Shown in pieces: positions 1 through 64,000 of a stretch of 64,000 bases of DNA (positions within the stretch are counted from its first letter, which is position 1; each line of letters opens with the position of its first letter). Under the pieces are notes generated by a model. The model was not told where the DNA came from and did not search any database. It saw only the letters and a program-made list of their open reading frames with translations. The position numbers were made by a program, and so were the translations under genes. The stretch lies in the sequence record OP380601.1. The stretch is one strand, 5' to 3'.

Positions 1-428
1 TTCATCAGGTCCATGATGGATTCCTTAACTGCGATCTCGCGGGCACTTACTTTCGGCTCAGGAGCTTTTATTTCGGCGGCCTTGATTGTTGCAATCATCG
101 CAACCACTTGTTCACCAAGAGCAATCAGGGAGTTAACCACTTCTTTATCCATCCGGCCCACTGCGGTTTCTGCCTTTACCAAATACTTTGCGAAAGTCGC
201 GGTGTTCGGTTGGGCGTAATACAGGTCGCAAGCAGCCTGATTTTCCGGCAGGTCACGTTCTTCGTAGTTGTAAAGGTCGAGATATGCACCGGAGAATTCC
301 GCACGAATCATATCCATCATAGATGTGCAAAGTGCAAGGGCTCTTTTTTGACCGGCCTTAGAAACAAAACCAGCTTCAACCATCTCAACAGCTTCACCCA
401 TCAGAATTTCGAATTTTTCGTTGTTCAT
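1..428 (-). CDS. Hypothetical early protein, runs off the left edge (MNNEKFEILMGEAVEMV...)
   Basis: Hand translation: ATG at 428 after an AAGGA SD, no stop before position 1; not in the ORF track; promoter directly upstream. Confidence 0.8.
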   Translation of the reverse strand, partial: MNNEKFEILMGEAVEMVEAGFVSKAGQKRALALCTSMMDMIRAEFSGAYLDLYNYEERDLPENQAACDLYYAQPNTATFAKYLVKAETAVGRMDKEVVNSLIALGEQVVAMIATIKAAEIKAPEPKVSAREIAVKESIMDLM

Positions 429-465
429 GATTCTCTTCCTTTTCATCTCTCGTTTCGATATGAAT

Positions 466-494
466 AAGATACCAAAAGGGGTTGACCGATGCAA
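466..494 (-). promoter_or_regulatory. Sigma70-type early promoter TTGCAT-17-TATCTT with extended -10 and A-rich UP region
   Basis: Minus strand reads TTGCAT cggtcaaccccttttgg TATCTT; overlaps the terminator hairpin. Confidence 0.7.
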
Positions 495-502
495 CCCCTT
501 TT
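474..502. terminator. Intrinsic terminator after rnl2 (T-tracts on both strands)
   Basis: AAAAGGGGTTG-7nt-CAACCCCTTTT. Confidence 0.8.
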
Positions 503-512
503 TTAATTTATT

Positions 513-1523
513 TTAGAAATTTCCGTCCAGAATGTTCATCCAGTTATCCCGAACAAGTTCCCCTGCAAGGTTGTTCACTGCTTTACCTACATCAGACGGT
601 CGATCTGCATCACGGAGACTCTTTTCTGTGTCCTTGGTGTAATCTTCAATTGCATCTTTGGATAGGTTTCCCGCAACCTTACCAAATTCCTTGGTAGTCG
701 GGATCCCAATCTTACTAAGTACGTTTTTAAGACGATTTACATTTAGATATTCTGCAATCGCATATACCATTTCAAGGTCGGATTCTCCAAGAGGCTCCTT
801 CACCTTAACTGGGTTATCAGATTTACCTTTCTCGGTAAATTTGGAGTTTTTAGATTTGAAGATCGCTCGACCAAATCGAGTATACTCCACATTAGCAGTT
901 TTTGCAACAAAACCCTCTGCGATGTTATCAGTCCCTTCAACCAATCCAAATTTACCAGCCTCGTTTGACGGGATTACTATTGATTGGAAGTCATTAGGAA
1001 GTTTGGTAACACCGTCAAAATCCCCAATATATACCACAGGTGCATGTTTGAATTTATTTTTAATAAACTCCATAACTGCATCATGGTGTAGGTAGTAACC
1101 CGACTCTTGCCCTTCTACGAAAACCATGATATCGAATACGTAGAAATCTTGATCCCCATATTCTACTTCTTTTTGGATCTTCTTACCAGAGGTAAGATTA
1201 CCCGCATATTCCCCGAAAATGGTAATTTGTGTTACGTTATCAAAGCACCACAGTTTAATTTCGTTGAATACTTCCCGAGCCTTTTCTTCATAACGTTTTA
1301 CAATGAGATCCGCTTCAAAGAACTGGTCGAAATCACCTAGAAGGTCGGTTCGCCGTCCAGCTTGTACATGAATTTCATTCACTGCCAGTTGAAAATTCGT
1401 TCCATGAATCTTCTCCATTACTACCCATTCAACTCCGGGGGCGGTGTAGCCAGCCGAAACGAATGCATCAATTACGTTCTGACGATAGTGATTCTCAAGA
1501 GAGTTATATTTTACAAAAATCAT
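513..1523 (-). CDS. rnl2: RNA ligase 2 (T4 gp24.1 family)
   Basis: Motif I EKIHGTNF, EYAG, AEGFVAK, FKSKNSKFTEK; 336 aa. Confidence 0.95.
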   Translation of the reverse strand: MIFVKYNSLENHYRQNVIDAFVSAGYTAPGVEWVVMEKIHGTNFQLAVNEIHVQAGRRTDLLGDFDQFFEADLIVKRYEEKAREVFNEIKLWCFDNVTQITIFGEYAGNLTSGKKIQKEVEYGDQDFYVFDIMVFVEGQESGYYLHHDAVMEFIKNKFKHAPVVYIGDFDGVTKLPNDFQSIVIPSNEAGKFGLVEGTDNIAEGFVAKTANVEYTRFGRAIFKSKNSKFTEKGKSDNPVKVKEPLGESDLEMVYAIAEYLNVNRLKNVLSKIGIPTTKEFGKVAGNLSKDAIEDYTKDTEKSLRDADRPSDVGKAVNNLAGELVRDNWMNILDGNF

Positions 1524-1550
1524 TTATTCTTCCTCATAATTTAAATTTAA

Positions 1551-1856
1551 TTAGTCATAAAATCCAGATTTTTTACTATCACGAAGGTTGCGCTGGATTA
1601 CCGGATCCTTATCGTGACATTCATAACAGTAATATCCTGCAAATACATTTCCGATAAGTTGTTCTTTATCTTTTGCTATACCACAACATGTACATACAAA
1701 ATACTTTTTACCGGTGTTGACAAGTTCACACTGTTCATTCAAAAAGTCAAGTGGTTTGTTTTTAGGCAAAGCCTCTTGATCTCGACCGTTAGTGTTTCGC
1801 CAAATCGATGTACTACATTTTGAAAAATATATGTGCGGGTATTGATCTTTAATCAT
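1551..1856 (-). CDS. Hypothetical protein with CxxC pairs (CTCCG, CYECH)
   Basis: 101-aa ORF coupled to neighbours. Confidence 0.65.
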   Translation of the reverse strand: MIKDQYPHIYFSKCSTSIWRNTNGRDQEALPKNKPLDFLNEQCELVNTGKKYFVCTCCGIAKDKEQLIGNVFAGYYCYECHDKDPVIQRNLRDSKKSGFYD

Positions 1857-2170
1857 TTTTGGTTTTCCTTATACAATTTATTTACAAAATTAATAATTAC
1901 TGGATGTGGTTTACTCACATTAAATTTGTGGTTAACTACTTTTGCTTTGTACCCACCACCATAATAATTTTTGTTTTTAACTTTTTGTTTATGAATAATT
2001 TCACCCAAATTATGGTCGTTCTTCAATTTTCTATCTTGGTCTTCCTTAGAGATAATCAAATTATCTTTTGGGGTTTCTTTCCATTTAAAGAAACCAGTTC
2101 CCATGAATTTATCAAGACCATACGCGATACCAACAGAAACTGCAAGAACTGACAAACTTTCAATCAACAT
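1853..2170 (-). CDS. Hypothetical protein with N-terminal hydrophobic segment
   Basis: SD GAGG; LSVLAVSVGIAYGL N-terminus; basic C-terminus. Confidence 0.7.
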   Translation of the reverse strand: MLIESLSVLAVSVGIAYGLDKFMGTGFFKWKETPKDNLIISKEDQDRKLKNDHNLGEIIHKQKVKNKNYYGGGYKAKVVNHKFNVSKPHPVIINFVNKLYKENQK

Positions 2171-2182
2171 AATACATTCCTC

Positions 2183-2665
2183 TTAAAGGTCAACAATATC
2201 AACAGCAACTCCACCGGCAGCAATGAACGGTTCACGGCTTTTCGCTCGGTCATCTACCAGACACACATTAGGACGGGCAAAAGCGGCTTTATCTTCACTA
2301 CACATAGTATAAAAGAAATTTTCCAGAAGAACAACAGCAACATCGGCAGGGTACACATCAGAGATCCATGCCTTCTTCTGACGAACTACGTTTTCTGGGT
2401 TCTGACGACCAACACTGGTCAGGATACTAACTTTGCGACCACGGCGAACAAGTTCAATCACCAGCGCAACACCCTTTTCCATTACCGGAAGGTGACGATA
2501 AAAATCCCCATTCGCCAGCTCGGCTTTAACAACATCCTTGTCTTCTTTTGCAAGACTATCAAATTTTACAGAGGCACCGGAACCATATACAACATCAAAT
2601 GAATGACACCAATCGGCCTGAACGCCATCCATATCAAACATAAATTCAAATTCTTTGTTCATCAT
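2183..2665 (-). CDS. HAD-family 5'(3')-deoxyribonucleotidase-like protein
   Basis: FMFDMDGVQAD motif I and LVDDR motif IV; start moved to the ATG after the AAGGA SD. Confidence 0.8.
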   Translation of the reverse strand: MMNKEFEFMFDMDGVQADWCHSFDVVYGSGASVKFDSLAKEDKDVVKAELANGDFYRHLPVMEKGVALVIELVRRGRKVSILTSVGRQNPENVVRQKKAWISDVYPADVAVVLLENFFYTMCSEDKAAFARPNVCLVDDRAKSREPFIAAGGVAVDIVDL

Positions 2666-2697
2666 TCTTGATTCCTTTTTGCGTCTCAACGAGATAG

Positions 2698-2726
2698 ATA
2701 ATACCTAATCATGATGTGTAGGTCAA
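2698..2726 (-). promoter_or_regulatory. Sigma70-type early promoter TTGACC-17-TATTAT with AT-rich UP element
   Basis: Exact 17-bp spacer; T/A tracts upstream. Confidence 0.8.
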
Positions 2727-2736
2727 CACTTTTTAT

Positions 2737-2770
2737 AAAAAAAAAAGGTCACATGCTCTCGCTTGTGACC
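2737..2770 (-). terminator. Intrinsic terminator
   Basis: GGTCACA-10nt-TGTGACC stem followed by a T10 tract on the minus strand. Confidence 0.65.
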
Positions 2771-2786
2771 CACTTAGACAAACCCT

Positions 2787-3152
2787 TTAACCGTCTTCTC
2801 TACGCTTTTTACGATCTTTCGATTCGTTTCTTGCGCTTTCCATATCACCAATACGCTTTTCCAGTTCCGCAATCTCAAGTCGGTTCCCCCGATTCACCTC
2901 ATCGATCAAGTCTTTACTGTATAGCATTGCCCTTAGTTGGGCAGTTTCCACCGACTCCTTATTTGGGAGACTTTTAATCTCCGTTCTAAGGTTATCTATA
3001 GACTTGTCCATGTGGGTTGTGATCTGCTCTTTCAATGCAACTTGTCGAGCGTCTGCAATAAACTCATTGTATGAGAAAATTGAGGCCCAAATTGCAATGA
3101 CAACTGATAGTACGGGTAGGGTGTCCTTAAACAGCTTATTGTTTATCAACAT
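2787..3152 (-). CDS. Late membrane-anchored coiled-coil protein (spanin/lysis-like by topology only)
   Basis: TM segment LPVLSVVIAIWASIFSY then helical region; ATG at 3152 after AGGGG; CTAAATA upstream. Confidence 0.65.
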   Translation of the reverse strand: MLINNKLFKDTLPVLSVVIAIWASIFSYNEFIADARQVALKEQITTHMDKSIDNLRTEIKSLPNKESVETAQLRAMLYSKDLIDEVNRGNRLEIAELEKRIGDMESARNESKDRKKRREDG

Positions 3153-3197
3153 GATTATTCCCCTACTTAGGAAGGAATGAGTTCTCATTCCCTACTT

Positions 3198-3218
3198 TAT
3201 TTAGAGTATCCCTAAATA
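3198..3218. promoter_or_regulatory. Back-to-back putative late promoters (CTAAATA on each strand)
   Basis: TATTTAG-AGTATCC-CTAAATA between divergent genes. Confidence 0.6.
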
Positions 3219-3236
3219 ATATAGTATTAGAATATA

Positions 3237-4754
3237 ATGAGAGATCACATGAAAGTTAATGTAAAATTCCATGATTATAGTCATGCTGAAATTGAAACCG
3301 ACCAAGATATTTTTAGAGAATTGAGAGAGTATTATTCGTTCGAAATGGATGGTGGAGCAAGATTCAACCCTAAATTTAAATATGGTAGCTGGGATGGTAG
3401 GATCCGACTATTGCAACCAGATGGCAAATTTCCATATGGATTGGTTAATCACCTAGAAAAATATTGTGCTAAAAATGAATATGACTTTACAAAAGATTCT
3501 GATTTTAATCCAGAACCTAACTTTTTAAGTAGAGAAGAATTTGATGAATGGTTGAAAGACATTCAGATAATGAGTAAAGGGGAACCAATTACCGCACACT
3601 GGTATCAGGCTGATGCCGTTTATTATGCGATCACAAAAAATCGGGGAATACTAAACCTTCCCACGTCTGCGGGTAAATCTCTGATTGCGGCTTTACTTTG
3701 CTACTGGTATATCACGAATTATAGTGGGAAAGTCCTATTAATAGTTCCTACTACATCATTGGTTACTCAGATGATCGATGATTTTAACGATTATGGATTT
3801 ATAAGCCCGTCATTTACTCACGGTATTATGGCAGGTAAGAGAAAAGATTCTGAATGTCCGATCTATGTTTCTACTTGGCAAAGTGCTTCTAAGCAACCAG
3901 CCCATTGGTTTAAACAGTTTGGTATGCTTATTATTGACGAATGTCACAACGTAGGATCTGAGATAAAAGGTATCATAACTAACTTAAACGAATGTCCATT
4001 TAAGTTTGGTATGAGCGGATCACTTAAAGACGGCAAATGTAATATTATGTCGTATGTTGGATTGTTCGGTGACGTATATAAGCCAGTAAGTACAAAACAA
4101 CTTATGGAAGAGGGACAAGTAACAGACCTAAAAATAAATTGCCTGTTCTTGAGATATCCCAAAGAGGATTGCGTTGTTACTAAGGGTATCGAATATCAGC
4201 AAGAAGTAACGTTTATGGAGGAACATACAAAGAGAAATGCGTTTGTATGTAAGTTGGCTCTAAAATTAAGTAAGGTAAATAATGAAAATACCTTAATACT
4301 GTTTAGACATAAAGCCCATGGAAAGAAACTTTATGAAGCACTATGTAAGAAGCACGATAAAGTGTTCTTTGCTAATGGTGATACCAAAACCGTAGACAGA
4401 GATGCCCTTAAAGTTGCTGCGGAAGCTGGGGACGGGATTATTATTGTTGCTTCTTATGGTATATTTGCAACTGGTATTTCTATAAAGAAACTACACCATG
4501 TTATATTTGGCTCTGGTTTAAAATCTAAAGTATTAACGTTACAATCAATCGGGCGAGTTTTAAGAAAGCATGATTCTAAACTGATTGCTCACTTGTGGGA
4601 TATTATAGATAACTTATGTACGGAATCGAAAAATAGTAAACCTGGTTCTGTGAAGTACAACCACAAAAACTTTTTGTACAAACATGGATTGAATCGTATT
4701 GAACGGTACAACTCCGAACACTTCGAATACCAAATTAAAGAGGTCATATTGTGA
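3237..4754 (+). CDS. uvsW: UvsW SF2 DNA helicase
   Basis: LPTSAGKS, IIDECH, GMSGSL, LQSIGRVLR; 505 aa. Confidence 0.97.
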   Translation: MRDHMKVNVKFHDYSHAEIETDQDIFRELREYYSFEMDGGARFNPKFKYGSWDGRIRLLQPDGKFPYGLVNHLEKYCAKNEYDFTKDSDFNPEPNFLSREEFDEWLKDIQIMSKGEPITAHWYQADAVYYAITKNRGILNLPTSAGKSLIAALLCYWYITNYSGKVLLIVPTTSLVTQMIDDFNDYGFISPSFTHGIMAGKRKDSECPIYVSTWQSASKQPAHWFKQFGMLIIDECHNVGSEIKGIITNLNECPFKFGMSGSLKDGKCNIMSYVGLFGDVYKPVSTKQLMEEGQVTDLKINCLFLRYPKEDCVVTKGIEYQQEVTFMEEHTKRNAFVCKLALKLSKVNNENTLILFRHKAHGKKLYEALCKKHDKVFFANGDTKTVDRDALKVAAEAGDGIIIVASYGIFATGISIKKLHHVIFGSGLKSKVLTLQSIGRVLRKHDSKLIAHLWDIIDNLCTESKNSKPGSVKYNHKNFLYKHGLNRIERYNSEHFEYQIKEVIL

Positions 4755-5026
4755 TGGATTTTAAAGATTATCTTCTTCTTAAAGAAGAAGTTGAAGAAGA
4801 GGTAGAGGGTTCTGACAAGCCTTCTGTTAGCATAGAAAAGTTTTTGGGTAAGATTATGTCTTGTCTAACCCCAAAAGGTCTTGATGAACTTGAGAGTTAT
4901 TACAAATCTCGTGTAAAAAACGTTACTATTTCAGACACGGACGACATTCAAATTCGAGATGCAATAGATGGTCGCCGTGAAGCGTTTGCATCTGAAGAAA
5001 GTGGTGAAGAAGTAGAAGACTTCTAA
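4754..5026 (+). CDS. uvsW.1: UvsW.1
   Basis: Position; FLGKIMSCLTPKGLDELESYY...ISDTDDIQIRDAI. Confidence 0.85.
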   Translation: MDFKDYLLLKEEVEEEVEGSDKPSVSIEKFLGKIMSCLTPKGLDELESYYKSRVKNVTISDTDDIQIRDAIDGRREAFASEESGEEVEDF

Positions 5027-5027
5027 T

Positions 5028-5062
5028 AAAAATCCCAAGAGAATTAATCTCTTGGGATTTTT
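5028..5062. terminator. Bidirectional terminator between convergent uvsW.1 and uvsY
   Basis: 15-bp stem AAAAATCCCAAGAGA/TCTCTTGGGATTTTT. Confidence 0.9.
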
Positions 5063-5063
5063 T

Positions 5064-5480
5064 TTATTTTATACCAGCCATAAGAGCTTGATGATCTATG
5101 ATTGCGCGGATACTAAATCCTCTTTGTCTAACTGATTCGATAGCACCATCACAAAATTTGATCATTACATCAATATAATCTACTTTCTTGTTAGATTTCA
5201 TAACTTCATCTTCTGCGGGTATGATAACTTTTAATTCCGTAGAACTAAACTCAAACATACACACATCATCACCGCGACCGGTATTATGCATTAGGCTATC
5301 CCGAGTAACGGTTATCCGTTCGGCTTCCAACCCAATTCGTTGACGACATAGATCCGCTTTATACTTAATCCACTTCCCATAGATTACAGGATTACTCACA
5401 GCCGCACTTTGGATATTAGTCCTATCGATAATAAGGTCTTTCTCCAATTCTTCCTGTAATGATTCTAATGAATGACTCAC
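5064..5480 (-). CDS. uvsY: UvsY recombination mediator
   Basis: LEKDLIIDRTNIQ, YGKWIKY, RQRGFSIRAII; 138 aa. Confidence 0.93.
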   Translation of the reverse strand: MSHSLESLQEELEKDLIIDRTNIQSAAVSNPVIYGKWIKYKADLCRQRIGLEAERITVTRDSLMHNTGRGDDVCMFEFSSTELKVIIPAEDEVMKSNKKVDYIDVMIKFCDGAIESVRQRGFSIRAIIDHQALMAGIK

Positions 5481-5650
5481 AGAATTTGTACCTGTTCAAG
5501 TTCTTTACCAATATCGGATTCACTAAGATGTGGGGTCTTTGACTTTTCATCATAAAAAGATAGACACACACCGGTATGAACAATTCCATGTGGGGTCATA
5601 GCAACTTCGTGGGCTTTTACTTCTTGTTTACAAACAATACACTTATCCAT
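5477..5650 (-). CDS. uvsY.-2: UvsY.-2 homolog, 57 aa (MDKCIVCKQEV...GIVHTGVC)
   Basis: Hand translation; CxxC...H...C pattern and position as in T4; stop overlaps the uvsY GTG. Confidence 0.85.
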   Translation of the reverse strand: MDKCIVCKQEVKAHEVAMTPHGIVHTGVCLSFYDEKSKTPHLSESDIGKELEQVQIL

Positions 5651-5694
5651 TATAGATCCTCTTTTATTTTGGGGGATTATCTCCCCCCTTTATA

Positions 5695-7590
5695 TTATTT
5701 AGTGCCATCAAAGTATAAACAAAAATCAGTAGGGCGAGTAACCCCAACATATACTAACTGTTGTTTAAGTTCTTCGTCTGCATAATGTATATCATGTAAT
5801 GCCAACCAAACACCTTTAACCGTACTACCTTGGCTCTTGTGAATTGTAGATGCCCCTAGAGATTTAGTCTCTATAAACATCTTTTTAGCAGCCCAAAATG
5901 ACTTCCAAGCGGAACGTTGATTTCCACCCTTACCCATTTGTTTAATAATTCCCGCTGATTCACTTAGTTGATATTCGAATTCAAGTTCGGATTCAGATCC
6001 ATACAACACACAAAAATCGTGTTTAATACCGGAATAATCAGAAGATACTGACAATTTAGCAGCACTAACTTTAAACTCGGGAGATCCGTCAATTCGAATA
6101 GTCCTATCGAATACATCAATTCCATCGATAGTTACAACTTCACCATTTGTATAAATTGTTTCAATAGTATCATCATCATATTCCACCATTACCGGCTCTT
6201 GAAGAACTATTTTCTCTCCCTCAATAAACGGTAGCTTGGTTTTATATACATGTTCCCGAACAATTGAATTAACCTTATTTACAACTTTATTCGTGTATGC
6301 CAAAAAACGATACTTAGTTAGATCTTCTGGGGTCTTCACTGCACGAAGATATGAATTAACAAGGTCGGTAATACCCGAAACTTTATAGACCCCAGTTTTG
6401 GTATCCCTATTCCAATTTGGCTCAATCCAACCGCCTTCACGGATCTTAGTTGCAACCTGAATAATGGGGTTATCAAGTGATTGTCTCATAATATCAGTAA
6501 GTCTGATTTGTGAGAATCTAGGATCTGTAAAATACGGACTAAGTTCACCTTGAGCATGTTCAACCGGTTGAATTTGGTCCTTATCTCCTATTGCGATTAT
6601 ACGACAAGTTGGAGGGATTGATTTCATAGTGATTTTGAACAAGGTTTTTGAATGCATTGACGCTTCTTCAATGATCAAATAACGAATACTACTCAAATCC
6701 GGTAATTTGCTTTGGTCGAATATTTGAATATCTTCCAGAGTTTCTGGATGGATTTTCATCAAACTATGGATCGTACATGCTTCAATCCCAGACATTTCGG
6801 TTAATACAATTTTGGCTTGGTGTGTTGGTGCGGCAAGAACCGTACCCAATTCATCACCCAACATCTTTATAAGATATTTCACCAAGAAAGTTTTTCCACT
6901 ACCGGGAGGACCGGAAATAGTTATATGTCCGGTCTCGTTTTTAACTGCATCTACTGCCATATTTTGGCTAGGGGTTAGTGTGATTTCACTCTCGCTCTCA
7001 TCCTTTTCCTTCTCTTCTACTTGTTCTATAAGTTTTTTATGTAGGTTTTCTGAGGCTTCTTTAACGTCATCAGGAAGCCCTTTTGTATCAGTACACAACA
7101 TTCTGGCCCAATCCCACCCGAGGGTGTATGCAATTGATTGTGGTTTATCTTTATTGCCAAATGGGCGTTTTGCTTCTCTAAGAAACTTAGACAGTTTCCC
7201 ATCATAATAAAAATCTTTAGATTCATCTTCATGGAAGAAGTGAGAAGCTATCGTATTCAATCGATCAAGTTCACACCATTCTGGCTGACGGCGATTCATT
7301 ACCTCTTTCCAGTAGTCATCCCGAGACATACCAACGGTATTCATATATTCACATTCGTAAACTTCAATAAGAGTTTCTTTGATCCCACTTTCTACAAAGA
7401 AAGGAGTTCCAAACTCAGTTGTATGCCATTGATCCATTAGGTCTTTAATTTCATAGATAGCACCAAAATCTTCGTCATATTCCACTTCAAATGGAATATG
7501 CCAATACAAAGCCCCACGAAGTTCATCATGTTTAGTTATAAATTCATTGAAATATTCTACGTTCTTGAATTTGAATTTACGAACACTCAT
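5695..7590 (-). CDS. dda: Dda SF1B helicase with ~200-aa N-terminal extension (631 aa)
   Basis: SGPPGSGKT, LIIEEASM, IGDKDQIQPV, STIHKSQGST, YVGVTR; start at ATG 7590 after AAGGAG. Confidence 0.93.
   Translation of the reverse strand: MSVRKFKFKNVEYFNEFITKHDELRGALYWHIPFEVEYDEDFGAIYEIKDLMDQWHTTEFGTPFFVESGIKETLIEVYECEYMNTVGMSRDDYWKEVMNRRQPEWCELDRLNTIASHFFHEDESKDFYYDGKLSKFLREAKRPFGNKDKPQSIAYTLGWDWARMLCTDTKGLPDDVKEASENLHKKLIEQVEEKEKDESESEITLTPSQNMAVDAVKNETGHITISGPPGSGKTFLVKYLIKMLGDELGTVLAAPTHQAKIVLTEMSGIEACTIHSLMKIHPETLEDIQIFDQSKLPDLSSIRYLIIEEASMHSKTLFKITMKSIPPTCRIIAIGDKDQIQPVEHAQGELSPYFTDPRFSQIRLTDIMRQSLDNPIIQVATKIREGGWIEPNWNRDTKTGVYKVSGITDLVNSYLRAVKTPEDLTKYRFLAYTNKVVNKVNSIVREHVYKTKLPFIEGEKIVLQEPVMVEYDDDTIETIYTNGEVVTIDGIDVFDRTIRIDGSPEFKVSAAKLSVSSDYSGIKHDFCVLYGSESELEFEYQLSESAGIIKQMGKGGNQRSAWKSFWAAKKMFIETKSLGASTIHKSQGSTVKGVWLALHDIHYADEELKQQLVYVGVTRPTDFCLYFDGTK
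5696..5702 (-). promoter_or_regulatory. Putative late promoter CTAAATA overlapping the dda stop
   Basis: ACT AAA TAA, directed at uvsY.-2/uvsY. Confidence 0.5.
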
Positions 7591-7603
7591 AAATATTATC
7601 TCC

Positions 7604-7780
7604 TTAACGATATACGTTGAAGTGGATAACGTTACCGTATGAATCCACAAAAGTATTTGGGTTGAATTTGGTCGGAACAATCCCAACTACGGGAATTCCT
7701 AGAGATTCAAAATCGATATTACCATCTGAATCCAGTTCAACGTCAACAACTTTACCCATGTATGAGATATAACCTTTCAT
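7604..7780 (-). CDS. Hypothetical 58-aa protein (MKGYISYMGKVVDVELDSDG...)
   Basis: Hand translation; GAGG SD; below ORF-track cutoff. Confidence 0.7.
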   Translation of the reverse strand: MKGYISYMGKVVDVELDSDGNIDFESLGIPVVGIVPTKFNPNTFVDSYGNVIHFNVYR

Positions 7781-7812
7781 AATTAATATATTCCTCTTTT
7801 AATGTATGGGGG

Positions 7813-7842
7813 ATTTTACTCCCCCCTGATATATACTGTCAA
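7813..7842 (-). promoter_or_regulatory. Sigma70-type promoter TTGACA-18-TAAAAT
   Basis: Consensus -35 overlaps the ligase stop; -10 lies in a hairpin loop. Confidence 0.55.
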
Positions 7843-9398
7843 CTGTTTATCACAAAAACATCTTCATAGCGGTTTGCTTTGTTTTTGTCCCAACGCAACT
7901 TTTTAATGATTGGTAAGAAGAAACTAAACTCAGGATCCCCTGATTTGCGGGTCTTTGATGTAGTTGGGGCGTTAACCTCACATTCTACGATCATATCATC
8001 AAGTTCACCATCTCTGTACATCTGCATTAGCTTTTCACGGTCTAATTCATCCCGTTCTTCCAAGGGGATATAGATCTCGATAAACTGTCCACCTTTATCC
8101 TCAAATCTTTCCAGATCTGGATTATTAAAAATGTCAACAGCACTATAAGATTTTCTGTGAGTGGTATCAGTAAGACCACTACCACCCCGAGTCTGGATTG
8201 TACCACAATCCGAAACCATAATGAAACCCCCAACTTTGTTAGGATCCTTATCGTGCGGATATGCTTCAACGATTTGAAGATCAAAAGGATATTTTTCCTT
8301 AAATTTAACAAAAAGTTTACTTCGTTTGTCTTCCCACAAAGAATCCCCATGTTTCAGAATGATACCTTCATATCCATCTTGAACATATGCCTGATAAACT
8401 CGGCGAACATCTTCAATCGTTTTAACTGGGGTTGATTCAATGATCTGAATACAATCATCATCGATTTTACTCAAGAAGTCAATAAGTATTTTTCGGCGTT
8501 TTTGTTGAGTTAGATCAGGAGGACAAGGAACTTCACCATAATAAACATTTCTAGGAACAATGTCCCACACCTGATATACAACCCGATCCGCATCTTCCGG
8601 AGAGATACTAGCCTTAAGCGATTTGTTCATGATCCCATTACCGGATTCACGATCAAAAACAGTTTTGTATTTATTACTCTTGGATAGTTCAATTTCTTCA
8701 ACGTCACCCATAAGTACAGCCATAACATCGATTTCTACCGAGTTAGATTCACGTACAACGAATTCCCCATCAAGAACCCAACCATGGGCTTCCATTTTAT
8801 CAATCGCTCTCATAATGCGATCTAGACCGGTATACTCATTGGAGCTACGGGTGTAAAAGTTTACACCACCTACAGATGAGTGTCCGGAGATATCGCCAAA
8901 ACCACGGGCTCCATCTGCTTTCAGTTCCGCATATGCATTACCAAGCTTTAGAATCTTCTGAATTAGTTTGGGGTCTTCTGGACTACTCAACATCTGAGGT
9001 TGTTCTTTAACCAATCCTTTCCACACCTTATTGATGGTACTCACGTTGATCCCGATATCCAGATCTCCCGTAACAATACGGCGAACAACTTCCGCATCAT
9101 CTTCAGTCGCACAACTAATCATTTCTTTAAGTTCGTCTATTGCAGCGTGTCCAGTTACTGCCCGAGTTGCAAATCTATTTTCTAATTGAGTTAACATATT
9201 TTCTAGGCTATTTCTAACCATAAGAATAGATTGTTCCCATTTTGGGAAAGTCTTTTTACTAATTCCAAAAGTAATTTGTTTGCTATATGTCATTAAACAA
9301 ACTTTTTTCAGAATATGATTTCTTTCTTGCGACTTCAGAACTTCCAGTTTTGCACTACCACGGGCGGAATTAATTTCATTAAGAATTTTCAGGATCAT
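7839..9398 (-). CDS. gp30: ATP-dependent DNA ligase
   Basis: ELKADGARG (KxDG), VLDGEF, YEGIILK, FVKFKE. Confidence 0.96.
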   Translation of the reverse strand: MILKILNEINSARGSAKLEVLKSQERNHILKKVCLMTYSKQITFGISKKTFPKWEQSILMVRNSLENMLTQLENRFATRAVTGHAAIDELKEMISCATEDDAEVVRRIVTGDLDIGINVSTINKVWKGLVKEQPQMLSSPEDPKLIQKILKLGNAYAELKADGARGFGDISGHSSVGGVNFYTRSSNEYTGLDRIMRAIDKMEAHGWVLDGEFVVRESNSVEIDVMAVLMGDVEEIELSKSNKYKTVFDRESGNGIMNKSLKASISPEDADRVVYQVWDIVPRNVYYGEVPCPPDLTQQKRRKILIDFLSKIDDDCIQIIESTPVKTIEDVRRVYQAYVQDGYEGIILKHGDSLWEDKRSKLFVKFKEKYPFDLQIVEAYPHDKDPNKVGGFIMVSDCGTIQTRGGSGLTDTTHRKSYSAVDIFNNPDLERFEDKGGQFIEIYIPLEERDELDREKLMQMYRDGELDDMIVECEVNAPTTSKTRKSGDPEFSFFLPIIKKLRWDKNKANRYEDVFVINS

Positions 9399-9401
9399 AT
9401 A

Positions 9402-9980
9402 TTACCCTTTATGTGTACGGGATTTAAGAAGAAGATTTACAACTGGGTTTGAACTTTCCCCAATTTGGTCGTTGGTTTTGAAAAACTCAATTTCAGAAGC
9501 TTCATCTGCGGAAGGAACATATGCGATGGCAGTCATCATATTATCCATATCCGGCTCTCGGAAATACCCCATAGAATTATCAGCACCACTCAAAATTCCA
9601 ACAATTTGATCCATATTCTGGGAATTGCCACCATCAAGGATAACCAACGTTTCATGAACAGTCACCCAATCAATCATATCCGGATTGGCATATTGGTTAT
9701 GAACAAGTCGAATCATTGCATGTGCAGCCTGAATACCCGCATACATACCAGACAATCCACGATGTACAAAAATGTAACCTTTCAGCGGAATACATTCGGT
9801 CACAACCGTCCAACTACCTGAATCTTTCATTGATTTAACAAAGTCCAAAACCGATTTTTCATTATTGGTTTTATAAAGACTAGACTTTTTCCATTTTCCA
9901 TCTAGATCGAGTATATAAAGAATTTCATTTTCAACCTTATGTGAGGTTTTAAATACGGTGTCAAAATATTCAGTTACCAT
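9402..9980 (-). CDS. Protein with C-terminal PTH2-like (peptidyl-tRNA hydrolase type 2 fold) domain
   Basis: YIFVHRGLS..YAGIQAAHA, ETLVIL, FREPD...TAIA pattern typical of phage PTH2-like proteins. Confidence 0.7.
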   Translation of the reverse strand: MVTEYFDTVFKTSHKVENEILYILDLDGKWKKSSLYKTNNEKSVLDFVKSMKDSGSWTVVTECIPLKGYIFVHRGLSGMYAGIQAAHAMIRLVHNQYANPDMIDWVTVHETLVILDGGNSQNMDQIVGILSGADNSMGYFREPDMDNMMTAIAYVPSADEASEIEFFKTNDQIGESSNPVVNLLLKSRTHKG

Positions 9981-10582
9981 TAAAATTTACCTTTCAGTTC
10001 GCTTAAGCTGTCTATTACAAATTCCGATTTTTCATTACCTCTGCGATTGATTTGAAAAATAGGAATATTCAAGTTGCACTGTTTATTGAATACTTCGTCA
10101 GCAACTTCGCAGTGATGAGATAGATCGTCTACGTAAGTAACAATCCGATCTCCATAATGTGAATATGCCTGTTCAAACAATTCACGTTTACTTTCGTTAT
10201 GATTACAAATCAGAACCTCTCTGAATGCATTAGGAAACAAAACATTCAAATTTGACATACGGTTAGCGGCAACGTCAAATTTAGTTCCTAGAGCAGTAAT
10301 ACCTACAAAGTCGTATTTGTGTTTGTTATCGTTAATAAAACGCAATGCATCATTGTAAGGTTTAAGACCACGGATCCATTTACTCTCATTATATTTCAAA
10401 AGTAACTGTTCACCAAATGCGGGGGAGCAATTAAAAATCTCATGCATTGGTCTGAACTTCTCATCCTGCATCATTTCAATAATGATTTCAGTTGGTAGGT
10501 TATGCTCTGCTGCAAAGAATGGTAGATTCGATTGCCATTGAACAACAACACCATCTATATCAGTTGTAAATACCGGTTTCAT
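9980..10582 (-). CDS. gp30.2: gp30.2-like HAD-fold protein
   Basis: TDIDGVVVQWQSNLPFFA, YVDDL; near gp30. Confidence 0.85.
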   Translation of the reverse strand: MKPVFTTDIDGVVVQWQSNLPFFAAEHNLPTEIIIEMMQDEKFRPMHEIFNCSPAFGEQLLLKYNESKWIRGLKPYNDALRFINDNKHKYDFVGITALGTKFDVAANRMSNLNVLFPNAFREVLICNHNESKRELFEQAYSHYGDRIVTYVDDLSHHCEVADEVFNKQCNLNIPIFQINRRGNEKSEFVIDSLSELKGKF

Positions 10583-10609
10583 TTTTCACCTTTCATATTA
10601 GTTTCATAG

Positions 10610-10638
10610 ATTATACTACGGTTTTTATACAATGTATA
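10610..10638 (-). promoter_or_regulatory. Promoter TATACA-17-TATAAT for the 30.2-30 unit
   Basis: Perfect -10, 17-bp spacer. Confidence 0.6.
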
Positions 10639-10642
10639 CAAC

Positions 10643-10668
10643 AAAAAAGGAGCCCTTTCGGACTCCTT
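10643..10668 (-). terminator. Terminator after gene 32
   Basis: AAGGAGTCC-GAAA-GGGCTCCTTTTTT. Confidence 0.85.
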
Positions 10669-10680
10669 CTAATTTGTATA

Positions 10681-11625
10681 TTACAGACCAGCAAGCAGGT
10701 CGTCTAGGTCATCACCATCAGTATCGGTATCACCAGATACAATAGCTTCATCCTTAACTACTTTAGTTTCGTTTTGGGTGCTGTTGAAATCTGCCATATC
10801 TGCTGCAAATGAATCTAGTTCTTCTTCAGCCTTACGAGCAACTTTCTCATCACCACCACGAATACCCATAATCTTATCAAACTTCTTCTTCAGTTCATCA
10901 AACGGCTTGAACTGAGTTGGAGCTACGATAGTACGGAGATCTTGCATACCTTCCAGAATTACCTTTTGTACTTCTGGGGTATCGATACCCGGAAGAGGAC
11001 TTGGTGCCTGAAACTTGGAAGTTTCCAGAGTACCGAACTTATCCTTTTTGGTACTACGTACAAGGAAGTTTGCGCCGTTATCAAAATCGGTGATAACAAT
11101 CGGAGCTTCACCTACTTCTTCATCACCCTTTTGAGCACTGATGATCATTTTCAGAACGGTATTGGTAAACTTATACTTGAACACCTTACCATCGTTATCT
11201 GGATTTGCGGGATCCTTGATAACCATGATGTTTGCCCAGTAGCTGGTATTGATACCGGTTCCGGTTTCGCGAGCGGCTTTCTTATCTGCCTCGTTAGACC
11301 AATCCCAACCTTGAGCATTACGCCATTGACACACAGGGCAACCATCGTAATTTTTGTGAGTACCACCGGTACAGTTTTCTACGTAGAACTTACCATCACG
11401 CTTAATGAAATGGTTAGAGATAGTCACGAAGGTGGGCCACTCTTCCATTCCTTCCAGATCTGAAGGTTGCAGGAAACGAATAACTGCGGTGCCTTCTTTG
11501 GTCTTCTGATCGACTGTAAGTTTCCATTCGGTCAGGTCTTGTTTAAAACCACCATTACCGGATACGGCTTCCAGTTGAGCTTGCAGTTTGGACGGATCAG
11601 CTTTACGACGAATAAATTGAGACAT
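10681..11625 (-). CDS. gp32: Single-stranded DNA-binding protein
   Basis: IRFL, ENC...H..YDGCPVC zinc site, SYWANIMVIKDP, acidic tail DLDDLLAGL. Confidence 0.97.
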   Translation of the reverse strand: MSQFIRRKADPSKLQAQLEAVSGNGGFKQDLTEWKLTVDQKTKEGTAVIRFLQPSDLEGMEEWPTFVTISNHFIKRDGKFYVENCTGGTHKNYDGCPVCQWRNAQGWDWSNEADKKAARETGTGINTSYWANIMVIKDPANPDNDGKVFKYKFTNTVLKMIISAQKGDEEVGEAPIVITDFDNGANFLVRSTKKDKFGTLETSKFQAPSPLPGIDTPEVQKVILEGMQDLRTIVAPTQFKPFDELKKKFDKIMGIRGGDEKVARKAEEELDSFAADMADFNSTQNETKVVKDEAIVSGDTDTDGDDLDDLLAGL

Positions 11626-11646
11626 TTTAATTTCCTTTGAGTATTT

Positions 11647-12312
11647 TTAAATATTGTTTAGTTCTTTATAATCTTCGATTATTTTTTTAAAGTGTTGCAT
11701 TACTTTTTCTTTATCTATTTGAACAAGACTTCTATATGCCTTGATACGGCTAGAATAACCGTTCATCCACACATGATCATTCAAATCGTCGTAAGAATCT
11801 ATAAAATTAAATATAGAATCTAACAAAAGCATAGTTTCGTAACTAATTACTTCCTGTTGAACATATTTAAATATCCATGGTTGACCATCGTTTGGGGAAA
11901 GCAATTGTCTAAAGGTAATTCCTTTTGATTTCGATTTCCTCAACAATCCTTCTACTTCAGATTTGAATATTGACTTCATACGCTCATATTTACCGATAGT
12001 TTTTATATAGTGGTCGTGAGCATCTTCATTTGCTATATCACCACCCCACATATCGGGATTTGAGCTAAAGTTAGTAATCATTATACCGCATAATACACCA
12101 AGTGAATACTTTTTTGCTAAACGTTCATAAATAAACCGTCTTGCCATTTTATTATATGCGGCTTCTGTGGTTGATAAGAGTTTCCATTCTCCACCTTTTA
12201 CCACCCTATATTTAGGGTTAGAAAACTGAGTCTTCAAGGAACGGTAGAGACGGTAACAACTTCTCCCATCAATCGTCATTTTTGGTTTAGGCGGAAGAAT
12301 GAGTTTTATCAT
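11647..12312 (-). CDS. gp59: Helicase loader
   Basis: MIKLILPP...IDGRSCYRLY; position between 33 and 32. Confidence 0.93.
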   Translation of the reverse strand: MIKLILPPKPKMTIDGRSCYRLYRSLKTQFSNPKYRVVKGGEWKLLSTTEAAYNKMARRFIYERLAKKYSLGVLCGIMITNFSSNPDMWGGDIANEDAHDHYIKTIGKYERMKSIFKSEVEGLLRKSKSKGITFRQLLSPNDGQPWIFKYVQQEVISYETMLLLDSIFNFIDSYDDLNDHVWMNGYSSRIKAYRSLVQIDKEKVMQHFKKIIEDYKELNNI

Positions 12313-12548
12313 TGGTTAAACAAGAAATCCAAATTATTATCTTGCTCTACTCGCAAGGTGCGATTAGATACGGCTTCAATTCGGATTTTCTCCTTAAGTA
12401 CGGTATGTATATGTGCAGGAATTGATTCTTCGTCAATTTGCATTTCATCAGCAACGCTGAAACATGCTTCAACTAAAGATGCCCCAGTTTCTATTGAGAT
12501 TTCTTCAACTCTCTTTGAGAATTCAACTTTGTCGATATCTGTAGCCAT
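12309..12548 (-). CDS. gp33: Late transcription co-activator
   Basis: SLVEAC...LKEKIRIEA...LR; synteny. Confidence 0.85.
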   Translation of the reverse strand: MATDIDKVEFSKRVEEISIETGASLVEACFSVADEMQIDEESIPAHIHTVLKEKIRIEAVSNRTLRVEQDNNLDFLFNQ

Positions 12549-12859
12549 TATACATCATCCTCACCATCGTCATGAACTTCTTTAAAACCATCTGAGAACA
12601 ATTTATCAAACAGCTCTACCGCCCGATTGTTATTTTCTTCTACTTCATCACGATTACGTTTGTGGTACATTGACAGGATATTATTGAAATCCGCTTTTTC
12701 CACACCCATATCCTTTGCTGCATCCTTTGCGGCTTTGATCGCGTCCCGCTCGATCTCAATTTTAACCATACGTTCAGAACATTCGCGAACTAGTTCCATT
12801 AGATTCTGTTTGGATGAGTGAATATTGAATACCGGTTTTTCTTTCTTTTCTTTAGCCAT
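12548..12859 (-). CDS. dsbA: dsDNA-binding protein DsbA
   Basis: FNNILSMYHKRNRDEVE...VELFDKLF; synteny. Confidence 0.88.
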   Translation of the reverse strand: MAKEKKEKPVFNIHSSKQNLMELVRECSERMVKIEIERDAIKAAKDAAKDMGVEKADFNNILSMYHKRNRDEVEENNNRAVELFDKLFSDGFKEVHDDGEDDV

Positions 12860-12878
12860 TTTAATTAATTCCTATTGT

Positions 12879-13799
12879 TTAAAATTCAGATTCTTTACCA
12901 ATCAAATCCGCCATTCCATGAGTAATGAAATAGTTAGTCAATCGACCGCGAGGGGCGGGTTTATATGTGTTATACGCTTCTATAATCTTTTGGGAAATAT
13001 CTTCTGGGATTTTATCTAAATCTACCAGAATCTCATTTTCATTATATCTCTTAAGTTCGTCACCTGTGAACAAATTTCTCGGGTCTTTAGATTCAAATAC
13101 AGAAGAAAGTAACTGTTTTCTAACCTGTTTTTGATTCTTATCAGATGAAATAATATGATCGGATACAGAGAATATATTAGAAATCGTATCTTTTCTATCA
13201 CCCTTGATTATTTTAACCAAAAGATCCCGTTCTGGGGAACCATACTCAGGTTTTACCCACTTTTTATGCATTGGGTTCCACTGACGGACACCATCATATT
13301 TTTGTAGTTGGGTAAAATCTCCATCTGCTGATGTGATATGAATCTTAACAGAAGGATCTATCGATTTCAAGTGTTTTACCAGAACACCAAAGATATCATC
13401 TGCCTCTGCTCCCGGAATATACAGGGTTTTGTATGGAAGATGATTGATCAACTCTTGCCTAACCATATTCATAGCCGAGTAAATAGCATTCCAATCCCAG
13501 CCGGAATCGTCTTTAATTTTCTCTCGGTGTTTTTTGTAATACGGGGCAACTCGATCCCTACGCCAATACCCATCAACAGAATCCACTGCAATAACGATAT
13601 TTGGATATTCGTTTTTATGCTTAAGAACATGGGAACGTAAAGCATCAATAATTATTTTTCTAGCGTTAATAGGTTTTATAATGTCATCCGGACTGAAATG
13701 ATACATTAAGTTTGAAATAACGATTTGACTATAATCGATCAACTGAAGGTTTTCAACCCCATCATTCATCGAATCCGGAAATGTGTCAAATAATGACAT
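12879..13799 (-). CDS. rnh: RNase H / 5'-3' exonuclease
   Basis: LIDYSQI, YWRR..APYYKKHR, EADDI, SADGDFTQL, GDRKD. Confidence 0.95.
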   Translation of the reverse strand: MSLFDTFPDSMNDGVENLQLIDYSQIVISNLMYHFSPDDIIKPINARKIIIDALRSHVLKHKNEYPNIVIAVDSVDGYWRRDRVAPYYKKHREKIKDDSGWDWNAIYSAMNMVRQELINHLPYKTLYIPGAEADDIFGVLVKHLKSIDPSVKIHITSADGDFTQLQKYDGVRQWNPMHKKWVKPEYGSPERDLLVKIIKGDRKDTISNIFSVSDHIISSDKNQKQVRKQLLSSVFESKDPRNLFTGDELKRYNENEILVDLDKIPEDISQKIIEAYNTYKPAPRGRLTNYFITHGMADLIGKESEF

Positions 13800-13810
13800 T
13801 TATCTTTCTC

Positions 13811-13817
13811 CTAAATA
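13811..13817 (+). promoter_or_regulatory. Putative late promoter CTAAATA for gene 34
   Basis: 38 nt upstream of the gene 34 ATG, where T4 has TATAAATA. Confidence 0.65.
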
Positions 13818-13854
13818 CATAAGTGGATATATTTTTAATACGAGGATTTACACA

Positions 13855-16800
13855 ATGGCAGCAAACATTGCTTTTAGAGTTACGGATGGCTTAGATGCCG
13901 CTGGTAAGTCTATCATAAACGTTGGTTACCCAGACATAACCGCCCCATTAGATGGAGTTAACGTAAAGTTTTTTATTGATGAAAACACAATTCAACAATA
14001 CGACAAAGCCCGTCTTTACAAGAAAGACTTTGCGGTTATTTATAACAATCGAGTATATGTTAGTTTGGTAGACATTACAACCCCAGAAGATTTTAATCCT
14101 ATTAGATGGCGACCGGTTCGTACCGATCCATCTTGGAGACTTGTAACAACTAACGCACCTGCGCTTACTACGATACAATCTGGTGAGCATATCATAGTTC
14201 AATCAACTGTGCAAGACATAAGATTTACTTTACCAGCTCAAGCCCTTAATGGTGATATGGTTGTTATCAGAGATAACGGAACTAACCTACACGATTTTAC
14301 TGTGGATGTTGATGGTAACGGAAGAACCATATCGGGAGTAGCGGTATTTAAAATAACCGCTCCGTATTCTGCTGTATATTTTATTCTTAGTGGTAGTGAA
14401 TGGATTGCTCAAGTTGAATATAAGGGTGATTCAAATAAGAAAATTATAAGCAATAGTTCATATCTGGCTGGTTCTTATTATAAAGCTATGGTCGGCGATC
14501 AGCTAATGCGAGAAACCCAATATTCTGGGGGAATAAAGCTAGGCTTGCCAAAGTATGCAAATCATGGGGATACAGTAACTACTTACGACCTTGATGGTAT
14601 GAACCCAGTGACTAAAACCACTATATCGGTACACCCAGATAGTACACATAATATCATAGTGGCAGCCGGACAACCTTCTGTTAAAACTGCCCAATTCGAT
14701 TCAACCGATTGGGGTATTTTGGTATTCGACAGAAATGCAAATGCGTGGCGAGTATTTGATTCTGATAGTATGAGACGTTGGAAAAGTGTAAAAACTGCAA
14801 CTTACAATTCGTCTCCTAACGATCATTTAGTAGTATATACTGAAACTCCTACCGAAGTAAAGATAACTTTCCCGAAAGATGCAGCAAATGGGGATAGTCT
14901 GTTTGTTGACACTAGATATATGGTTAATGGAGCTAGTTTAACATTATCAATAGATGTTGCAAGCACCAACGATTATTTCCTTCCAGATGGAAATACATTG
15001 ACAAATCCTAGAATTAGTGCATATAGAGATCTACTTACAGATCTTCCTAGTCATATCACAAAAACTCAAACATTTGCCATCAATAACCGTGGCGAACAAA
15101 TGGAATTTGTGTATTTTAAAAATGCCTTGGGTTCTGGGAATGACGTATGGGCACTAGTTACTATGAGTGTTATTCCTTATCGTGTTGATAGGACCATACC
15201 AGATTTTTATGGGATGGCTTCGATTGCATCACAAGCTAGTGTTAACAAAAATAAAGAAGATATCACAACCGGTCAAAATCCAGACTGTGAAGATTTTGTT
15301 ACTTCGGAGACTTTGGCTAACAAAACTTCGACTACGTTTAGACGGGGTATATCTAGAATCTCGTCTAACGCAGAATCGAAAGCAACATCTGGAAATCTGA
15401 GTGATGAAGCTTGGTCCGGTGTAATGATAACCCCACATCTATTAAATGATAGATTGGCAACTACATCAATGCGTGGACTTTTGAAGGTTGCAACGCAAGC
15501 ACAAGCTAACGCACAATCCGGATCTGGTGAAAACTGGGGTCAGATTGCAATCACTCCACAAACATTAGCAGGTCGTATATCTACCGAGACTATGCCGGGT
15601 TTGATCGGTCTTGTCAACTTTGGTGGAACAAAACAGCCAACTAGAACCACGAAAGGTACTGGTGTTCATGACTTCACAGATCATTCTAAGGCAGTCACTC
15701 CAAAAACCCTGTTCGAAAAGGTAGCAACCGAATTCTCCCAAGGGATGGTATTCGTTGGTAACCAAAACGAGGTTAACACAGGTGCGGCAGATAATGCAAA
15801 TGGTCCATTAGTAGTTACTGCAACCACTCTAGACGGTCGTCAGGCAACGTCAGCACTGACAGGATTGACCCGTGCGGCAACTGCGGCAGAAGTGATTAGC
15901 ATGGCTCCACCGGCTGGGGATAACGTTCACGTTACTCCTAAAGGGTTGGTTAGTCGTACTGCAACAGAAACCAGAACTGGTTTAGGTGAAACCTCTACAC
16001 AAGCGGAGGTAGATGCAGGAACATTACACGATAGATTCTTTGTATCTCCTAAAACTTTCGGAAACTGGTTGGTTCGTGAACGTCTTACCGTAGTGGCTGA
16101 TGATGGTCTTACTTCTACAGGAAACATCTGGCAGGGTCAACAGTTTGGGGTTGTCGTTCCTACTGAAATACAAAGAGGAACTGCTAGAGTAGCAACACAA
16201 GCTGAGTCCAACGATATGTCAGTTGGTTCTCTTGATAACGTAATGTTAACTCCTAAAAAGCTTTCTGCTCGTATGGCGTCAACAACACAAACCGGAATAC
16301 TTTACCTTGCGACTCAGGGAGATGTAGATACAGGAACAAATAACACCAAAGCGGTAACACCATTAACAAATTTAACATCTGTTAGATCTGGTACTGGATA
16401 TAGAATGACAGATACCCGCTACGGCGTTGGGATGACTTCCGTATTAAGTAATAATACTGCTGCGAACTCTGTTTTTGAAGGAAATGACGTTTCGGGTTCT
16501 ACTCGGACACTTACGGGATACGCACATGGGGATATTGTAGTATCTCCTAGAGGGTTAAATACTGCCCTGATGAATTTCTTGCCTAAACGAGCGGTTGCGG
16601 TTAGTGCGGATGCGCTGGAAGTTGGTGGGGTTAGAGTTCCTTCTTCTGATTGGGTTCGTAGAACTATAGCGCAGACAATTACCGGTGTTATGACGTTTAG
16701 TGCTAACCCATTAATATCTGGTAATGGTGCAGCACTTACACTAGTTGATGAGCGTGGTACTACACAAATAACTATGTTGTCTTACAAAGGTGGGGTAACT

Positions 16801-17550
16801 AGTCAACAACTTGATATAGGTGTGAATTCGGTTGATGGTCCTTTGGTGGTTAACGCTAGGGATTCCGGTGGTAGCTATTATAGAGTCTGGACACTTAATA
16901 GAAATGGTAATGCGGTATTCACAAATAACGTTTCTAATAGTGGGTTTGATCCAACTCATAACGACCATTTGACCCGTTATGGTTATACAGAAATTCGCTA
17001 TGTTAAGGCTGCTGGCGGAGTTAATGAAACTATCACCGGTCAGAAAACATTCAACGCTGATACTTACTTTAAGAAAAATGGAATTCATAATATATGGATG
17101 GGTAATACATCTAAGAGTGGGATTAGTATAGCTCTTGATGAAAGTATATCGTTGGGTTCAATGAACGGTTTATCTATCCGTCCTAATGGTTTGGCTTCTC
17201 CTGCTAATGTAAGTCGGTTTGAAACTAACGGGGATCTTCGGGTTTCTGGTCAAGTTAAAATAATGACCACTACCCCAATAGAACCGGAAGACGCGATCAG
17301 AAAGGATTATCTGGATTCTGTGATTGATGATGTTAATAACACATCAGGAACTCGGGTGTTCAAAGGTGGCGATACTATGACCGGAGAGTTGGTTATCAAC
17401 TCTATAAAGGCATTGACTGCGAACGGGGACGTTGCAGTTTCTGGAACTACAACCCTAAATAAACTTAGGATAGCAGTTGGTAATGGGGAATTCTTAGAGA
17501 TAAGAGCAAACCCAGTAACCAAGTCTGTAGACTTTGTTTGGATTAGTTAA
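13855..17550 (+). CDS. gp34: Long tail fibre proximal subunit
   Basis: AFRVTDGLDAAGKSIINV, repeated ATE/ATQ fibre motifs; start at ATG 13855 after GAGGA. Confidence 0.95.
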   Translation: MAANIAFRVTDGLDAAGKSIINVGYPDITAPLDGVNVKFFIDENTIQQYDKARLYKKDFAVIYNNRVYVSLVDITTPEDFNPIRWRPVRTDPSWRLVTTNAPALTTIQSGEHIIVQSTVQDIRFTLPAQALNGDMVVIRDNGTNLHDFTVDVDGNGRTISGVAVFKITAPYSAVYFILSGSEWIAQVEYKGDSNKKIISNSSYLAGSYYKAMVGDQLMRETQYSGGIKLGLPKYANHGDTVTTYDLDGMNPVTKTTISVHPDSTHNIIVAAGQPSVKTAQFDSTDWGILVFDRNANAWRVFDSDSMRRWKSVKTATYNSSPNDHLVVYTETPTEVKITFPKDAANGDSLFVDTRYMVNGASLTLSIDVASTNDYFLPDGNTLTNPRISAYRDLLTDLPSHITKTQTFAINNRGEQMEFVYFKNALGSGNDVWALVTMSVIPYRVDRTIPDFYGMASIASQASVNKNKEDITTGQNPDCEDFVTSETLANKTSTTFRRGISRISSNAESKATSGNLSDEAWSGVMITPHLLNDRLATTSMRGLLKVATQAQANAQSGSGENWGQIAITPQTLAGRISTETMPGLIGLVNFGGTKQPTRTTKGTGVHDFTDHSKAVTPKTLFEKVATEFSQGMVFVGNQNEVNTGAADNANGPLVVTATTLDGRQATSALTGLTRAATAAEVISMAPPAGDNVHVTPKGLVSRTATETRTGLGETSTQAEVDAGTLHDRFFVSPKTFGNWLVRERLTVVADDGLTSTGNIWQGQQFGVVVPTEIQRGTARVATQAESNDMSVGSLDNVMLTPKKLSARMASTTQTGILYLATQGDVDTGTNNTKAVTPLTNLTSVRSGTGYRMTDTRYGVGMTSVLSNNTAANSVFEGNDVSGSTRTLTGYAHGDIVVSPRGLNTALMNFLPKRAVAVSADALEVGGVRVPSSDWVRRTIAQTITGVMTFSANPLISGNGAALTLVDERGTTQITMLSYKGGVTSQQLDIGVNSVDGPLVVNARDSGGSYYRVWTLNRNGNAVFTNNVSNSGFDPTHNDHLTRYGYTEIRYVKAAGGVNETITGQKTFNADTYFKKNGIHNIWMGNTSKSGISIALDESISLGSMNGLSIRPNGLASPANVSRFETNGDLRVSGQVKIMTTTPIEPEDAIRKDYLDSVIDDVNNTSGTRVFKGGDTMTGELVINSIKALTANGDVAVSGTTTLNKLRIAVGNGEFLEIRANPVTKSVDFVWIS

Positions 17551-17553
17551 AAC

Positions 17554-17579
17554 AAAAGCCATCCTTCGGGATGGCTTTT
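17554..17579 (+). terminator. UUCG-tetraloop terminator between genes 34 and 35
   Basis: AAAAGCCATCC-TTCG-GGATGGCTTTT. Confidence 0.85.
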
Positions 17580-17596
17580 TAATTGGGGATTTAAAA

Positions 17597-20500
17597 ATGG
17601 CGGAACTTATTATTTCTAGTGTGTCGAATGGCGGTATAAAGGCAAATGCGTTATCTGAAAGCTTTTCTGGATTACATCAAATTAAAATATTTCCAGAAAA
17701 CGGAACAGAACCTCAAATAGTATCTATTGATGGATTTTCCGTCATTCCGTCAGATCGGAATGGGCTTGAGTGTATCCAGATATTGCCAGACCTTTCTATT
17801 GGAGTTCGTGACGTATTTGATTTCTCTATTCAAACTGATGTAAACCGATTTGATAGTTGGTTGACTTCGTTGAGTGATGGGATAGTTCTTATGAAATCGA
17901 AAGGCACCAACACAACCAATGGTACGATAAATGCCGTATTTAAAAAGATTGGTAATATTGGATGGGAAAATCATTGGAATATATCAAATGGTACTTCTGC
18001 ATCAAGATATGCTGCTATATACGATACAGGTCTTAAGAAAATAATGGTAGAGATGTTGGGGGTTTCTAGTAATATAAAAATATCTCTGGAAACTGTATTC
18101 GATACATTTAATGATATAGGGGTTACCGGTTATGGTAATGCGTTGGTTTATGACCAAAATGAATATATATCCGAAACACCAACAACACCAGAAATTGTTA
18201 GATATATGAACGGTTCTCAAAGCTTATCTAGTATTGGTGTTAATACCGGTGAGACTTTGAGAATTAGTCTGGATATGTATAGAAACGACTTGGCTGCATT
18301 GGCGGGAGAATCTATACGTTTATATTTTATAGGATATAAAGGTAATACATCAGTTACTTCTAATTTTGTTGAAGTTTCTGACACATCTGGAAGTTGGGAA
18401 TATAAATATGGTGAAATTACTATACCAAGTACGATAGATAATCTTAGAATATACGCAACTGCATGGCCCATTAAATCATCATATCAAGGAACTTTTGGAA
18501 CTAGATGCATTTCCGTGTATAGAAAAAAGAAAGATGTATCTAAATCTGGGAAAGGATCTTTTGGTCAATGGGGATTTATTACGGAATCAGCTAAAGAAAC
18601 ATCTGGTAATATAGTTGGTAGCTTCTTAGAGAAAAACGTTACTTCTTTTGAATATGGAAATTTAGAACCAGTTAGCTTCCCACACTTTACTTATGGGTCT
18701 GGTAAATATATTACTCTCCCAACTCTAGTATTGGGCTTAAAATTTACATACCTAACATCTGTTGTATATTCAAATACTGATATAACAGGCGTTCGTAATG
18801 GGTCTGGAACAGACGATACATTCTTTATTGGTAGCACCTCAGAAAAATATACAGGTGGTATGGGTCATATTCTAGTTTTTAATGGTAAAACTATATTTAA
18901 AGAAGCGAATGTATCTTGTAATAAAGAGTATCTTTATAAAATGGTAGTTGATAATACCAATGTAGATTTTTATGTAGATGATATTCTGGTTGGTACAACT
19001 ACAATTACCAGTAGTAGAATTAGAACAATAGATTCTATATTAGTTGGTAATGAAATGGATGGATACGTTATATCTTCGGATTACCAAGATATGAGTGACG
19101 TTAATAATTCAAGATATTATAACTATAGTTCTTCAGAAAAACTAGATTTTGTTAAGGGAACCAGTCCCGGTGGCGGAATGAGTTATTCTGGGAGTAATAT
19201 TGTTCCTAATGGGGGCAGTGGTTGGTTATATTGTGGTACTGGCTCTAATTTAATTCCTGCGGGCATGAAGGAAGGTTCAAAAGCATTTGTCACCATAGTT
19301 AAAAATAATGGTGCGACTTTACATCCCAATGTTAAGATGAATCATAGATATGAAGTTACTGCATTTAAGAATACCAATGTGGGATTTTTAAATCAGTGGC
19401 ACCTAACCGCATTTAAAGCCGGTTCCGATAATTGGATAACTGCGGGGAACATGACTCAATTAGAATTTGACGTAGACTGTATAACTGATCCGGTACTGCA
19501 TGGAACAAAACCAGTAGATTTAGATTGGGTTAAAAACAGAAACTATTCGTTTAATTTTAATGGGAGTTCTTGGGTTGATATTCCACCGGTATATTCAGTT
19601 ACCAATAAAGGATATATAACTTTAAAGTTCATTCAATATCAATCAACTACCGGATATATAATCGAGGGTAGAAGTAATAATACTCAAGAGTTGCAAGGTG
19701 GTTGGGTTTATATAAAATCAAATAACACTATAAATACTTCATCTAACTATAAAATAGTATCTATTAATGGTAAATCTCCTACAGCCTCGGTTGGCGATGT
19801 TGCCGTAATAGAGAATGGTATTCCATACAGTTTGGTTATTGAGATGGACCTAAATTCCGTAGTTAGAAGAATAGGCGCAAGATATAACGGTGTTAACGTA
19901 CTGAGAGGAAAAATTTGGGATATATCAATATCTGCGGATAAAGACCTAAGACAATATAAGAATATATATGAATCTAGATTAAATTCATACTCCACCGGTA
20001 TTGTTGACCTGAATGGTATTTCTAAAAAGGTTTATGACTTTGTTGACTTTAGAAAATGGAAAATGAGTGATTCCATTAATAACCCAATAAATATATTAAG
20101 CAACAATAGTTTTATATTCACCAAGGACGTTTCTGAAGGAGGAATGTCATATCACTTAAATTTACCTAGTCGTGGTAAATTTAGGATAGAATATGATATA
20201 GAATCTACAAAACCCGTTATATTGAAAGATGTTTATGGTACTTCGGTTGGTGTTGGCGAATCTATGAAATTGTTACCATCTGGGAGATATAAGGGTATAT
20301 TGATATCAGATCATGTAGCAACAAACTATGACTCAGGAATATATATTTGTGTTCCAAATGCTAGGATTGGAGATACTGTTATTTTGAGAAGTTTGGTTGC
20401 ATATGTAACTAATACGGATGGAATAGGTAGTAATGTTCAATCTGACAGTTATTCATTTGATGAGTTTTACGAACCACAGATGATAAGTAACAATATGAGT

Positions 20501-21382
20501 GCATGGGTTCCTAACCTGACTGGTAAATATATGAATATTTTACCTAGTTGGATTCCTAACGAAACTGGATATAGAATTAGATTTGCCGGAAAATCGTTTT
20601 CCCAAGGAGAGTTATTAAATTCTTCCGATGTTGCAAATGCTATTAAATTAACCGTATCTAATACTACATTAAATTTTAACATTAGAAACGCAAACAACCA
20701 AATAGTTAATTTAAACTTAACTCACGGAATATCATTAGGTTCGCCGTTTGATATAGTTGTTGATTATGTATATCCAAACATAACTATAAAGGCTAATAGT
20801 GCGACTACAAGTACAAATTACACTCATATATATGGTAGTTTATCAGATCGATGTGGTGTTAATTTTACTGGTCAGATCGATACTATAGAACTGACAGAAA
20901 TATCTCTAACTAGAGATGATTCTAGAAGATATGAACTGGTTAAAACTGGATTTGTAGAACCTATTCAAAATACTATTACAAACTCACTTGTATACCGAAA
21001 AAAGTTAAGAACTGCATTACTTCCTTCGGGGATAATAGGATGGGATAATTCTTATGGAGATGTAGCTAGTAACGGTAGATTGAAAGACGATTTATACATC
21101 CATAACTATAAATTGATCAAGATAATAGAAGCACTTCCTTCAAATGGAATCATTATTCAATTCGAGGGTAACGTGACTCCGTTTGATGAAATCGAGATAG
21201 TTTTTATGGGAACCGTTCCTTTAAAAGTTTTTGCTTCAAAAGGTAACGGAAATTATGTAGTTCAGAAATCTCAAGAGTTGGAAGACTGGATGAAACCCAC
21301 TAGTTATAAGGTGATATCATTTAGACCTATTGGTGTTGGTCTAAATATAACGTCTCCTGTATGGAAACCTGCAATCTACTAA
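17597..21382 (+). CDS. gp35: Extended tail fibre hinge protein gp35 (1261 aa) with added beta-rich repeats
   Basis: YAAIYDTGLKKIMVE...ETVFDTFNDIGVTG resembles T4 gp35; follows gene 34. Confidence 0.85.
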   Translation: MAELIISSVSNGGIKANALSESFSGLHQIKIFPENGTEPQIVSIDGFSVIPSDRNGLECIQILPDLSIGVRDVFDFSIQTDVNRFDSWLTSLSDGIVLMKSKGTNTTNGTINAVFKKIGNIGWENHWNISNGTSASRYAAIYDTGLKKIMVEMLGVSSNIKISLETVFDTFNDIGVTGYGNALVYDQNEYISETPTTPEIVRYMNGSQSLSSIGVNTGETLRISLDMYRNDLAALAGESIRLYFIGYKGNTSVTSNFVEVSDTSGSWEYKYGEITIPSTIDNLRIYATAWPIKSSYQGTFGTRCISVYRKKKDVSKSGKGSFGQWGFITESAKETSGNIVGSFLEKNVTSFEYGNLEPVSFPHFTYGSGKYITLPTLVLGLKFTYLTSVVYSNTDITGVRNGSGTDDTFFIGSTSEKYTGGMGHILVFNGKTIFKEANVSCNKEYLYKMVVDNTNVDFYVDDILVGTTTITSSRIRTIDSILVGNEMDGYVISSDYQDMSDVNNSRYYNYSSSEKLDFVKGTSPGGGMSYSGSNIVPNGGSGWLYCGTGSNLIPAGMKEGSKAFVTIVKNNGATLHPNVKMNHRYEVTAFKNTNVGFLNQWHLTAFKAGSDNWITAGNMTQLEFDVDCITDPVLHGTKPVDLDWVKNRNYSFNFNGSSWVDIPPVYSVTNKGYITLKFIQYQSTTGYIIEGRSNNTQELQGGWVYIKSNNTINTSSNYKIVSINGKSPTASVGDVAVIENGIPYSLVIEMDLNSVVRRIGARYNGVNVLRGKIWDISISADKDLRQYKNIYESRLNSYSTGIVDLNGISKKVYDFVDFRKWKMSDSINNPINILSNNSFIFTKDVSEGGMSYHLNLPSRGKFRIEYDIESTKPVILKDVYGTSVGVGESMKLLPSGRYKGILISDHVATNYDSGIYICVPNARIGDTVILRSLVAYVTNTDGIGSNVQSDSYSFDEFYEPQMISNNMSAWVPNLTGKYMNILPSWIPNETGYRIRFAGKSFSQGELLNSSDVANAIKLTVSNTTLNFNIRNANNQIVNLNLTHGISLGSPFDIVVDYVYPNITIKANSATTSTNYTHIYGSLSDRCGVNFTGQIDTIELTEISLTRDDSRRYELVKTGFVEPIQNTITNSLVYRKKLRTALLPSGIIGWDNSYGDVASNGRLKDDLYIHNYKLIKIIEALPSNGIIIQFEGNVTPFDEIEIVFMGTVPLKVFASKGNGNYVVQKSQELEDWMKPTSYKVISFRPIGVGLNITSPVWKPAIY

Positions 21383-21387
21383 AAATA

Positions 21388-21419
21388 AAAGAGCCTATCC
21401 ATTTCGGGATAGGCTCTTT
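21388..21419. terminator. Terminator after gene 35
   Basis: 13-bp stem AAAGAGCCTATCC/GGATAGGCTCTTT. Confidence 0.85.
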
Positions 21420-21548
21420 GTGTCTGTAGTATAGTTTCAAGTGCAATCAAATTATAAAGTTCTATAATATATTAATAGAAACTCTATAATTAGAAAGTGT
21501 GAGTGAAACGAACCGGCTTCGCCGTCTCACTACGTTCGAAAGATTTTA

Positions 21549-21578
21549 GTTTACATCTTCTTTGAGTTGGTGTATGAT
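21549..21578 (+). promoter_or_regulatory. Orphan T4-early-type promoter GTTTACA-17-TATGAT
   Basis: GTTTAC -35 and 17-bp spacer; no long ORF downstream. Confidence 0.6.
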
Positions 21579-21610
21579 CAGATTTAAATCAATCTACAAG
21601 GTAAATCAAA

Positions 21611-21727
21611 ATGCAAAAAGAATTTAAAATCACTATACCTCTAGTACCATCATTCATGAAGGTACACCCACAAATTATTACCGTTTGGTTTGAGTGGGTT
21701 TTTGCTGTGTGTGCTTTTCTCTCATAG
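21611..21727 (+). CDS. Possible 38-aa peptide with hydrophobic C-terminus
   Basis: AAGGT SD 8 nt upstream; MQKEFKITIPLVPSFMKVHPQIITVWFEWVFAVCAFLS. Confidence 0.3.
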   Translation: MQKEFKITIPLVPSFMKVHPQIITVWFEWVFAVCAFLS

Positions 21728-22618
21728 AAGAGATAACCGGATCCGATATGCTTCCCTGTCTTCGGCTGGGAAGTGTTCGCATTCAGATTTATCAACCTTT
21801 GCGGCTTTCATTTCGGCTGCATTATAGTAACATACACCATCTTTAACCCACTTCTGGGGTTCTCGTTGGTCTTTCATGGTATAGGTTCCGATGTTCAGAA
21901 TTTCACCAGAACGAAGACGACTCAGATCACCAGCGGGACATTCAATTTCATTTGCAATTTCATATTGTTTTTTGAAATCAGTAATGGTATATTCTTTTCC
22001 AGATTCTTTACATTTGATTGTGTAAGGTGTCATAGGATGACTTTCTCTTTTGTAAGAGTTAGGTAGAGATGCAACCGACCATCCCGCTCGGATATATTCC
22101 TTTGCGGTGGGTTTGTCGCATATAACGCTTCGATCTCCACCTCTGTAAACGATTACCTGTGAAACTGATTCATCGTATTGCTCGATAGCAACTAATCGTG
22201 CTACATCGTCATATACCGCTTTATCAAAGCATGAAGCTGTAAACATACCTTCAATCTGCTTGTTAAGGTACACGTCAGAAGTCAATGCATTTAAAGAGAA
22301 TTGAAGCATACATTCCAAGAGAAGGACTTTTCCCCAAGTGTCATATTGTGCTAGAATCCGCATTTCAGTAATCTGAATTCCTTGGGTTTCCAGTTCGACA
22401 ACCTCGTTACTACTACTACGATAAGATCTCCAATCGGATTCTATGAATTCGGTTTTACCTTGTCGTTTGTATGTGGCTGGGGGTCTCTTTAAGTTTTTCC
22501 ATACTCGTTTAGCTCCGATATATTTTTTACCGTTGCTAAATGTGATCATGTAAACAAATCCCAAAACTTCTCTTGGGTCAAATTTACAATCCGTTACCCA
22601 GTGTCCATAATTGATCAT
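21722..22618 (-). CDS. GIY-YIG-like endonuclease (Seg-like/free-standing)
   Basis: GFVYMITFSNGKKYIGAK, SDWRSYRSSS; C-terminal extension. Confidence 0.8.
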   Translation of the reverse strand: MINYGHWVTDCKFDPREVLGFVYMITFSNGKKYIGAKRVWKNLKRPPATYKRQGKTEFIESDWRSYRSSSNEVVELETQGIQITEMRILAQYDTWGKVLLLECMLQFSLNALTSDVYLNKQIEGMFTASCFDKAVYDDVARLVAIEQYDESVSQVIVYRGGDRSVICDKPTAKEYIRAGWSVASLPNSYKRESHPMTPYTIKCKESGKEYTITDFKKQYEIANEIECPAGDLSRLRSGEILNIGTYTMKDQREPQKWVKDGVCYYNAAEMKAAKVDKSECEHFPAEDREAYRIRLSLL

Positions 22619-22641
22619 TTTAATATCCTCAATATTTATAA

Positions 22642-22673
22642 TGTATATAGGTATTTAGGTTCTGTGTTATAAT
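22642..22673 (+). promoter_or_regulatory. nrdA promoter TGTATATAG-N14-TGT-TATAAT (middle-like class variant)
   Basis: Extended -10; upstream 9-mer matches TGTTCATAG at 7 of 9 positions. Confidence 0.65.
22652..22658 (-). promoter_or_regulatory. Putative late promoter CTAAATA for the endonuclease gene
   Basis: 34 nt upstream of the ATG at 22618. Confidence 0.55.
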
Positions 22674-22705
22674 GAACGAAAGGAAAATAAAGGAAATAAT
22701 AAGTA

Positions 22706-24958
22706 ATGATTAACACCGTTTTGAAGTCGTCCGGTATAACCGAAGAATTTTCATTCGATAAAATTTTCAAAGTTGTTGACTTTGCATGTCAAGGGTTAGA
22801 GGCAGATCCTCATGCTATTCTTGAAGCAGCAAAACCCGCAATTATGGAAGGTATGAGCACCAAAGATATCCAAAAGTTGGTTATCAAAGCAGCAGTAGAC
22901 CTAATATCTGTTGATGAGCCTGATTATCAATATGTCGCCGGTCGATTGACTATGTACGCTTTGCGTAAGCAGGTTTACAATCAGTTCGATCCTCCACATA
23001 TTTATGATCATGTTAAAGGTTTGGTTGCTAGTGGTCACTATGATCGAGATCTGATATATAAATATTCTGAGAAAGAATATGAAATTCTACAAGGTATTAT
23101 TGACCATACTCGCGATATGAATTTCACATATGCGGGTGCGATGCAGTATAAAGAAAAATATCTAGTAAAAGACCGGTCTAATGGTACAATTTACGAAACT
23201 CCACAGTTTGCATATATGTTACAAGCGATGTGTCTACATCAAGAAGAAGATGTTTCAAAACGTTTGGAATATGTTATCGATTTTTATAATGCCGCTAGTA
23301 ATTTCGAAATATCACTACCTACTCCAATTCTTTCTGGTGTAAGAACTCCAACTCGTCAATTTAGCTCATGCGTTAAAATTGAATCTGGTGACTCTCTTGA
23401 ATCTATCGGAGAAACATCAAAAGCTATAATGAAATATATTTCTCGCCGTGCCGGTATCGGTATTAATGGTGGTGCCATTCGTGCTGAAGGGTCTAGGATC
23501 CGTTCTGGTGAAGTTTCTCACACTGGTGTTATTCCATTCTGGAAACATTTTACTACCGGTGTTAAAAGTTGTAGCCAAGGCGGTGTTCGTGGTGGTAGTG
23601 GTAATATTAACTATCCTATGTGGCATTTGGAAGTAGAAAAGCTGTTGGTATTGAAAAATAATAAAGGTACTGAAGAAACCCGTATCCGTAATATTGATTA
23701 TACTGTACATATTAATAAGTTCTTTATTGAAAGGCTTAAAGAAGATGGCTATATCACACTGTTTAGCCCAGATATAGATAACGGTCTTCTATATAAAGAT
23801 TTTTATGATTCTGATAGTTCCAAGTTTATAGAGCGTTATAAAAAGCTTGAAATGAATCATGTTATCCGTAAGAAGAGAATTAAAGCAGCCGATCTGTTTA
23901 CAACTATGTTGACTGAAAGGGCTGGTACTGGTCGAATTTATGCGATGTTTGTTGATAACGTAAACAAACAGACTCCGTATATCGAACCAATTAAAATGAC
24001 GAATCTATGTGTTGAGATTAATCTTCCGACCTACCCGATGGCAGATAAAGATGAAGAGATCGCACTGTGTACCTTGAGCGCAATCAATCTGGGTAAAATA
24101 AAATCTACATCAGATTATATTCGTCTCAGTCGGATTATTGTTCGAGCACTAGATAACCTACTTGATTATCAAGATTATCCAGTGAAAGCCGCTGAGAAAG
24201 CAAAGAAGCGCCGTTCTCTTGGTATTGGTGTTGTTAACCTAGCTTATTTCTTGGCTAAAAACTTCGTCAATTATAATAGTCCTGAAGCGTTGGCTCTAGT
24301 ACATGAACATTTCGAAGCTATCCAATTCTCCCATATCAAGGCGTCTATGGAATTAGCTAAAGAGCGTGGTGCTAGTGAATGGCATGACCGTACAAAATGG
24401 TCTAAAGGTCTGTTGCCGATTGATTGGTATAACAAGAATGTCGATCTGTTGACTCCAAACGTCCTGAAACAGGACTGGGAATGGCTCCGTACCGAGATCC
24501 TTAAGTATGGTCTTCGTAACGATACCCTTACCGCTCAGATGCCGTCAGAAAGCAGCTCACAGCTTCTTAACGCAACTAACGGCGTAGAACCGGTTCGTGC
24601 TCTACTGTCAACCAAAGCGTCAAAAGATGGTGCGTTTAATCAGCTTGTTCCTGATGTTGATATTCTTGCTGATGAATATCAAACTCTTTGGGCTATGGTA
24701 CGTGAAAACGGAATGACTGGTTATCTTTCAATATGTGCAGTAATTCAGAAATTCTTTGATCAGGGAATCAGTGTAAACACTAGCTATATTCCTCAAAGTT
24801 ATAAGTCTGGCAAAGTTCCGGTTAGTGTCATGCTAAAGGATCTTGTATTTGCTCAGAAATATGGATTGAAGGCAATGTATTATCACAATACCCGTGATGG
24901 TAATGAGTCTGATATCGAAATGGTTAAGGAAGCAGATTGCGCAGGCTGTTCTGTATAA
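22706..24958 (+). CDS. nrdA: Aerobic ribonucleotide reductase alpha subunit
   Basis: ATP cone, SSCV, TNLCVEI, QMPSESSSQ, C-terminal CAGC. Confidence 0.98.
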   Translation: MINTVLKSSGITEEFSFDKIFKVVDFACQGLEADPHAILEAAKPAIMEGMSTKDIQKLVIKAAVDLISVDEPDYQYVAGRLTMYALRKQVYNQFDPPHIYDHVKGLVASGHYDRDLIYKYSEKEYEILQGIIDHTRDMNFTYAGAMQYKEKYLVKDRSNGTIYETPQFAYMLQAMCLHQEEDVSKRLEYVIDFYNAASNFEISLPTPILSGVRTPTRQFSSCVKIESGDSLESIGETSKAIMKYISRRAGIGINGGAIRAEGSRIRSGEVSHTGVIPFWKHFTTGVKSCSQGGVRGGSGNINYPMWHLEVEKLLVLKNNKGTEETRIRNIDYTVHINKFFIERLKEDGYITLFSPDIDNGLLYKDFYDSDSSKFIERYKKLEMNHVIRKKRIKAADLFTTMLTERAGTGRIYAMFVDNVNKQTPYIEPIKMTNLCVEINLPTYPMADKDEEIALCTLSAINLGKIKSTSDYIRLSRIIVRALDNLLDYQDYPVKAAEKAKKRRSLGIGVVNLAYFLAKNFVNYNSPEALALVHEHFEAIQFSHIKASMELAKERGASEWHDRTKWSKGLLPIDWYNKNVDLLTPNVLKQDWEWLRTEILKYGLRNDTLTAQMPSESSSQLLNATNGVEPVRALLSTKASKDGAFNQLVPDVDILADEYQTLWAMVRENGMTGYLSICAVIQKFFDQGISVNTSYIPQSYKSGKVPVSVMLKDLVFAQKYGLKAMYYHNTRDGNESDIEMVKEADCAGCSV

Positions 24959-24965
24959 AATAAGC

Positions 24966-24985
24966 GGGGGAGTAAAATCCCCCAT
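24966..24985 (+). repeat. Hairpin GGGGGAGTAAAATCCCCCAT, identical to the minus-strand copy around 7806-7825
   Basis: Direct comparison of the two sites. Confidence 0.75.
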
Positions 24986-25013
24986 TCTCATGCATTAAAG
25001 GAATCTATACCAA

Positions 25014-26144
25014 ATGAGTTCTACCGTTTTTAATACCAATATAGTTGATCATACTAACCAACACATGTTCTTTGGTGAAGAACCAAACGTACAACGATTT
25101 GATACAATGAAAACTCGGGTTTTCTATGATCTGATGGATCGTCAATTGTCATTCTTTTGGCGACCAACCGAAATTGATATGAGTAAAGATTCAATTCAAT
25201 TTCATCAATTGAGTGATCATGCAAAACACGTATATACTCAAAACCTGTTTGTTCAATCTCTTCTAGATTCAATCCAAGGTCGTGGACCTAATTTGGTTTT
25301 GCTGCCCCACGTTAGTGATGTAACACTAGAAAACTTCATTACTGCATGGACTATGGTTGAAGGTACTATTCACTCAGATTCATATACCCATATGGTGCGG
25401 GCGGTATATCCAAATCCCACAGAAGTATTTGATCAGGTTATGCTAACTCCCGAAATTATGAAACGGGCTGAAGCGATCACTAAATATTACGATGCAGTTC
25501 TTCTAGAATCAGACAAACTTTCTGCTATGAAGTTTTTGAATCTTGATGAATCAGTTCTAAATTCCCAATTAACTAAACTTAAAGAGTCTCTTTATCTGTG
25601 TGTACATACAATAAATGCTCTAGAAGCTATCCGATTTTATGTTAGCTTTATTTGCAACTTCTCATTCCCAGAGTTTTCTGGAACTATGGAAGGTAGTGCA
25701 AAAATAATGAAGTTTATTGCTAGGGATGAAAACTTGCATCTTAAAGCAACTCAGACTATAATTAGTCGGTGGCAGACTGGAAAAGACGATCCTGAAATGG
25801 TAGAAATTGCCAAGCGTCTTGAAGGTAAAGCCGTAAGTATTTTTGAAGAAGTTGTCGCTCAAGAAAAAGAATGGGCAGAATATCTAATGGGTGATAAATC
25901 ACTCAACGGTCTTAATCGGGATGTTCTATGTAATTACATCGAATATCTGGCTGATAATCGTATGAGATCCGCAGGTCTTCCTAGTTCTTACGCAAAGCGC
26001 AAAAACCCGCTTCCATGGGTAACTAAGTGGTTGAATTCAGATTCTGTTCAGGTTGCACCCCAAGAGGTTGAGGTTGATTCTTACCTTACTGGTGCTATTG
26101 AAGCAGATCTCACAACCGAAATCCTTAGTAAACTGGATATTTAA
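25014..26144 (+). CDS. nrdB: Ribonucleotide reductase beta subunit, no intron
   Basis: FFWRPTE, LDSIQGR, E..IHS.SY, EAIRFY, RDENLH, VAPQE. Confidence 0.98.
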   Translation: MSSTVFNTNIVDHTNQHMFFGEEPNVQRFDTMKTRVFYDLMDRQLSFFWRPTEIDMSKDSIQFHQLSDHAKHVYTQNLFVQSLLDSIQGRGPNLVLLPHVSDVTLENFITAWTMVEGTIHSDSYTHMVRAVYPNPTEVFDQVMLTPEIMKRAEAITKYYDAVLLESDKLSAMKFLNLDESVLNSQLTKLKESLYLCVHTINALEAIRFYVSFICNFSFPEFSGTMEGSAKIMKFIARDENLHLKATQTIISRWQTGKDDPEMVEIAKRLEGKAVSIFEEVVAQEKEWAEYLMGDKSLNGLNRDVLCNYIEYLADNRMRSAGLPSSYAKRKNPLPWVTKWLNSDSVQVAPQEVEVDSYLTGAIEADLTTEILSKLDI

Positions 26145-26154
26145 TTTTATCATG

Positions 26155-26174
26155 AAGGAACCTACGGGTTCCTT
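26155..26174 (+). terminator. Terminator after nrdB
   Basis: AAGGAACC-TACG-GGTTCCTT followed by TATTTATTT. Confidence 0.7.
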
Positions 26175-26195
26175 TATTTATTTGGAGAAGTTGAA

Positions 26196-28037
26196 ATGGT
26201 AAGTAATACACATCTTTATAATGAAGTTTGTGATATCGTAGATGATAAAAACGATTCCCTATCTAAAGAAAACGCGAATAAAGATTCTAAAGTAATTCCT
26301 ACAAAACGCGATATGCTCGCTTCCGCTATATCTAAAGAATATGCTGGTAAATTTATTTCCCAAGATATTCTTTCAGCTCACTATTCCGGTATTATCCATT
26401 TTCATGATCTTGGATATAGCCCCCTACTACCTATGACTAATTGTTGTTTGGTTAATGTATCTGATATGTTGAAAAATGGGTTCGTTATGTCATCCGCCCA
26501 TATTACACAACCAACTAATGTTCAGACTGCATCTAATATTATTTCCCAAATTCTTATTAATGTTTCAAATCATCAATATGGTGGAACCACTGTAGGTGAT
26601 CTTGATGTTGTTCTGGCTCCATATGTTAAGATGAGCTATGATAAACTTATATCAGAAGCCCGTTATTTTAAAATCCCAGACGTTGAATCGTATGCAAATA
26701 TTAAAATTCGTAAAATGGTGTATGATTCAATCCAAACGCTTGAGTATCAATTGAACTCATTAACTACAGGTCAAGGTCAAACTCCGTTCACAACCGTTAC
26801 ATTTGGTATTGGTTCCAGTCCAGAAGCTAAACTAGTTCAAGAAATGATCTTGCGTGTTCGTATTGATGGTCTTGGTGAAGATAAAGAAACCGCCGTATTT
26901 CCTAAACTTGTATTCACCCTCAAAGATGGTCTTAATCTGAATCCATGGGATCCACATTATGATATAAAACAACTTGCTCTTGAGTGTTCGTCTAAGCGTA
27001 TATATCCGGATATTATGAGTTATGATCAGGTTGTAAAGGTTACTGGTTCTTATAAGTCACCCATGGGTTGTCGCTCATTCTTGGGTAGATGGGAGAATGA
27101 AGCCGGTGAAGAAATTCATGATGGTCGTCAGAATTTGGGGGTTATCACTCTAAATCTCCCGAGAATTGCACTTGATTGTGGCGGTGATAAGCAAAACTTC
27201 ATGGCTTTACTGACAGAACGAATGGAAATAGTCAGGAATGGACTTATGCAGCGCATAGAGAGATTCCGAGGAATAAAGGCATCAGTTGCACCTATCCTAT
27301 ACATGCATGGCGCTATGGCACGTTTAAACGCCGATGATGATATTATGCAGTTGTTTGAAAATGGTAGGGCTAGTGTATCTTGTGGATATATTGGATTGCA
27401 CGAAGTATGCCAGATTATAAAATTTGATGATGAATCTCATATATTTGAAAATTCAGAAAAACAAGAATTTGCTCTTGCGGTATTAAGAAAGATGAAATCC
27501 ATTGTTGATGTATGGACAGAAGATACTGGGTTTTCATTCTCTCTATATGCAACTCCGTCCGAATCACTATGTGAGAGATTCTGCAATATCGATAGCAAAC
27601 TATATAACAATCCTGTACATGAAAAAGGATATTATCAGAATAGTTTCCATCTAGATGTAGAGTATAATTGTGACCCATACGAGAAGATTGATTTTGAAAG
27701 ACAATTTATAAAATATAGTACGGGTGGATTTATCTCTTATGGGGAATTCCCAGATGTAAAAAATAATCTTAAAGCCCTTGAAGATGTATGGGATTACGCT
27801 TACAAAACAACCCCATACTATGGTTCAAATATCCCAGTTGATAAATGTTTAGTATGTGGCTATAATGGGGAAACCGTTCCTACAAGTAAAGGTTATGAGT
27901 GCCCTTCTTGTGGAAACCACGATCAGAAAAAGCTACACGTAAGGCGTAGAGTGTGTGGTTATATCGGTGCGTTGGATGTAAGACCATTCAATGACGGAAA
28001 ACATAATGAGTCTATTCGTAGAGTAAAACACCTATGA
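26196..28037 (+). CDS. nrdD: Anaerobic (class III) ribonucleotide reductase, no intron
   Basis: TNCC, PMGCRSFL, C-terminal CxxC pairs and RVCGY glycyl-radical motif. Confidence 0.97.
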   Translation: MVSNTHLYNEVCDIVDDKNDSLSKENANKDSKVIPTKRDMLASAISKEYAGKFISQDILSAHYSGIIHFHDLGYSPLLPMTNCCLVNVSDMLKNGFVMSSAHITQPTNVQTASNIISQILINVSNHQYGGTTVGDLDVVLAPYVKMSYDKLISEARYFKIPDVESYANIKIRKMVYDSIQTLEYQLNSLTTGQGQTPFTTVTFGIGSSPEAKLVQEMILRVRIDGLGEDKETAVFPKLVFTLKDGLNLNPWDPHYDIKQLALECSSKRIYPDIMSYDQVVKVTGSYKSPMGCRSFLGRWENEAGEEIHDGRQNLGVITLNLPRIALDCGGDKQNFMALLTERMEIVRNGLMQRIERFRGIKASVAPILYMHGAMARLNADDDIMQLFENGRASVSCGYIGLHEVCQIIKFDDESHIFENSEKQEFALAVLRKMKSIVDVWTEDTGFSFSLYATPSESLCERFCNIDSKLYNNPVHEKGYYQNSFHLDVEYNCDPYEKIDFERQFIKYSTGGFISYGEFPDVKNNLKALEDVWDYAYKTTPYYGSNIPVDKCLVCGYNGETVPTSKGYECPSCGNHDQKKLHVRRRVCGYIGALDVRPFNDGKHNESIRRVKHL

Positions 28038-28504
28038 AGATTCTAGACTATAAAAAAACTGATATGTCGAACGGGTTTGGAACCCGTTCGAGTATTTGGT
28101 TTTCCGGATGTGACCATATGTGTAAGGGGTGTTTTTCTAAACATACATGGTCATACGATAATGGACGATTCATCGACATTAAACCGCTTGTTCAACGTGA
28201 TATGACCGATATTAAGGTTAATCGAGATGGGATATCTCTTCTCGGCGGGGATCCTATGTTCGAAAAAAATAGACAAGGTGTTTATGATTTTCTTGTATGG
28301 TTCAAGTCCAATTTCCCAGATAAAACTGTATGGTTATGGACTGGGTACACCAAAGCCCAATGTATTCAGGACCCCCTGATGTGTGGTATACTTGATTACG
28401 TGGATGTATTGATCGATGGTAAATTCGATGAAGACAAAAAGGATATCTCTCTAATTTGGAGAGGTTCGTCCAATCAAATAATTCATTTTCTTAAAGAGGT
28501 ATAA
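28034..28504 (+). CDS. nrdG: NrdD activating radical-SAM protein
   Basis: [10 protein letters not shown] (CxxxCxxC), GGDP, LIDGKF. Confidence 0.97.
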
Positions 28505-28505
28505 A

Positions 28506-28868
28506 ATGAAGGGTTATATTTACGACAACGATATTGTAGTATTGACTGAAGATGACGTATTCGGAATTATTTCTATTTGTAAGAGTGATCCGTCATTGGA
28601 AGGTGGTGAGTTTGATGTAGCTTATTTTAAAGCTTCTGAACCGGATAATATGGTATCCGTTAATGTTGAACAAGTTCCTTTGGTGGAAGGTGGTCAACAT
28701 TTAAATGTAAATGTGTTGAATAAAGAAACTTTAGAAGATGCAATTAAATTTCCAGAAAAATACCCACAATTGACAATTCGAGTATCGGGTTATGCTGTTA
28801 GATTTAATTCGCTGACCCCAGAACAACAACGCGATGTTGTTTCTCGTACTTTTACAGCTTCTCTATAA
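28506..28868 (+). CDS. grcA: Autonomous glycyl radical cofactor (T4 vs.6-like)
   Basis: GGQHLNVNV...[27 protein letters not shown]. Confidence 0.95.
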
Positions 28869-28878
28869 GGAAAAATAA

Positions 28879-29148
28879 GTGATTACTATTTTTGGCTTTG
28901 ACCCAGATAATTATAAATGTAAGCCATGCATTAAAGCAAAAATGTTGGCAGAATCACGCGGTATTGATTTTGAATTTAAACCTATTCTTAAAGAAGGTAC
29001 TTCCGAAGAATCTAGAGAAAATAAAAAAGCCCTTGGTGAACTTAGAAAATCTCTTGACCTTCCAATGACCGGTTTTACTATGCCGCAGATTTTCAAAGGT
29101 AGCGAGCTGATTGGAGGTTTTGATGAGTTCCGCAATTATATTGCCTAA
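28879..29148 (+). CDS. nrdC: Glutaredoxin/thioredoxin NrdC
   Basis: CKPC, TMPQIF, IGGFDE. Confidence 0.9.
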   Translation: MITIFGFDPDNYKCKPCIKAKMLAESRGIDFEFKPILKEGTSEESRENKKALGELRKSLDLPMTGFTMPQIFKGSELIGGFDEFRNYIA

Positions 29149-29350
29149 TCTAAATTATGACCGTTTAACTTACGATCAAGTATTTTGTTATTTCTATGGT
29201 AAATCATTCAAACTAAATGAATTGCATACACTAGATGCGATTATCAAAAAAGTTAAAGAATTGAATCCCACGGATACTAGCGAATTAGAAAAGATGGAGT
29301 CTTGGTTTTCTACTCTTCGTAGAGGTTTTGTATCGAGAGGTGAACTTTGA
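29123..29350 (+). CDS. Hypothetical protein
   Basis: GGAGG SD before ATG 29123; coupled to nrdH. Confidence 0.65.
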   Translation: MSSAIILPNLNYDRLTYDQVFCYFYGKSFKLNELHTLDAIIKKVKELNPTDTSELEKMESWFSTLRRGFVSRGEL

Positions 29351-29628
29351 AAGTAGAGATATACGGTATTCCAGAAGACGTTGCAAAATGTTCGGGATGT
29401 ATATCAGCTATTAGGTTGTGTTTTGAAAAAGGGTATGATTATGAAATCATACCCGTTCTTAAAAAAGCAAATAACCAATTAGGGTTTGATTATATCCTAG
29501 AAAAATTTGATGAATGTAAAGAAAGAGCAAATATGCAGACTAGGCCAACTTCATTTCCACGTATATTTGTTGATGGGAAATATATAGGTTCCCTGAAGCA
29601 ATTTAAGGAATTATATGGCGATGATTAA
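29347..29628 (+). CDS. nrdH: Glutaredoxin NrdH
   Basis: VEIYGIPEDVAKCSGC, FPRIFVDG. Confidence 0.9.
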   Translation: MKVEIYGIPEDVAKCSGCISAIRLCFEKGYDYEIIPVLKKANNQLGFDYILEKFDECKERANMQTRPTSFPRIFVDGKYIGSLKQFKELYGDD

Positions 29629-30193
29629 GAGAGTAACCAGCATTCCCTTTGAAAAAGGAGAGTTAACCGAAGCTAAGGTACAAGCTATTATTGGAACATC
29701 TATTAAACTTCAAAAGAAATACTGTCCAATTGTTCCTAACTGTTTTTATAGATGGGATCTTGAAGCGGATTTGATGGGAGTTCGTAAGTCTGGGTTTGTC
29801 GATGAATTTGAAATAAAGTTGACTGTTGCAGATTTCAAAAATGACGCATCCAAAACGGTCAGATTACCTAAATATGGTGAAAAATACTCATATGAGTGTC
29901 TTCCTAAGTATGAAGCTCTAGAAAAAGGTAGACTTCTAAATTATTTCTGGTATATTGTACCGAAAGATATGGTTTCTGTTGAAGATATACCTAAATTTGC
30001 TGGATTGATCTATATAGATAAAGGTCTACGTGGATATAAGTATAAAATTATAAAAGATGCCAAACGTCTCAACAGCAATAAAATAACAGATGACCAACTA
30101 TATAGCGCATTAAGAAAAATGGGCTATCGTTACTGGAATTTAATTGAAAAGGGTCTAAAACAGGATCTTAAACTTATGGAAATTGTAAAATGA
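29615..30193 (+). CDS. MmcB-like PD-(D/E)XK nuclease-fold protein
   Basis: EADLMGV...EFEIKLTVADFKND; YFWYIVP, FAGL. Confidence 0.7.
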   Translation: MAMIKRVTSIPFEKGELTEAKVQAIIGTSIKLQKKYCPIVPNCFYRWDLEADLMGVRKSGFVDEFEIKLTVADFKNDASKTVRLPKYGEKYSYECLPKYEALEKGRLLNYFWYIVPKDMVSVEDIPKFAGLIYIDKGLRGYKYKIIKDAKRLNSNKITDDQLYSALRKMGYRYWNLIEKGLKQDLKLMEIVK

Positions 30194-30447
30194 AATTAAC
30201 CCGTGAAAATTATATTAGTATTCAAAATCTTTGTAAAAAGAATATATTAGATAGTATTGATATTCGTGTAGAAAACAAAAGGGAAATAACTCCTAAATTT
30301 CTTGATATTATTGTGGATTATATGCAGCGGGAAACCTCACATATAGGTAATATTCATAAAAACCGCTTGCGTGAAATCGCAGTTGGATATATACTTGAAT
30401 ATCACGATGCATCAGTTTTTGGAGTAGATAATGGGATTAAAGGTTGA
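30190..30447 (+). CDS. Hypothetical protein
   Basis: 85-aa ORF overlapping both neighbours. Confidence 0.7.
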   Translation: MKLTRENYISIQNLCKKNILDSIDIRVENKREITPKFLDIIVDYMQRETSHIGNIHKNRLREIAVGYILEYHDASVFGVDNGIKG

Positions 30448-31879
30448 AGTTTTAACCTCAGTTCCTGGTAGCGGTAAAACTAAAGCGATTTTAAAACATG
30501 TGGGTAGGAATAAAAAGCCTACCATCATAGCTTCTATTTCTTGTCAGTTGTCTAAGCAGTCATTTGATTTTTATACCATGACTCTTGGATATACTGACGC
30601 TATTGTTATTGATACAGATAATATAAAAAGAAAGGCATCAGTTTTTGAATCGATTAAAGATGCTATTGGAAACCATCGGGTAATTTTTATTACTCACTCA
30701 GCACTAATGAACTTCCCATATTTTGATATGTTTGAGGGCCATGAACTTTATATTGATGAAGTCCCCGACATGGTAGACCTTCGTCAAATTCAGTTCAAAA
30801 CTAATATTGAAGTCGTTTCGAAATATTGTGAAATCTCAGAAAAGGGCCGTATGGTTCTAATTGAGAAGAACAGAAAACAACTAGAAGATATTGCAAAAGA
30901 TGGATTGTATAATCTAGATGTGGTTTCTAACAGTGTATTCCCTCTAGTAAAAGCACTACTGGTGGGGATCCCTGTAGTAGTTAAAGAGAATTGTGCGTAT
31001 TTTGTTGAAGATATGAGTACCCAGTCTTGGAACATGTTTTCTAAAATAACAATTGCTTGTGCGAATTTTAGTGAAACTTTCACTGGAACGGTATTAAAGG
31101 AATATTCCGGATGGGAGTTTGTAGAAAGCCCGTTGGTATCCCGTTTGGATTTTAGAAATTACAAGAATACGCAACGTATCGAGATTGTTCCTGTATATGA
31201 TGGGAATTGGTCTAGGTATGCAGCAGATACCGAAATAGAAGGCGAAAGTGTTTACAATAAAGTCAAAGATTTGGTATTGAATATTGTTGGTAATGTGAAT
31301 TATATATATACAACAAACTCTTATCGTGGACCTTTGACCGGTGGTAGTCGTATCCCATATAACCCACATGGGATGAACAATTATATGAACTTTACAACCG
31401 CAGTTGCGTTGTTCTCATATAACCCAAGTCCATGGCAATTGGAACTATTAAGATCCCTCAGTTATAACCAAGGACTTGATGTAGACCGCTTGACCAATGC
31501 GTTTCTGGTATCTAAGTATCTAGAACCGGCTTTCCAGTTATGTTTACGTACCGATATCCGTAATAATAAAAGTATGTCGATGGTTCGTCTAATTGTTCCA
31601 GATCTTAGAGTTGCAAATTACCTAAAAGATAAATATCTTCCTGATGCAAAAATTGATTATTCATTAATGATCGACTCGACAAAGGAAAGTAAACCTAGAA
31701 AGAAAGAAACTGTTCCTCGGGTTAGAAAAGAAAGTTTCAAGTCTATGTTTAATCTTGATAATAAAGAGCAATCTGCATTGTCTTATCATCAGAAAAAGAT
31801 AGGTAAGAAATATTCCATACTTGAACCTAGTGATATTGTGGAGGTAAGAGAATGGATAACTACAAGAAGAAAAGTATAA
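30431..31879 (+). CDS. P-loop NTPase / SF2-like helicase of unknown function
   Basis: Walker A SVPGSGKT, Walker B LYIDEVP, FQLCLRTDIR (motif VI-like). Confidence 0.75.
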   Translation: MGLKVEVLTSVPGSGKTKAILKHVGRNKKPTIIASISCQLSKQSFDFYTMTLGYTDAIVIDTDNIKRKASVFESIKDAIGNHRVIFITHSALMNFPYFDMFEGHELYIDEVPDMVDLRQIQFKTNIEVVSKYCEISEKGRMVLIEKNRKQLEDIAKDGLYNLDVVSNSVFPLVKALLVGIPVVVKENCAYFVEDMSTQSWNMFSKITIACANFSETFTGTVLKEYSGWEFVESPLVSRLDFRNYKNTQRIEIVPVYDGNWSRYAADTEIEGESVYNKVKDLVLNIVGNVNYIYTTNSYRGPLTGGSRIPYNPHGMNNYMNFTTAVALFSYNPSPWQLELLRSLSYNQGLDVDRLTNAFLVSKYLEPAFQLCLRTDIRNNKSMSMVRLIVPDLRVANYLKDKYLPDAKIDYSLMIDSTKESKPRKKETVPRVRKESFKSMFNLDNKEQSALSYHQKKIGKKYSILEPSDIVEVREWITTRRKV

Positions 31880-31904
31880 GGAATAGGTGTCTTTGTGTTA
31901 TAAT
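31873..31904 (+). promoter_or_regulatory. Gene 55 promoter AGTATAAGG-N14-TGT-TATAAT (middle-like class variant)
   Basis: Extended -10 TGT-TATAAT 25 nt before the ATG. Confidence 0.6.
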
Positions 31905-31929
31905 AGGACAAAGATAATGAGGTTAAGCA

Positions 31930-32466
31930 ATGACGGTATATGTTGATAACGAAAAACTGATCGCTGATATAGTTCAGTGGAAAAAAGATAGAGCGGAAGA
32001 CCCGCCTAAGAAAATGTCAGATAGTTTAGGGTTGGCTATCATGAACATTGTAAATGGACTTACTGAGTATTATAGATTTCGGCGTTATACTGACGTTTGG
32101 AAAGAGAATATGGTTTCTGAAGCTCAGGAAATCTTAGTAAGAAAGATCCACAAATTTGACGAAAATAAATTTGACAATGCACATGCGTATGTTACAATGA
32201 TCGCCGCCAGATGTTTCTTTGATGAACTTAGAAAAGAGAAAAAGAAAGAGGCTACTAAAAATAGATACTTCATTGAATGTGTTTATGATGGCGAAGATGA
32301 AGATATGGGAGAAATGGTTGACCCCGTATTTTATCTAGATCTGGTTGATAAAGTTTCCTCTTATGAGGAATCTGTAAAGAAAAAACAAAAAGATAAAGAT
32401 GAAGAAATTGGAGAACTAGATTGGTTGTATGATTTGGAGGAATCGGAAGATGAAACTGAATCTTAA
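31930..32466 (+). CDS. gp55: Late sigma factor
   Basis: YVDNEKL, LGLAIMNI..GL, WKENMVSEA, NAHAYVT. Confidence 0.95.
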   Translation: MTVYVDNEKLIADIVQWKKDRAEDPPKKMSDSLGLAIMNIVNGLTEYYRFRRYTDVWKENMVSEAQEILVRKIHKFDENKFDNAHAYVTMIAARCFFDELRKEKKKEATKNRYFIECVYDGEDEDMGEMVDPVFYLDLVDKVSSYEESVKKKQKDKDEEIGELDWLYDLEESEDETES

Positions 32467-32665
32467 TTTGTTGGATATGTTAGAAACTACGAATTACGAC
32501 TATTCTGCTCTACAATATATTATGTTAGTGGAAATGAAATCTGCTGGATTTCCTATAGATTTCAATTTTGAAAATCCAAAAAATCCAATGCCAACTGTAA
32601 TTTTTGGGAAAATATCAACTACCTGTGTTGACGGAATCAACATAGAATATAAACACTACAATTAA
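32450..32665 (+). CDS. Hypothetical protein (a-gt.5 position)
   Basis: GGAGG SD; between 55 and a-gt.4. Confidence 0.65.
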   Translation: MKLNLNLLDMLETTNYDYSALQYIMLVEMKSAGFPIDFNFENPKNPMPTVIFGKISTTCVDGINIEYKHYN

Positions 32666-32673
32666 GGTATAAA

Positions 32674-33039
32674 ATGACTGAGAATCAAGAAATTCAAATG
32701 CATATGAAACCTTCGGATGAGGCAACACTTTCGGAAGTTCAACAGCAAACAATTAATAAATTAGCTTCTAAACATTACAAAAAGAATAAGAAAGAGATTG
32801 ATCGTCTAACCTCACATTCCCGAGAGTGTCTGATTCAGTGTAATGAGGATGGTTATAAATACGCAATTACTAAACTGCGCAATATTTGTCAACAAAAACC
32901 TCTAGATTCGGAAACCCTTCATAGTCTCTGGATCACTTCAAAAACTCAAACAGATAAGATTATTTTGGATGCTGTTAAAATGCAAGAACAGCAACTTCAA
33001 CAAGAAACCGGTAAAACTGTTCCGGTTTGTTCTGTATAA
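32674..33039 (+). CDS. a-gt.4: a-gt.4 homolog
   Basis: KKNKKEIDRL..H...YKYAITKLR...LWITS. Confidence 0.8.
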   Translation: MTENQEIQMHMKPSDEATLSEVQQQTINKLASKHYKKNKKEIDRLTSHSRECLIQCNEDGYKYAITKLRNICQQKPLDSETLHSLWITSKTQTDKIILDAVKMQEQQLQQETGKTVPVCSV

Positions 33040-33079
33040 GATAGATTAGGGGTGAAAGCCCCTTTATGAGGATTAACTA

Positions 33080-34105
33080 ATGAAAGTTATTTTATTGGGT
33101 GACACCCATTTAGGTGAAAGTAAAGATAGTAAGTGGATCCAAGGGATTCAGAGAAAATTCTTTAAGCAGATGTGTGATTATGCCAAGGAACATGAAATAA
33201 AGGTTCTACTTCAATCAGGAGACTGGTTTGATGTTCGTAGTGGTATAACACAAGAAACCCAGAGGTTTATGCGAAAAGAAATTCGACCAATGTTGGTAGA
33301 CGCTTTTGATCGAATTGAGGTGATTCCGGGTAATCACGATTTGCATTATAAAAACAAAGTGATTCCAAACTCAGTACATGAGAATTTCAATAAAGACCCG
33401 TTGTTCCGTGTTCACAATGAACCTACCACGATTAGTGTTGGTAGCGTGATGATTGATATGATTCCTTGGGAATGCAAAGACAACAAGGATCAAATTAGAG
33501 AGTTCATTAAAAATAGTGATTCTCCTTACTCAATCGGTCACTGGGAGCTTATGGGCTTTGACTTCTACACAGGTATCCCCGCAATGTCCGGTGAATCTAA
33601 AGACTTCCTGAGTGGATATAAAACCGCATTCTCTGGGCATTATCACGCTTCAAGTAAGAAGGGGAATGTTCATTATCTTGGTACTCCATACACAATGACC
33701 ATGAACGATTGTAATGATATTCGTGGATTCTACGTGTTCGATACTGAGGACGAATCCATTATATTGGTCCCAAATGATACGACTTGGCATATTAAAGTAA
33801 ATTACAAAGACGTTGACAAGAACGACGTTAGTATGTATGCTAATAAAAGCGTGGTTTTGATCGTTGATAAATCCGATAAAAATCTAGACGCAACTTTAGC
33901 TTCACTGGAAGAAGTAGTTGAAAAGTTACATGATAAATATCTAGAAGATTTCGGCGGTACACTCGATGATACTGATACCGAAGTAGAAATTAAAAAAATT
34001 AACCAGCTAATTACAGAATATATTGAATCTATGGATCTTGATACTAAAGAGAAATCCCATACTTTAGATTATGCAAATCGTCTATATATGGAATCAAGTC
34101 TGTGA
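33080..34105 (+). CDS. gp47: Recombination nuclease subunit (Mre11/SbcD-like)
   Basis: GDTHLG, GDWFD, GNHD, GHWE, SGHYH. Confidence 0.96.
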   Translation: MKVILLGDTHLGESKDSKWIQGIQRKFFKQMCDYAKEHEIKVLLQSGDWFDVRSGITQETQRFMRKEIRPMLVDAFDRIEVIPGNHDLHYKNKVIPNSVHENFNKDPLFRVHNEPTTISVGSVMIDMIPWECKDNKDQIREFIKNSDSPYSIGHWELMGFDFYTGIPAMSGESKDFLSGYKTAFSGHYHASSKKGNVHYLGTPYTMTMNDCNDIRGFYVFDTEDESIILVPNDTTWHIKVNYKDVDKNDVSMYANKSVVLIVDKSDKNLDATLASLEEVVEKLHDKYLEDFGGTLDDTDTEVEIKKINQLITEYIESMDLDTKEKSHTLDYANRLYMESSL

Positions 34106-34338
34106 TAAATTTCTATATTATATCCGTCTGGATGGACGAATATCTTCATCCAGACTCTTTGAAATCTATACATTTGGTTGATGAAAGTATTCAGTTGTCT
34201 GCAAATTTATATGGATATCAATATACAATCAGAATTCATATGAATATGATTGACCATTTGAAATCAGACTATGGTAAGATTATTAAAGAAGCAATACATA
34301 CTATTGATGAAGAACTTACGAAGGTAATTACTAAATGA
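34102..34338 (+). CDS. Hypothetical protein
   Basis: 78-aa ORF between 47 and 46. Confidence 0.6.
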   Translation: MINFYIISVWMDEYLHPDSLKSIHLVDESIQLSANLYGYQYTIRIHMNMIDHLKSDYGKIIKEAIHTIDEELTKVITK

Positions 34339-36665
34339 ATATTACATTTAATTATATTGAATACAAAAATATAATGTCTGTTGGTAGTAACCCAATTCGG
34401 GTACAATTAGATCTGACAGAAAAGACACTTATTACTGGTACAAATGGCGCCGGTAAATCCACCATGATTGAAGCACTTTCTTTTTTGCTGTATGGTAAAT
34501 CGTATCGTAAACTTAAAAAAGAACAGCTTATAAACCAAATCAATAAGAAAAATCTTCTTGTCTCTGGTGAAGTGACTATTGGAAATAAATTGGTTCATAT
34601 CGAACGTGGTATGAAGCCAAATATTTTCAAAGTCACTATTGATGGTGAGCCGATTCCTGAAGCCGCAAGTGCTACCGAATATCAGCGTATTCTGGAAGAA
34701 GATATTCTAAACGTATCTCACGAAAGCTTTAAACAGTTGATCGTATTGGGTACGGCTGGGTATACCCCATTTATGGAGTTGAAGCCAGAACAACGCCGTA
34801 CAATGGTTGAAGACCTTCTTCAGTTGTCTGTACTTGGTCAGATGAACAAACTAAACAATATCGAACTGAAGCGGGTCAACACTGCTATGGATCTGATTGA
34901 TGTTGAAATAAATGGTTTGGATAATGAACGTAAATCTATTTTGAATTCTATTGAAGAACAAAAGAAATCAAATGATGATGTTATAGAACATCAATCTAAT
35001 CAAATCCGGTCATTAGTTAGTCGGGTTAAACTGTCTAAAGATAATATAGAAAAGCTCAATACCGAACTTGGTGGATTGGTAGATATTGATTCTACGGTTA
35101 TTGATGAAGTAATTAAAGCAATAGAAACTAATTATTGTGTAGATACGGTTTCATTAACAAGTTCAATTGAATCTGATAAGATAAAACTTGACTTAGTTAA
35201 TGAAAAATACGATAATCTTATCCAAATTGCTAAGAACGAAGTTGTAGATGAATCTATTTTCGTTAAGGAAATGGAAGAACTGAAATCTGGTATTATATCA
35301 GAAGAAGAAACTAAATCTCGAATTAATAAAATTCAAGGTAAAGTTTTTGATGTAGAAAAGCCATCCGACACACGTTTAAAAGAAGACACATCTTTATCTG
35401 ATCTCGTAGGGGAACTTAACGGGGAACTTTTCCGCATTCAATACGAAATTACAGAAAAGAAAAAGGCTCTTGCCAACTTTGATAATGGGGTATGTCCTAC
35501 CTGTGGTACTGATGTATCTGATGGTCATGGTCATGTTGAAGATATTCGCAAAGAACTGGTTGAAGCGGAGAATAAACTTTCGGCTGTTGAAGAAAAAATT
35601 GCACAAGCTACTAAAGCTCGCGATGACCATAAAATAGCTGTAGAACGGTCTATCGTTGATTTCAATTCTAAGATGGAGTTGTGGTCGAAAGACGAAAAAC
35701 AATTCAATGTAGCGGTTTCTAATGACGTTCTCAAAGAGCAACGGGAGATATCTGAACATAATAGTTCAATCTCTAATAAGATATCTGAAATTAAGGTTCG
35801 ATTGGAGACGATTTCTGGCGAAACTTCCCGTAAAGTATCCGCTCTTGAAACTTCAAAATCCTCAGAAGTGATCGATCTTAAAACTCGGATCAGTGAGAAT
35901 CAGGCAAAGCTTGATAGGCTTGATTTGGATAAAGACCGCGAGATTAACGCCGCGAAATCGGACCATAATCGGCTGGTTGAAGATCTAAAGCTTCGAAGGG
36001 CTGCTATAAGTCATTCTATTTCATCTGAAGAAAAATCTATCTCTGAAAACTCGGAGATGGCAAAGCAAATCAAATCTGTTGTTGATAGTTTGAAGGAAAA
36101 AACTTTTACATCTACTCGTCTGGATGAGGTTGTTTCTATAATCACCAATAAACAGGAAGAACGAGAAAACTTGTTCAACGATAAGTTCAGTTGTGGTATA
36201 ATGAAAGACATGTTGAAGGATGACGCGATTAAAGGTGAGATCGTTAAACGATATATCCCAATTTTCAATTCAAAAATCAACGAATATCTATCTATAACTG
36301 GTGCTGATTACGTATTCTCTCTCAATGAATCATTCGAAGAGTCGATTAAATCCCGTGGTAGAGATGAATTCACTTATATGTCATTTTCCCAAGGTGAAAA
36401 AGCACGAATTAATATAGCACTTCTGTTCACTTGGAGATATATTGCCTCAATGGTGTCTGGTACTAACATTTCTATGTTGATCCTAGATGAAATATTTGAT
36501 GGTGGTATGGATTCTGATGGAGTGTATGCTGTAAATCGCCTATTGAACGAGATTGGTGGTAACACATTTATTATTTCCCATCGAGTTGAAAACCGAGACG
36601 ATAGCTTTACTAGTCATATAAAAATGACTAAGAAAGGTCGTTTCACTGAAATGGAACGAGATTGA
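34335..36665 (+). CDS. gp46: Recombination ATPase subunit (Rad50/SbcC-like), 776 aa
   Basis: GTNGAGKS, CPTCG zinc hook, FSQGE signature, LILDEIFD. Confidence 0.96.
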   Translation: MNITFNYIEYKNIMSVGSNPIRVQLDLTEKTLITGTNGAGKSTMIEALSFLLYGKSYRKLKKEQLINQINKKNLLVSGEVTIGNKLVHIERGMKPNIFKVTIDGEPIPEAASATEYQRILEEDILNVSHESFKQLIVLGTAGYTPFMELKPEQRRTMVEDLLQLSVLGQMNKLNNIELKRVNTAMDLIDVEINGLDNERKSILNSIEEQKKSNDDVIEHQSNQIRSLVSRVKLSKDNIEKLNTELGGLVDIDSTVIDEVIKAIETNYCVDTVSLTSSIESDKIKLDLVNEKYDNLIQIAKNEVVDESIFVKEMEELKSGIISEEETKSRINKIQGKVFDVEKPSDTRLKEDTSLSDLVGELNGELFRIQYEITEKKKALANFDNGVCPTCGTDVSDGHGHVEDIRKELVEAENKLSAVEEKIAQATKARDDHKIAVERSIVDFNSKMELWSKDEKQFNVAVSNDVLKEQREISEHNSSISNKISEIKVRLETISGETSRKVSALETSKSSEVIDLKTRISENQAKLDRLDLDKDREINAAKSDHNRLVEDLKLRRAAISHSISSEEKSISENSEMAKQIKSVVDSLKEKTFTSTRLDEVVSIITNKQEERENLFNDKFSCGIMKDMLKDDAIKGEIVKRYIPIFNSKINEYLSITGADYVFSLNESFEESIKSRGRDEFTYMSFSQGEKARINIALLFTWRYIASMVSGTNISMLILDEIFDGGMDSDGVYAVNRLLNEIGGNTFIISHRVENRDDSFTSHIKMTKKGRFTEMERD

Positions 36666-36853
36666 TGTTTGAAAATCTACACGAAGTATACCCAGAGGCA
36701 GAAAACCTCTGGGTATTAACTAATAAATTATCAGATGAACAGGTAGAATTTATTGTTCCGTTAGAAGTGTTGGAGCAAAGATTCGAACCCGCAGTATTAA
36801 CTAAAATCATGAACGGTAGTCATCCATATTGGGATGCATTCCAAAAAATCTAA
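36662..36853 (+). CDS. gp45.2: gp45.2 homolog
   Basis: Position and VEFIVP...KIMNGSHPYW. Confidence 0.75.
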   Translation: MMFENLHEVYPEAENLWVLTNKLSDEQVEFIVPLEVLEQRFEPAVLTKIMNGSHPYWDAFQKI

Positions 36854-36872
36854 CCAAAAGGTAATATGAGTA

Positions 36873-37565
36873 ATGAAAATTAACAAATCCACCATTGATA
36901 TCCTCAAGCTGTTTTCTTCTATCAATCCATCTATTCTGATCCAACCGGGTAATTTCATTAATACCCGCACCGCAGATGGTATCATCTATGCAGAGGCAAC
37001 GGTTGAAGATAAATTCGAACACAAAATTTGTCTGTATGCTATGGATCAGATGTTGGGTGTTCTTAATAACTTCAAGGGTGAAGTTGAAATGTCAGTAGAT
37101 AGCGGAGAAGATGACCTTAAGCTGAATCTGAAACATGAGTCTGGTGCGAAAGCTACTCTGATAATGAGTCCTGAAAGTAAGATTGTTTATCCAAAAAAAC
37201 CAATCGTATTCCCTACTCCACAAGTAGAGTTTAGCCTTAAATCTGATGATTTGTCTCGTTTGCAGGCTATGTCTTCCACATTGAAACTTAATATGTTGAA
37301 GTTCATCAAAGAAGATGGTAAAATCGTTGCTCGCCTTTTCTACGTAGACAAGTCCGGCGGTATTTCTGATCAAGAGAGTAACCAGTTTGATATTGTCATT
37401 TCGGATACAGATTATTCTGGTGAATTTGATATGCGTTTTGATATGAAACATCTTACCTTCCTAGAGGGTGATACCTCTGTTAAGTGTATTCGTGGTGCTG
37501 CACAATTTACATGCCCTAATGTAACTTATGTAATCTCTATGAATAAATCTTCTAGTTTGACGTAA
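36873..37565 (+). CDS. gp45: Sliding clamp
   Basis: KSTIDILKLFSSINPSI, YAEA, LKSDDLSRL. Confidence 0.93.
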   Translation: MKINKSTIDILKLFSSINPSILIQPGNFINTRTADGIIYAEATVEDKFEHKICLYAMDQMLGVLNNFKGEVEMSVDSGEDDLKLNLKHESGAKATLIMSPESKIVYPKKPIVFPTPQVEFSLKSDDLSRLQAMSSTLKLNMLKFIKEDGKIVARLFYVDKSGGISDQESNQFDIVISDTDYSGEFDMRFDMKHLTFLEGDTSVKCIRGAAQFTCPNVTYVISMNKSSSLT

Positions 37566-37566
37566 T

Positions 37567-37878
37567 ATGAAATTATCTCTTGAACAAATAGATAATTTCT
37601 ATTTCGAGAGTGGCGATTGTGATGATTATTTTTGGGACGAGTCTGGTCCCGAGCCAATCGCCAATATAAATCGAGTTAGAAAATTAATATCTGACCGGTC
37701 AGGGGTTCCTGAGAAATATATAGATATTACTTGGTGTGCTCCTGTAGTAGAATATTGCTTATATGTTAATGGTAAATGGTCTGGTTATGTAGACTTCCAT
37801 GAAGAATATGATAACTGTCCATTATCGTTTGAACATATAGAAAATTACGATGAATATATTGAAAGTCGTAAAAATTAA
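37567..37878 (+). CDS. Hypothetical acidic protein inserted between 45 and 44
   Basis: 103-aa ORF abutting gp45. Confidence 0.75.
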   Translation: MKLSLEQIDNFYFESGDCDDYFWDESGPEPIANINRVRKLISDRSGVPEKYIDITWCAPVVEYCLYVNGKWSGYVDFHEEYDNCPLSFEHIENYDEYIESRKN

Positions 37879-37903
37879 TATAAACAATTGAGGAATATAA
37901 AAT

Positions 37904-38884
37904 ATGTTGTCCGTTGATAATACCCAACACATGCTAGAACAAAAATACCGCCCACAATCAATCTCCGAATGCATTCTTCCCCGCCACGATATGGACCGGT
38001 TTAATGGGTTGGTTAAGAAAGGTAAGTTTCCACATCTTCTTTTGTGTTCCAAATCCCCGGGTACTGGTAAAACTACTGTAGCGATGGCATTGGTTAACGA
38101 TATTGACGCTGAAATGATGTTTATTACTGGTGGTCAACTTCGTATTAATGATCTCCGTACCCAACTAACCGAATTTGCAAATACTTCAACCCGTAAGAAG
38201 GGGGGTAAGGTTATCATCATTGATGAGGGTGATAACACCAATATGAGATCTGTTCATGAGGAATTGCGTTCGTGGATGGAAGCATATAGTGATAACTGCT
38301 CTATCATCATGACGTGTAACAACGCAGAAGTGATTCCAGAGGCTCTAAAATCACGTTTCCGAGTGTTTGAGTTTGGTCGTATAGTGGAGGAAACCCCCGA
38401 GCTGGTGAAAGCTGACGAAACCCGTATGAAGAAGGAAATGTTTATTCGGTGTATGGCTATTTGTGAAGCCGAAGGGGTTGAGGTGAAAGATAAGCGGGCT
38501 ATGATGGCTCTGGTATCTAAAAACTTCCCAAACTTCCGTTCTGCAATCACTGAAATGGATAAATATAGTTCCTGTGGATATATTGATGAAGGGGTATTGA
38601 CCTCAACAATGAGATCCACCAAGGATATGGAAAAACTGTTTGATTTGATGAAGAACAAAGATCTTCCTGAAATTCGTAGTCTTATCCCTAACTTTGCAAC
38701 TAACTATCCCGCATTTATTAATGCGTTTTATGAACGTGCAACCACTCAAGTTAAAGGTCAATCTTATCGTATGCTGATTAAGATCCTTGCAGAAAACCAA
38801 AAGACATTTGGAGACGTTCCTAATATTGAAATTCATATGATGGATATGTTGTCGGATCTTGCTTGTGAGGTTAACTGGAAATGA
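37904..38884 (+). CDS. gp44: Clamp loader ATPase subunit
   Basis: LEQKYRP, SPGTGKTT, IIDEGD, SRF. Confidence 0.97.
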   Translation: MLSVDNTQHMLEQKYRPQSISECILPRHDMDRFNGLVKKGKFPHLLLCSKSPGTGKTTVAMALVNDIDAEMMFITGGQLRINDLRTQLTEFANTSTRKKGGKVIIIDEGDNTNMRSVHEELRSWMEAYSDNCSIIMTCNNAEVIPEALKSRFRVFEFGRIVEETPELVKADETRMKKEMFIRCMAICEAEGVEVKDKRAMMALVSKNFPNFRSAITEMDKYSSCGYIDEGVLTSTMRSTKDMEKLFDLMKNKDLPEIRSLIPNFATNYPAFINAFYERATTQVKGQSYRMLIKILAENQKTFGDVPNIEIHMMDMLSDLACEVNWK

Positions 38885-39468
38885 GTCTAGAATTTCTTGG
38901 ATTGGAAGTTCCTAATGAACATCGACTTGCATGGGACAATAAAGACTGGAATAAAGTCAAGGAATTGTGTAAAGAATTCAAGAAAGATAAAGATAAAAGC
39001 ACATTTGAGATAATTAGTAATGTAACTCAGAAAACCGGTCACAAAAATGTAATGGAATTCGGTAGTTATGACCAATATACAATTAACAGTTGGTTATCTC
39101 AACATGCATCTATGAATGGGTATGCGTCAGAATTAAATCAATGGGCTGGATATATCACAGATCAGATGCATTATGATTATCTTTATTACACAGTCCGTAA
39201 ATGCAAACTGCCCTATGTAGCATACGCCCGTGCGTCGGATGATTGGGACTTTGTTTTTATAACCCATATACTGGCACATCATTATAATGTCAGTTATGAA
39301 AAAGCGGTTGAATATCACGATTTACACAATGAACAACAGATGAAACGTATTTTAAGAGAGATGCGGGGTTTGATTACATCACCTGATTGTCCTTTTATGA
39401 ATAATCTTCCTAAACATATAAGCAAAACAGAAAAAGCGCGGTTGTATAAAACCGCCACAAAATGGTAA
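38881..39468 (+). CDS. gp62: Clamp loader small subunit
   Basis: HRLAWDNKDW, QMHYDYLYYTVRK; synteny. Confidence 0.92.
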   Translation: MSLEFLGLEVPNEHRLAWDNKDWNKVKELCKEFKKDKDKSTFEIISNVTQKTGHKNVMEFGSYDQYTINSWLSQHASMNGYASELNQWAGYITDQMHYDYLYYTVRKCKLPYVAYARASDDWDFVFITHILAHHYNVSYEKAVEYHDLHNEQQMKRILREMRGLITSPDCPFMNNLPKHISKTEKARLYKTATKW

Positions 39469-39475
39469 ATATAAA

Positions 39476-39847
39476 ATGATTCGAATTGGTTTGTATAACC
39501 CACAAGATTTTTTAAAGGTTCGGGAAACTTTGACCCGCATTGGTATTGCTAATCGCGAAACTAAACATATTTGGCAAAGCTGTCATATCATCCAGAAAAA
39601 TGGATTTTATTATGTGGCTCACTTTAAAGAACTTCTGAGGCGAGATGGTAGAGACGTTGTTATGTCTCAAGAGGATGTAGATCGCTGTTATGATATCGCG
39701 TATCTGCTTGAGGATTGGGATTTGTGTTCTGTAATTGATACTATGGAACGACCTAACCGATTTGAGTTCCACGTTATCTCTCACAAAGAGAAATCTGAAT
39801 GGATCCACAAGAGCAAATACATTTTCAAGAAAAATGTTCATAGCTGA
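39476..39847 (+). CDS. regA: Translational repressor RegA
   Basis: DFLKVRETLTRIGIAN, QSCHI, HFKELL. Confidence 0.97.
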   Translation: MIRIGLYNPQDFLKVRETLTRIGIANRETKHIWQSCHIIQKNGFYYVAHFKELLRRDGRDVVMSQEDVDRCYDIAYLLEDWDLCSVIDTMERPNRFEFHVISHKEKSEWIHKSKYIFKKNVHS

Positions 39848-39866
39848 TCCATTTGTTTGTTAGAAT
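39835..39866 (+). promoter_or_regulatory. Gene 43 promoter TGTTCATAG-N14-TGT-TAGAAT
   Basis: Member of the repeated promoter class. Confidence 0.7.
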
Positions 39867-39878
39867 GATATAACACAT

Positions 39879-39900
39879 TGGGGGATTATTATATCCCCCA
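39879..39900 (+). promoter_or_regulatory. Leader hairpin upstream of the gene 43 SD (candidate autogenous translational operator)
   Basis: TGGGGGAT-TATTAT-ATCCCCCA; T4 gp43 binds a hairpin at this position. Confidence 0.6.
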
Positions 39901-39919
39901 TCTTTGTATGGAGAATATA

Positions 39920-41443
39920 ATGAATTTTTACACTAACGTATGGATGGATGGAAACACCATCTACGATAGATATTTTGACTCAAATGGTAACGATAAAATA
40001 AGAAAGGTTCGGTATTCGCCAACTCTGTACCGTCATGTTGGAAACCATATAGAAACTAAGTTCAAAGATATATATGATCGAAAATGCTTACCTAAGACTC
40101 TTGAATCCATTGGTGAAGCCAGAAAATGGTTTAAAGAAATGCAGTCTATGGATAAAGAAGTATTGGGTATGGATAACTACACTTTCCAATATATTTCTGA
40201 TACGTATGGTGCTAATGCCCAATATGATTATTCTATGCTCGATATTATGTTTTTGGATATTGAGGTCCCAACTGATGGACCTTTCCCAGACACCACTAAT
40301 TGTGCATATGAAATAGATACTATCCAGATTTATAGCACCAAGATGAACAAATACTTTATCTGGACAACCAGAGAATGGGATTGTAATAAATCGATTCTAG
40401 ATAAAGAAGTTTTGGATCATGTTGAATATCATCATAATGGTTCAGAAAAAGAAATCCTTATTCGTTTTTTACAATTCTTTACAGAAAATACTCCACATTA
40501 TGTTAGTGGTTGGAACTCAGAAGGGTTTGATATTCCGTACATTGCCAGACGAATTAAAAAAATATTGGGTGATAAATTCCTCAATAAACTGAGTCCATTC
40601 GGTACTGTAAATGAAATCATTACCAAAGATGATAACGATGATGAAGTTATTACTTACGATATTACTGGTGTTAACTGTATTGACTTCATGGCAGCATATA
40701 AGAAATTTACATTCACAACCAGACCAAACTATAAACTAGATACTATCGCAGAAGCTGAGTTGGGTATTAATAAAGTAGAAATGACTCATCGGACGTATTT
40801 GGATTTCGCTACAAAAGATCCACAAACATATATTGATTACTCTATTCGAGACGTTGAGATTATCAAAAACCTTGAGATTCGACTGAGTTTGATTTATCTA
40901 ATTGCTTCTGTATCTTATTATGCTGGTGTAAATGCTGCTGACGTTTTCAGTCCTTTGAAGACTTGGGACGCAATCATTTATAACAGTCTATTAGAACAAG
41001 GTATTATCATTCCTGAGAATAAACATGCACAACGGGCTAAGTTCGCAGGTGCGTATGTTAAAGACCCGATTCCGGGGATGTATCAGTGGCTCCTTTCGTT
41101 CGACTTGACCTCACTGTATCCGCATATCATCATGGGAACGAATATCTCCCCAGAAACGTTAGTGGACCAAATCGATATTCCAAGGATCTTGGTTAAAGAC
41201 CGTATGGTTCCGGATATCGATGGTGTTGGTTTGGTAAATGGTACTTATAACGTACCGCACGAAGGTAAATATTCGTTTGCAGCAAATGGTGTTCGGTATC
41301 GTACCGATATGCGGGGATTCCTTCCTATTGAGGTTGAAAAGGTATTTAAACAGCGTAAGGCTGCAAAGACAGACGAATTTAGAGCGGATGCCCTAGCAAC
41401 CCGAGCCGCTAAGATCCTAGCTATGCGTCATCATAAGGAATAA
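39920..41443 (+). CDS. gp43A: DNA polymerase N-terminal subunit (exonuclease, palm motif A)
   Basis: FLDIEV, GWNSEGFDIPY, SFDLTSLYPHII; ends within the fingers region. Confidence 0.96.
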   Translation: MNFYTNVWMDGNTIYDRYFDSNGNDKIRKVRYSPTLYRHVGNHIETKFKDIYDRKCLPKTLESIGEARKWFKEMQSMDKEVLGMDNYTFQYISDTYGANAQYDYSMLDIMFLDIEVPTDGPFPDTTNCAYEIDTIQIYSTKMNKYFIWTTREWDCNKSILDKEVLDHVEYHHNGSEKEILIRFLQFFTENTPHYVSGWNSEGFDIPYIARRIKKILGDKFLNKLSPFGTVNEIITKDDNDDEVITYDITGVNCIDFMAAYKKFTFTTRPNYKLDTIAEAELGINKVEMTHRTYLDFATKDPQTYIDYSIRDVEIIKNLEIRLSLIYLIASVSYYAGVNAADVFSPLKTWDAIIYNSLLEQGIIIPENKHAQRAKFAGAYVKDPIPGMYQWLLSFDLTSLYPHIIMGTNISPETLVDQIDIPRILVKDRMVPDIDGVGLVNGTYNVPHEGKYSFAANGVRYRTDMRGFLPIEVEKVFKQRKAAKTDEFRADALATRAAKILAMRHHKE

Positions 41444-41445
41444 AA

Positions 41446-42618
41446 ATGAATTTGGATTATACAGATGAACAATTGGAGTCCATGACGGACTCCGAATTAG
41501 AACAATTAATTGTTGATTGTCGCAAATACGAAAAGGTATCTAACGTAAACCAACAAGCAAAAAAAGTATTGATCAACTCTCTTTATGGTTCATTGGGTCA
41601 TCCGGTTGGGCGCTATTATGATCTTCGAATGGCAGAATCAATTACCATGGGTGGTCAACTTGCAATTAAATGGATTGCGCGTGAAACTAATAATTATTTT
41701 GATAAATTGTGTGGTACGAACGGGCACCCGTATGTGATCTATTGTGATACCGACTCTCAATATCTATGTGTCGATAAATTCGTTCAAATGATGGCTGAAA
41801 AGAAGGGTATTGCGGTTGATGATATCCCCCCAATCAAATGGGTAGATATGTTGGATAAGTTCGCTAAGGAGCGTGTAGAGCCGTATATCGACAAGTCATA
41901 TCAAGATCTAAAGAACTACATGAACTATTACGACCATAAGTTGTTTATGGACCGCGAAGTAATTGCAACCCGTGGCTTCTGGACTAAGAAAAAACGTTAT
42001 GCTCTATCGGTTTGGGATAACGAGGGTAAACGTAAACTGGATAAAGATGGTAACGTAGTTCCTAAGCTTAAAATAATGGGTATCGAAACCCGTAGGAGTA
42101 GTACGCCCCCACATGCTTCAGTTAGTCTTGAGAAATGTATCGAGATTATTTTGACTGGTAATGAATCAGAACTTCAAGACTACGTTGAGACTGTTCGTGA
42201 TGGATATTCAAAGCAGGATTATAGGAAGATTGCTCAGGTTAGTAGTGTTAAGAGTATCGACCGTAGTCATGAAAACTTTGTTCCTGTAAGTGGGTGTCCG
42301 GGGCATGTAAAAGCCGCAATAAACCATAACCGTATTGCTGCCAGTCTAAGCGCACAAGGTAAGCACGTTGATCCTATTCGCCAAGGTGAGAAGATCCAAT
42401 TCCTGATGTTGAAAGTTCCTAACGTATATCATGCAGAAACCCTTGCTTGGCCCTCTGGGGATAAGATTCCTGAAGAGTTTGGGTTGGATCTAAAGAAGGA
42501 TATTGATTATGTGGGGATGTATTGTAAGAGCTTCCAGAAGCCCCTAGATACTATATGTACTGCTATCGGTTGGAAACAAGAGAAAACTGTTTCTCTAGAA
42601 GATCTATTCGATTTCTAA
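41446..42618 (+). CDS. gp43B: DNA polymerase C-terminal subunit
   Basis: KVLINSLYG, YCDTDS, KKRYAL, PIP-like SLEDLFDF; own AAGGA SD. Confidence 0.96.
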   Translation: MNLDYTDEQLESMTDSELEQLIVDCRKYEKVSNVNQQAKKVLINSLYGSLGHPVGRYYDLRMAESITMGGQLAIKWIARETNNYFDKLCGTNGHPYVIYCDTDSQYLCVDKFVQMMAEKKGIAVDDIPPIKWVDMLDKFAKERVEPYIDKSYQDLKNYMNYYDHKLFMDREVIATRGFWTKKKRYALSVWDNEGKRKLDKDGNVVPKLKIMGIETRRSSTPPHASVSLEKCIEIILTGNESELQDYVETVRDGYSKQDYRKIAQVSSVKSIDRSHENFVPVSGCPGHVKAAINHNRIAASLSAQGKHVDPIRQGEKIQFLMLKVPNVYHAETLAWPSGDKIPEEFGLDLKKDIDYVGMYCKSFQKPLDTICTAIGWKQEKTVSLEDLFDF

Positions 42619-42620
42619 GA

Positions 42621-42652
42621 TGTTCATGGGTCATTATATTTCGTGGTATAAT
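42621..42652 (+). promoter_or_regulatory. Promoter TGTTCATGG-N14-TGG-TATAAT
   Basis: Repeated class; within a perfect 13-bp inverted repeat at 42626-42659. Confidence 0.7.
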
Positions 42653-42674
42653 GACCCATACTAAATGAGGAAAT

Positions 42675-43094
42675 GTGATGTTAGACCAAGAAAGTAATAA
42701 AGATAAACTAGAAGTTTTCATTTCTGAAGATAAACAATATAAAAAAATAAAGGCTCATATAAATGATGAGATCTGTTCATTAATAAAAAATGATTTGTTT
42801 AATAGAGAAAATAAAGATACCAATTCTTACTCCGAAGAATATATCACTTCACTTCGGGAAGTGATAGAAAAATATTATGATAAAAATTTAATAGATTCAT
42901 TTAGTATTACTACTAATGATCTTAGAGATGTAGTTAAGATTTTATTTGAAACTAAAGTTCGTAGTTTCCCTATATTTGTAACTAGTGATTCTACCCATAT
43001 TCGTCTCAATTTAGAACAACCTACAACCGAAGCACTTAAAAATAATAAGTATCTAATAAAATTACATAAAACTCTCGAATCCGAATTCAAATAA
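42675..43094 (+). CDS. Hypothetical protein
   Basis: GAGG SD; 139 aa; AT-rich. Confidence 0.75.
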   Translation: MMLDQESNKDKLEVFISEDKQYKKIKAHINDEICSLIKNDLFNRENKDTNSYSEEYITSLREVIEKYYDKNLIDSFSITTNDLRDVVKILFETKVRSFPIFVTSDSTHIRLNLEQPTTEALKNNKYLIKLHKTLESEFK

Positions 43095-43113
43095 TTAAAC
43101 AGGAAAATATAAA

Positions 43114-44220
43114 ATGGCTAAGAAAGCTAAAGTTGTTAATAGTGGGGCTCTACTTGAACGTTTGAATGGTACTTCATCTAATAAAATGAGTGCTATGTTG
43201 GCTGAAAGTATCTTTTTTAATGATAAGGATACGATCCGAACCCGAGTACCTATTATCAACTTGATGATGAGTGGTCGCTTAGACGGTGGTATCACTCCGG
43301 GTCTTACCTGTATTGCAGGACCTTCAAAACACTTTAAATCTAACCTAAGTCTGGTAATGGTTTCTGCATATTTGAGAAAATATCCAGATGCTGTATGTCT
43401 ATTCTTTGATAATGAATTTGGTTCTACCCCCGATTATTTCACATCACAGGGTGTTGATATTTCTCGCGTAATTCATTGCCCATTTATCGATGTTGAAGAG
43501 TTGAAATTTGATATCGTTAAAAAACTTGAAGCAATTACCAGAGGCGATAAAGTTATTATCTATATCGATTCTATTGGTAACGTTGCATCTAAGAAAGAAT
43601 TGCAAGATGCGAAGGATGAAAAGTCTGCTCAGGATATGACCCGAGCGAAGCAGATTAAGAGTCTGTTCCGGATGGTTACTCCATATCTAACTGTACTTGA
43701 TATTCCATGTATCGCAGTTAACCACACATACGAAACACAAGAGATGTTTAGTAAAACCGTAATGTCCGGTGGTACTGGTCCAATGTATTCTGCTGATACC
43801 GTAATTATTCTTGGTAAACAACAAGACAAGGACGGGAAAGAACTTCTAGGTTATAATTTCGTGATGAATGCTGAGAAAAGTCGGGCAATCAAAGAAAAAT
43901 CCAAACTGGATTTGATGGTATCGTTTGAAGGTGGTATAAACACATATTCTGGTCTTTTGAAAATCGCTCAAGAGCTTGGGTTTGTAACTAAGCCTCAAAA
44001 TGCACGTTACCAACGTAATTTCTTAGATCTGGAAACTGGTGAGATGGTTATTCCGGAAGATGAAAAGAAATGGACCGAACAAGAGTCAGATAGTCTTGAA
44101 TTCTGGAAACCCATGTTCTCTCATAAACCATTTATGGATGCAGTTTCTAACGCATATAAACTGAAAGCCGTAGAAGTTTCTCAGGAAGTGTTTGATGAAG
44201 TAGAACAACTTTTCGGTTAA
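43114..44220 (+). CDS. uvsX: RecA-like recombinase UvsX
   Basis: AGPSKHFKS, DNEFG, IDSIG, NHTY, SGGTG. Confidence 0.98.
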   Translation: MAKKAKVVNSGALLERLNGTSSNKMSAMLAESIFFNDKDTIRTRVPIINLMMSGRLDGGITPGLTCIAGPSKHFKSNLSLVMVSAYLRKYPDAVCLFFDNEFGSTPDYFTSQGVDISRVIHCPFIDVEELKFDIVKKLEAITRGDKVIIYIDSIGNVASKKELQDAKDEKSAQDMTRAKQIKSLFRMVTPYLTVLDIPCIAVNHTYETQEMFSKTVMSGGTGPMYSADTVIILGKQQDKDGKELLGYNFVMNAEKSRAIKEKSKLDLMVSFEGGINTYSGLLKIAQELGFVTKPQNARYQRNFLDLETGEMVIPEDEKKWTEQESDSLEFWKPMFSHKPFMDAVSNAYKLKAVEVSQEVFDEVEQLFG

Positions 44221-44228
44221 TTAATATC

Positions 44229-44248
44229 AAGGGGCTTATTAGCCCCTT
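44229..44248 (+). terminator. Hairpin after uvsX
   Basis: AAGGGGCT-TATT-AGCCCCTT; weak U-tract. Confidence 0.5.
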
Positions 44249-44264
44249 CCAAAATGGTAAATAT

Positions 44265-44696
44265 ATGACTAATGAACAAATAGAATTATTTATTGACTTT
44301 AGTAAAGATTATGGTTATTATCTAACTCATATGGGTTTTGAAGATACACCAACTTCTCTGGCTGTATATGAAGGGTATTTCAATTCTATGGGAGGTAAGA
44401 CAACCCTTATAATGGAGCCGAATCGCGGTAAAATATTTTCGGAGATAAAATATCAAATTAACGAACTTTGTAGAATTCTAAATTATACATGTATTATAGA
44501 AAATAATATAAAATCCTTGAAACTAGAAAATCGCTCTTACTTTAAAGTAATAAAAACTCCTCTTGATCTGAAAGGGTGGGGTTTTAGTCATCTTTTAGTT
44601 CAGGATGGATTTCAAGACCAAAAATATTTTTCCGAATATTTTTACCCTATAATTGCCGCTAGTAGATCTAAGGTAAGTATCATTATCACACCCTAA
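44265..44696 (+). CDS. Hypothetical protein
   Basis: 143-aa ORF. Confidence 0.7.
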   Translation: MTNEQIELFIDFSKDYGYYLTHMGFEDTPTSLAVYEGYFNSMGGKTTLIMEPNRGKIFSEIKYQINELCRILNYTCIIENNIKSLKLENRSYFKVIKTPLDLKGWGFSHLLVQDGFQDQKYFSEYFYPIIAASRSKVSIIITP

Positions 44697-44699
44697 ATA
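44693..44699 (+). promoter_or_regulatory. Putative late promoter CTAAATA for gene 40
   Basis: 37 nt before the gp40 ATG. Confidence 0.6.
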
Positions 44700-44735
44700 T
44701 AAGTGGGAGTTAAATCCCACTCTTCGAGATAAATT

Positions 44736-45017
44736 ATGGAAGAAGAGTACAACGAAAATAAATATAAAGATGTTATCAATTCCGCACTAAAGGACGTTCT
44801 TCAAGAAGCAATTATAGAACATGATGGTGAAAAATACCTTGTGTTCATCCACAACATACAGTATGATAACGGAAATCTTATACTCGATTGGTCCACTCCA
44901 CACGAAGAAGATAAAGAAATCCTTTACCCTATGGTATGTTCTATGGTAAAATTGCAACTTGGTGAATTCAAACCTTCTTTGTGGGATAGATTTTTATCTA
45001 TATTCAAAAGAGGTTAA
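44736..45017 (+). CDS. gp40: Head vertex assembly chaperone
   Basis: INSALKDVLQE...LVFIHNI..DNGNLILDW; between uvsX and 41. Confidence 0.85.
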   Translation: MEEEYNENKYKDVINSALKDVLQEAIIEHDGEKYLVFIHNIQYDNGNLILDWSTPHEEDKEILYPMVCSMVKLQLGEFKPSLWDRFLSIFKRG

Positions 45018-45020
45018 CAA

Positions 45021-45545
45021 ATGGTAGATCAAGTAACGAGTCGTGTAGATCATAAACAAGGTAGAGACGTTAACGGTTGGCCCTTCGATCAGGTATTCAC
45101 TTGGTATCAACCACACGAAACAACCGGTGTGATGTATCCAGTACAACAGACTATTTATGAACGATTGCAATTAATCTATACAGAACCTACTTATTTGCCG
45201 GGTATTAATGACGGTGAATTTGTTAAAGTCATTGGATTAAATGATACCGAGTGGGATGATCCTAAATTCGACCCCGGCGAAGTTTATGAAATATATCTAG
45301 AAGACGGTCAGAAGTTTATTTGTTGCTGGAATCATAAAACGATTCTACTCAATCCCCAGCGCGAAACTCAAGCCTATTATGCCGGTTCTTATATTGGTTA
45401 TAATGGGGTTCCTGTTAGGCGTATTAAGAGAGTTAAACTTACTCCTAAATTTAAGCCAGATTTTTGGATGAATGTTATTACAGAAAATGATCAGCCTTAT
45501 CGGGGTCCCGGTAATATCATGCACGTTTCCGCAAAATTAGTATAA
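45021..45545 (+). CDS. Hypothetical protein
   Basis: 174-aa ORF with GAGG SD. Confidence 0.75.
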   Translation: MVDQVTSRVDHKQGRDVNGWPFDQVFTWYQPHETTGVMYPVQQTIYERLQLIYTEPTYLPGINDGEFVKVIGLNDTEWDDPKFDPGEVYEIYLEDGQKFICCWNHKTILLNPQRETQAYYAGSYIGYNGVPVRRIKRVKLTPKFKPDFWMNVITENDQPYRGPGNIMHVSAKLV

Positions 45546-45552
45546 TATAGAT

Positions 45553-45582
45553 GTTTACCCACGACCCAAGATGTGATATCAT
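45553..45582 (+). promoter_or_regulatory. T4-early-type promoter GTTTACC-17-(TGA)TATCAT for gene 41, inside a terminator-like hairpin
   Basis: GTTTAC -35, extended -10; stem CCCACGACC/GGTCGTGGG then T-tract. Confidence 0.7.
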
Positions 45583-45617
45583 ACGGTCGTGGGTTTTTCT
45601 TTTTTAAGAGGTTTTTA

Positions 45618-47180
45618 ATGAGCATTAATATGAGTCAGATTATTATCAATAATCTGATATATAACGGCGAATATTTCGGGAAGGTATATCCGTTCCTTGA
45701 GTCTTCCTATTTTTCTAAGGGACCATATCGTATTGCATTTGATATGATCCAAGAACATGCTAAAAAACATAACAAAGCCCCAAGTGTGGCTGCATTAAGT
45801 GTTATGGTTGAGCGTAAACAGAATATGAGTCAGGTAGAATATGACCAGACCAAAATTCTAATTAGTCGAATTGAACAAGCACCGGAAGATAAAAACTGGC
45901 TAATTGACGAAACCGAAAGGTTTTGTAAAGAACGTGCAATAGACATTGCATTATCTGAGTGTATTCAGATCCGAGAAAATTTCTCGAAACCTCTTGATGA
46001 ACAAGACCCAAAAATTAAAGATATTGGGGCTATGCAGGAGATCATGAAAAAAGCTATGTCGGTTGGTTTTACTTTCGATATAGGTCACGATTATATGGGG
46101 CAGGCTGAGGAACGTTGGGAAGCGTATAATCAGAAGACCAATAAGATCCCGTTCTTAAATCATATGCTGAACAGGATCACCAAGGGTGGCGTTGAAATTG
46201 GTACTTTAAACGTAATCCTTGCTGGTACTGGTGTTGGTAAATCTATCGGTCTATGTCACCTTGCAACTGAGTATATGCAACTCGGATTAAACGTCTTATA
46301 CGTTTCATTTGAAATGAGTGAAGAAACCGTAGGTAAGCGTATAGACGCGAATTTGATGGACCTTACACTTGACGATCTTGACAGTGGATTGATCCAAAAA
46401 ACTGAGTTTATGAACCGGTTTACCAAAAAGGTTATTGGTAAGAAACTTGGTAAACTGTATGTTAAACAGTTCCCAACGTCCGGTGCAAACGTAAATCATA
46501 TCAGAAACTTGATTGACGAACTCGAAATGAAAAAGGGTTTTAAACCTGATATAATCATGGTGGACTATCTTGGTATCATGGCTTCGTCTCGTATGAAGTT
46601 TTCAGATAATTCATACGCCTTCATCAAGGCAATTTCAGAAGAAGTTCGTGGACTTGCTATTGAGAAAAAGCTAGTTGCTTGGTCTGGCGCACAAACTAAC
46701 CGAGGTTCTTCTGACAGTCTTGAGATTGATAAGGCTGATATTGCGGATTCGTATGCGCTTCTTCATGGTTGTGATTTTGTTCTAGCAATTTCAGAAGATG
46801 AAGATCTTATTGGAATGGGTCAACAGTTGTTTAAACAGCTAAAATCTCGATATGGTGATATCAATACTTACAATAAGTTTTGTATGGTGGTCGAAAAGTC
46901 TAAAATGCGTTGGTCTGATCTTGACGAAACCACTCCGTACACGGTAGTATTTGAGAGAAAGGATCTGGAAGAACGTTCGGATATTAAAGCGGATTCAATT
47001 GTAGTTCGTACTGGGGACACTTCTACATCCGTTCCTGTAACTCTTGATCCTGAAATTGAGGATATTATTGATACTAAACCGCTTGGGAATGTATTGTTTA
47101 AACGTGCTATGACCAATGTCGATATTAAGATAGATTTCGATATCCCAGAAGATAATGACGATGATATCCCTTGGGACTAA
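45618..47180 (+). CDS. gp41: Replicative helicase
   Basis: AGTGVGKS, SFEM, VDYL, SGAQTNR, KSRYGD; start at ATG 45618. Confidence 0.97.
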   Translation: MSINMSQIIINNLIYNGEYFGKVYPFLESSYFSKGPYRIAFDMIQEHAKKHNKAPSVAALSVMVERKQNMSQVEYDQTKILISRIEQAPEDKNWLIDETERFCKERAIDIALSECIQIRENFSKPLDEQDPKIKDIGAMQEIMKKAMSVGFTFDIGHDYMGQAEERWEAYNQKTNKIPFLNHMLNRITKGGVEIGTLNVILAGTGVGKSIGLCHLATEYMQLGLNVLYVSFEMSEETVGKRIDANLMDLTLDDLDSGLIQKTEFMNRFTKKVIGKKLGKLYVKQFPTSGANVNHIRNLIDELEMKKGFKPDIIMVDYLGIMASSRMKFSDNSYAFIKAISEEVRGLAIEKKLVAWSGAQTNRGSSDSLEIDKADIADSYALLHGCDFVLAISEDEDLIGMGQQLFKQLKSRYGDINTYNKFCMVVEKSKMRWSDLDETTPYTVVFERKDLEERSDIKADSIVVRTGDTSTSVPVTLDPEIEDIIDTKPLGNVLFKRAMTNVDIKIDFDIPEDNDDDIPWD

Positions 47181-47183
47181 ATA
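47177..47183 (+). promoter_or_regulatory. Putative late promoter CTAAATA overlapping the gene 41 stop
   Basis: GAC TAA ATA upstream of 61.1. Confidence 0.55.
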
Positions 47184-47225
47184 ATAAACGGGGCTGTGTG
47201 GCCCCATTATTTTTAGGAGACAATT

Positions 47226-47669
47226 GTGAACAAAATGGAATCTGCATACTCTAAATGTATGTTTTCTTTGCTAAATAAACCTTTCCGTGATTGGGAAGCG
47301 TTTAGCGAAGGAATTATTGACGAACAAGGAAATAAAATTGGTGAACCTAAATCGGTTCGAGGCATTGCTGCATATACCAAATTTCACGAATCTGTTAACA
47401 CTCTAAAACAATGTATAGATACTTATAGTAATACCGGACTGATGGTTGATCTGTATGAAGTTAAATCTAAATGGAATACGTTAACAGAAAAATATGGGGC
47501 TCCAGATACAACCATTGAAAAACTATGTGAGGCTATGGTTGCTGGGGATAGTGGTGGAAGTGTAACTAATATTGCTACTGGCGTTACTACTGGTTCAGTT
47601 ACAGGTAAAGGTCCATCCGGTAAAAAACTGGTTAAAAAGAAAATTAAAAGTCCTCTAGTGAATGATTGA
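47226..47669 (+). CDS. gp61.1: gp61.1-type conserved protein
   Basis: LLNKPFRDWEAF..GIIDEQG, AYTKFH, GDSGG..IATG. Confidence 0.8.
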   Translation: MNKMESAYSKCMFSLLNKPFRDWEAFSEGIIDEQGNKIGEPKSVRGIAAYTKFHESVNTLKQCIDTYSNTGLMVDLYEVKSKWNTLTEKYGAPDTTIEKLCEAMVAGDSGGSVTNIATGVTTGSVTGKGPSGKKLVKKKIKSPLVND

Positions 47670-47726
47670 TACGTATATGTTACAAATTGTAAGTATATAC
47701 ACGTTTTCGTAACACATACGATACAG

Positions 47727-47748
47727 AAAGCCCCTTAATTGGGGCTTT
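47727..47748 (+). terminator. Terminator
   Basis: AAAGCCCC-TTAATT-GGGGCTTT-ATTTTT. Confidence 0.75.
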
Positions 47749-47794
47749 ATTTTTATGGGGAACCTGTGTTATACTAACGGAATAAGGGGGATTT

Positions 47795-48841
47795 ATGAAT
47801 ATTATTTCTATAGAAAGAGATTTCGCAACTCGTCTATCATATCGAATGGAGATGTGTACTGATCATGCCCGTGGTGTTGAGGTTAGGTATAACTTCAAAT
47901 GTCCACTATGTGGGGATGGTGATTCCGGTTATAAAACCCGTGGATGGTTATACGAGGATGACGGACACGTTAGATTTGGTTGCTTCAACTGTGGTCGAAA
48001 CTTTAAGCTAACAAACTATCTATACGACCATGAACCGGAAATGTATAGAGAATTTGCAAAAGAAAAGTTTTCAAATAAAGATGATAGTTGGGTGTCTGTT
48101 GAGAAACCAAAACCGAAACCAGTTGAAATCGTAAAAAAGAATGTGATACCATATTCGACTTGTATTGCAGATCTTCCAGAAAATCATCCCGCTGTTAAAT
48201 GGGTTGCCAATCGAAAGATCCCTAAACATCAATATCATCTATTTTTCTTCACAGACGAATGGAAGAAACTAGCAAATAATATAAAACCAGAAACATACTT
48301 GTATGATGACAAAAAAGAGTATAGACTAGTTATCCCGATCTATAATAAGGATGGAACTTATTCCTCATTGCAAGGTCGCGCACTAGATCCGAATGTAGAT
48401 AAAAGCCGCCGATACCTTACTATCAAAGCCGATGATAAGGCTTCTAAGGTTTATGGAATGGAAAGAGCGGATCCCAACAAAACCGTATGGATGTTAGAGG
48501 GTCCAATCGATAGTGTTTTCATTCCTAATGCATGTGCTATCGTAGGTGGTGTTATGGCACTTGAGGATGCACCATTTCCAGAAAAACGTGTTTGGGTACT
48601 TGACAAGGAAGACCGCTCTTTTGATACAATCAAACGGATAGAAAATTTGGTTAATGCTGGTGAACGGGTTGTCATATGGGACGAATGCCCATGGCAATCT
48701 AAAGATATAAATGATATGGTAAAAAATGACGGCGCTTGTATTGAAGATATCATTTCTTATCTAAAAGAACATACATACTATGGTCTACGGGCGGAACTTG
48801 CACTTAGCAAGTGGCGCAGATTTGGACATAAGAGGATTTAG
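47795..48841 (+). CDS. gp61: DNA primase
   Basis: CPLCGD...CFNC zinc finger, RLVIPI, QGRAL, LEGPIDS, KDINDM. Confidence 0.97.
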   Translation: MNIISIERDFATRLSYRMEMCTDHARGVEVRYNFKCPLCGDGDSGYKTRGWLYEDDGHVRFGCFNCGRNFKLTNYLYDHEPEMYREFAKEKFSNKDDSWVSVEKPKPKPVEIVKKNVIPYSTCIADLPENHPAVKWVANRKIPKHQYHLFFFTDEWKKLANNIKPETYLYDDKKEYRLVIPIYNKDGTYSSLQGRALDPNVDKSRRYLTIKADDKASKVYGMERADPNKTVWMLEGPIDSVFIPNACAIVGGVMALEDAPFPEKRVWVLDKEDRSFDTIKRIENLVNAGERVVIWDECPWQSKDINDMVKNDGACIEDIISYLKEHTYYGLRAELALSKWRRFGHKRI

Positions 48842-48844
48842 TTT

Positions 48845-49204
48845 ATGGAAAATAGTGATTTAGATTATATTTTGACAGTTGTTGAAGTTCTTGAAAATGT
48901 ATCAAATAGTAAATTCCCAGAATGGTGGGATTATGATATTGGTTTGTGTAACCAAAGTTGGAATTTGTGTGTAGATTTTAAAAAATACGAAACTGATTGT
49001 TATTACTCCCTTACTGATGTAATTCAAAATCATGTGGAAGATTGGGATGATTATTCCGGTAATATAAATTATCCGGTCAAGTCCCCGCGAGGATTGACAC
49101 CATTTGATGAATATGTCGAAGTAGATAATTACTACTATGGAACATATGGTGAAAGCCGGAAACGTCTAGCACAATTTTTGTCTGAAAAATTAAATGAGGT
49201 TTAA
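48845..49204 (+). CDS. Hypothetical protein
   Basis: 119-aa acidic ORF. Confidence 0.75.
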   Translation: MENSDLDYILTVVEVLENVSNSKFPEWWDYDIGLCNQSWNLCVDFKKYETDCYYSLTDVIQNHVEDWDDYSGNINYPVKSPRGLTPFDEYVEVDNYYYGTYGESRKRLAQFLSEKLNEV

Positions 49205-49206
49205 AA

Positions 49207-49698
49207 ATGGAAATGAATTTTATTAGTGGTTTCGAATATGATGTAATGCCGGATTTTCAACGTGAGGGAGATGCCGCTATTGATCTGCGAACCCCAGAAA
49301 CCGTTATGTTGAAACCGGGTGAGGATATCGTTATCAATACCGGTATGAGGTTTGATATGAGTCAAATTGAAACTGGTATTGAAGGCGTTGGTATCGCGGC
49401 AATGATCCTCCCACGTTCGGGTCTTGGATTTAAATTCTATACTCGACTTGCTAATACTGTCGGTCTTATTGACGGAAATTATCAAGGCGAGATTATGGTT
49501 AAAGTTCGAAATGAACATATTGTGAATGAAGATGACCCAATGACTTTTAGCAAAGTTCTTCATATTCCGAAAGGTGAGCGGTTTTGTCAGATGGTGTTTA
49601 TCCCAGTATTCAACAAGATTAAGTTTAATCGGGTTGATGATTTTGAAACACAAACAGTTCGTGGGTCTGCTGGGATCGGTTCTTCGGGGACCAAATGA
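49207..49698 (+). CDS. dut: Trimeric dUTPase
   Basis: AAIDL, PRSGL, GLIDGNYQGE, GERFCQ, RG..G.GSSG. Confidence 0.96.
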   Translation: MEMNFISGFEYDVMPDFQREGDAAIDLRTPETVMLKPGEDIVINTGMRFDMSQIETGIEGVGIAAMILPRSGLGFKFYTRLANTVGLIDGNYQGEIMVKVRNEHIVNEDDPMTFSKVLHIPKGERFCQMVFIPVFNKIKFNRVDDFETQTVRGSAGIGSSGTK

Positions 49699-50357
49699 TG
49701 GTTACTGACTTTATTATTGACTTTGAATCGTTAGATGTATGTGAATCTGCAATTTTGATTGAAGCTTCTATAATTCCGTTTAATATGGATATTGTGAATG
49801 TACCATCGTTTAATAGTCTGGTATCAAACGGAATTAAAATTAAGTTTAATATTAAGTCTCAGAAGGCTCTAGGACGCACTACCAGCGTTTCCACAATCGA
49901 GTGGTGGAAACGTCAGGGAGATGATGCTAAACTTCTCCTGAAGCCATCGGACGAAGATGTGACTATGGTTGAAGGCTTAACTCAGCTTAGGGAATTCCTA
50001 AACGAAAATAATATAAACTTCAAGAAGTCTCACTTCTGGACTCGGGGAGAAATGGATATAATTTGGTTGCGTAGTTGGATAATTTCTGCTATGGGGATTC
50101 CCCCGAGCGAAGTAACCAACGAGGCTCCGGTTATGTTTAACAATTTCCGTGAGATTCGAACGGTTATTGAAGATAACCTTGGAAGGGACCAAACATATTG
50201 TCCTTTACCGGTTGGAAGTCTTCCAGATTTCACAAAACATAACTCATTACATGATTGCGCTCGCGATGTATTGATGATAATCTATTCAAAACGTTACTCT
50301 CATGGGCTTGAAGATATTCCAGCCGAGATAGATCCTAACTCAAAAAGAGGTTATTGA
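49695..50357 (+). CDS. dexA: Exonuclease DexA
   Basis: FIIDFE, STIEWWK, HNSLHDCARD. Confidence 0.93.
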   Translation: MMVTDFIIDFESLDVCESAILIEASIIPFNMDIVNVPSFNSLVSNGIKIKFNIKSQKALGRTTSVSTIEWWKRQGDDAKLLLKPSDEDVTMVEGLTQLREFLNENNINFKKSHFWTRGEMDIIWLRSWIISAMGIPPSEVTNEAPVMFNNFREIRTVIEDNLGRDQTYCPLPVGSLPDFTKHNSLHDCARDVLMIIYSKRYSHGLEDIPAEIDPNSKRGY

Positions 50358-50359
50358 AA

Positions 50360-50533
50360 ATGAAACAAGTATCTGTTGAAGTATTCGAACAAGTTGCGTA
50401 TGCTGATGGTGTTGTATCCCGTACTTGCTACGAACCAGAAGGGTTTTCCCAAAACTTTTACTTGGATGGTAAACTTGTAGCGGTTTATGAAAACTATGAT
50501 GTTGACGCATATCTGGTACATGATGATGCATAA
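50360..50533 (+). CDS. Hypothetical 57-aa protein (MKQVSVEVFEQ...)
   Basis: Hand translation; GAGG SD. Confidence 0.65.
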   Translation: MKQVSVEVFEQVAYADGVVSRTCYEPEGFSQNFYLDGKLVAVYENYDVDAYLVHDDA

Positions 50534-50927
50534 ACAATTTGAATGGTGGAACGACCCTATTGGCGTTCCATATACCAGCCCATCATATCAGGATTGGCCC
50601 AATCACTTTTGGGATCCCAATATATGGAAAAATTGTGGTGATTGGGGAATGCCTAACCGTGGATACAAACCTAAACCAACGAATGTCGGGGTGGATAATA
50701 AAACCACATCAAAGCCGTGCATTTCTTGGTTCCACTATAAAATCACCCGTCAAGAATATGAAATGATGATAGGTTCGGATCCTATGTTTATGGTAGTTCC
50801 CATGGGTGAGTTTACGTTTTTCCGTCACTATGATAAACTAGCTGACGGTAGGTTGCGGTATTTGGTTACTAAGGTAACTGGTTCTCCTAGCTTTACAGAA
50901 TATTATATTGAAAAACTGGGGGAGTGA
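50526..50927 (+). CDS. Hypothetical Trp/Pro-rich protein
   Basis: ORF coupled to the upstream stop; start uncertain. Confidence 0.65.
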   Translation: MHKQFEWWNDPIGVPYTSPSYQDWPNHFWDPNIWKNCGDWGMPNRGYKPKPTNVGVDNKTTSKPCISWFHYKITRQEYEMMIGSDPMFMVVPMGEFTFFRHYDKLADGRLRYLVTKVTGSPSFTEYYIEKLGE

Positions 50928-50950
50928 TCCCCCATATTTTGGAGAATTTA

Positions 50951-52954
50951 ATGAAAGATCAAGAAGGTCGCATTTTAAGTGACTATGAACATATATTTAT
51001 GTCTTCTGATATGTATGTCGGTTCTTTGGCAGAAGAGACACATCAGATATTGGAAAATGGTAAGTTTGTAAGCAAGAGCTATATTCCGGGTCTTGTTAAA
51101 ATCATTGATGAAATCATTGATAACTCCGTTGATGAAGCGATCCGAACCGATTTTAAATATGCAAATAAAATTGATATCGTAGTTGATGATCAAACAAACC
51201 AAGTAACTATATCAGATAACGGTAGAGGTATACCGCAATATGATGTAACCACACCAGAGGGAGATGTAATTCCATACCCCCAAGCGTGTTATACTCGGGC
51301 ACGGGCTGGGGGTAACTTCGTAAAAGAACGTAAAGGTATTGGTAAAAATGGTGTTGGTTCAGTTCTGACTAACCTATATTCTACTATGTTTCGAGCAACC
51401 ACATGTGATGGTAAAAATACAGTTACTATCTATTGTACCCAAAATGCCGAACATCAATCTTACACAAAGAAAAAAGGTGGCACTCAAGGTACTACTGTTG
51501 AGTTTATCCCAGATTTACTTGACAAGTTTGGTATATTTGGTGGTATACCTAGCGATATTGTTGATGTTATTAAATCTCGCGTTGAAATTTTGTCTGTATT
51601 GTTTCCACAAGTTAAGTTCACGTTCAATAAAAAGAAAGTGGATTCCAAATTCAAGAAATTTGCTAGTGATTTTGGTGATCCGGTAATCTTTGAGAATGAT
51701 AAATGTTCATTCTTCATAGGTACTTCTGACGAATTCCGTCAGTTGAGTTATGTGAATGGTGTACATACTAAGCAAGGCGGAAACCACGTAGAATATTTGA
51801 TAAACGGTTTGTGTGATGAACTGACTCCAATGATTAAACGAAAGTTTAAGGTGGAGATCAATAAATCACGAATTAAAGAAAATACATTGATTTTTATGTC
51901 TCTTCGTGGATTTGAAGGTGCTAAGTTTGACGGTCAGACAAAAGAAAGACTGAGTAATTCCAATGGTCAAATAAAGGATCATTGTGATATTGATCTAAAA
52001 GCAATTGCAAAAAAGATGATATCCAACGATTCAGTCATTATGCCTATTGTTGAAAGTGCAATTGCAAAACGGGATGCCGTAGAAAAAGCTCTCGCAACAA
52101 AAGCACAAAAGAAGGCGCTCACATCCAACGTTCCAAAACATATTCAGGCTAACAAATATGGGAAGAAAGGATTTGAAACCGTTCTATTCTTAACTGAGGG
52201 TGATTCCGCATTAGGATTCCTTGGTGCAACCCGAGATCATGACACACAAGGTGGCTTCCCTCTTCGTGGTAAAATGTTGTCTGTTCACAAGATATCAGAC
52301 AAAACCAAAGTATTGAAAAATGCAGAGATCACCAATATCATTTCCATTTTGGGAATAACTCTTGATGATACTAAAGAATTGCCGAGTGGTGACTTTTATC
52401 GAAATGGTGATCTTGTTGTTGCTGAAAACGATGAAATGATTGTTAATGGTAAATGGGTGCAAACCCGAGATATTATTACAGGCAATGATTGGACTCGCGA
52501 ACTTAAACCTGATATGGTTCATTATAGAAATCAAACCAACGTAAGACGTAATACCGCAGCGAATTATGACTATGTTTCTATTCTTGTTGATGCGGATCCG
52601 GATGGTCGTGGACACATCAGCAACCTGATCATTTCATTGTTCCATAAGTATTGGAAACACTACATTGACCAAGGACGTTTGTTGGTATGTCGTACCCCTG
52701 AGTATATCAGTAGAAAGGGTAAGGATGTTGTTTGGTGTTATGATACCGTGGAATTTAACAATAAGAAATTTGCGGGTACTGGTTGGAAACATGAACATGT
52801 TAAGGGATTGGGGCAGTTGAACAAGGAAGATTACAAGAAGTGTATCCGAGATCCTTACATGGAGCGGGTTCGTATAGATGAGGCTGCTGGGGAATCTTTA
52901 GAGATGTTCTTTGGTAATGAATCTGACTTGCGTAAAGCTTGGATGGATGAGTAA
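50951..52954 (+). CDS. gp39+60: Type II topoisomerase large subunit, genes 39 and 60 fused
   Basis: EIIDNSVDE, DNGRGIP, GKNGVG, TEGDSA, PLRGK, DADPDG, KGLG. Confidence 0.96.
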   Translation: MKDQEGRILSDYEHIFMSSDMYVGSLAEETHQILENGKFVSKSYIPGLVKIIDEIIDNSVDEAIRTDFKYANKIDIVVDDQTNQVTISDNGRGIPQYDVTTPEGDVIPYPQACYTRARAGGNFVKERKGIGKNGVGSVLTNLYSTMFRATTCDGKNTVTIYCTQNAEHQSYTKKKGGTQGTTVEFIPDLLDKFGIFGGIPSDIVDVIKSRVEILSVLFPQVKFTFNKKKVDSKFKKFASDFGDPVIFENDKCSFFIGTSDEFRQLSYVNGVHTKQGGNHVEYLINGLCDELTPMIKRKFKVEINKSRIKENTLIFMSLRGFEGAKFDGQTKERLSNSNGQIKDHCDIDLKAIAKKMISNDSVIMPIVESAIAKRDAVEKALATKAQKKALTSNVPKHIQANKYGKKGFETVLFLTEGDSALGFLGATRDHDTQGGFPLRGKMLSVHKISDKTKVLKNAEITNIISILGITLDDTKELPSGDFYRNGDLVVAENDEMIVNGKWVQTRDIITGNDWTRELKPDMVHYRNQTNVRRNTAANYDYVSILVDADPDGRGHISNLIISLFHKYWKHYIDQGRLLVCRTPEYISRKGKDVVWCYDTVEFNNKKFAGTGWKHEHVKGLGQLNKEDYKKCIRDPYMERVRIDEAAGESLEMFFGNESDLRKAWMDE

Positions 52955-52959
52955 AAATA

Positions 52960-52982
52960 AAAGGGAACAAATAGTTCCCTTT
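52960..52982 (+). terminator. Terminator
   Basis: AAAGGGAAC-AAATA-GTTCCCTTT then T-rich. Confidence 0.85.
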
Positions 52983-53027
52983 TTCTTTTTCTTGTGTATA
53001 ATAGATAAAAATTATGAGGCAATTGAT

Positions 53028-53360
53028 ATGAAAAACAACTTAAGTAACATTTCACATAAAACAAGTCCTACTCTGTCTATTGGCGACAAGAAACCTGTCT
53101 GGTTCATCCGTGATAAGGTTGTTGGATGGTATGAACAGTCGATTATTGAATGGAAAGAATGGTGTGACGAGGACGGGATCGAACCCATTGATGAGGTTTG
53201 GCGAGAAGTAAACAAACTACTTGATGCATTGAAGACCGAAACTTATATCACAAAGAAAACGGTTGACTGGAAGATTGTTATGGGGTATTCTCCGGATCTA
53301 GATAAATTAGCTCTAGACTGGTTGGATTTGTATCTGGATTTTGAGGTGAAGAAAAATTAA
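53028..53360 (+). CDS. Hypothetical protein
   Basis: ATG 53028 after GAGG. Confidence 0.75.
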   Translation: MKNNLSNISHKTSPTLSIGDKKPVWFIRDKVVGWYEQSIIEWKEWCDEDGIEPIDEVWREVNKLLDALKTETYITKKTVDWKIVMGYSPDLDKLALDWLDLYLDFEVKKN

Positions 53361-53619
53361 ATTTCGTTTTGAAAGTGATATAACCAAACAACAATTTCTG
53401 GACATGGACCAGATCTATGAAATTGGAGATAATCCCAATCATACAATAGTTGACTATCTTGATAAATATGGTTATGATGAGTTTTATCTAGTGTCAGTTG
53501 ATTATCAGGAAGATAAATTTGTGATTGACATGGAACCAGAAACCCCGTTGGAATTGGAAAGCTTATTCTATCATTTTTCCTCTTCTGACATTTCAAATTT
53601 CCTAACTATGGTTGAATAA
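53356..53619 (+). CDS. Small acidic protein, paralog of 53623-53895; probable ATT start
   Basis: GAGGTG 7 nt before ATT; homology to its neighbour extends to this point. Confidence 0.7.
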   Translation: MKFRFESDITKQQFLDMDQIYEIGDNPNHTIVDYLDKYGYDEFYLVSVDYQEDKFVIDMEPETPLELESLFYHFSSSDISNFLTMVE

Positions 53620-53622
53620 ATT

Positions 53623-53895
53623 ATGAAAAAGTATCGTTTTAAAAGTGAAAATCATAAACAAGAATTCGCAAGTGATTGTTTTAATCACGCGGGGCAAGAA
53701 GATCTTAAAACATATAATCAAGCCGTAATCGAATTTCTAGATGCAGAAGGTCTTGACGAATTTTATATTGACAATGAAGATGATGAAGCATGGATTATGG
53801 TTGATGGTTCCCCCGCAATTATTATGCATTTTGATGCAGCCCTACTTTTTCATCTATACCAAGAAGATATCGAAGAATATATGGTAGAAGTTTAA
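53623..53895 (+). CDS. Small acidic protein (KYRFKSE family)
   Basis: 90-aa ORF; tandem paralog. Confidence 0.8.
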   Translation: MKKYRFKSENHKQEFASDCFNHAGQEDLKTYNQAVIEFLDAEGLDEFYIDNEDDEAWIMVDGSPAIIMHFDAALLFHLYQEDIEEYMVEV

Positions 53896-53920
53896 TTTTG
53901 GGTTATGAGGATTTTATAAT

Positions 53921-56155
53921 ATGAAGATGGTTGAAATGAAGACACCAATTTATGGTGATACTCAAGGCGAAGTGAAACAGTTTGGTATGGTGCAATCTTC
54001 AAAGGCATATACCATACTGTCTTCCGGATTGTATAAGTTCAAGATCCGCGCATTTATTCGAGAGCTGAGTTGTAACGCAATCGACGGTCATATTGCACTT
54101 GCATTGCAGGGCAAACCGGTACACAAACAATTTGATGTAGAGTTGCCTTCAGAATTGAGCCTTCAATGGCGTTTGCGGGATTATGGCATTGGTCTTTCTC
54201 CGGAAGGTATTGATGCTCTGTTTACAACTTATTTTGCATCAACCAAAGAAGAATCAGATGATTTTATCGGTGCTTTTGGTTTGGGTTCAAAAAGTCCATT
54301 CTGTTACACCACAACCTTTACAGTTACATCTTGGTTTGATGGGGTAAAGACGGTTTACAGTATATATATGAATAACGGGATCCCTGCCTGTGTTCCTGTC
54401 CATAGCTGTCCATCAGATGAGCATACAGGTATTGAAATTGTCGTTCCTGTAGATCAGGAAGATATTTCAGATATTCAAGAAGAAAGCCGTTTTGTTTATT
54501 ACACGTTCGATAGAAACGAATATTTCCCTAATTTCGTTGGGACTGACTTGGGTCTATGTACATATAAAGATGAACAAAAGAATATCCCACGTCTGTATGA
54601 CCACGGCACATATGCAATTATGGGGGGTGTATCGTATTCAATCCCCAGAAAGTTTATCGATGGTACAGTTTGTGAGATCTATTTCCCTAAAAACTCAACC
54701 AAGTTCATTGAATTCCCTATGGGTTCTCTTAATCCTCTTCCTAACCGTGAAGAATTGAGTTTGGATGAGCATACAATTACAACCCTTAAGAAGTATTTTA
54801 AATCACACGCTGATAAGGTATGGGACGATGTAACAATCGCAATTGCAGGATGTAAGGATGCTCGGGAGAAGATAAATAAGATCAAAGACCTTACTTTCGG
54901 TACATCGATTTTTAATTTTGTAAGCAATACGATCTATCATAATAAAAAGACTCTGAAAGAATGGGATATTTTTTATGACAATATTGAATTCGATCAATCG
55001 GTTATGAAATATCTAAAATATATTGAAGATAATCTAAAAGATCGTTCTATTGCACATATGAATGGATTTTCTAATACAAGTTATAAGATTTTTGATCGTA
55101 CTCGTTTATCTCGTTATTACTCAAATTATAAGGTGAAATTGGATTCAAAATTTGATCCAAAATACCATACTACCAAGTACAATATTCCATTGTTGATTGT
55201 TGATAACTCAGTAAAGGGATACAAAAAGAACATCCGTTCACTTCAAGAACATGGAATTATCCCTAAGAATAGTCACGGTGTTATGATGTTTAACCAGTCG
55301 GGTATGCGCTGGAATAAAAAACATGATAAAATGATTCGTGATGTTATGATCTCCATTGCAAAGCGTTATCACAAAGACGATGTATGCGTGTATGACGTTG
55401 AGAAGCTTTGGGGTATACATGGACCTGTAATTCAAGAGAAACGTGAACTAGCCCGTAAAGAAGCCCGTAAAAACGCGCCCAGATCCAATAGGGTTCGTGA
55501 TGCTGGACATTCCGTTGTGGTGTTCTACTCTGATAAAACTAATCATGAAAATATCTACGCAAAAGATGTGGATTCGTTTGATGGGTTTTATGTTATAGTC
55601 AAGGGTGGATGTTATTATGACGATGATGATACACAATTCGATCAGATTCTTGAAAACTCAAGCATGTGTAGCATGGCGGATTGGTTAGGAAAACCGGTTT
55701 ATCGTATTCCTTCAGCACTCAAAAAACGTGCAGAAAAGAATCCAAACCTTTCCCGTTTGGTTTATAATGACATTAAAGAAACTACGTATAAAAATTCGTT
55801 TCATAAATTGACTTCAGATACAGTTGGTTTTAATGTACATCGCCGATTGGTTGATAATATTTTGTTGTCGGACCCAATTAGAAAGCGTTATGATTTAGTT
55901 TCTAAAAAGTCTTGGGATGAAGATACATATCGAGAGTATATGAACTTGCTTTCTGTTACTTCTTACAACGAAAACGAGGAACTGAAGAAGTATATTTCAT
56001 CTTTTGAAGATGCTGCCGTTGAGAAATACAAAACCAATCTTGAAATATTCAAGAAAGATCATCTGGTTGTGTATACACTTCTTCATTCTGTAAAAGATAT
56101 TTCTATTTCTGATGAAGTTTGGAAATCTATTAATAAAATGGTTACTGGGGCTTAA
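53921..56155 (+). CDS. rIIA: rIIA protein
   Basis: LSSGLYKFKIRAFIRELSCNAID, DYGIGL, YFASTK, GAFGLGSKSPF (GHKL-like). Confidence 0.95.
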   Translation: MKMVEMKTPIYGDTQGEVKQFGMVQSSKAYTILSSGLYKFKIRAFIRELSCNAIDGHIALALQGKPVHKQFDVELPSELSLQWRLRDYGIGLSPEGIDALFTTYFASTKEESDDFIGAFGLGSKSPFCYTTTFTVTSWFDGVKTVYSIYMNNGIPACVPVHSCPSDEHTGIEIVVPVDQEDISDIQEESRFVYYTFDRNEYFPNFVGTDLGLCTYKDEQKNIPRLYDHGTYAIMGGVSYSIPRKFIDGTVCEIYFPKNSTKFIEFPMGSLNPLPNREELSLDEHTITTLKKYFKSHADKVWDDVTIAIAGCKDAREKINKIKDLTFGTSIFNFVSNTIYHNKKTLKEWDIFYDNIEFDQSVMKYLKYIEDNLKDRSIAHMNGFSNTSYKIFDRTRLSRYYSNYKVKLDSKFDPKYHTTKYNIPLLIVDNSVKGYKKNIRSLQEHGIIPKNSHGVMMFNQSGMRWNKKHDKMIRDVMISIAKRYHKDDVCVYDVEKLWGIHGPVIQEKRELARKEARKNAPRSNRVRDAGHSVVVFYSDKTNHENIYAKDVDSFDGFYVIVKGGCYYDDDDTQFDQILENSSMCSMADWLGKPVYRIPSALKKRAEKNPNLSRLVYNDIKETTYKNSFHKLTSDTVGFNVHRRLVDNILLSDPIRKRYDLVSKKSWDEDTYREYMNLLSVTSYNENEELKKYISSFEDAAVEKYKTNLEIFKKDHLVVYTLLHSVKDISISDEVWKSINKMVTGA

Positions 56156-56179
56156 TGCCCCTTTAAATGAGGATATAAA

Positions 56180-57415
56180 ATGAAAACTAATTATGAAAAG
56201 ATATTTGATCTTATATATGATGGTATATATGACGTAACAGGAATTAAAGTTTCATCCCGAGATATGTCAAAATCTCTGGGTAGCATTGGATTGGATGGAT
56301 TGGATGTAGTTGAATTAATCATGTATATTGAAGAAAGTCTTGATATAGACTTTCAATATATAGATTATTTTGATGATTATGACGCGATTTCAAATCTTAA
56401 TATTCAGCAACTCGCCAATCTGGTGGTTAAATATTATGATACACAACCCGTAGAACATGTTGATATTAAATTTGTTGTTGAAACGGAAAGTCGTGAAGAT
56501 AAGGTTATTCGGCTACATAAAACCGGTCTTAGTCAAAATGAAATCTCTAGACAAATTGCGGTCCCCCGATCTACTGTTGGTGATATTGTTCGGCGTTATA
56601 AAGGGATTCAGAAGCCTAAGAAAGTACACGTTAAAACTGTTGATGTGGTAGAAGAAAAGAAATCCGAGGTTTCTTGGAATGCAGGATTCAATTTCATTAA
56701 CTGTTATATTGATGGCGAAGTTATTACGGCAGATCGTAAACATCCAGCATTTGATGAAGCATTTAAAATTTTGATAGAAACGAATGATGTTATTCGTGCT
56801 GCTAGTATGTTGTCTATCAAAAAGGCAATTGAAACTTATGTAAAAGGTGATATCAAAATCGTTGGTAATACCCTGACATATAAAGATGTTGTTCTAGATA
56901 CTAACATGACTCGGCGTGTAGTTGAGATGTGGAAAACCGGTGAAGATATCGATGCTATGATCAACTTCCTTACCCGTCTGGTTAAGAACCCGCGCCGTGA
57001 GGCAGTATATGAGCTGTTTGATTTCCTGAAACACAACGATATTAAGATCACCGAAGATGGATTCTTCCTAGCGTATAAGCGCATTCGTGACGATTATACT
57101 GATATCTGGACTGGTACTTTCGATAACTCGATTGGTGCGAGCCCTCGTATGGAACCTTTCGAAGTAGATGCAGATCGAAAGAATGAGTGTTCCTGTGGTT
57201 TGCACGTTGCATCGGCTGGATACATTCCATATTATTCCCGTAGAGAAAATGACCGTGTTATCATGGTAAAGGTTGACCCTGCTAATGTTGTTGCTATCCC
57301 AGAGGGATATGACCATGCAAAACTCAGGACTTGGACTTATGATGTAATTAAGGAAGTTACATATGAATTCAAAAATGGATCTTTCAAAAATCAGTCTATT
57401 GGATTCACGTATTAA
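56180..57415 (+). CDS. rIIB: rIIB protein with N-terminal ACP-like domain and HTH
   Basis: WNAG, DRKHPAF, NPR..AV.EL.DFL, DGFFLAYKR, CSCGLHV, VKVDPANVVAIP. Confidence 0.93.
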   Translation: MKTNYEKIFDLIYDGIYDVTGIKVSSRDMSKSLGSIGLDGLDVVELIMYIEESLDIDFQYIDYFDDYDAISNLNIQQLANLVVKYYDTQPVEHVDIKFVVETESREDKVIRLHKTGLSQNEISRQIAVPRSTVGDIVRRYKGIQKPKKVHVKTVDVVEEKKSEVSWNAGFNFINCYIDGEVITADRKHPAFDEAFKILIETNDVIRAASMLSIKKAIETYVKGDIKIVGNTLTYKDVVLDTNMTRRVVEMWKTGEDIDAMINFLTRLVKNPRREAVYELFDFLKHNDIKITEDGFFLAYKRIRDDYTDIWTGTFDNSIGASPRMEPFEVDADRKNECSCGLHVASAGYIPYYSRRENDRVIMVKVDPANVVAIPEGYDHAKLRTWTYDVIKEVTYEFKNGSFKNQSIGFTY

Positions 57416-57417
57416 TT

Positions 57418-57439
57418 AAAGGGGATTAATTTCCCCTTT
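57418..57439 (+). terminator. Terminator after rIIB
   Basis: AAAGGGGA-TTAATT-TCCCCTTT-ATTTT. Confidence 0.75.
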
Positions 57440-57459
57440 ATTTTATGAGAAAAATACTT

Positions 57460-57491
57460 TGTTCATAGAAATGAGGACAATATGATATAAT
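57460..57491 (+). promoter_or_regulatory. Promoter TGTTCATAG-N14-TGA-TATAAT
   Basis: Repeated class. Confidence 0.7.
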
Positions 57492-57521
57492 GAATAAACT
57501 TAAACATAAGGTAATATTTAA

Positions 57522-58478
57522 ATGTCCGTTAGCAACTATGAAAAAGTCATCTCATCTATTGTTGAGATGAAAGAAAGCAAAGGTATGGGTTCCCGTGCAA
57601 TTGCTAAAGCACTCGGTATTTCTAAATCTTCAGTTAACTACTATTACGAACGTTATATGGAAGAAAATAACATAGTAGATGATATGAAGACCGGTCCCCG
57701 AGTCCTTGTTCTTGATATTGAAACCGCTCCTGTACTTGCTCACGTATGGCGATTGTTCAAGACTAACGTTGGATTGAACATGATCGACCAAGATTGGTAT
57801 ATGCTAAGTTTTGCAGCAAAATGGTTTGATAGTGATGAAATCATTTATATGGACCAACGAAACGCTAAAAACGTAGAAGATGATTCCGATATGCTCAAAG
57901 TTCTGTGGGAACTTTTGGACGAAGCAGATATTGTTCTTCACCAAAATGGTAAGCGTTTTGATATTCCAAAGATCCGCGCTCGTATGATCTTCCATAATAT
58001 GAAACCATTCTCTGGTGTAAAACATATTGATACTCTTGAGATCGCAAAGCGTACTTTCGGATTTACTTCCAATAAACTGGAATATATGACTGATACGCTG
58101 TGTAGTGACACCAAGAAATCTAAACATGCTAAATTCCCCGGTTTCGAACTGTGGAAAGAATGTCTGGCTGGCAATATGGAAGCTTGGCAAGAAATGGAAG
58201 ATTACAATATTGGTGATATCGTTTCTCTTCAAGAACTGTATGTCAAACTATCCCCATGGTCGGATCGTCTTCCAAACTTCTCCCTGTATACTGATTCTGA
58301 CGAATTCACATGTGTATGTGGTGGTCATGAGTTTGAGGATGCTGGTTTTGCTTATACCGAAGTAAGCAAATTCAAACAATATAAGTGTGTCAAGTGTGGT
58401 AAACATTGGCGCGGTCGCAAGAACCAAATTACGAAAATTAAGTCAAAACTTTTGTTGACTAATGCTCGCGAATCATAA
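57522..58478 (+). CDS. HTH + RNase H-fold (DEDD/YprB-like) exonuclease + zinc ribbon
   Basis: SRAIAKALGISKSSV, VLDIET, NGKRFD, IDTL, YNIGD, CVCG...CVKC. Confidence 0.85.
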   Translation: MSVSNYEKVISSIVEMKESKGMGSRAIAKALGISKSSVNYYYERYMEENNIVDDMKTGPRVLVLDIETAPVLAHVWRLFKTNVGLNMIDQDWYMLSFAAKWFDSDEIIYMDQRNAKNVEDDSDMLKVLWELLDEADIVLHQNGKRFDIPKIRARMIFHNMKPFSGVKHIDTLEIAKRTFGFTSNKLEYMTDTLCSDTKKSKHAKFPGFELWKECLAGNMEAWQEMEDYNIGDIVSLQELYVKLSPWSDRLPNFSLYTDSDEFTCVCGGHEFEDAGFAYTEVSKFKQYKCVKCGKHWRGRKNQITKIKSKLLLTNARES

Positions 58479-58486
58479 TAAAATAT

Positions 58487-58508
58487 AGGGAATCCTTCGG
58501 GATTCCCT
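58487..58508 (+). terminator. UUCG-tetraloop terminator
   Basis: AGGGAATCC-TTCG-GGATTCCCT-TTTT. Confidence 0.9.
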
Positions 58509-58533
58509 TTTTTATTTATAATAGGAATTGAAA

Positions 58534-58821
58534 ATGTTTAAATATAAAGTATGGTTTGCTTCGGAAGAACAAAAAGAAGAAATGATCCGGTACATCAACG
58601 AAGATGAACTAGAATCATGTAAAGTGGTTATACCATATATTAAAGAAATTGAAGTTGGTGTGAAATACGATTTTGAGTCCAATGTAAAATTAGAAACTTA
58701 TTCATATTCGGATGGTATTCTAAAAACTACACTTAACGGAAAATCTTATGGTTGTGGGATGAACCTTTTTATATCAGAAGATATTAATGAAGGTCGTGTA
58801 TGTTGTGAGGTAATAGAATGA
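58534..58821 (+). CDS. Hypothetical protein
   Basis: AGGA SD before ATG 58534. Confidence 0.75.
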   Translation: MFKYKVWFASEEQKEEMIRYINEDELESCKVVIPYIKEIEVGVKYDFESNVKLETYSYSDGILKTTLNGKSYGCGMNLFISEDINEGRVCCEVIE

Positions 58822-59111
58822 AAATTTTTCAAGAATATAAGAATGATAAGCTGATAGAAACCAAAGGCCCTTTCTCTGTTATCCGTTGTAGTCGTTATTA
58901 CCTAGTCGCTTTAATTAACGGAGAAAAAATAGAACTTGGTCAGTGTAACGACTACGAAAAAACCTATAAAAAAGGTATTGACCAATGGATATCAAAGGTT
59001 TACTCTAGGTGTGTCGATACAGAAGCTAGTTACCGTTGGCAGGCTGATAATCTTATAAAGCAGGCGGATGGTGAGAGAGAGATCATAGAACTGATAAAGT
59101 CAACGAGGTAA
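58818..59111 (+). CDS. Hypothetical protein
   Basis: ATGA overlap. Confidence 0.75.
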   Translation: MKIFQEYKNDKLIETKGPFSVIRCSRYYLVALINGEKIELGQCNDYEKTYKKGIDQWISKVYSRCVDTEASYRWQADNLIKQADGEREIIELIKSTR

Positions 59112-59115
59112 AATT

Positions 59116-59373
59116 ATGGAAATGACCGAATATTACGATTCTCTAGGTTGGAAACCATTTTCTGAACATATGTGTGACAAGATATATGAAGAAATGTTTG
59201 CTAAGTTGGTTATTCGTACAAAAGAACCAGCTTCTCCCCCATACTACAATGACGTATTTGTGGTTAACATTCAGTGGAAACAGGGACATGGTGATAACTG
59301 GTATTTCGAAACTGAAGAAGGTGAGATTTTCAAACCATATGAAGTTAAAGAATATCTATTCGATTTTAGTTGA
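59116..59373 (+). CDS. Hypothetical protein
   Basis: GAGG SD; 85 aa. Confidence 0.75.
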   Translation: MEMTEYYDSLGWKPFSEHMCDKIYEEMFAKLVIRTKEPASPPYYNDVFVVNIQWKQGHGDNWYFETEEGEIFKPYEVKEYLFDFS

Positions 59374-59398
59374 TGTATTTGATTTGGTCAGGTAGAAT
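59370..59398 (+). promoter_or_regulatory. Sigma70-type promoter TTGATG-17-TAGAAT
   Basis: 17-bp spacer. Confidence 0.6.
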
Positions 59399-59427
59399 AT
59401 CTTTATAAAATGTTCAGAGGTAGTAAA

Positions 59428-59997
59428 ATGAAAATCGTTTATGAACGTAATTGCGAATTGCCGTTTGTCCATTGTAAAGGTGTTGATATCATAACCAAAC
59501 ATCTGACTAAATTTGCATCTAATGTATCTCGGATCATAAACGATAATAATTGGGTATTTTCCATATATCAGATGGAAGGAACCGATTACGAATTTTCTCT
59601 ATATTGCGGAAAAAAAGTAAAATTGATCCGAACAATAAATCTTCATACCGGTTACTTTGAGCATGATACATTTTCTGTAGATGAAGAATTTCAGAAGTTG
59701 GGGATAACTCAATTGATGATCCGTGCGTCAGTTGATATATGCGAAGAATTATCAATTAAGAAAGTAGTTACCTCTGCGATTCTTGATGGTAGGATCGTAT
59801 GGTTGAAGAGAGGATTTATACCGTTCAACCTAGAAAAGTATTTCAACGATCTAGAATCTAATGGCCTTTTTGTGAACCAGAAAGATAGAAATGAATATTG
59901 GTTCACCAAAGAAAACATTAAAAACCATGAAAAAGTTCTTGCAAATATATCGTGGCATGGTTATGCTATGGTTGAAACATTAAAGAATTTTGTATAA
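59428..59997 (+). CDS. GNAT-like acetyltransferase-fold protein
   Basis: FSVDEEFQKLGITQLM (motif A-like), GRIVWLKRGF. Confidence 0.6.
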   Translation: MKIVYERNCELPFVHCKGVDIITKHLTKFASNVSRIINDNNWVFSIYQMEGTDYEFSLYCGKKVKLIRTINLHTGYFEHDTFSVDEEFQKLGITQLMIRASVDICEELSIKKVVTSAILDGRIVWLKRGFIPFNLEKYFNDLESNGLFVNQKDRNEYWFTKENIKNHEKVLANISWHGYAMVETLKNFV

Positions 59998-60015
59998 TAA
60001 TTTTGGAGAAATAAA

Positions 60016-60189
60016 ATGGAAGAAGTAACTGAAGTAAGGGTACATGTTAGCGGGTGTTTTGTAGTGTGTCCTCATTGTGAAAAGCATATTGATGGATGGT
60101 ATACAGATCCTCGCGGATGTGAAACTACTTGTGATTTTTGTGACAAAATCATAAAAATCCACAAAGAAGCAGATTTGGAGATTTATTAA
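60016..60189 (+). CDS. 57-aa zinc-finger-like protein (CPHC...CDFC)
   Basis: Hand translation; GGAG SD. Confidence 0.75.
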   Translation: MEEVTEVRVHVSGCFVVCPHCEKHIDGWYTDPRGCETTCDFCDKIIKIHKEADLEIY

Positions 60190-60443
60190 TGAGTCGAGTA
60201 AAAATACTTGCAAAACTCAAAAAGATAGACGAACTCCGTAGCCAGATCTATGAACTTCAATCCAAATGCCCACATAACGCAGTTATTTTAAAGCTGGGTT
60301 CAAATACGGGTAATTGGGATGGGGATGATTTGTATTGGTATGATATCGACTGTGAGGATTGTCTTAAACAATGGCGTGAAGATCAAAAAGGAAGTAATTT
60401 TAGTCCATACAATGACCCTCGGGTTGTAAAGGTAATTCGATGA
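60189..60443 (+). CDS. Hypothetical protein (CPH...CEDC)
   Basis: TAATG coupling. Confidence 0.75.
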   Translation: MSRVKILAKLKKIDELRSQIYELQSKCPHNAVILKLGSNTGNWDGDDLYWYDIDCEDCLKQWREDQKGSNFSPYNDPRVVKVIR

Positions 60444-60730
60444 ACAATAGGCTATCCAAAACTCAAAACAGAAGCGTGATATGTGCGTTTATCATGAGCG
60501 GGTGTGCAACAAAAGACACCCTTTCCGATTTCATCATATCCCTTGGTAAATCACAGTTGTATATGGATTTTACCAGCTACAAATACTTCATTGATGATTC
60601 TGTGATCTTTGCAACAGATCCTATGAATACATGGATTACCGGTGTTAGCTACGATGAACTGAATGAAGCAGTTAAAAAGAAAATAGTTGACCCTTCCAAC
60701 AAACTAGGTTATCCTGTCTCTGTTAACTAA
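60440..60730 (+). CDS. Hypothetical protein
   Basis: ATGA overlap. Confidence 0.7.
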   Translation: MNNRLSKTQNRSVICAFIMSGCATKDTLSDFIISLGKSQLYMDFTSYKYFIDDSVIFATDPMNTWITGVSYDELNEAVKKKIVDPSNKLGYPVSVN

Positions 60731-60743
60731 GAGGAACAGACCC

Positions 60744-61517
60744 ATGATCATTAAAGACCAAGCCCAATTTATAGTGGAAACTCGAATTGAAGAGATTTTG
60801 GATATTGCAAAATCTCTTTATCCGGAAATGTATGATTTTGAATACAAATTCAAAGAATGCAAAGGGGTTGCTGCTGGAAAGGCTGGCTTTAATATTGTCA
60901 ATGGGGGACGTTCATATTTCATTAAAATAAATATAGATATGATGGTTCGTGGAATGGAAGAGTGGAATCATATATTCTATGATACTATTCCACATGAAGT
61001 TGCGCACCTCGTTGATTATGTTCGTAGAGGTAAAAGCGGCCACGATACAATCTGGCGGAACATCGCCATCAGCCTTGGATGTAAAGGTAATCGTTGCCAT
61101 GACCTTGATGTGGTTGCTCGCGGAAGACACCGCTATTATATTGACGGCTTTGGAAAGGTTAATGTGAGTCAATACTCACATGATAAAATCCAAAGTGAAG
61201 ATTATGAAGGAACCGTTACTTGTGGTGGTGGTCGATACGTTGTAGAAAAGAAGCATTACGTCAATATGAACCGAATGATGGATGAGGTTCCAGATGAGTT
61301 TAAACAATATATCCATGGTATTGAGATTGTAGAAACAAGGAAAGCCGTGTGTGTATCTCCCACCGGAATACAAATGATAAAGCCGACAAAAAAGGCTATG
61401 AAATTGTGGGAAAGTGGGTATAATACTTGGGTAGACTTCAATGACAATTACGGTAAAGGTCAGTACAACACAGTATTAAATCAATACAAGTTGTGTGTCA
61501 AATGGTACGGTGCTTAA
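60744..61517 (+). CDS. SprT-like zinc metalloprotease
   Basis: AAGKA, TIPHEVAHL (HExxH), GHDTIWR...LG...RCH. Confidence 0.85.
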   Translation: MIIKDQAQFIVETRIEEILDIAKSLYPEMYDFEYKFKECKGVAAGKAGFNIVNGGRSYFIKINIDMMVRGMEEWNHIFYDTIPHEVAHLVDYVRRGKSGHDTIWRNIAISLGCKGNRCHDLDVVARGRHRYYIDGFGKVNVSQYSHDKIQSEDYEGTVTCGGGRYVVEKKHYVNMNRMMDEVPDEFKQYIHGIEIVETRKAVCVSPTGIQMIKPTKKAMKLWESGYNTWVDFNDNYGKGQYNTVLNQYKLCVKWYGA

Positions 61518-61539
61518 AAATTAATCTAAGGAATCTTAA

Positions 61540-61806
61540 ATGAAAAATGTAACTTGGTTGGATGCTGCGGCGGCAACGAATCGCGTAATGTTAGCTTGTA
61601 AACCCCATATATCAAAAGCTGGTGATAATCCTCTAAAGGTTATATATGATAACAATCTTCCGGGTATGATGAAGGATGTTGTCTATTATTGTGCGGTATA
61701 TGGTACACCGGTTGATGTGGCTATGGATATGGTAACGGTATATGATGCATGTCGTATTCTGGATGATAAAGGTTGGCTGCATTTAGATTCTGGATGTAAA
61801 CCATGA
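61540..61806 (+). CDS. Hypothetical protein
   Basis: AAGGA SD. Confidence 0.75.
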   Translation: MKNVTWLDAAAATNRVMLACKPHISKAGDNPLKVIYDNNLPGMMKDVVYYCAVYGTPVDVAMDMVTVYDACRILDDKGWLHLDSGCKP

Positions 61807-62153
61807 TCTACGGAATTGCAACAATATATTACGACAACGGTGACTTAGTTGATTTCACAATAGATTCACTTCTTGATACTGACGTTCGTAATAACGGATG
61901 TGCTTCAGAAGAGATTCATATGATATCTGATGATATTCGTGATGATCTACATAAGATGATGGTGGATAAACTTGGAACCAATATACCCAATAATGTCAAT
62001 TGTATACATCTTTCATTTTCCACTAATGTAACGTGGATTGAGTCTCACGATTATTTTAATGGGCTTGAAATTGAATCCGAGGTTTATACTCCTACGATTT
62101 TAACTTATATTGTAGACTCTAGACACAATAGAAATATTGATTATTTTGAATAA
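61803..62153 (+). CDS. Hypothetical protein
   Basis: ATGA overlap. Confidence 0.7.
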   Translation: MIYGIATIYYDNGDLVDFTIDSLLDTDVRNNGCASEEIHMISDDIRDDLHKMMVDKLGTNIPNNVNCIHLSFSTNVTWIESHDYFNGLEIESEVYTPTILTYIVDSRHNRNIDYFE

Positions 62154-62169
62154 TTATAGGGATTTTAGT

Positions 62170-62538
62170 ATGAAATATAAAGATTCTATGGCAGTTTTGC
62201 AAGAAATCTCAAACCGTAATAAAGCAAATATCGCTAAGATATTTGATAATATTTATTGTGAAATCACAGAAAATATGGTTAATACCCGAGAAATTACCAA
62301 AACTTTCACAACTGGGTATGTTGATGATTGGGTACAGCAATTTGTACCTAAGTCTATCAATTTCGATGTATCTATGGTATATAATGAAATTGTTCGTCAG
62401 TTTCCAAATTTGGGATATAATATCGAATTTGATAGAAAAAATAACACATTCGAGGTTTCTATTCGTCAAAAAGTATTAATTGAGTTTGCAAAGAATGAAT
62501 CCCAATGTAGTTATGATTGTGTATTAGATGGTATTTAA
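62170..62538 (+). CDS. Hypothetical protein
   Basis: ATG 62170 after AGGGA. Confidence 0.7.
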   Translation: MKYKDSMAVLQEISNRNKANIAKIFDNIYCEITENMVNTREITKTFTTGYVDDWVQQFVPKSINFDVSMVYNEIVRQFPNLGYNIEFDRKNNTFEVSIRQKVLIEFAKNESQCSYDCVLDGI

Positions 62539-62542
62539 AAGT

Positions 62543-62571
62543 TTGACATAATGATGTAGGTATGAGAGAAT
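62543..62571 (+). promoter_or_regulatory. Sigma70-type promoter TTGACA-17-GAGAAT overlapped by an 11-bp inverted repeat
   Basis: GATGTAGGTAT-GAGAGA-ATACCTACATC at 62553-62580. Confidence 0.65.
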
Positions 62572-62601
62572 ACCTACATCAAAACATAAGGATAATAAGT
62601 A

Positions 62602-63111
62602 ATGAGTCATTCACTATTGGATTTTTGTAAAGCATACGGTTGGAACATTTCAGAAGTAACCATGAAACTGGATGGTATGTTTATTCATAAACCTACCGGT
62701 ACTGAACTTGGATCCATTTACGATCTAAAAATTGATGTTGAAACCCGTCTGAAAAAGTTTGAACGACAGGCCAAAAAAGAGTTACGTGAAGCGGAATTGA
62801 ATGATCTGGTTCCTGCCGCGATTGAAGTTTTGACGGTAGAACTTCCAGAGGCTGAAGTTTTCAAAAACAAAACCATGCCAAATGTGAAGATGAACAATAT
62901 CCATTTTTACATTGTTCTTGGTAAAACCCTAGATTCTGATGTAATTGTACGGTTTCACCATCCAGATATGACGGGCGATCAAGTTGCACGTTACACCGGA
63001 ATGAAGGTAAAATATGAAGTAGGTCGGGAAAACAATTGTATTATTTCAGGGTTGTCTATTGAGAAGGCCGCCAGTGTAATTGAACAAGTCGCAACTATGA
63101 CTGGGGAATAA
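62602..63111 (+). CDS. Hypothetical protein
   Basis: 169 aa, AAGGA SD. Confidence 0.8.
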   Translation: MSHSLLDFCKAYGWNISEVTMKLDGMFIHKPTGTELGSIYDLKIDVETRLKKFERQAKKELREAELNDLVPAAIEVLTVELPEAEVFKNKTMPNVKMNNIHFYIVLGKTLDSDVIVRFHHPDMTGDQVARYTGMKVKYEVGRENNCIISGLSIEKAASVIEQVATMTGE

Positions 63112-63123
63112 AAGGAAAACTAT

Positions 63124-63369
63124 ATGTTGATTAAAGTTGTATTTGATAAAGATTATGAATTTGACCACATGGAACCGATTAGTGAGAAAGATGCAATGAA
63201 GGAATTAATATTCCTACAATCGGGTGTCATCTACATTGCAGATGTATCAGATCGTCAGTATGCTCATCTTCAAAATGTTGAGTCTGATACTATGCGTGAT
63301 GAAATGGTTGATATTGAGGATGGTGGTGGTATCATTGCTATGTTGAATAAAGAAAGACTGGTAGGTTAA
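63124..63369 (+). CDS. Small acidic protein, paralog of 63596-63856
   Basis: MLIKVVFDKDYEF. Confidence 0.75.
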   Translation: MLIKVVFDKDYEFDHMEPISEKDAMKELIFLQSGVIYIADVSDRQYAHLQNVESDTMRDEMVDIEDGGGIIAMLNKERLVG

Positions 63370-63370
63370 T

Positions 63371-63592
63371 ATGAAAAGTAAAAATAATAGTCCTTTTCAA
63401 AAACGAAAACCCAGTAGTCGTTTTAAAGTTGTTGGCACTCCACAAAAGTTTTATATTTGGGACGAAAAAGCTGAAAAATCATGTAGGATTAATTCAAAAT
63501 GGATCTCGGGTAATGTAAATCTTTATCATAATTTGAGGAATTCCGGTAAAGAAGAATACGAACTTCTTTGTAAAAATATTATGGAGAGTTGA
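63371..63592 (+). CDS. Hypothetical basic protein
   Basis: 73-aa ORF. Confidence 0.65.
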   Translation: MKSKNNSPFQKRKPSSRFKVVGTPQKFYIWDEKAEKSCRINSKWISGNVNLYHNLRNSGKEEYELLCKNIMES

Positions 63593-63595
63593 TAT

Positions 63596-63856
63596 ATGTT
63601 GCTTAAAATCGTTTTGGATGATGAATATAAGTTTTCTTGTTGGGATGTTGTAAATCCATCCAATGAAAATGTAATATCTGCTCTTACTTCTGTATCTGTA
63701 GGGTGTGTTGTCATACTAAATCTTTGTGAAGATTCCGCCGATCATTTGGTGCTTTGTTCTAAAGGAGATCATGATGATTTCCTAGAAGCTCTAAATTCTT
63801 ATGATGAAAGTGGTTGCGTTGTCGCGAAAATCCATTATAATGAAATTCATAATTGA
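63596..63856 (+). CDS. Small acidic protein, paralog of 63124-63369
   Basis: MLLKIVLDDEYKF. Confidence 0.75.
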   Translation: MLLKIVLDDEYKFSCWDVVNPSNENVISALTSVSVGCVVILNLCEDSADHLVLCSKGDHDDFLEALNSYDESGCVVAKIHYNEIHN

Positions 63857-63872
63857 AAATAAAGAGGTTGGT

Positions 63873-64000
63873 ATGCTTATAGATCAGTTTGGTGAATCTT
63901 TGATGTATCTCGTTGGTTCTAATGAATTTTTCATAAACCCGTATAATGCAAGAGTTGTTTCTGGTGGGGAATCAGGCCGAAAGGTTAAAATGGTTTGTGA
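63873..64000 (+). CDS. Hypothetical protein, runs off the right edge
   Basis: GAGG SD, ATG 63873, open to the window end. Confidence 0.6.
   Translation, partial: MLIDQFGESLMYLVGSNEFFINPYNARVVSGGESGRKVKMVC

Follow-up and report, generated by a model that had tools for sequence, protein, structure and literature searches.

A boxed class of extended −10 promoters

The genome of Aeromonas phage avDM6 (233,966 bp), a member of the phage 65 group, carries a real and apparently undescribed promoter class, in which a 9-nt box with the consensus WGTTCATRR and the core GTTCAT lies upstream of an extended −10 element. Six sites in the genome strictly follow WGTTCATRR-N14-TGn-TAnAAT. The promoters of gene 43, uvsX and an exonuclease gene are located in the window, i.e., the whole 64,000-nt stretch of record OP380601.1 that was analysed (Table 1). 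Outside the window, the class comprises the promoters of gene 1 and gp26 plus one in antisense orientation next to inh; all three carry A instead of T ahead of the box G as well as A at the last box position. The −10 hexamer is TATAAT at four sites and TAGAAT and TACAAT at the other two, while TGn and a G as the first base 3' of the −10 are found at all six. The 9-mer ends 17 bp and the core 19 bp before the −10, and the box spans approximately −38 to −30, centred near −34, which is the register of the sigma70 −35 element. It is a single asymmetric word with neither dyad symmetry nor a direct repeat at an 11-bp period, and neither the flanks nor the spacers are related from site to site.

The initial annotation had made the motif depend on enrichment over a shuffled background, and this was seen in both window shuffles and whole-genome counts. 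Within the window, the full pattern has 3 exact matches and, with up to three mismatches, 6 matches against 1.32 expected, a count that none of 100 shuffles reached. Genome-wide, GTTCAT at offset 25 from TAnAAT was the top-ranked combination of hexamer and offset (10 seen vs 0.68 expected); almost every other offset gave 0–1, and none gave more than 4. The composite GTTCAT-N16-TGnTAnAAT occurs 6 times in avDM6 with 0.057 expected (Poisson P ~4e-11; local shuffles: mean 0.05, maximum 2). More than one composite match was found in IMG/VR only for the phage 65 genome (3), and 15 single matches fell in unrelated contigs. Sequencing-run matches to the boxed-promoter sequence came from metagenome contigs only.

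The boxed promoters form a third class in avDM6, distinct from the canonical early and the late promoters, in support of the separate promoter class proposed initially. Early promoters are of the TTGACA-N17-GATACT type and late promoters read CCCTAAATA. While 27 of the 29 canonical early promoters lie inside the two early arms, the boxed ones stand outside the arms or at their edge. All five sequences from which the class was originally proposed (nrdA, 55, 43, uvsX and exonuclease) are present at the positions reported for them, and together with the six strict sites they share TG at −15/−14 directly 5' of the −10, A at −11 and T at −7. However, the two that had been called variants lack the core. 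At nrdA, GTATAT keeps the outer letters only, which makes its membership doubtful as judged from its letters, and gene 55, where GTATAA has 3/6 mismatches, is by sequence not a member.

Table 1. Promoters and neighbouring elements in the window (positions count from its first nucleotide)
Feature	Start	End	Strand	Details
nrdA promoter, TGn/−10 type	22642	22673	+	TGTTATAAT; −35-region word GTATAT
Gene 55 promoter, TGn/−10 type	31873	31904	+	TGTTATAAT; word GTATAA, box absent
Boxed promoter before gene 43A	39835	39866	+	box TGTTCATAG 39835–39843, core GTTCAT 39836–39841; TGT 39858–39860; −10 TAGAAT 39861–39866; predicted start ~39873
Hairpin in predicted gene 43A 5' leader	39879	39900	+	TGGGGGATTATTATATCCCCCA; 5' of ribosome-binding site
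Boxed promoter of uvsX unit	42621	42652	+	box TGTTCATGG 42621–42629; TGG 42644–42646; −10 TATAAT 42647–42652; predicted start ~42659
Perfect palindrome at uvsX promoter	42628	42657	+	GGGTCATTATA-N8-TATAATGACCC
138-aa ORF between uvsX promoter and uvsX	42678	43094	+	lineage-specific insertion
Gene 41 promoter, TGn/−10 type	45553	45582	+	GTTTACC-N14-TGATATCAT; no box
Primase (gene 61) promoter, TGn/−10 type	47767	47775	+	TGTTATACT; no box
Intrinsic-terminator-like hairpin 3' of rIIB	57417	57440	+	just 5' of third boxed promoter
Boxed promoter of 318-aa exonuclease gene	57460	57491	+	box TGTTCATAG 57460–57468; TGA 57483–57485; −10 TATAAT 57486–57491; predicted start ~57498
318-aa gene	57522	58478	+	encodes HTH + RNase H-fold exonuclease
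First canonical early-type promoter, right early arm	59370	59398	+	TTGATG-N17-TAGAAT
Canonical early-type promoter	62543	62571	+	TTGACA-N17-GAGAAT; TGA at −15..−13

A different box in the sister lineage

For comparison, a sister lineage comprising Aswh_1, ZPAH1 and CC2-like phages and contigs was considered. Here, GTTCAT was found 0 times at the box offset in Aswh_1. Instead, ATTAAG stands at offset 24 before TGn/−10 at 4 sites (0.031 expected; P ~4e-8), of which three precede uvsX, gene 1 and gp26 and one adjoins inh, all being orthologs of avDM6 sites. With its two centre letters left free, the word ATnnAG fits all six orthologous Aswh_1 promoters at about the same distance to TGn/−10, the gene 43 and exonuclease orthologs carrying ATCTAG followed by TGTTATCAT and ATACAG followed by TGTTATAAT, respectively, at the equivalent offset. 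The uvsX orthologs read AAAATTAAGT..TGATATAAT in Aswh_1 and ZPAH1, and AAATTAAAG or AAATTAAAA in CC2-like contigs, where ATTAA(G/A) occurs with unrelated spacers. Among the unboxed promoters, nrdA shows ATACAT..TGGTATAAT in Aswh_1, gene 55 retains TGATATAAT with an upstream word out of register, and TGATATAAT also stands at the position of the gene 61 promoter.

The box type tracks the phage lineage and not the host species. avDM6 infects A. hydrophila and phage 65 A. salmonicida, and in the sister lineage ZPAH1 infects A. hydrophila and Aswh_1 A. salmonicida, which places both box types on both hosts. The dominant early −35 word, in contrast, is TTGAC with a 17-bp spacer in the genomes of both lineages (29 and 23 sites). 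Since the box follows the phage while the early TTGACA stays the same, the reader of the box is most likely phage-encoded rather than host sigma70. The concerted change from GTTCAT to ATTAAG between lineages with common hosts thus strengthens the phage-specific reader that the initial annotation had postulated. As only three lineages are present in databases, this amounts to one independent switch.

AsiA, MotA and the putative reader of the box

An asiA gene is present outside the window (record 51162–51455; PF09010 at 3.5e-19, 69 bits vs a cut-off of 25). A MotA homolog, which had been noted as missing from the window, was found neither there nor elsewhere in the avDM6 genome by tblastn (best E 1), a 7-sequence profile HMM (best E values 0.17, 0.037 and 0.22) or hhalign (best probability 13%). 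Phage 65 is likewise without motA in the literature (PMC2988021). The proteins at the syntenic motA position resemble membrane proteins, and the unknown proteins of the window contained no transcription-factor domains. The sole HTH protein adjoining a boxed promoter has an HTH that is identical in both lineages, and no candidate for the reader was found among the proteins examined.

With our confidence evenly balanced, we regard the box as the binding site of a phage-encoded factor other than MotA, which would stimulate or time the boxed promoters in an AsiA-dependent analog of sigma appropriation. A mechanism of this kind is the likeliest given that avDM6 has AsiA, a protein that strips region 4 from −35 DNA in T4. 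It would act on six sigma70-type promoters with a near-consensus extended −10, in which the lineage-specific box would replace the −35 hexamer. AsiA would free the −35 position by removing sigma70 region 4, as in T4, and the candidate protein would dock on the box where region 4 normally sits. From there, it would stimulate or time transcription of the prereplicative genes 43, uvsX, 1 and the exonuclease gene, together with that of gp26 and of an antisense RNA opposite a late gene. We infer that the box is bound by a phage-encoded protein and that the effect is activating, requires AsiA and is timed to the middle period. As TGn with a consensus −10 should function without an activator, it is not evident that activity depends on the box; such promoters probably fire without the factor, and the box may therefore modulate or time rather than be required. 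There are just six boxed sites in each genome, which is a small number.

More tentatively, this could be a second, independent sigma appropriation, in which a MotA-unrelated protein, or conceivably the variable C-terminal half of AsiA, would act at −35 on AsiA-remodelled polymerase with a lineage-specific −35 specificity (GTTCAT vs ATTAAG). The role of AsiA in T4-like phages without MotA, such as phage 65, Aeh1 and KVP40, has been in question since at least 2006–2010; inhibition alone or work with another partner were considered, and these phages had no known middle-promoter consensus (PMC1524935, PMC2988021). What is supplied here is a concrete cis-element, a set of six promoters and a natural specificity swap between sister lineages, by which the question of asiA without motA becomes experimentally testable through the boxed promoters. 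If the same held in Aeh1- and KVP40-type phages, the retention of asiA without motA in many T4-like phages would be accounted for. A reader protein, if found, would represent a new route by which a phage changes the promoters that host RNA polymerase recognises, and would provide a pair of orthogonal promoter/factor modules.

Alternative explanations

It is unlikely, but deserves consideration, that a phage-encoded repressor or shut-off factor uses the box as its operator, with self-sufficient TGn/−10 promoters escaping AsiA and being turned down at a set time. In T4, promoters with TGn and a consensus −10 can dispense with the −35 contact and are AsiA-immune (PMC2988021), unboxed TGn/−10 promoters (nrdA, 55, 41, 61 and gp31) stand beside the boxed ones, so that the box would mark a subset with extra control, and the lineage switch fits any phage-encoded DNA binder, be it repressor or activator. 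However, the centre near −34 is the classic position for activators that touch sigma region 4 or take its place, although repressors bind there too, the box has no dyad symmetry, and a search for a repressor-like HTH protein found none. We consider it improbable that these are ordinary sigma70 promoters, constitutively active in the early or delayed-early period, with the box as a weak −35 variant and no phage factor involved. TGn/−10 promoters do tolerate poor −35 elements (PMC2988021), and where the box ends in A, TTCATA matches TTGACA at 4/6 positions with an 18-bp spacer; a generic promoter scanner indeed listed 39837–39866 and 57462–57491 as sigma70-like with TG. Nevertheless, TTCATG at uvsX and gp26 reaches just 3/6, selection by sigma70 would not fix the non-consensus G-37, C-34 and T-32 at six sites in a genome that uses TTGACA 29 times, and the letters change in concert in the sister lineage on the same host species.

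A host transcription factor as reader, e.g., a response regulator replacing the −35 like PhoB, is very improbable, since the box type goes with the phage lineage on both A. salmonicida and A. hydrophila and the word is single-copy, lacking a direct repeat with 11-bp periodicity. The −35-overlapping position is nevertheless typical of such activators, and TTCATA may resemble a pho half-site. PhoB at pho boxes and lambda cI at PRM activate by contacting sigma region 4 from a site that overlaps or replaces the −35, and by analogy the avDM6 box would share their position upstream of a functional −10. These are, however, regulators from hosts or temperate phages and bind repeated or dyad sites, whereas the avDM6 word is single and asymmetric and belongs to a virulent T4-like phage. 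Hardly credible, and already close to refuted, is the idea that the word has no function and reflects chance or the remnant of a duplicated promoter cassette. The set is small and repeated cassettes do exist in the avDM6 genome, but the P values of ~4e-11 in avDM6 and ~4e-8 in Aswh_1, the unrelated flanks and spacers, the persistence of the element through a region of 76% identity and the marking of the same six orthologous promoters in two lineages all argue against it.

Comparison with T4 and other promoter classes

The T4 MotA box, (a/t)(a/t)(a/t)TGCTTtA with GCTT as its core, has its centre at −30 and is separated from the −10 by 12±1 bp (PMC2988021). GCTT occurs at the box position in 0/6 sites, in agreement with the difference from the MotA box claimed at the outset, and as the avDM6 box sits in the −35 register, it is not simply a re-lettered MotA box. 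T4 middle promoters have an excellent −10 (TAtaaT), with TGn in about half, and the MotA dependence stated initially for P43, PuvsX and P55 is documented (PMC2988021 Table 1); P1 is MotA-dependent as well, so that P43, PuvsX and P1 overlap with the boxed set (PMC2988021). Both classes thus combine a phage-specific word instead of the −35 with an excellent −10 and often TGn, serve prereplicative genes, with uvsX, 43 and 1 on both lists, and occur where asiA is present. They differ in the word (GTTCAT, or ATTAAG in the sister lineage, vs GCTT), its centre (near −34 vs −30), its distance to the −10 (17 vs 12±1 bp), the number of sites (six vs about 60 in T4), the missing MotA homolog and the switch of the word between sister lineages. 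In T4, TGn/−10 promoters are immune to AsiA and need no region 4, and MotA/AsiA still stimulate the TGn/−10 promoter PrIIB2 (PMC2988021).

Extended −10 sigma70 promoters resemble the avDM6 sites, which have TG at −15/−14 and a −10 matching at least 5/6, but ordinary ones lack a conserved upstream word, which in avDM6 is fixed and co-varies with lineage. TGn is also shared with T4-type early promoters (UP/−35/TGn/−10), and approximately half of the avDM6 early sites have TG before the −10. The avDM6 early class differs from the boxed one by a canonical TTGACA with a 17-bp spacer, a weaker −10 (GATACT) and the same type in both lineages.

Sequence context of the boxed promoters

The box of the gene 43A promoter falls within the last regA codons. 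The promoter is identical in phage 65, and CC2-like contigs are without a promoter ahead of gene 43. The hairpin downstream, presumably a leader or operator hairpin, shows indel variation of its loop in phage 65 and metagenomic relatives. At uvsX, the palindrome begins directly 3' of the box, contains the −10 in its 3' arm and folds at −18.4 kcal/mol (z −5.7); by eye, palindromes that differ in sequence occupy this position in Aswh_1 and one CC2-like contig. The 138-aa ORF that follows, for which a Pfam search gave no significant family, is absent from Aswh_1, CC2-like phages and the metagenomic runs X2, X3 and X4, and in metagenomic relatives without it the sequence is kept to 42660 and then joined to uvsX. 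The product of the 318-aa gene matches RNase_H_2 at 1e-13 and is annotated as 'exonuclease domain' in phage 65. Its promoter is conserved in phage 65, and the spacer GAAaTGAGGACA is conserved in the Aswh_1 ortholog.

The gp26 site is inexact in phage 65 (AGTCAT, offset 24). The gene 1 promoter regions of avDM6 and phage 65 are just 76% identical and contain indels, with GTTCATAA, the 19-nt distance and TGnTATAAT all retained; in CC2-like phages, the box is out of register and TGn is missing. In each of three lineages, the gene 1 leader folds into a strong hairpin of −16 to −20 kcal/mol, although the sequences that form it differ; its 5' arm precedes the predicted start and its 3' arm covers the Shine-Dalgarno sequence. 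As it pairs pre-start sequence with the Shine-Dalgarno, solely transcripts starting at the boxed promoter would be translatable, which lends no more than indirect support to a predicted start 6–8 nt 3' of the −10. In T4 genes e, soc and 49, the ribosome-binding site is sequestered in read-through RNA, and the known cases involve late promoters. The gene 1 hairpin would similarly leave the ribosome-binding site free only in the promoter-proximal transcript, with the difference that its promoter is of the boxed TGn/−10 type and not late.

Boxed promoters in the avDM6 genome

The window matched bases 124001-188000 of Aeromonas phage avDM6 (OP380601.1, 233,966 bp; Straboviridae, Ishigurovirus) at 100% identity. 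Its plus strand carries a replication and nucleotide-metabolism cluster (nrdA/B/D/G, 55, 47, 46, 45, 44, 62, regA, the split 43A/43B, uvsX, 40, 41, 61, dut, dexA, topoisomerase, rIIA and rIIB), 3' of which an early arm of small ORFs begins. Phages 65 and 65.2 share approximately 93% DNA identity with avDM6, Aswh_1 and ZPAH1 share approximately 74%, and two CC2-like contigs in IMG/VR are further relatives. IMG/VR searches with AsiA and UvsX returned three genomes only, all of which were already part of the comparison.

Three kinds of promoters were found in the intergenic regions of avDM6. The early class has the canonical form TTGACA-N17-(TGA)GATACT, often within hairpins, and 27 of its 29 sites with a 17-bp spacer lie in two small-ORF arms (0-50 kb and 175-234 kb). 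These hairpins form by pairing of the spacer with the -10 region (e.g., GAGTATCCCATTCGTGGGATACTC), and approximately 10 nt downstream of the early promoters a recurring word appears (ATCGAAAC, GTCGAAAC or GTAGACA); this combination resembles the promoter-stem-loop cassettes of other T4-like phages. The late class is found 5' of structural genes and has the late-promoter-like motif CCCTAAATA, whereas that of T4 is TATAAATA. Besides structural genes outside the window, the motif also stands 5' of uvsW and gene 40, among others. The third class combines TGn with a consensus -10, has no TTGACA, and is located 5' of replication-type genes. Six of these promoters carry a further upstream word, referred to here as the box, and the promoters of nrdA, 55, 41, 61 and gp31 are unboxed.

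The box had been proposed in the initial annotation from five window sequences, all of which were recovered exactly at their positions. In the window, the full pattern gave 3 exact matches, and 6 matches if up to three mismatches were allowed (1.32 expected). A motif-free scan of the whole assembled genome for the most enriched hexamer at any fixed distance upstream of TAnAAT returned the proposed box as its top result, namely GTTCAT at offset 25 (10 seen, 0.68 expected), with 0-1 occurrences at nearly all other offsets. Exact GTTCAT together with TGnTAnAAT was found at six sites, while 0.057 were expected (P ~4e-11); the enrichment statistics are based on analytic expectations and local shuffles. 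The consensus of the six sites is WGTTCATRR-N14-TGn-TAnAAT-G. Two of the five proposed sites were not retained: the supposed variants at nrdA (GTATAT, outer core letters only) and gene 55 (GTATAA, three mismatches) are, judged by their letters, unboxed TGn/-10 promoters. Three other matches probably arose by chance and were not counted, one of which has GTTCAT without TGn and a -10 that overlaps the gene 33 start codon. An exact scan for the composite in 2.9 million IMG/VR contigs yielded 3 matches in phage 65, and the other 15 matches each stood alone in an unrelated contig.

Coordinates of boxed promoters and other features (record, whole avDM6 genome unless another phage is named)
Feature	Window	Record	Strand	Remark
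Boxed promoter, gene 43A	inside			exact GTTCAT + TGnTAnAAT
Boxed promoter, uvsX unit	inside			exact GTTCAT + TGnTAnAAT
Boxed promoter, 318-aa gene	inside			exact GTTCAT + TGnTAnAAT; HTH + RNase H-fold exonuclease
Boxed promoter, gene 1	outside	75082	minus	dNMP kinase
Boxed promoter, gp26	outside	78464	minus	baseplate hub
Boxed promoter beside inh	outside	121662 (121636-121667)	plus	antisense into small ORF and inh; no own ORF
Aswh_1 counterpart of inh-side promoter		Aswh_1, about 114821-114850	minus	
Matches set aside	12552		minus	at gene 33 start codon
	48005-48036		minus	
		26628		
Gene 1 leader hairpin		75048-75100	minus	avDM6
		L026:4950-5003		phage 65
		L023:11750-11802		Aswh_1
Palindrome at uvsX site	42628-42657			perfect
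Terminator-like hairpin	57417-57440			
Late-like motif CCCTAAATA	3210-3218, 17453-17461, 44691-44699		plus	
Late-like motif CCCTAAATA	12209-12217		minus	
Hairpin-embedded early promoters	62543-62601	e.g., 17735-17798, 41296-41356, 232234-232297		many early-arm sites
~80-bp repeat	21430-21520 (core 21456-21483)	8103+, 47187+, 78517-78672, 121514-121543, 188350-		
SegE-type homing endonuclease gene	21722-22618		minus	GIY-YIG
nrdA promoter region	22520-22790			
ORF between uvsX promoter and uvsX	42678-43094			138 aa
Protein just 5' of helicase gene 41	45021-45545			174 aa
Exonuclease protein (65p438-type)	57522-58478			
Alc-like protein	62602-63111			169 aa
AsiA		51162-51455		
MotA-sized basic orphan proteins	outside	12213-12845, 27281-27892		

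Conservation and lineage dependence of the box

Most boxed sites in phage 65 are uninformative because the surrounding DNA is nearly identical to that of avDM6. The gene 1 region has only 76% identity and contains indels, and here GTTCATAA, its distance and TGnTATAAT were all kept; the gp26 site of phage 65 is imperfect (AGTCAT, one base nearer to the -10). At the orthologous promoters of Aswh_1, TGnTAtAAT was kept, but GTTCAT was not. When the same unbiased hexamer and offset scan was applied to the Aswh_1 genome, four copies of TTAAG/ATTAAG were found at offset 23/24 from TGn/-10 (0.031-0.05 expected), with essentially none at other offsets. The four ATTAAG sites are located 5' of uvsX, gene 1 and gp26 as well as beside inh, and are orthologs of avDM6 sites.

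GTTCATRR in one lineage stands against AATTAAGT in the other, and GTTCAT and ATTAAG are mutually exclusive between the two genomes: each at its own offset, avDM6 has six and none, Aswh_1 none and four. With the centre of the word left free, GTnnAT peaked at offset 25 in avDM6 (9 sites) and ATnnAG at offset 24 in Aswh_1 (7 sites), with at most 4 sites at any other offset in both cases. As the Aswh_1 promoters of gene 43 (ATCTAG) and the exonuclease gene (ATACAG) fit ATnnAG, all six orthologs obey the lineage rule. In the CC2-like contigs, the uvsX and gp26 sites have ATTAA(G/A), and their spacers are unrelated. Box type is independent of the host species, since the GTTCAT type occurs in avDM6 (A. 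hydrophila) and phage 65 (A. salmonicida), and the ATTAAG type in ZPAH1 (A. hydrophila) and Aswh_1 (A. salmonicida). As a control, TTGAC with a 17-bp spacer, which is read by host sigma70, predominated among the promoter words of both genomes (29 in avDM6, 23 in Aswh_1). A word kept at six orthologous promoters, the concerted change of its letters and its independence of the host point to a phage-encoded DNA-binding factor, the site of which the box would most simply be.

Comparison with T4 and search for a reader protein

With the -10 hexamer set at -12 to -7, the 9-mer box spans about -38 to -30 and ends 17 bp from the -10. In T4, the MotA box is located 12±1 bp from the -10 and centred at -30 (PMC2988021). 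This places our box at the sigma70 -35 position, half a helical turn farther upstream than the MotA site. The initial claim that the two differ holds for both the word and the distance. The likeness to the MotA box lies in the concept and in part of the regulon (uvsX, 43 and 1), as the T4 promoters of these three genes are MotA-dependent (PMC2988021). Word, -10 distance and the lack of motA, however, separate the box from the MotA-box family. By sequence, the boxed sites qualify as extended -10 promoters, for which a conserved, lineage-programmed upstream word is not normal.

AsiA was found in avDM6 (PF09010, 3.5e-19). As noted initially for the window, there is no motA, and tblastn, profile HMMs and hhalign found none in the rest of the genome either. 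The best tblastn hit with T4 MotA had an E value of 1. Profile HMMs built from seven diverse MotA proteins (whole, N domain, C domain) were run on all six-frame ORFs, with lowest E values of 0.17, 0.037 and 0.22, and the highest probability that any of 336 proteins reached in hhalign was 13%. Phage 65, Aeh1 and KVP40 were previously described to have asiA but no recognizable motA, which raised the question of a functional analog, and a middle-promoter consensus was not found for such phages (PMC2988021; PMC1524935). Our literature search returned no study of promoters in the phage 65 group, and a boxed promoter element with a lineage-specific word is apparently undescribed so far.

The search for a protein reading the box, by means of the MotA searches, genomic position, HTH, Pfam and PHROGs, did not reveal such a protein. 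In T4 and Acinetobacter phage Meroveus, gene 52 and asiA flank motA. In avDM6, the slot between these two genes holds proteins of 141 and 149 aa with weak matches to membrane proteins only, a 37-aa DUF7230 protein, and beta-rich or acidic proteins of 78 and 82 aa. The exonuclease protein has an N-terminal HTH (residues ~13-49, below Pfam thresholds), an RNase H-fold exonuclease domain (1e-13) and a C-terminal cysteine-rich stretch, and shows 81% identity between the lineages; its HTH is identical in both and cannot explain the switch from GTTCAT to ATTAAG. DsbA, at 59% identity, does not stand out from the genome median of 63%. Approximately 40 proteins were scanned for regulators with Pfam or PHROGs, and no transcription-factor family was found among ten basic, diverged early proteins (Pfam) or among window proteins of no assigned function (20 by Pfam, 10 by PHROGs). 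The two MotA-sized basic orphan proteins matched no Pfam family.

The 174-aa protein next to gene 41, which is only 38% identical to its Aswh_1 ortholog (genome median 63%), had an atlas score of 0.68 for B3-like DNA binding. HMMER retrieved three orthologs only, and its AlphaFold2 model (pLDDT 64.5) matched Hint/intein folds, including the gp41-1 intein, and not B3-like folds. According to this model, it could be a stand-alone Hint-like protein encoded beside a gene that is a classic intein host. The Alc-like protein (PF17527, 21.8 bits; cut-off 25) has an ortholog in Aswh_1 with 86% identity, whose annotation names it as a host transcription inhibitor.

Possible role of the box

The reading we favor, with roughly even confidence, is that AsiA would take sigma70 region 4 off the -35 DNA, that the boxed promoters would remain active via TGn/-10, and that a lineage-specific phage protein would bind the box at the vacated -35 and stimulate or time the six promoters. 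The function of MotA would then be performed outside the MotA family. A precedent is PrIIB2 of T4, a TGn/-10 promoter that is still stimulated by MotA and AsiA (PMC2988021). The boxed promoters make the question of asiA without motA directly testable.

A phage repressor or shut-off factor with the box as its operator appears rather unlikely. The box can also be read as a weak -35 for host sigma70, as TTCATA matches TTGACA in 4 of 6 letters at an 18-bp spacer and a generic scanner reads two of the sites in this way; however, it is the non-consensus letters that are conserved, and the letters switch by lineage, which renders this reading quite improbable. Recognition by a host factor conflicts with a box type that is independent of the host, and is highly improbable. 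Chance, or the spread of a duplicated cassette, has next to no weight in our assessment; spacers and flanks are unrelated among the six sites.

Leader structures and further features

Transcription from the boxed promoter would fit the leader of gene 1, which forms a strong hairpin in three lineages with differing sequences (-20.1, -16.1 and -16.5 kcal/mol in single-sequence folds; z -4 to -5.8). The 5' arm starts directly after the box, the loop contains the -10, and the Shine-Dalgarno sequence is covered by the 3' arm. Read-through RNA from late gene 3, which lies upstream, would thus have a masked gene 1 ribosome-binding site, whereas RNA from the boxed promoter would be unmasked. Masking in read-through RNA is a design known in T4, and it is sensible here only if transcription starts at the boxed promoter. 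The uvsX site lies within a perfect palindrome (-18.4 kcal/mol), and the exonuclease site 3' of a terminator-like hairpin. The promoter beside the late gene inh is kept in both lineages and has no downstream ORF for more than 400 nt; it may be a source of antisense ("anti-late") RNA.

In avDM6 and phage 65, an ORF of no known family separates the uvsX promoter from uvsX. It is absent from Aswh_1, the CC2-like contigs and three metagenomic relatives. The metagenomic relatives X2 and X4 retain the promoter sequence as far as 42660, after which 31-35 other letters lead to 43104. The second window site is therefore the promoter of uvsX, and the small ORF is an insertion.

An ~80-bp repeat (TAGTTTCAAGTGyAATCAAAkTATAAAGTTCTATAATATATTAATAGAAACTyTATAATTAGAAAGTGTGAGT) contains two TATAAT boxes and an internal palindrome. 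The avDM6 genome has at least 7 copies of it, in both orientations; it could be a regulatory cassette that is mobile, or a repeat connected with homing. The window copy adjoins the SegE-type homing endonuclease gene (Pfam 7e-30). An Rfam scan of the window gave no match. The nrdA promoter region shows 99.3% identity between avDM6 and phage 65, compared with approximately 93% elsewhere; as it adjoins the same homing endonuclease gene, recent gene conversion is possible.

Follow-up and report, generated by a model that had tools for sequence, protein, structure and literature searches.

Why does the RIIB protein of a T4-like Aeromonas phage begin with a domain resembling an acyl carrier protein (ACP), and what could that domain do when it lacks the serine to which phosphopantetheine is attached? 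The question is raised by the rIIB gene of Aeromonas phage avDM6 (OP380601.1; Straboviridae, Emmerichvirinae, Ishigurovirus), found at positions 56180–57415 (+ strand, stop codon included) of a stretch of 64,000 nucleotides, the window of this analysis, to which all coordinates below refer. An earlier note, made from the letters alone, had described the beginning of RIIB as an ACP-like domain without its serine and regarded it as a candidate ACP mimic.

The rII Locus and the Architecture of RIIB

The gene is an uninterrupted open reading frame of 411 aa that encodes, in this order, the ACP-like domain, a linker, a helix-turn-helix (HTH) domain, a second linker and the RIIB core. Its identity as rIIB follows from the match to phrog_609 (E 1e-99) and from a precomputed match to PF26926 (Phage_T4_rIIB), and it is 92% identical across the gene to its counterpart in Aeromonas phage 65. 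Directly 5' of it in the same transcription unit lies rIIA (53921–56155, + strand, 744 aa), which matches phrog_612 'RIIA lysis inhibitor' (E 3.6e-161) and, weakly and at its N-terminus, HATPase_c; the rIIA-rIIB order is repeated in CC2, ZPAH1, L007, and L014. Both rII genes are annotated 'hypothetical protein' in the avDM6 record. A Shine-Dalgarno sequence, GAGGA (56169–56173, + strand), can be read six bases 5' of the rIIB ATG, and immediately 3' of the rIIB stop codon there is a terminator-like hairpin with a 9-bp stem and a T run (57417–57440, + strand). The hairpin is followed by a promoter-like site for the downstream gene, which is syntenic and encodes a protein of 318 aa (57522–58478, + strand) with an N-terminal HTH and an RNase_H_2-type exonuclease (phrog_403, E 1e-113; PF13482, E 1e-13). 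No internal promoter from which a shorter, domain-less RIIB could be made was found, the number of promoter-like sites being at chance level (15 vs 17.6 expected).

T4 RIIB is 312 aa long with an HTH at residues 7–50. Residues 102–398 of the avDM6 protein align with T4 RIIB residues 8–312 from end to end (34% identity, E 3e-60), and residues 1–101 are therefore a pure N-terminal add-on. The added part consists of the ACP-fold domain itself (residues 1–89; 56180–56446, + strand), which is made up of four helices, carries a net charge of -11 and is recognised by profile, AlphaFold2 (AF2) and Foldseek, followed by a linker predicted to be disordered (residues 90–101; 56447–56482, + strand; AF2 pLDDT <50). 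Then come the HTH domain (residues 105–144; 56492–56611, + strand), which matches PF25787 (HTH_SB, E 3.9e-11) and is a homologue of the HTH with which T4 RIIB begins, and the RIIB core (residues 164–405; 56669–57394, + strand; PF26926, Phage_T4_rIIB). The AF2 model of full-length RIIB has a mean pLDDT of 85.7 and a pTM of only 0.52, with stretches of low confidence at residues 90–101 and 150–159, and this combination means three well-folded modules joined, like beads on a string, by flexible linkers with no fixed packing predicted. A PDB sequence search returned no relative of the RIIB core, and a fold search gave convincing matches only via the ACP domain.

RIIB of T4 and T6 resembles that of avDM6 in having the HTH and the RIIB core and in being encoded next to rIIA, but it is without the ACP-like domain. 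As T4 RIIB works without it, the domain must be regarded as an accessory and not as central to RII function. The genetic phenotypes of RIIB come from the T-even coliphages: in T4 and T6 it is required to overcome RexAB, it triggers a bacterial gasdermin/CARD system, and it is toxic if overexpressed, while its mechanism is stated to be unknown in the literature on these phages.

The N-Terminal Domain Has an Acyl Carrier Protein Fold

Taken alone, the avDM6 domain is a distant member of the ACP family. Its match to PF00550 (E 0.004, 17.7 bits) is below the Pfam cut-off of 20.8, its scores on the NCBIfam ACP models are about 18–24 bits, far under the cut-offs of 66–106 bits (in terms of an equivalog threshold, about 24 vs 70 bits), and its identity to Escherichia coli AcpP is only about 25%. 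It matches the PHROG ACP family phrog_5934 with E 8e-6, and although the PDB matches of the single sequence are weak, 60 out of 60 among the matches listed are ACPs. The case is much stronger at the level of the clade. A profile built from nine RIIB N-domains finds E. coli AcpP with E 4.7e-9, again with ACPs making up all 60 of the matches listed, and its best solved-structure matches are gammaproteobacterial AcpP; PF00550 is matched by eight of the nine domains (best E 8.8e-8) and the FAS-type ACP models of NCBIfam by all nine (best E 3.4e-12).

The predicted structure agrees with the profiles. In the AF2 model of residues 1–101 (pLDDT 74) helices span residues 5–20, 40–54, 62–71, and 75–88, so that helix II begins at residue 40. 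Foldseek against the PDB returned almost exclusively acyl and peptidyl carrier proteins, at target-normalised TM scores of 0.6–0.78 and a probability of about 1.0 with E-values of only 0.01–0.2, and the matches in BFVD were phage 'carrier domain' proteins. Several of the top Foldseek matches are ACP subunits of membrane machines, i.e., MmpL5-AcpM, EmbC-AcpM, complex I, and Ycf2-FtsHi. As judged from profiles and models, residues 1–89 of RIIB are a genuine ACP fold, with homology evident at clade level and avDM6 alone remaining sub-threshold. The claim that the first ~89 residues form such a fold in frame with the HTH and the RIIB core is thus borne out by profile, AF2 and T4 alignment alike, and a search by profile and by structure, which could have failed to recover the fold, led to AcpP and to carrier proteins. 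The domain shares with E. coli AcpP (PF00550, TIGR00517) the four-helix fold, a similar size and pI, and the acidic helix II D-x-L-D-x-V-E-L-x-M-x-x-E-E. It differs in being fused to a phage protein and in having no attachment serine, hence neither phosphopantetheine nor carrier function. It probably descends from a FAS-type acyl carrier protein.

The Attachment Serine is Missing

In avDM6 the site of the phosphopantetheine-bearing serine (Ser36 of E. coli AcpP), at the N-terminus of helix II, is occupied by Gly40, within the peptide IGLDGLDVVELIMYIEESLDIDF (residues 36–58). The codon, GGA at 56297–56299 (+ strand), was read directly, as the earlier note had done. Glycine is also found in phage 65 and in a metagenomic sibling, which together with avDM6 form the phage 65 group (Ishigurovirus). 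The five Ceceduovirus genomes (CC2, P19, AP1, Aszh-1, and AS-szw) have aspartate (GAT), and ZPAH1 has glutamate, as do the metagenomic P0008, P0010, and P0011. Serine (AGT, in a canonical DSLD motif) is kept solely in the metagenomic P0006, which is encoded on a fully syntenic phage contig. The codons of this column are linked by single-base steps among the relatives. In a phylogeny of RIIB cores, P0006 with its serine is sister to the aspartate lineage (support 97/100), and the four domain-bearing lineages form a polytomy within a clade, supported 98/97, that also includes P0009.

It is hardly credible that the domain is nevertheless a working carrier, its modification having moved to a different residue or being confined to certain lineages. 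P0006 might still be modified, but avDM6 has glycine at the only position on which phosphopantetheinyl transferases act, tblastn gave no sign of the domain being duplicated elsewhere in these genomes, and every sequenced isolate read has glycine, aspartate, or glutamate. Surveyed for DGL vs DSL, the isolates have G, D, or E and P0006 has DSL, and the fusion itself is not peculiar to avDM6. The domain most probably no longer works as a carrier, because the phosphopantetheine serine is replaced by glycine, or by aspartate or glutamate in the sister lineages.

Phylogenetic Range of the Fusion

The domain was present in every Emmerichvirinae RIIB read, i.e., in nine Aeromonas phages comprising three Ishigurovirus, ZPAH1, and five Ceceduovirus; Aswh_1 has, as seen from its tblastn match, a domain 98% identical to that of ZPAH1. 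The earlier note had allowed for a stop or a frameshift separating the domain from RIIB. There is none inside the 411-aa frame of avDM6, and the ACP-RIIB frame is also continuous in phage 65, CC2, P19, AP1, Aszh-1, ZPAH1, and metagenomic contigs. With the same unbroken frame in many relatives, an error of sequencing is ruled out as the source of the fusion. In two metagenomic relatives the HTH comes first (HTH-ACP-core rather than ACP-HTH-core), and two module orders relative to the HTH are as expected of an autonomous module.

The RIIB core was found in 2,653 phage records, and at least 80% of the avDM6 protein was covered in only 21 of them. With the N-terminal piece alone tblastn found 19 records, all Aeromonas phages and with one place per record, and the genomes fetched from this set belong to two Emmerichvirinae genera. 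Single-domain queries of IMG/VR gave only phage 65 itself, a homologue search with residues 1–95 gave nothing beyond the phage 65 group, and among the 1.84 billion representatives of a protein library the RIIB-type proteins that carry the domain made up just two 50%-identity clusters. P0004 (305 aa) was considered as a natural domain-less RIIB and rejected, since the contig ends within the gene, which truncates its call, and 5' of the called start the C-terminal half of an ACP-like domain is readable in frame. The 250-residue N-terminus of P0009 was considered as a degenerate ACP and likewise rejected, as Pfam, the domain HMM, and hhalign gave no match. Neither phage ACP mimics nor, in keeping with the earlier note, an rIIB-ACP fusion turned up in our searches of the literature. 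Sequences of the ACP-RIIB fusion became public with the genome of phage 65.

Conservation of Helix II and Selection on the Domain

Outside the phage 65 group the nine RIIB N-domains share 22–42% identity. Against this background L41, D42, E45, L46, and E51, which correspond to L37, D38, E41, L42, and E47 of AcpP, are invariant in all nine, and all of them lie in helix II (residues 40–54; 56297–56341, + strand), as placed by AF2 and the alignment. The avDM6 domain keeps counterparts of all the AcpP helix II positions D35, L37, D38, E41, M44, E47, and E48, and the acidic recognition residues D35, D38, E41, E47, and E48 are matched by D39, D42, E45, E51, and E52. Helix II and the acidic character of the domain are accordingly retained, as had been proposed from the sequence of avDM6; the alignment and the net charge of -11 at a pI of 4.05 agree on this, and the HTH segment (residues 102–149) has a net charge of +7. 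From the general structure of ACPs we take L41 and L46 (AcpP L37 and L42) to be core residues, and the conservation of helix II may be partly structural.

The dN/dS ratio of the ACP domain is 0.12–0.14 for pairs within Ceceduovirus and 0.29 in the comparison with the DSL-bearing relative L007, and purifying selection, as read from these substitution rates, is acting on the domain. The avDM6/phage 65 pair differs, its core being at a dN/dS of 0.07 and its domain at 0.65 (in the domain 16 nonsynonymous and 6 synonymous changes, in the core 8 and 29; Fisher p 2.5e-4). Residues 36–52 are spared by the substitutions among the three sequences of the phage 65 group, and residues 87–103 are hypervariable between avDM6 and phage 65 (41% identity, dN/dS 0.93). 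The raised ratio of the domain in this pair could be due to a relaxation of constraint and not to an arms race.

Could the domain then be a decaying remnant, i.e., an ACP gene that was fused by accident, lost its serine, and has no function? The serine column drifts freely between G, D, E, and S, the avDM6/phage 65 pair has its raised dN/dS, and the clade also includes P0009, whose N-terminus is of another kind, all of which would fit such decay. On the other hand the domain has been kept in four lineages at 22–42% identity, with five invariant residues and a dN/dS of 0.12–0.29. Its fold is confidently predicted, and none of the complete genomes read showed a frameshift, stop, or truncation. 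We consider a functionless remnant very improbable.

Acidic Appendages in RIIB Homologues

With an acidic window defined as 50 residues of net charge -10 or lower, and with the RIIB core as the only control, such a window was found outside the core in 50 of 89 RIIB homologues and within the core in 12 of 89; in 40 it was C-terminal to the core. The ten closest complete relatives are without a C-terminal tail and have their most acidic segment on the N-terminal side, where the window coincides with the ACP-like domain in nine and in P0009 falls into its different N-terminal region. The ACP fold may be one way to supply a generally useful acidic appendage.

This brings up a second possibility, that the domain acts inside the RII complex and binds the basic HTH or RIIA, either as an autoinhibitory DNA mimic or as an interface for RIIA-RIIB assembly, with disordered acidic tails doing the same job elsewhere. 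The complementary charges of the neighboring modules (-11 and +7) and the flexible linkers would be in accordance with such a role, as would the excess of acidic windows outside the core and their N-terminal position in the closest, tail-less relatives, although this excess was controlled by the core alone. However, AF2 does not place the domain with confidence against either the HTH or the core (pTM 0.52), the HTH can be on either side of the domain, and a folded domain with an invariant helix II exceeds what a generic acidic tail needs. An internal regulator is for these reasons quite unlikely.

Serine-Less ACPs Elsewhere

Other ACP folds lack the serine, too. In the 150 best matches of the domain profile in the library it was absent from 57 of 168 domains (E in 37, D in 13, and G in 4, one of the four being avDM6), a ranking that is biased to serine-less matches, as the profile itself favors residues other than serine at the attachment column. 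The matches include proteins of ~115–150 aa in which a signal peptide and a lipobox cysteine are followed by a DELD ACP-like domain; one such putative lipoprotein, from a Gemmataceae genome (Planctomycetota), is annotated 'acyl carrier protein'. P0211, a stand-alone serine-less protein of 99 aa with an almost identical helix II (LDELDVVELIMYIE), is encoded on an 81.7-kb phage-like contig.

Another group consists of the Ackermannviridae 'acyl carrier protein' of the Salmonella phage Det7 gp45 type, a protein with a homologue of full length in 271 phage records. The six sequences read come from Kuttervirus, Taipeivirus, and Aglimvirinae and are all serine-less (GDELD, GDDLD, or CDDLD), whereas the other annotated phage ACPs read keep the serine in three out of three (P-HM2, Vibrio phage 501E54-1, and ctuI7215; DSLD or DSFD). 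Like the RIIB domain, the gp45 type is phage-encoded and ACP-like, with aspartate or glutamate for serine and the same helix II motif. It differs in being a free-standing protein of ~103–113 aa that adjoins a vWA-domain gene and belongs to another phage family.

A precedent is the mitochondrial ACP of Plasmodium falciparum, where phenylalanine replaces serine and the protein is solely a binding subunit of Isd11-Nfs1 (PMC8547962). In this protein the serine is lost while the ACP fold is retained purely for protein binding and the acidic contacts of helix II are kept (PMC8547962), as would be the case in RIIB; the RIIB domain shares with the Plasmodium type that a serine-less ACP fold is retained under selection. 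The two differ in that the Plasmodium protein is eukaryotic, organellar, and free-standing, has a known LYR-motif partner, and bears a hydrophobic residue at the serine site. Outside Apicomplexa almost no serine-less ACPs were found in that study (PMC8547962). With the RIIB of Emmerichvirinae, the Ackermannviridae proteins, and the Planctomycetota lipoproteins, such folds are much commoner than the literature suggests, which means that many of the proteins entered in databases as 'acyl carrier protein' are unable to act as carriers.

These proteins bear on the proposal that the domain is a decoy for the host ACP, an apo ACP-like domain that would occupy binders of AcpP via helix II. AcpS, PlsB, Lpx and Fab enzymes, SpoT, MukB, and IscS are candidates, and the outcome would be that RIIA/RIIB is tethered to the lipid-synthesis machinery of the inner membrane or that an ACP-dependent host or defence activity is blocked. 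The toxicity of overproduced apo-ACP to E. coli, where it inhibits glycerol-3-phosphate acyltransferase, counts for such an effect. The retained AcpP helix II positions, the gammaproteobacterial AcpP as best structure matches, and the FAS-type NCBIfam matches point in the same direction, and the stand-alone P0211 protein and its Ackermannviridae counterparts suggest that the module can act in trans. On the other hand, at about 25% identity to AcpP no special likeness of the domain to the host ACP is apparent, and in many ACP-partner contacts of solved complexes use is made of the phosphopantetheine arm, which is absent here. The predicted exported lipoproteins keep the helix II motif away from FAS enzymes, so conservation of this motif alone is not evidence of mimicry aimed at AcpP partners. 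That acidic appendages are common in RIIB without the ACP fold, many homologues having unstructured acidic tails, indicates a generic acidic role and weakens the case for AcpP mimicry further. It is possible, but on balance unlikely, that the domain is a decoy.

A Probable Docking Module on RIIB

We consider it reasonably probable that in RIIB a non-carrier ACP fold has been put to new use, as an acidic module for docking, and conserved as such across Emmerichvirinae. We infer that helix II is the working surface and docking the role. A folded, strongly acidic module would precede the HTH and the core, joined to them by a disordered linker of ~12 residues, and D39, D42, E45, E51, and E52 of helix II would be its likely contact face, turned toward a basic surface on the partner. 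A host client of ACP, RIIA, or the basic HTH of RIIB itself are all candidate partners. In Aeromonas hosts, docking of this kind would serve to recruit the machinery with which RIIA/RIIB counters exclusion, or to regulate it.

Implications for RII Function

RIIB is among the oldest genes of molecular genetics, yet its mechanism is still obscure. An accessory domain with a well-understood fold, and with relatives that contact their partners by a defined surface, is a concrete bait for the contacts of the RII complex, at least in Aeromonas phages; as T4 RIIB is without the domain, the lessons may not carry straight over to the classical system. It is tempting to speculate, improbable as we hold it to be, that serine-less ACP folds, RIIB-fused in Emmerichvirinae and free-standing in Ackermannviridae and other phage-like contigs, are a means by which phages have repeatedly tapped the ACP interaction network of the host. 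If true, RIIA/RIIB would act at an ACP-client machine of the inner membrane, e.g., in phospholipid or lipid A synthesis, and this would provide a first molecular handle on how the rII genes protect infected cells.

Serine-less ACP-like proteins

Loss of the attachment serine, the residue that bears phosphopantetheine in ACPs and is Gly40 in avDM6 RIIB, also occurs in the annotated 'acyl carrier protein' of Ackermannviridae. The residue was replaced by D or E in all six phages read (L008:160-483, which is gp45 of Salmonella phage Det7, and the loci L012, L020, L021, L022, and L023), giving GDELD, GDDLD, or CDDLD at the site. The gene is conserved, with full-length homologues in 271 phage records; the serine-less proteins cannot act as carriers in the way the annotation implies. 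In both phages whose flanking sequence was read the gene is preceded by a large gene of ~740 aa; in Dickeya phage phiDP10.3 the annotation of this larger gene is 'vWA-domain protein'.

A free-standing serine-less ACP-like protein of 99 aa, P0211 (L006:6001-6300), is encoded on an 81.7 kb JGI contig, and its helix II is near-identical to that of the RIIB ACP-like domain. It is surrounded by densely packed small ORFs, almost all on the same strand, with a phage RNase H close by, which makes a large phage the probable source of the contig. The representative-library search also returned a family of proteins of ~115-220 aa, in which a signal peptide and lipobox cysteine (P0098, P0099, P0101, P0118, and P0130) or transmembrane segments (P0123) precede a serine-less ACP-like domain (QGADELDIVEIVMAVEE); one member comes from a Gemmataceae (Planctomycetota) genome. 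It is surprising to find an ACP fold that is predicted to be exported.

The rII region and the modules of RIIB

In the public avDM6 record, OP380601.1, rIIA and rIIB (window 53921-57415) are both labelled 'hypothetical protein' despite strong matches to their own families. The rIIA stop codon, immediately 5' of the rIIB ribosome-binding site, lies within a short GC-rich inverted repeat (GGGGC TTAAT GCCCC, 56147-56161). The repeat was not called by the terminator scan; coupling or attenuation of rIIA/rIIB expression is a possible role for it. In the product of the gene following rIIB (57522-58478, + strand, 318 aa), an N-terminal HTH, similar to the HTH class of RIIB, is combined with an RNase_H_2-type exonuclease and with CxxC pairs at the C-terminus; the match is to phrog_403 (E 1e-113), the 'DNA polymerase exonuclease subunit' family. 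Gene order (rIIA, rIIB, then this type of gene) is kept in avDM6, in the Aeromonas phages ZPAH1 and CC2 and in contigs L007 and L014; avDM6, L007, and L014 also have the topoisomerase large-subunit gene upstream of rIIA.

Between avDM6 and phage 65 the linker joining the ACP-like domain to the HTH (residues 87-103, window 56438-56488) is hypervariable, with 41% identity and a dN/dS of about 0.93, whereas the modules on either side are 85-97% identical. In two metagenomic RIIBs, P0010 (L014:5001-6140) and P0011, the HTH comes first, followed by the ACP-like domain and the core, in place of ACP-like domain, HTH, core; the source is a syntenic 223-kb phage contig. The RIIB modules have been shuffled. 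Another metagenomic RIIB, P0009 (551 aa), is a close relative in the same clade as the domain-bearing RIIBs, and in its N-terminal ~250 residues neither a known family nor an ACP signal was detected. It seems that various accessory modules are tolerated at the RIIB N-terminus.
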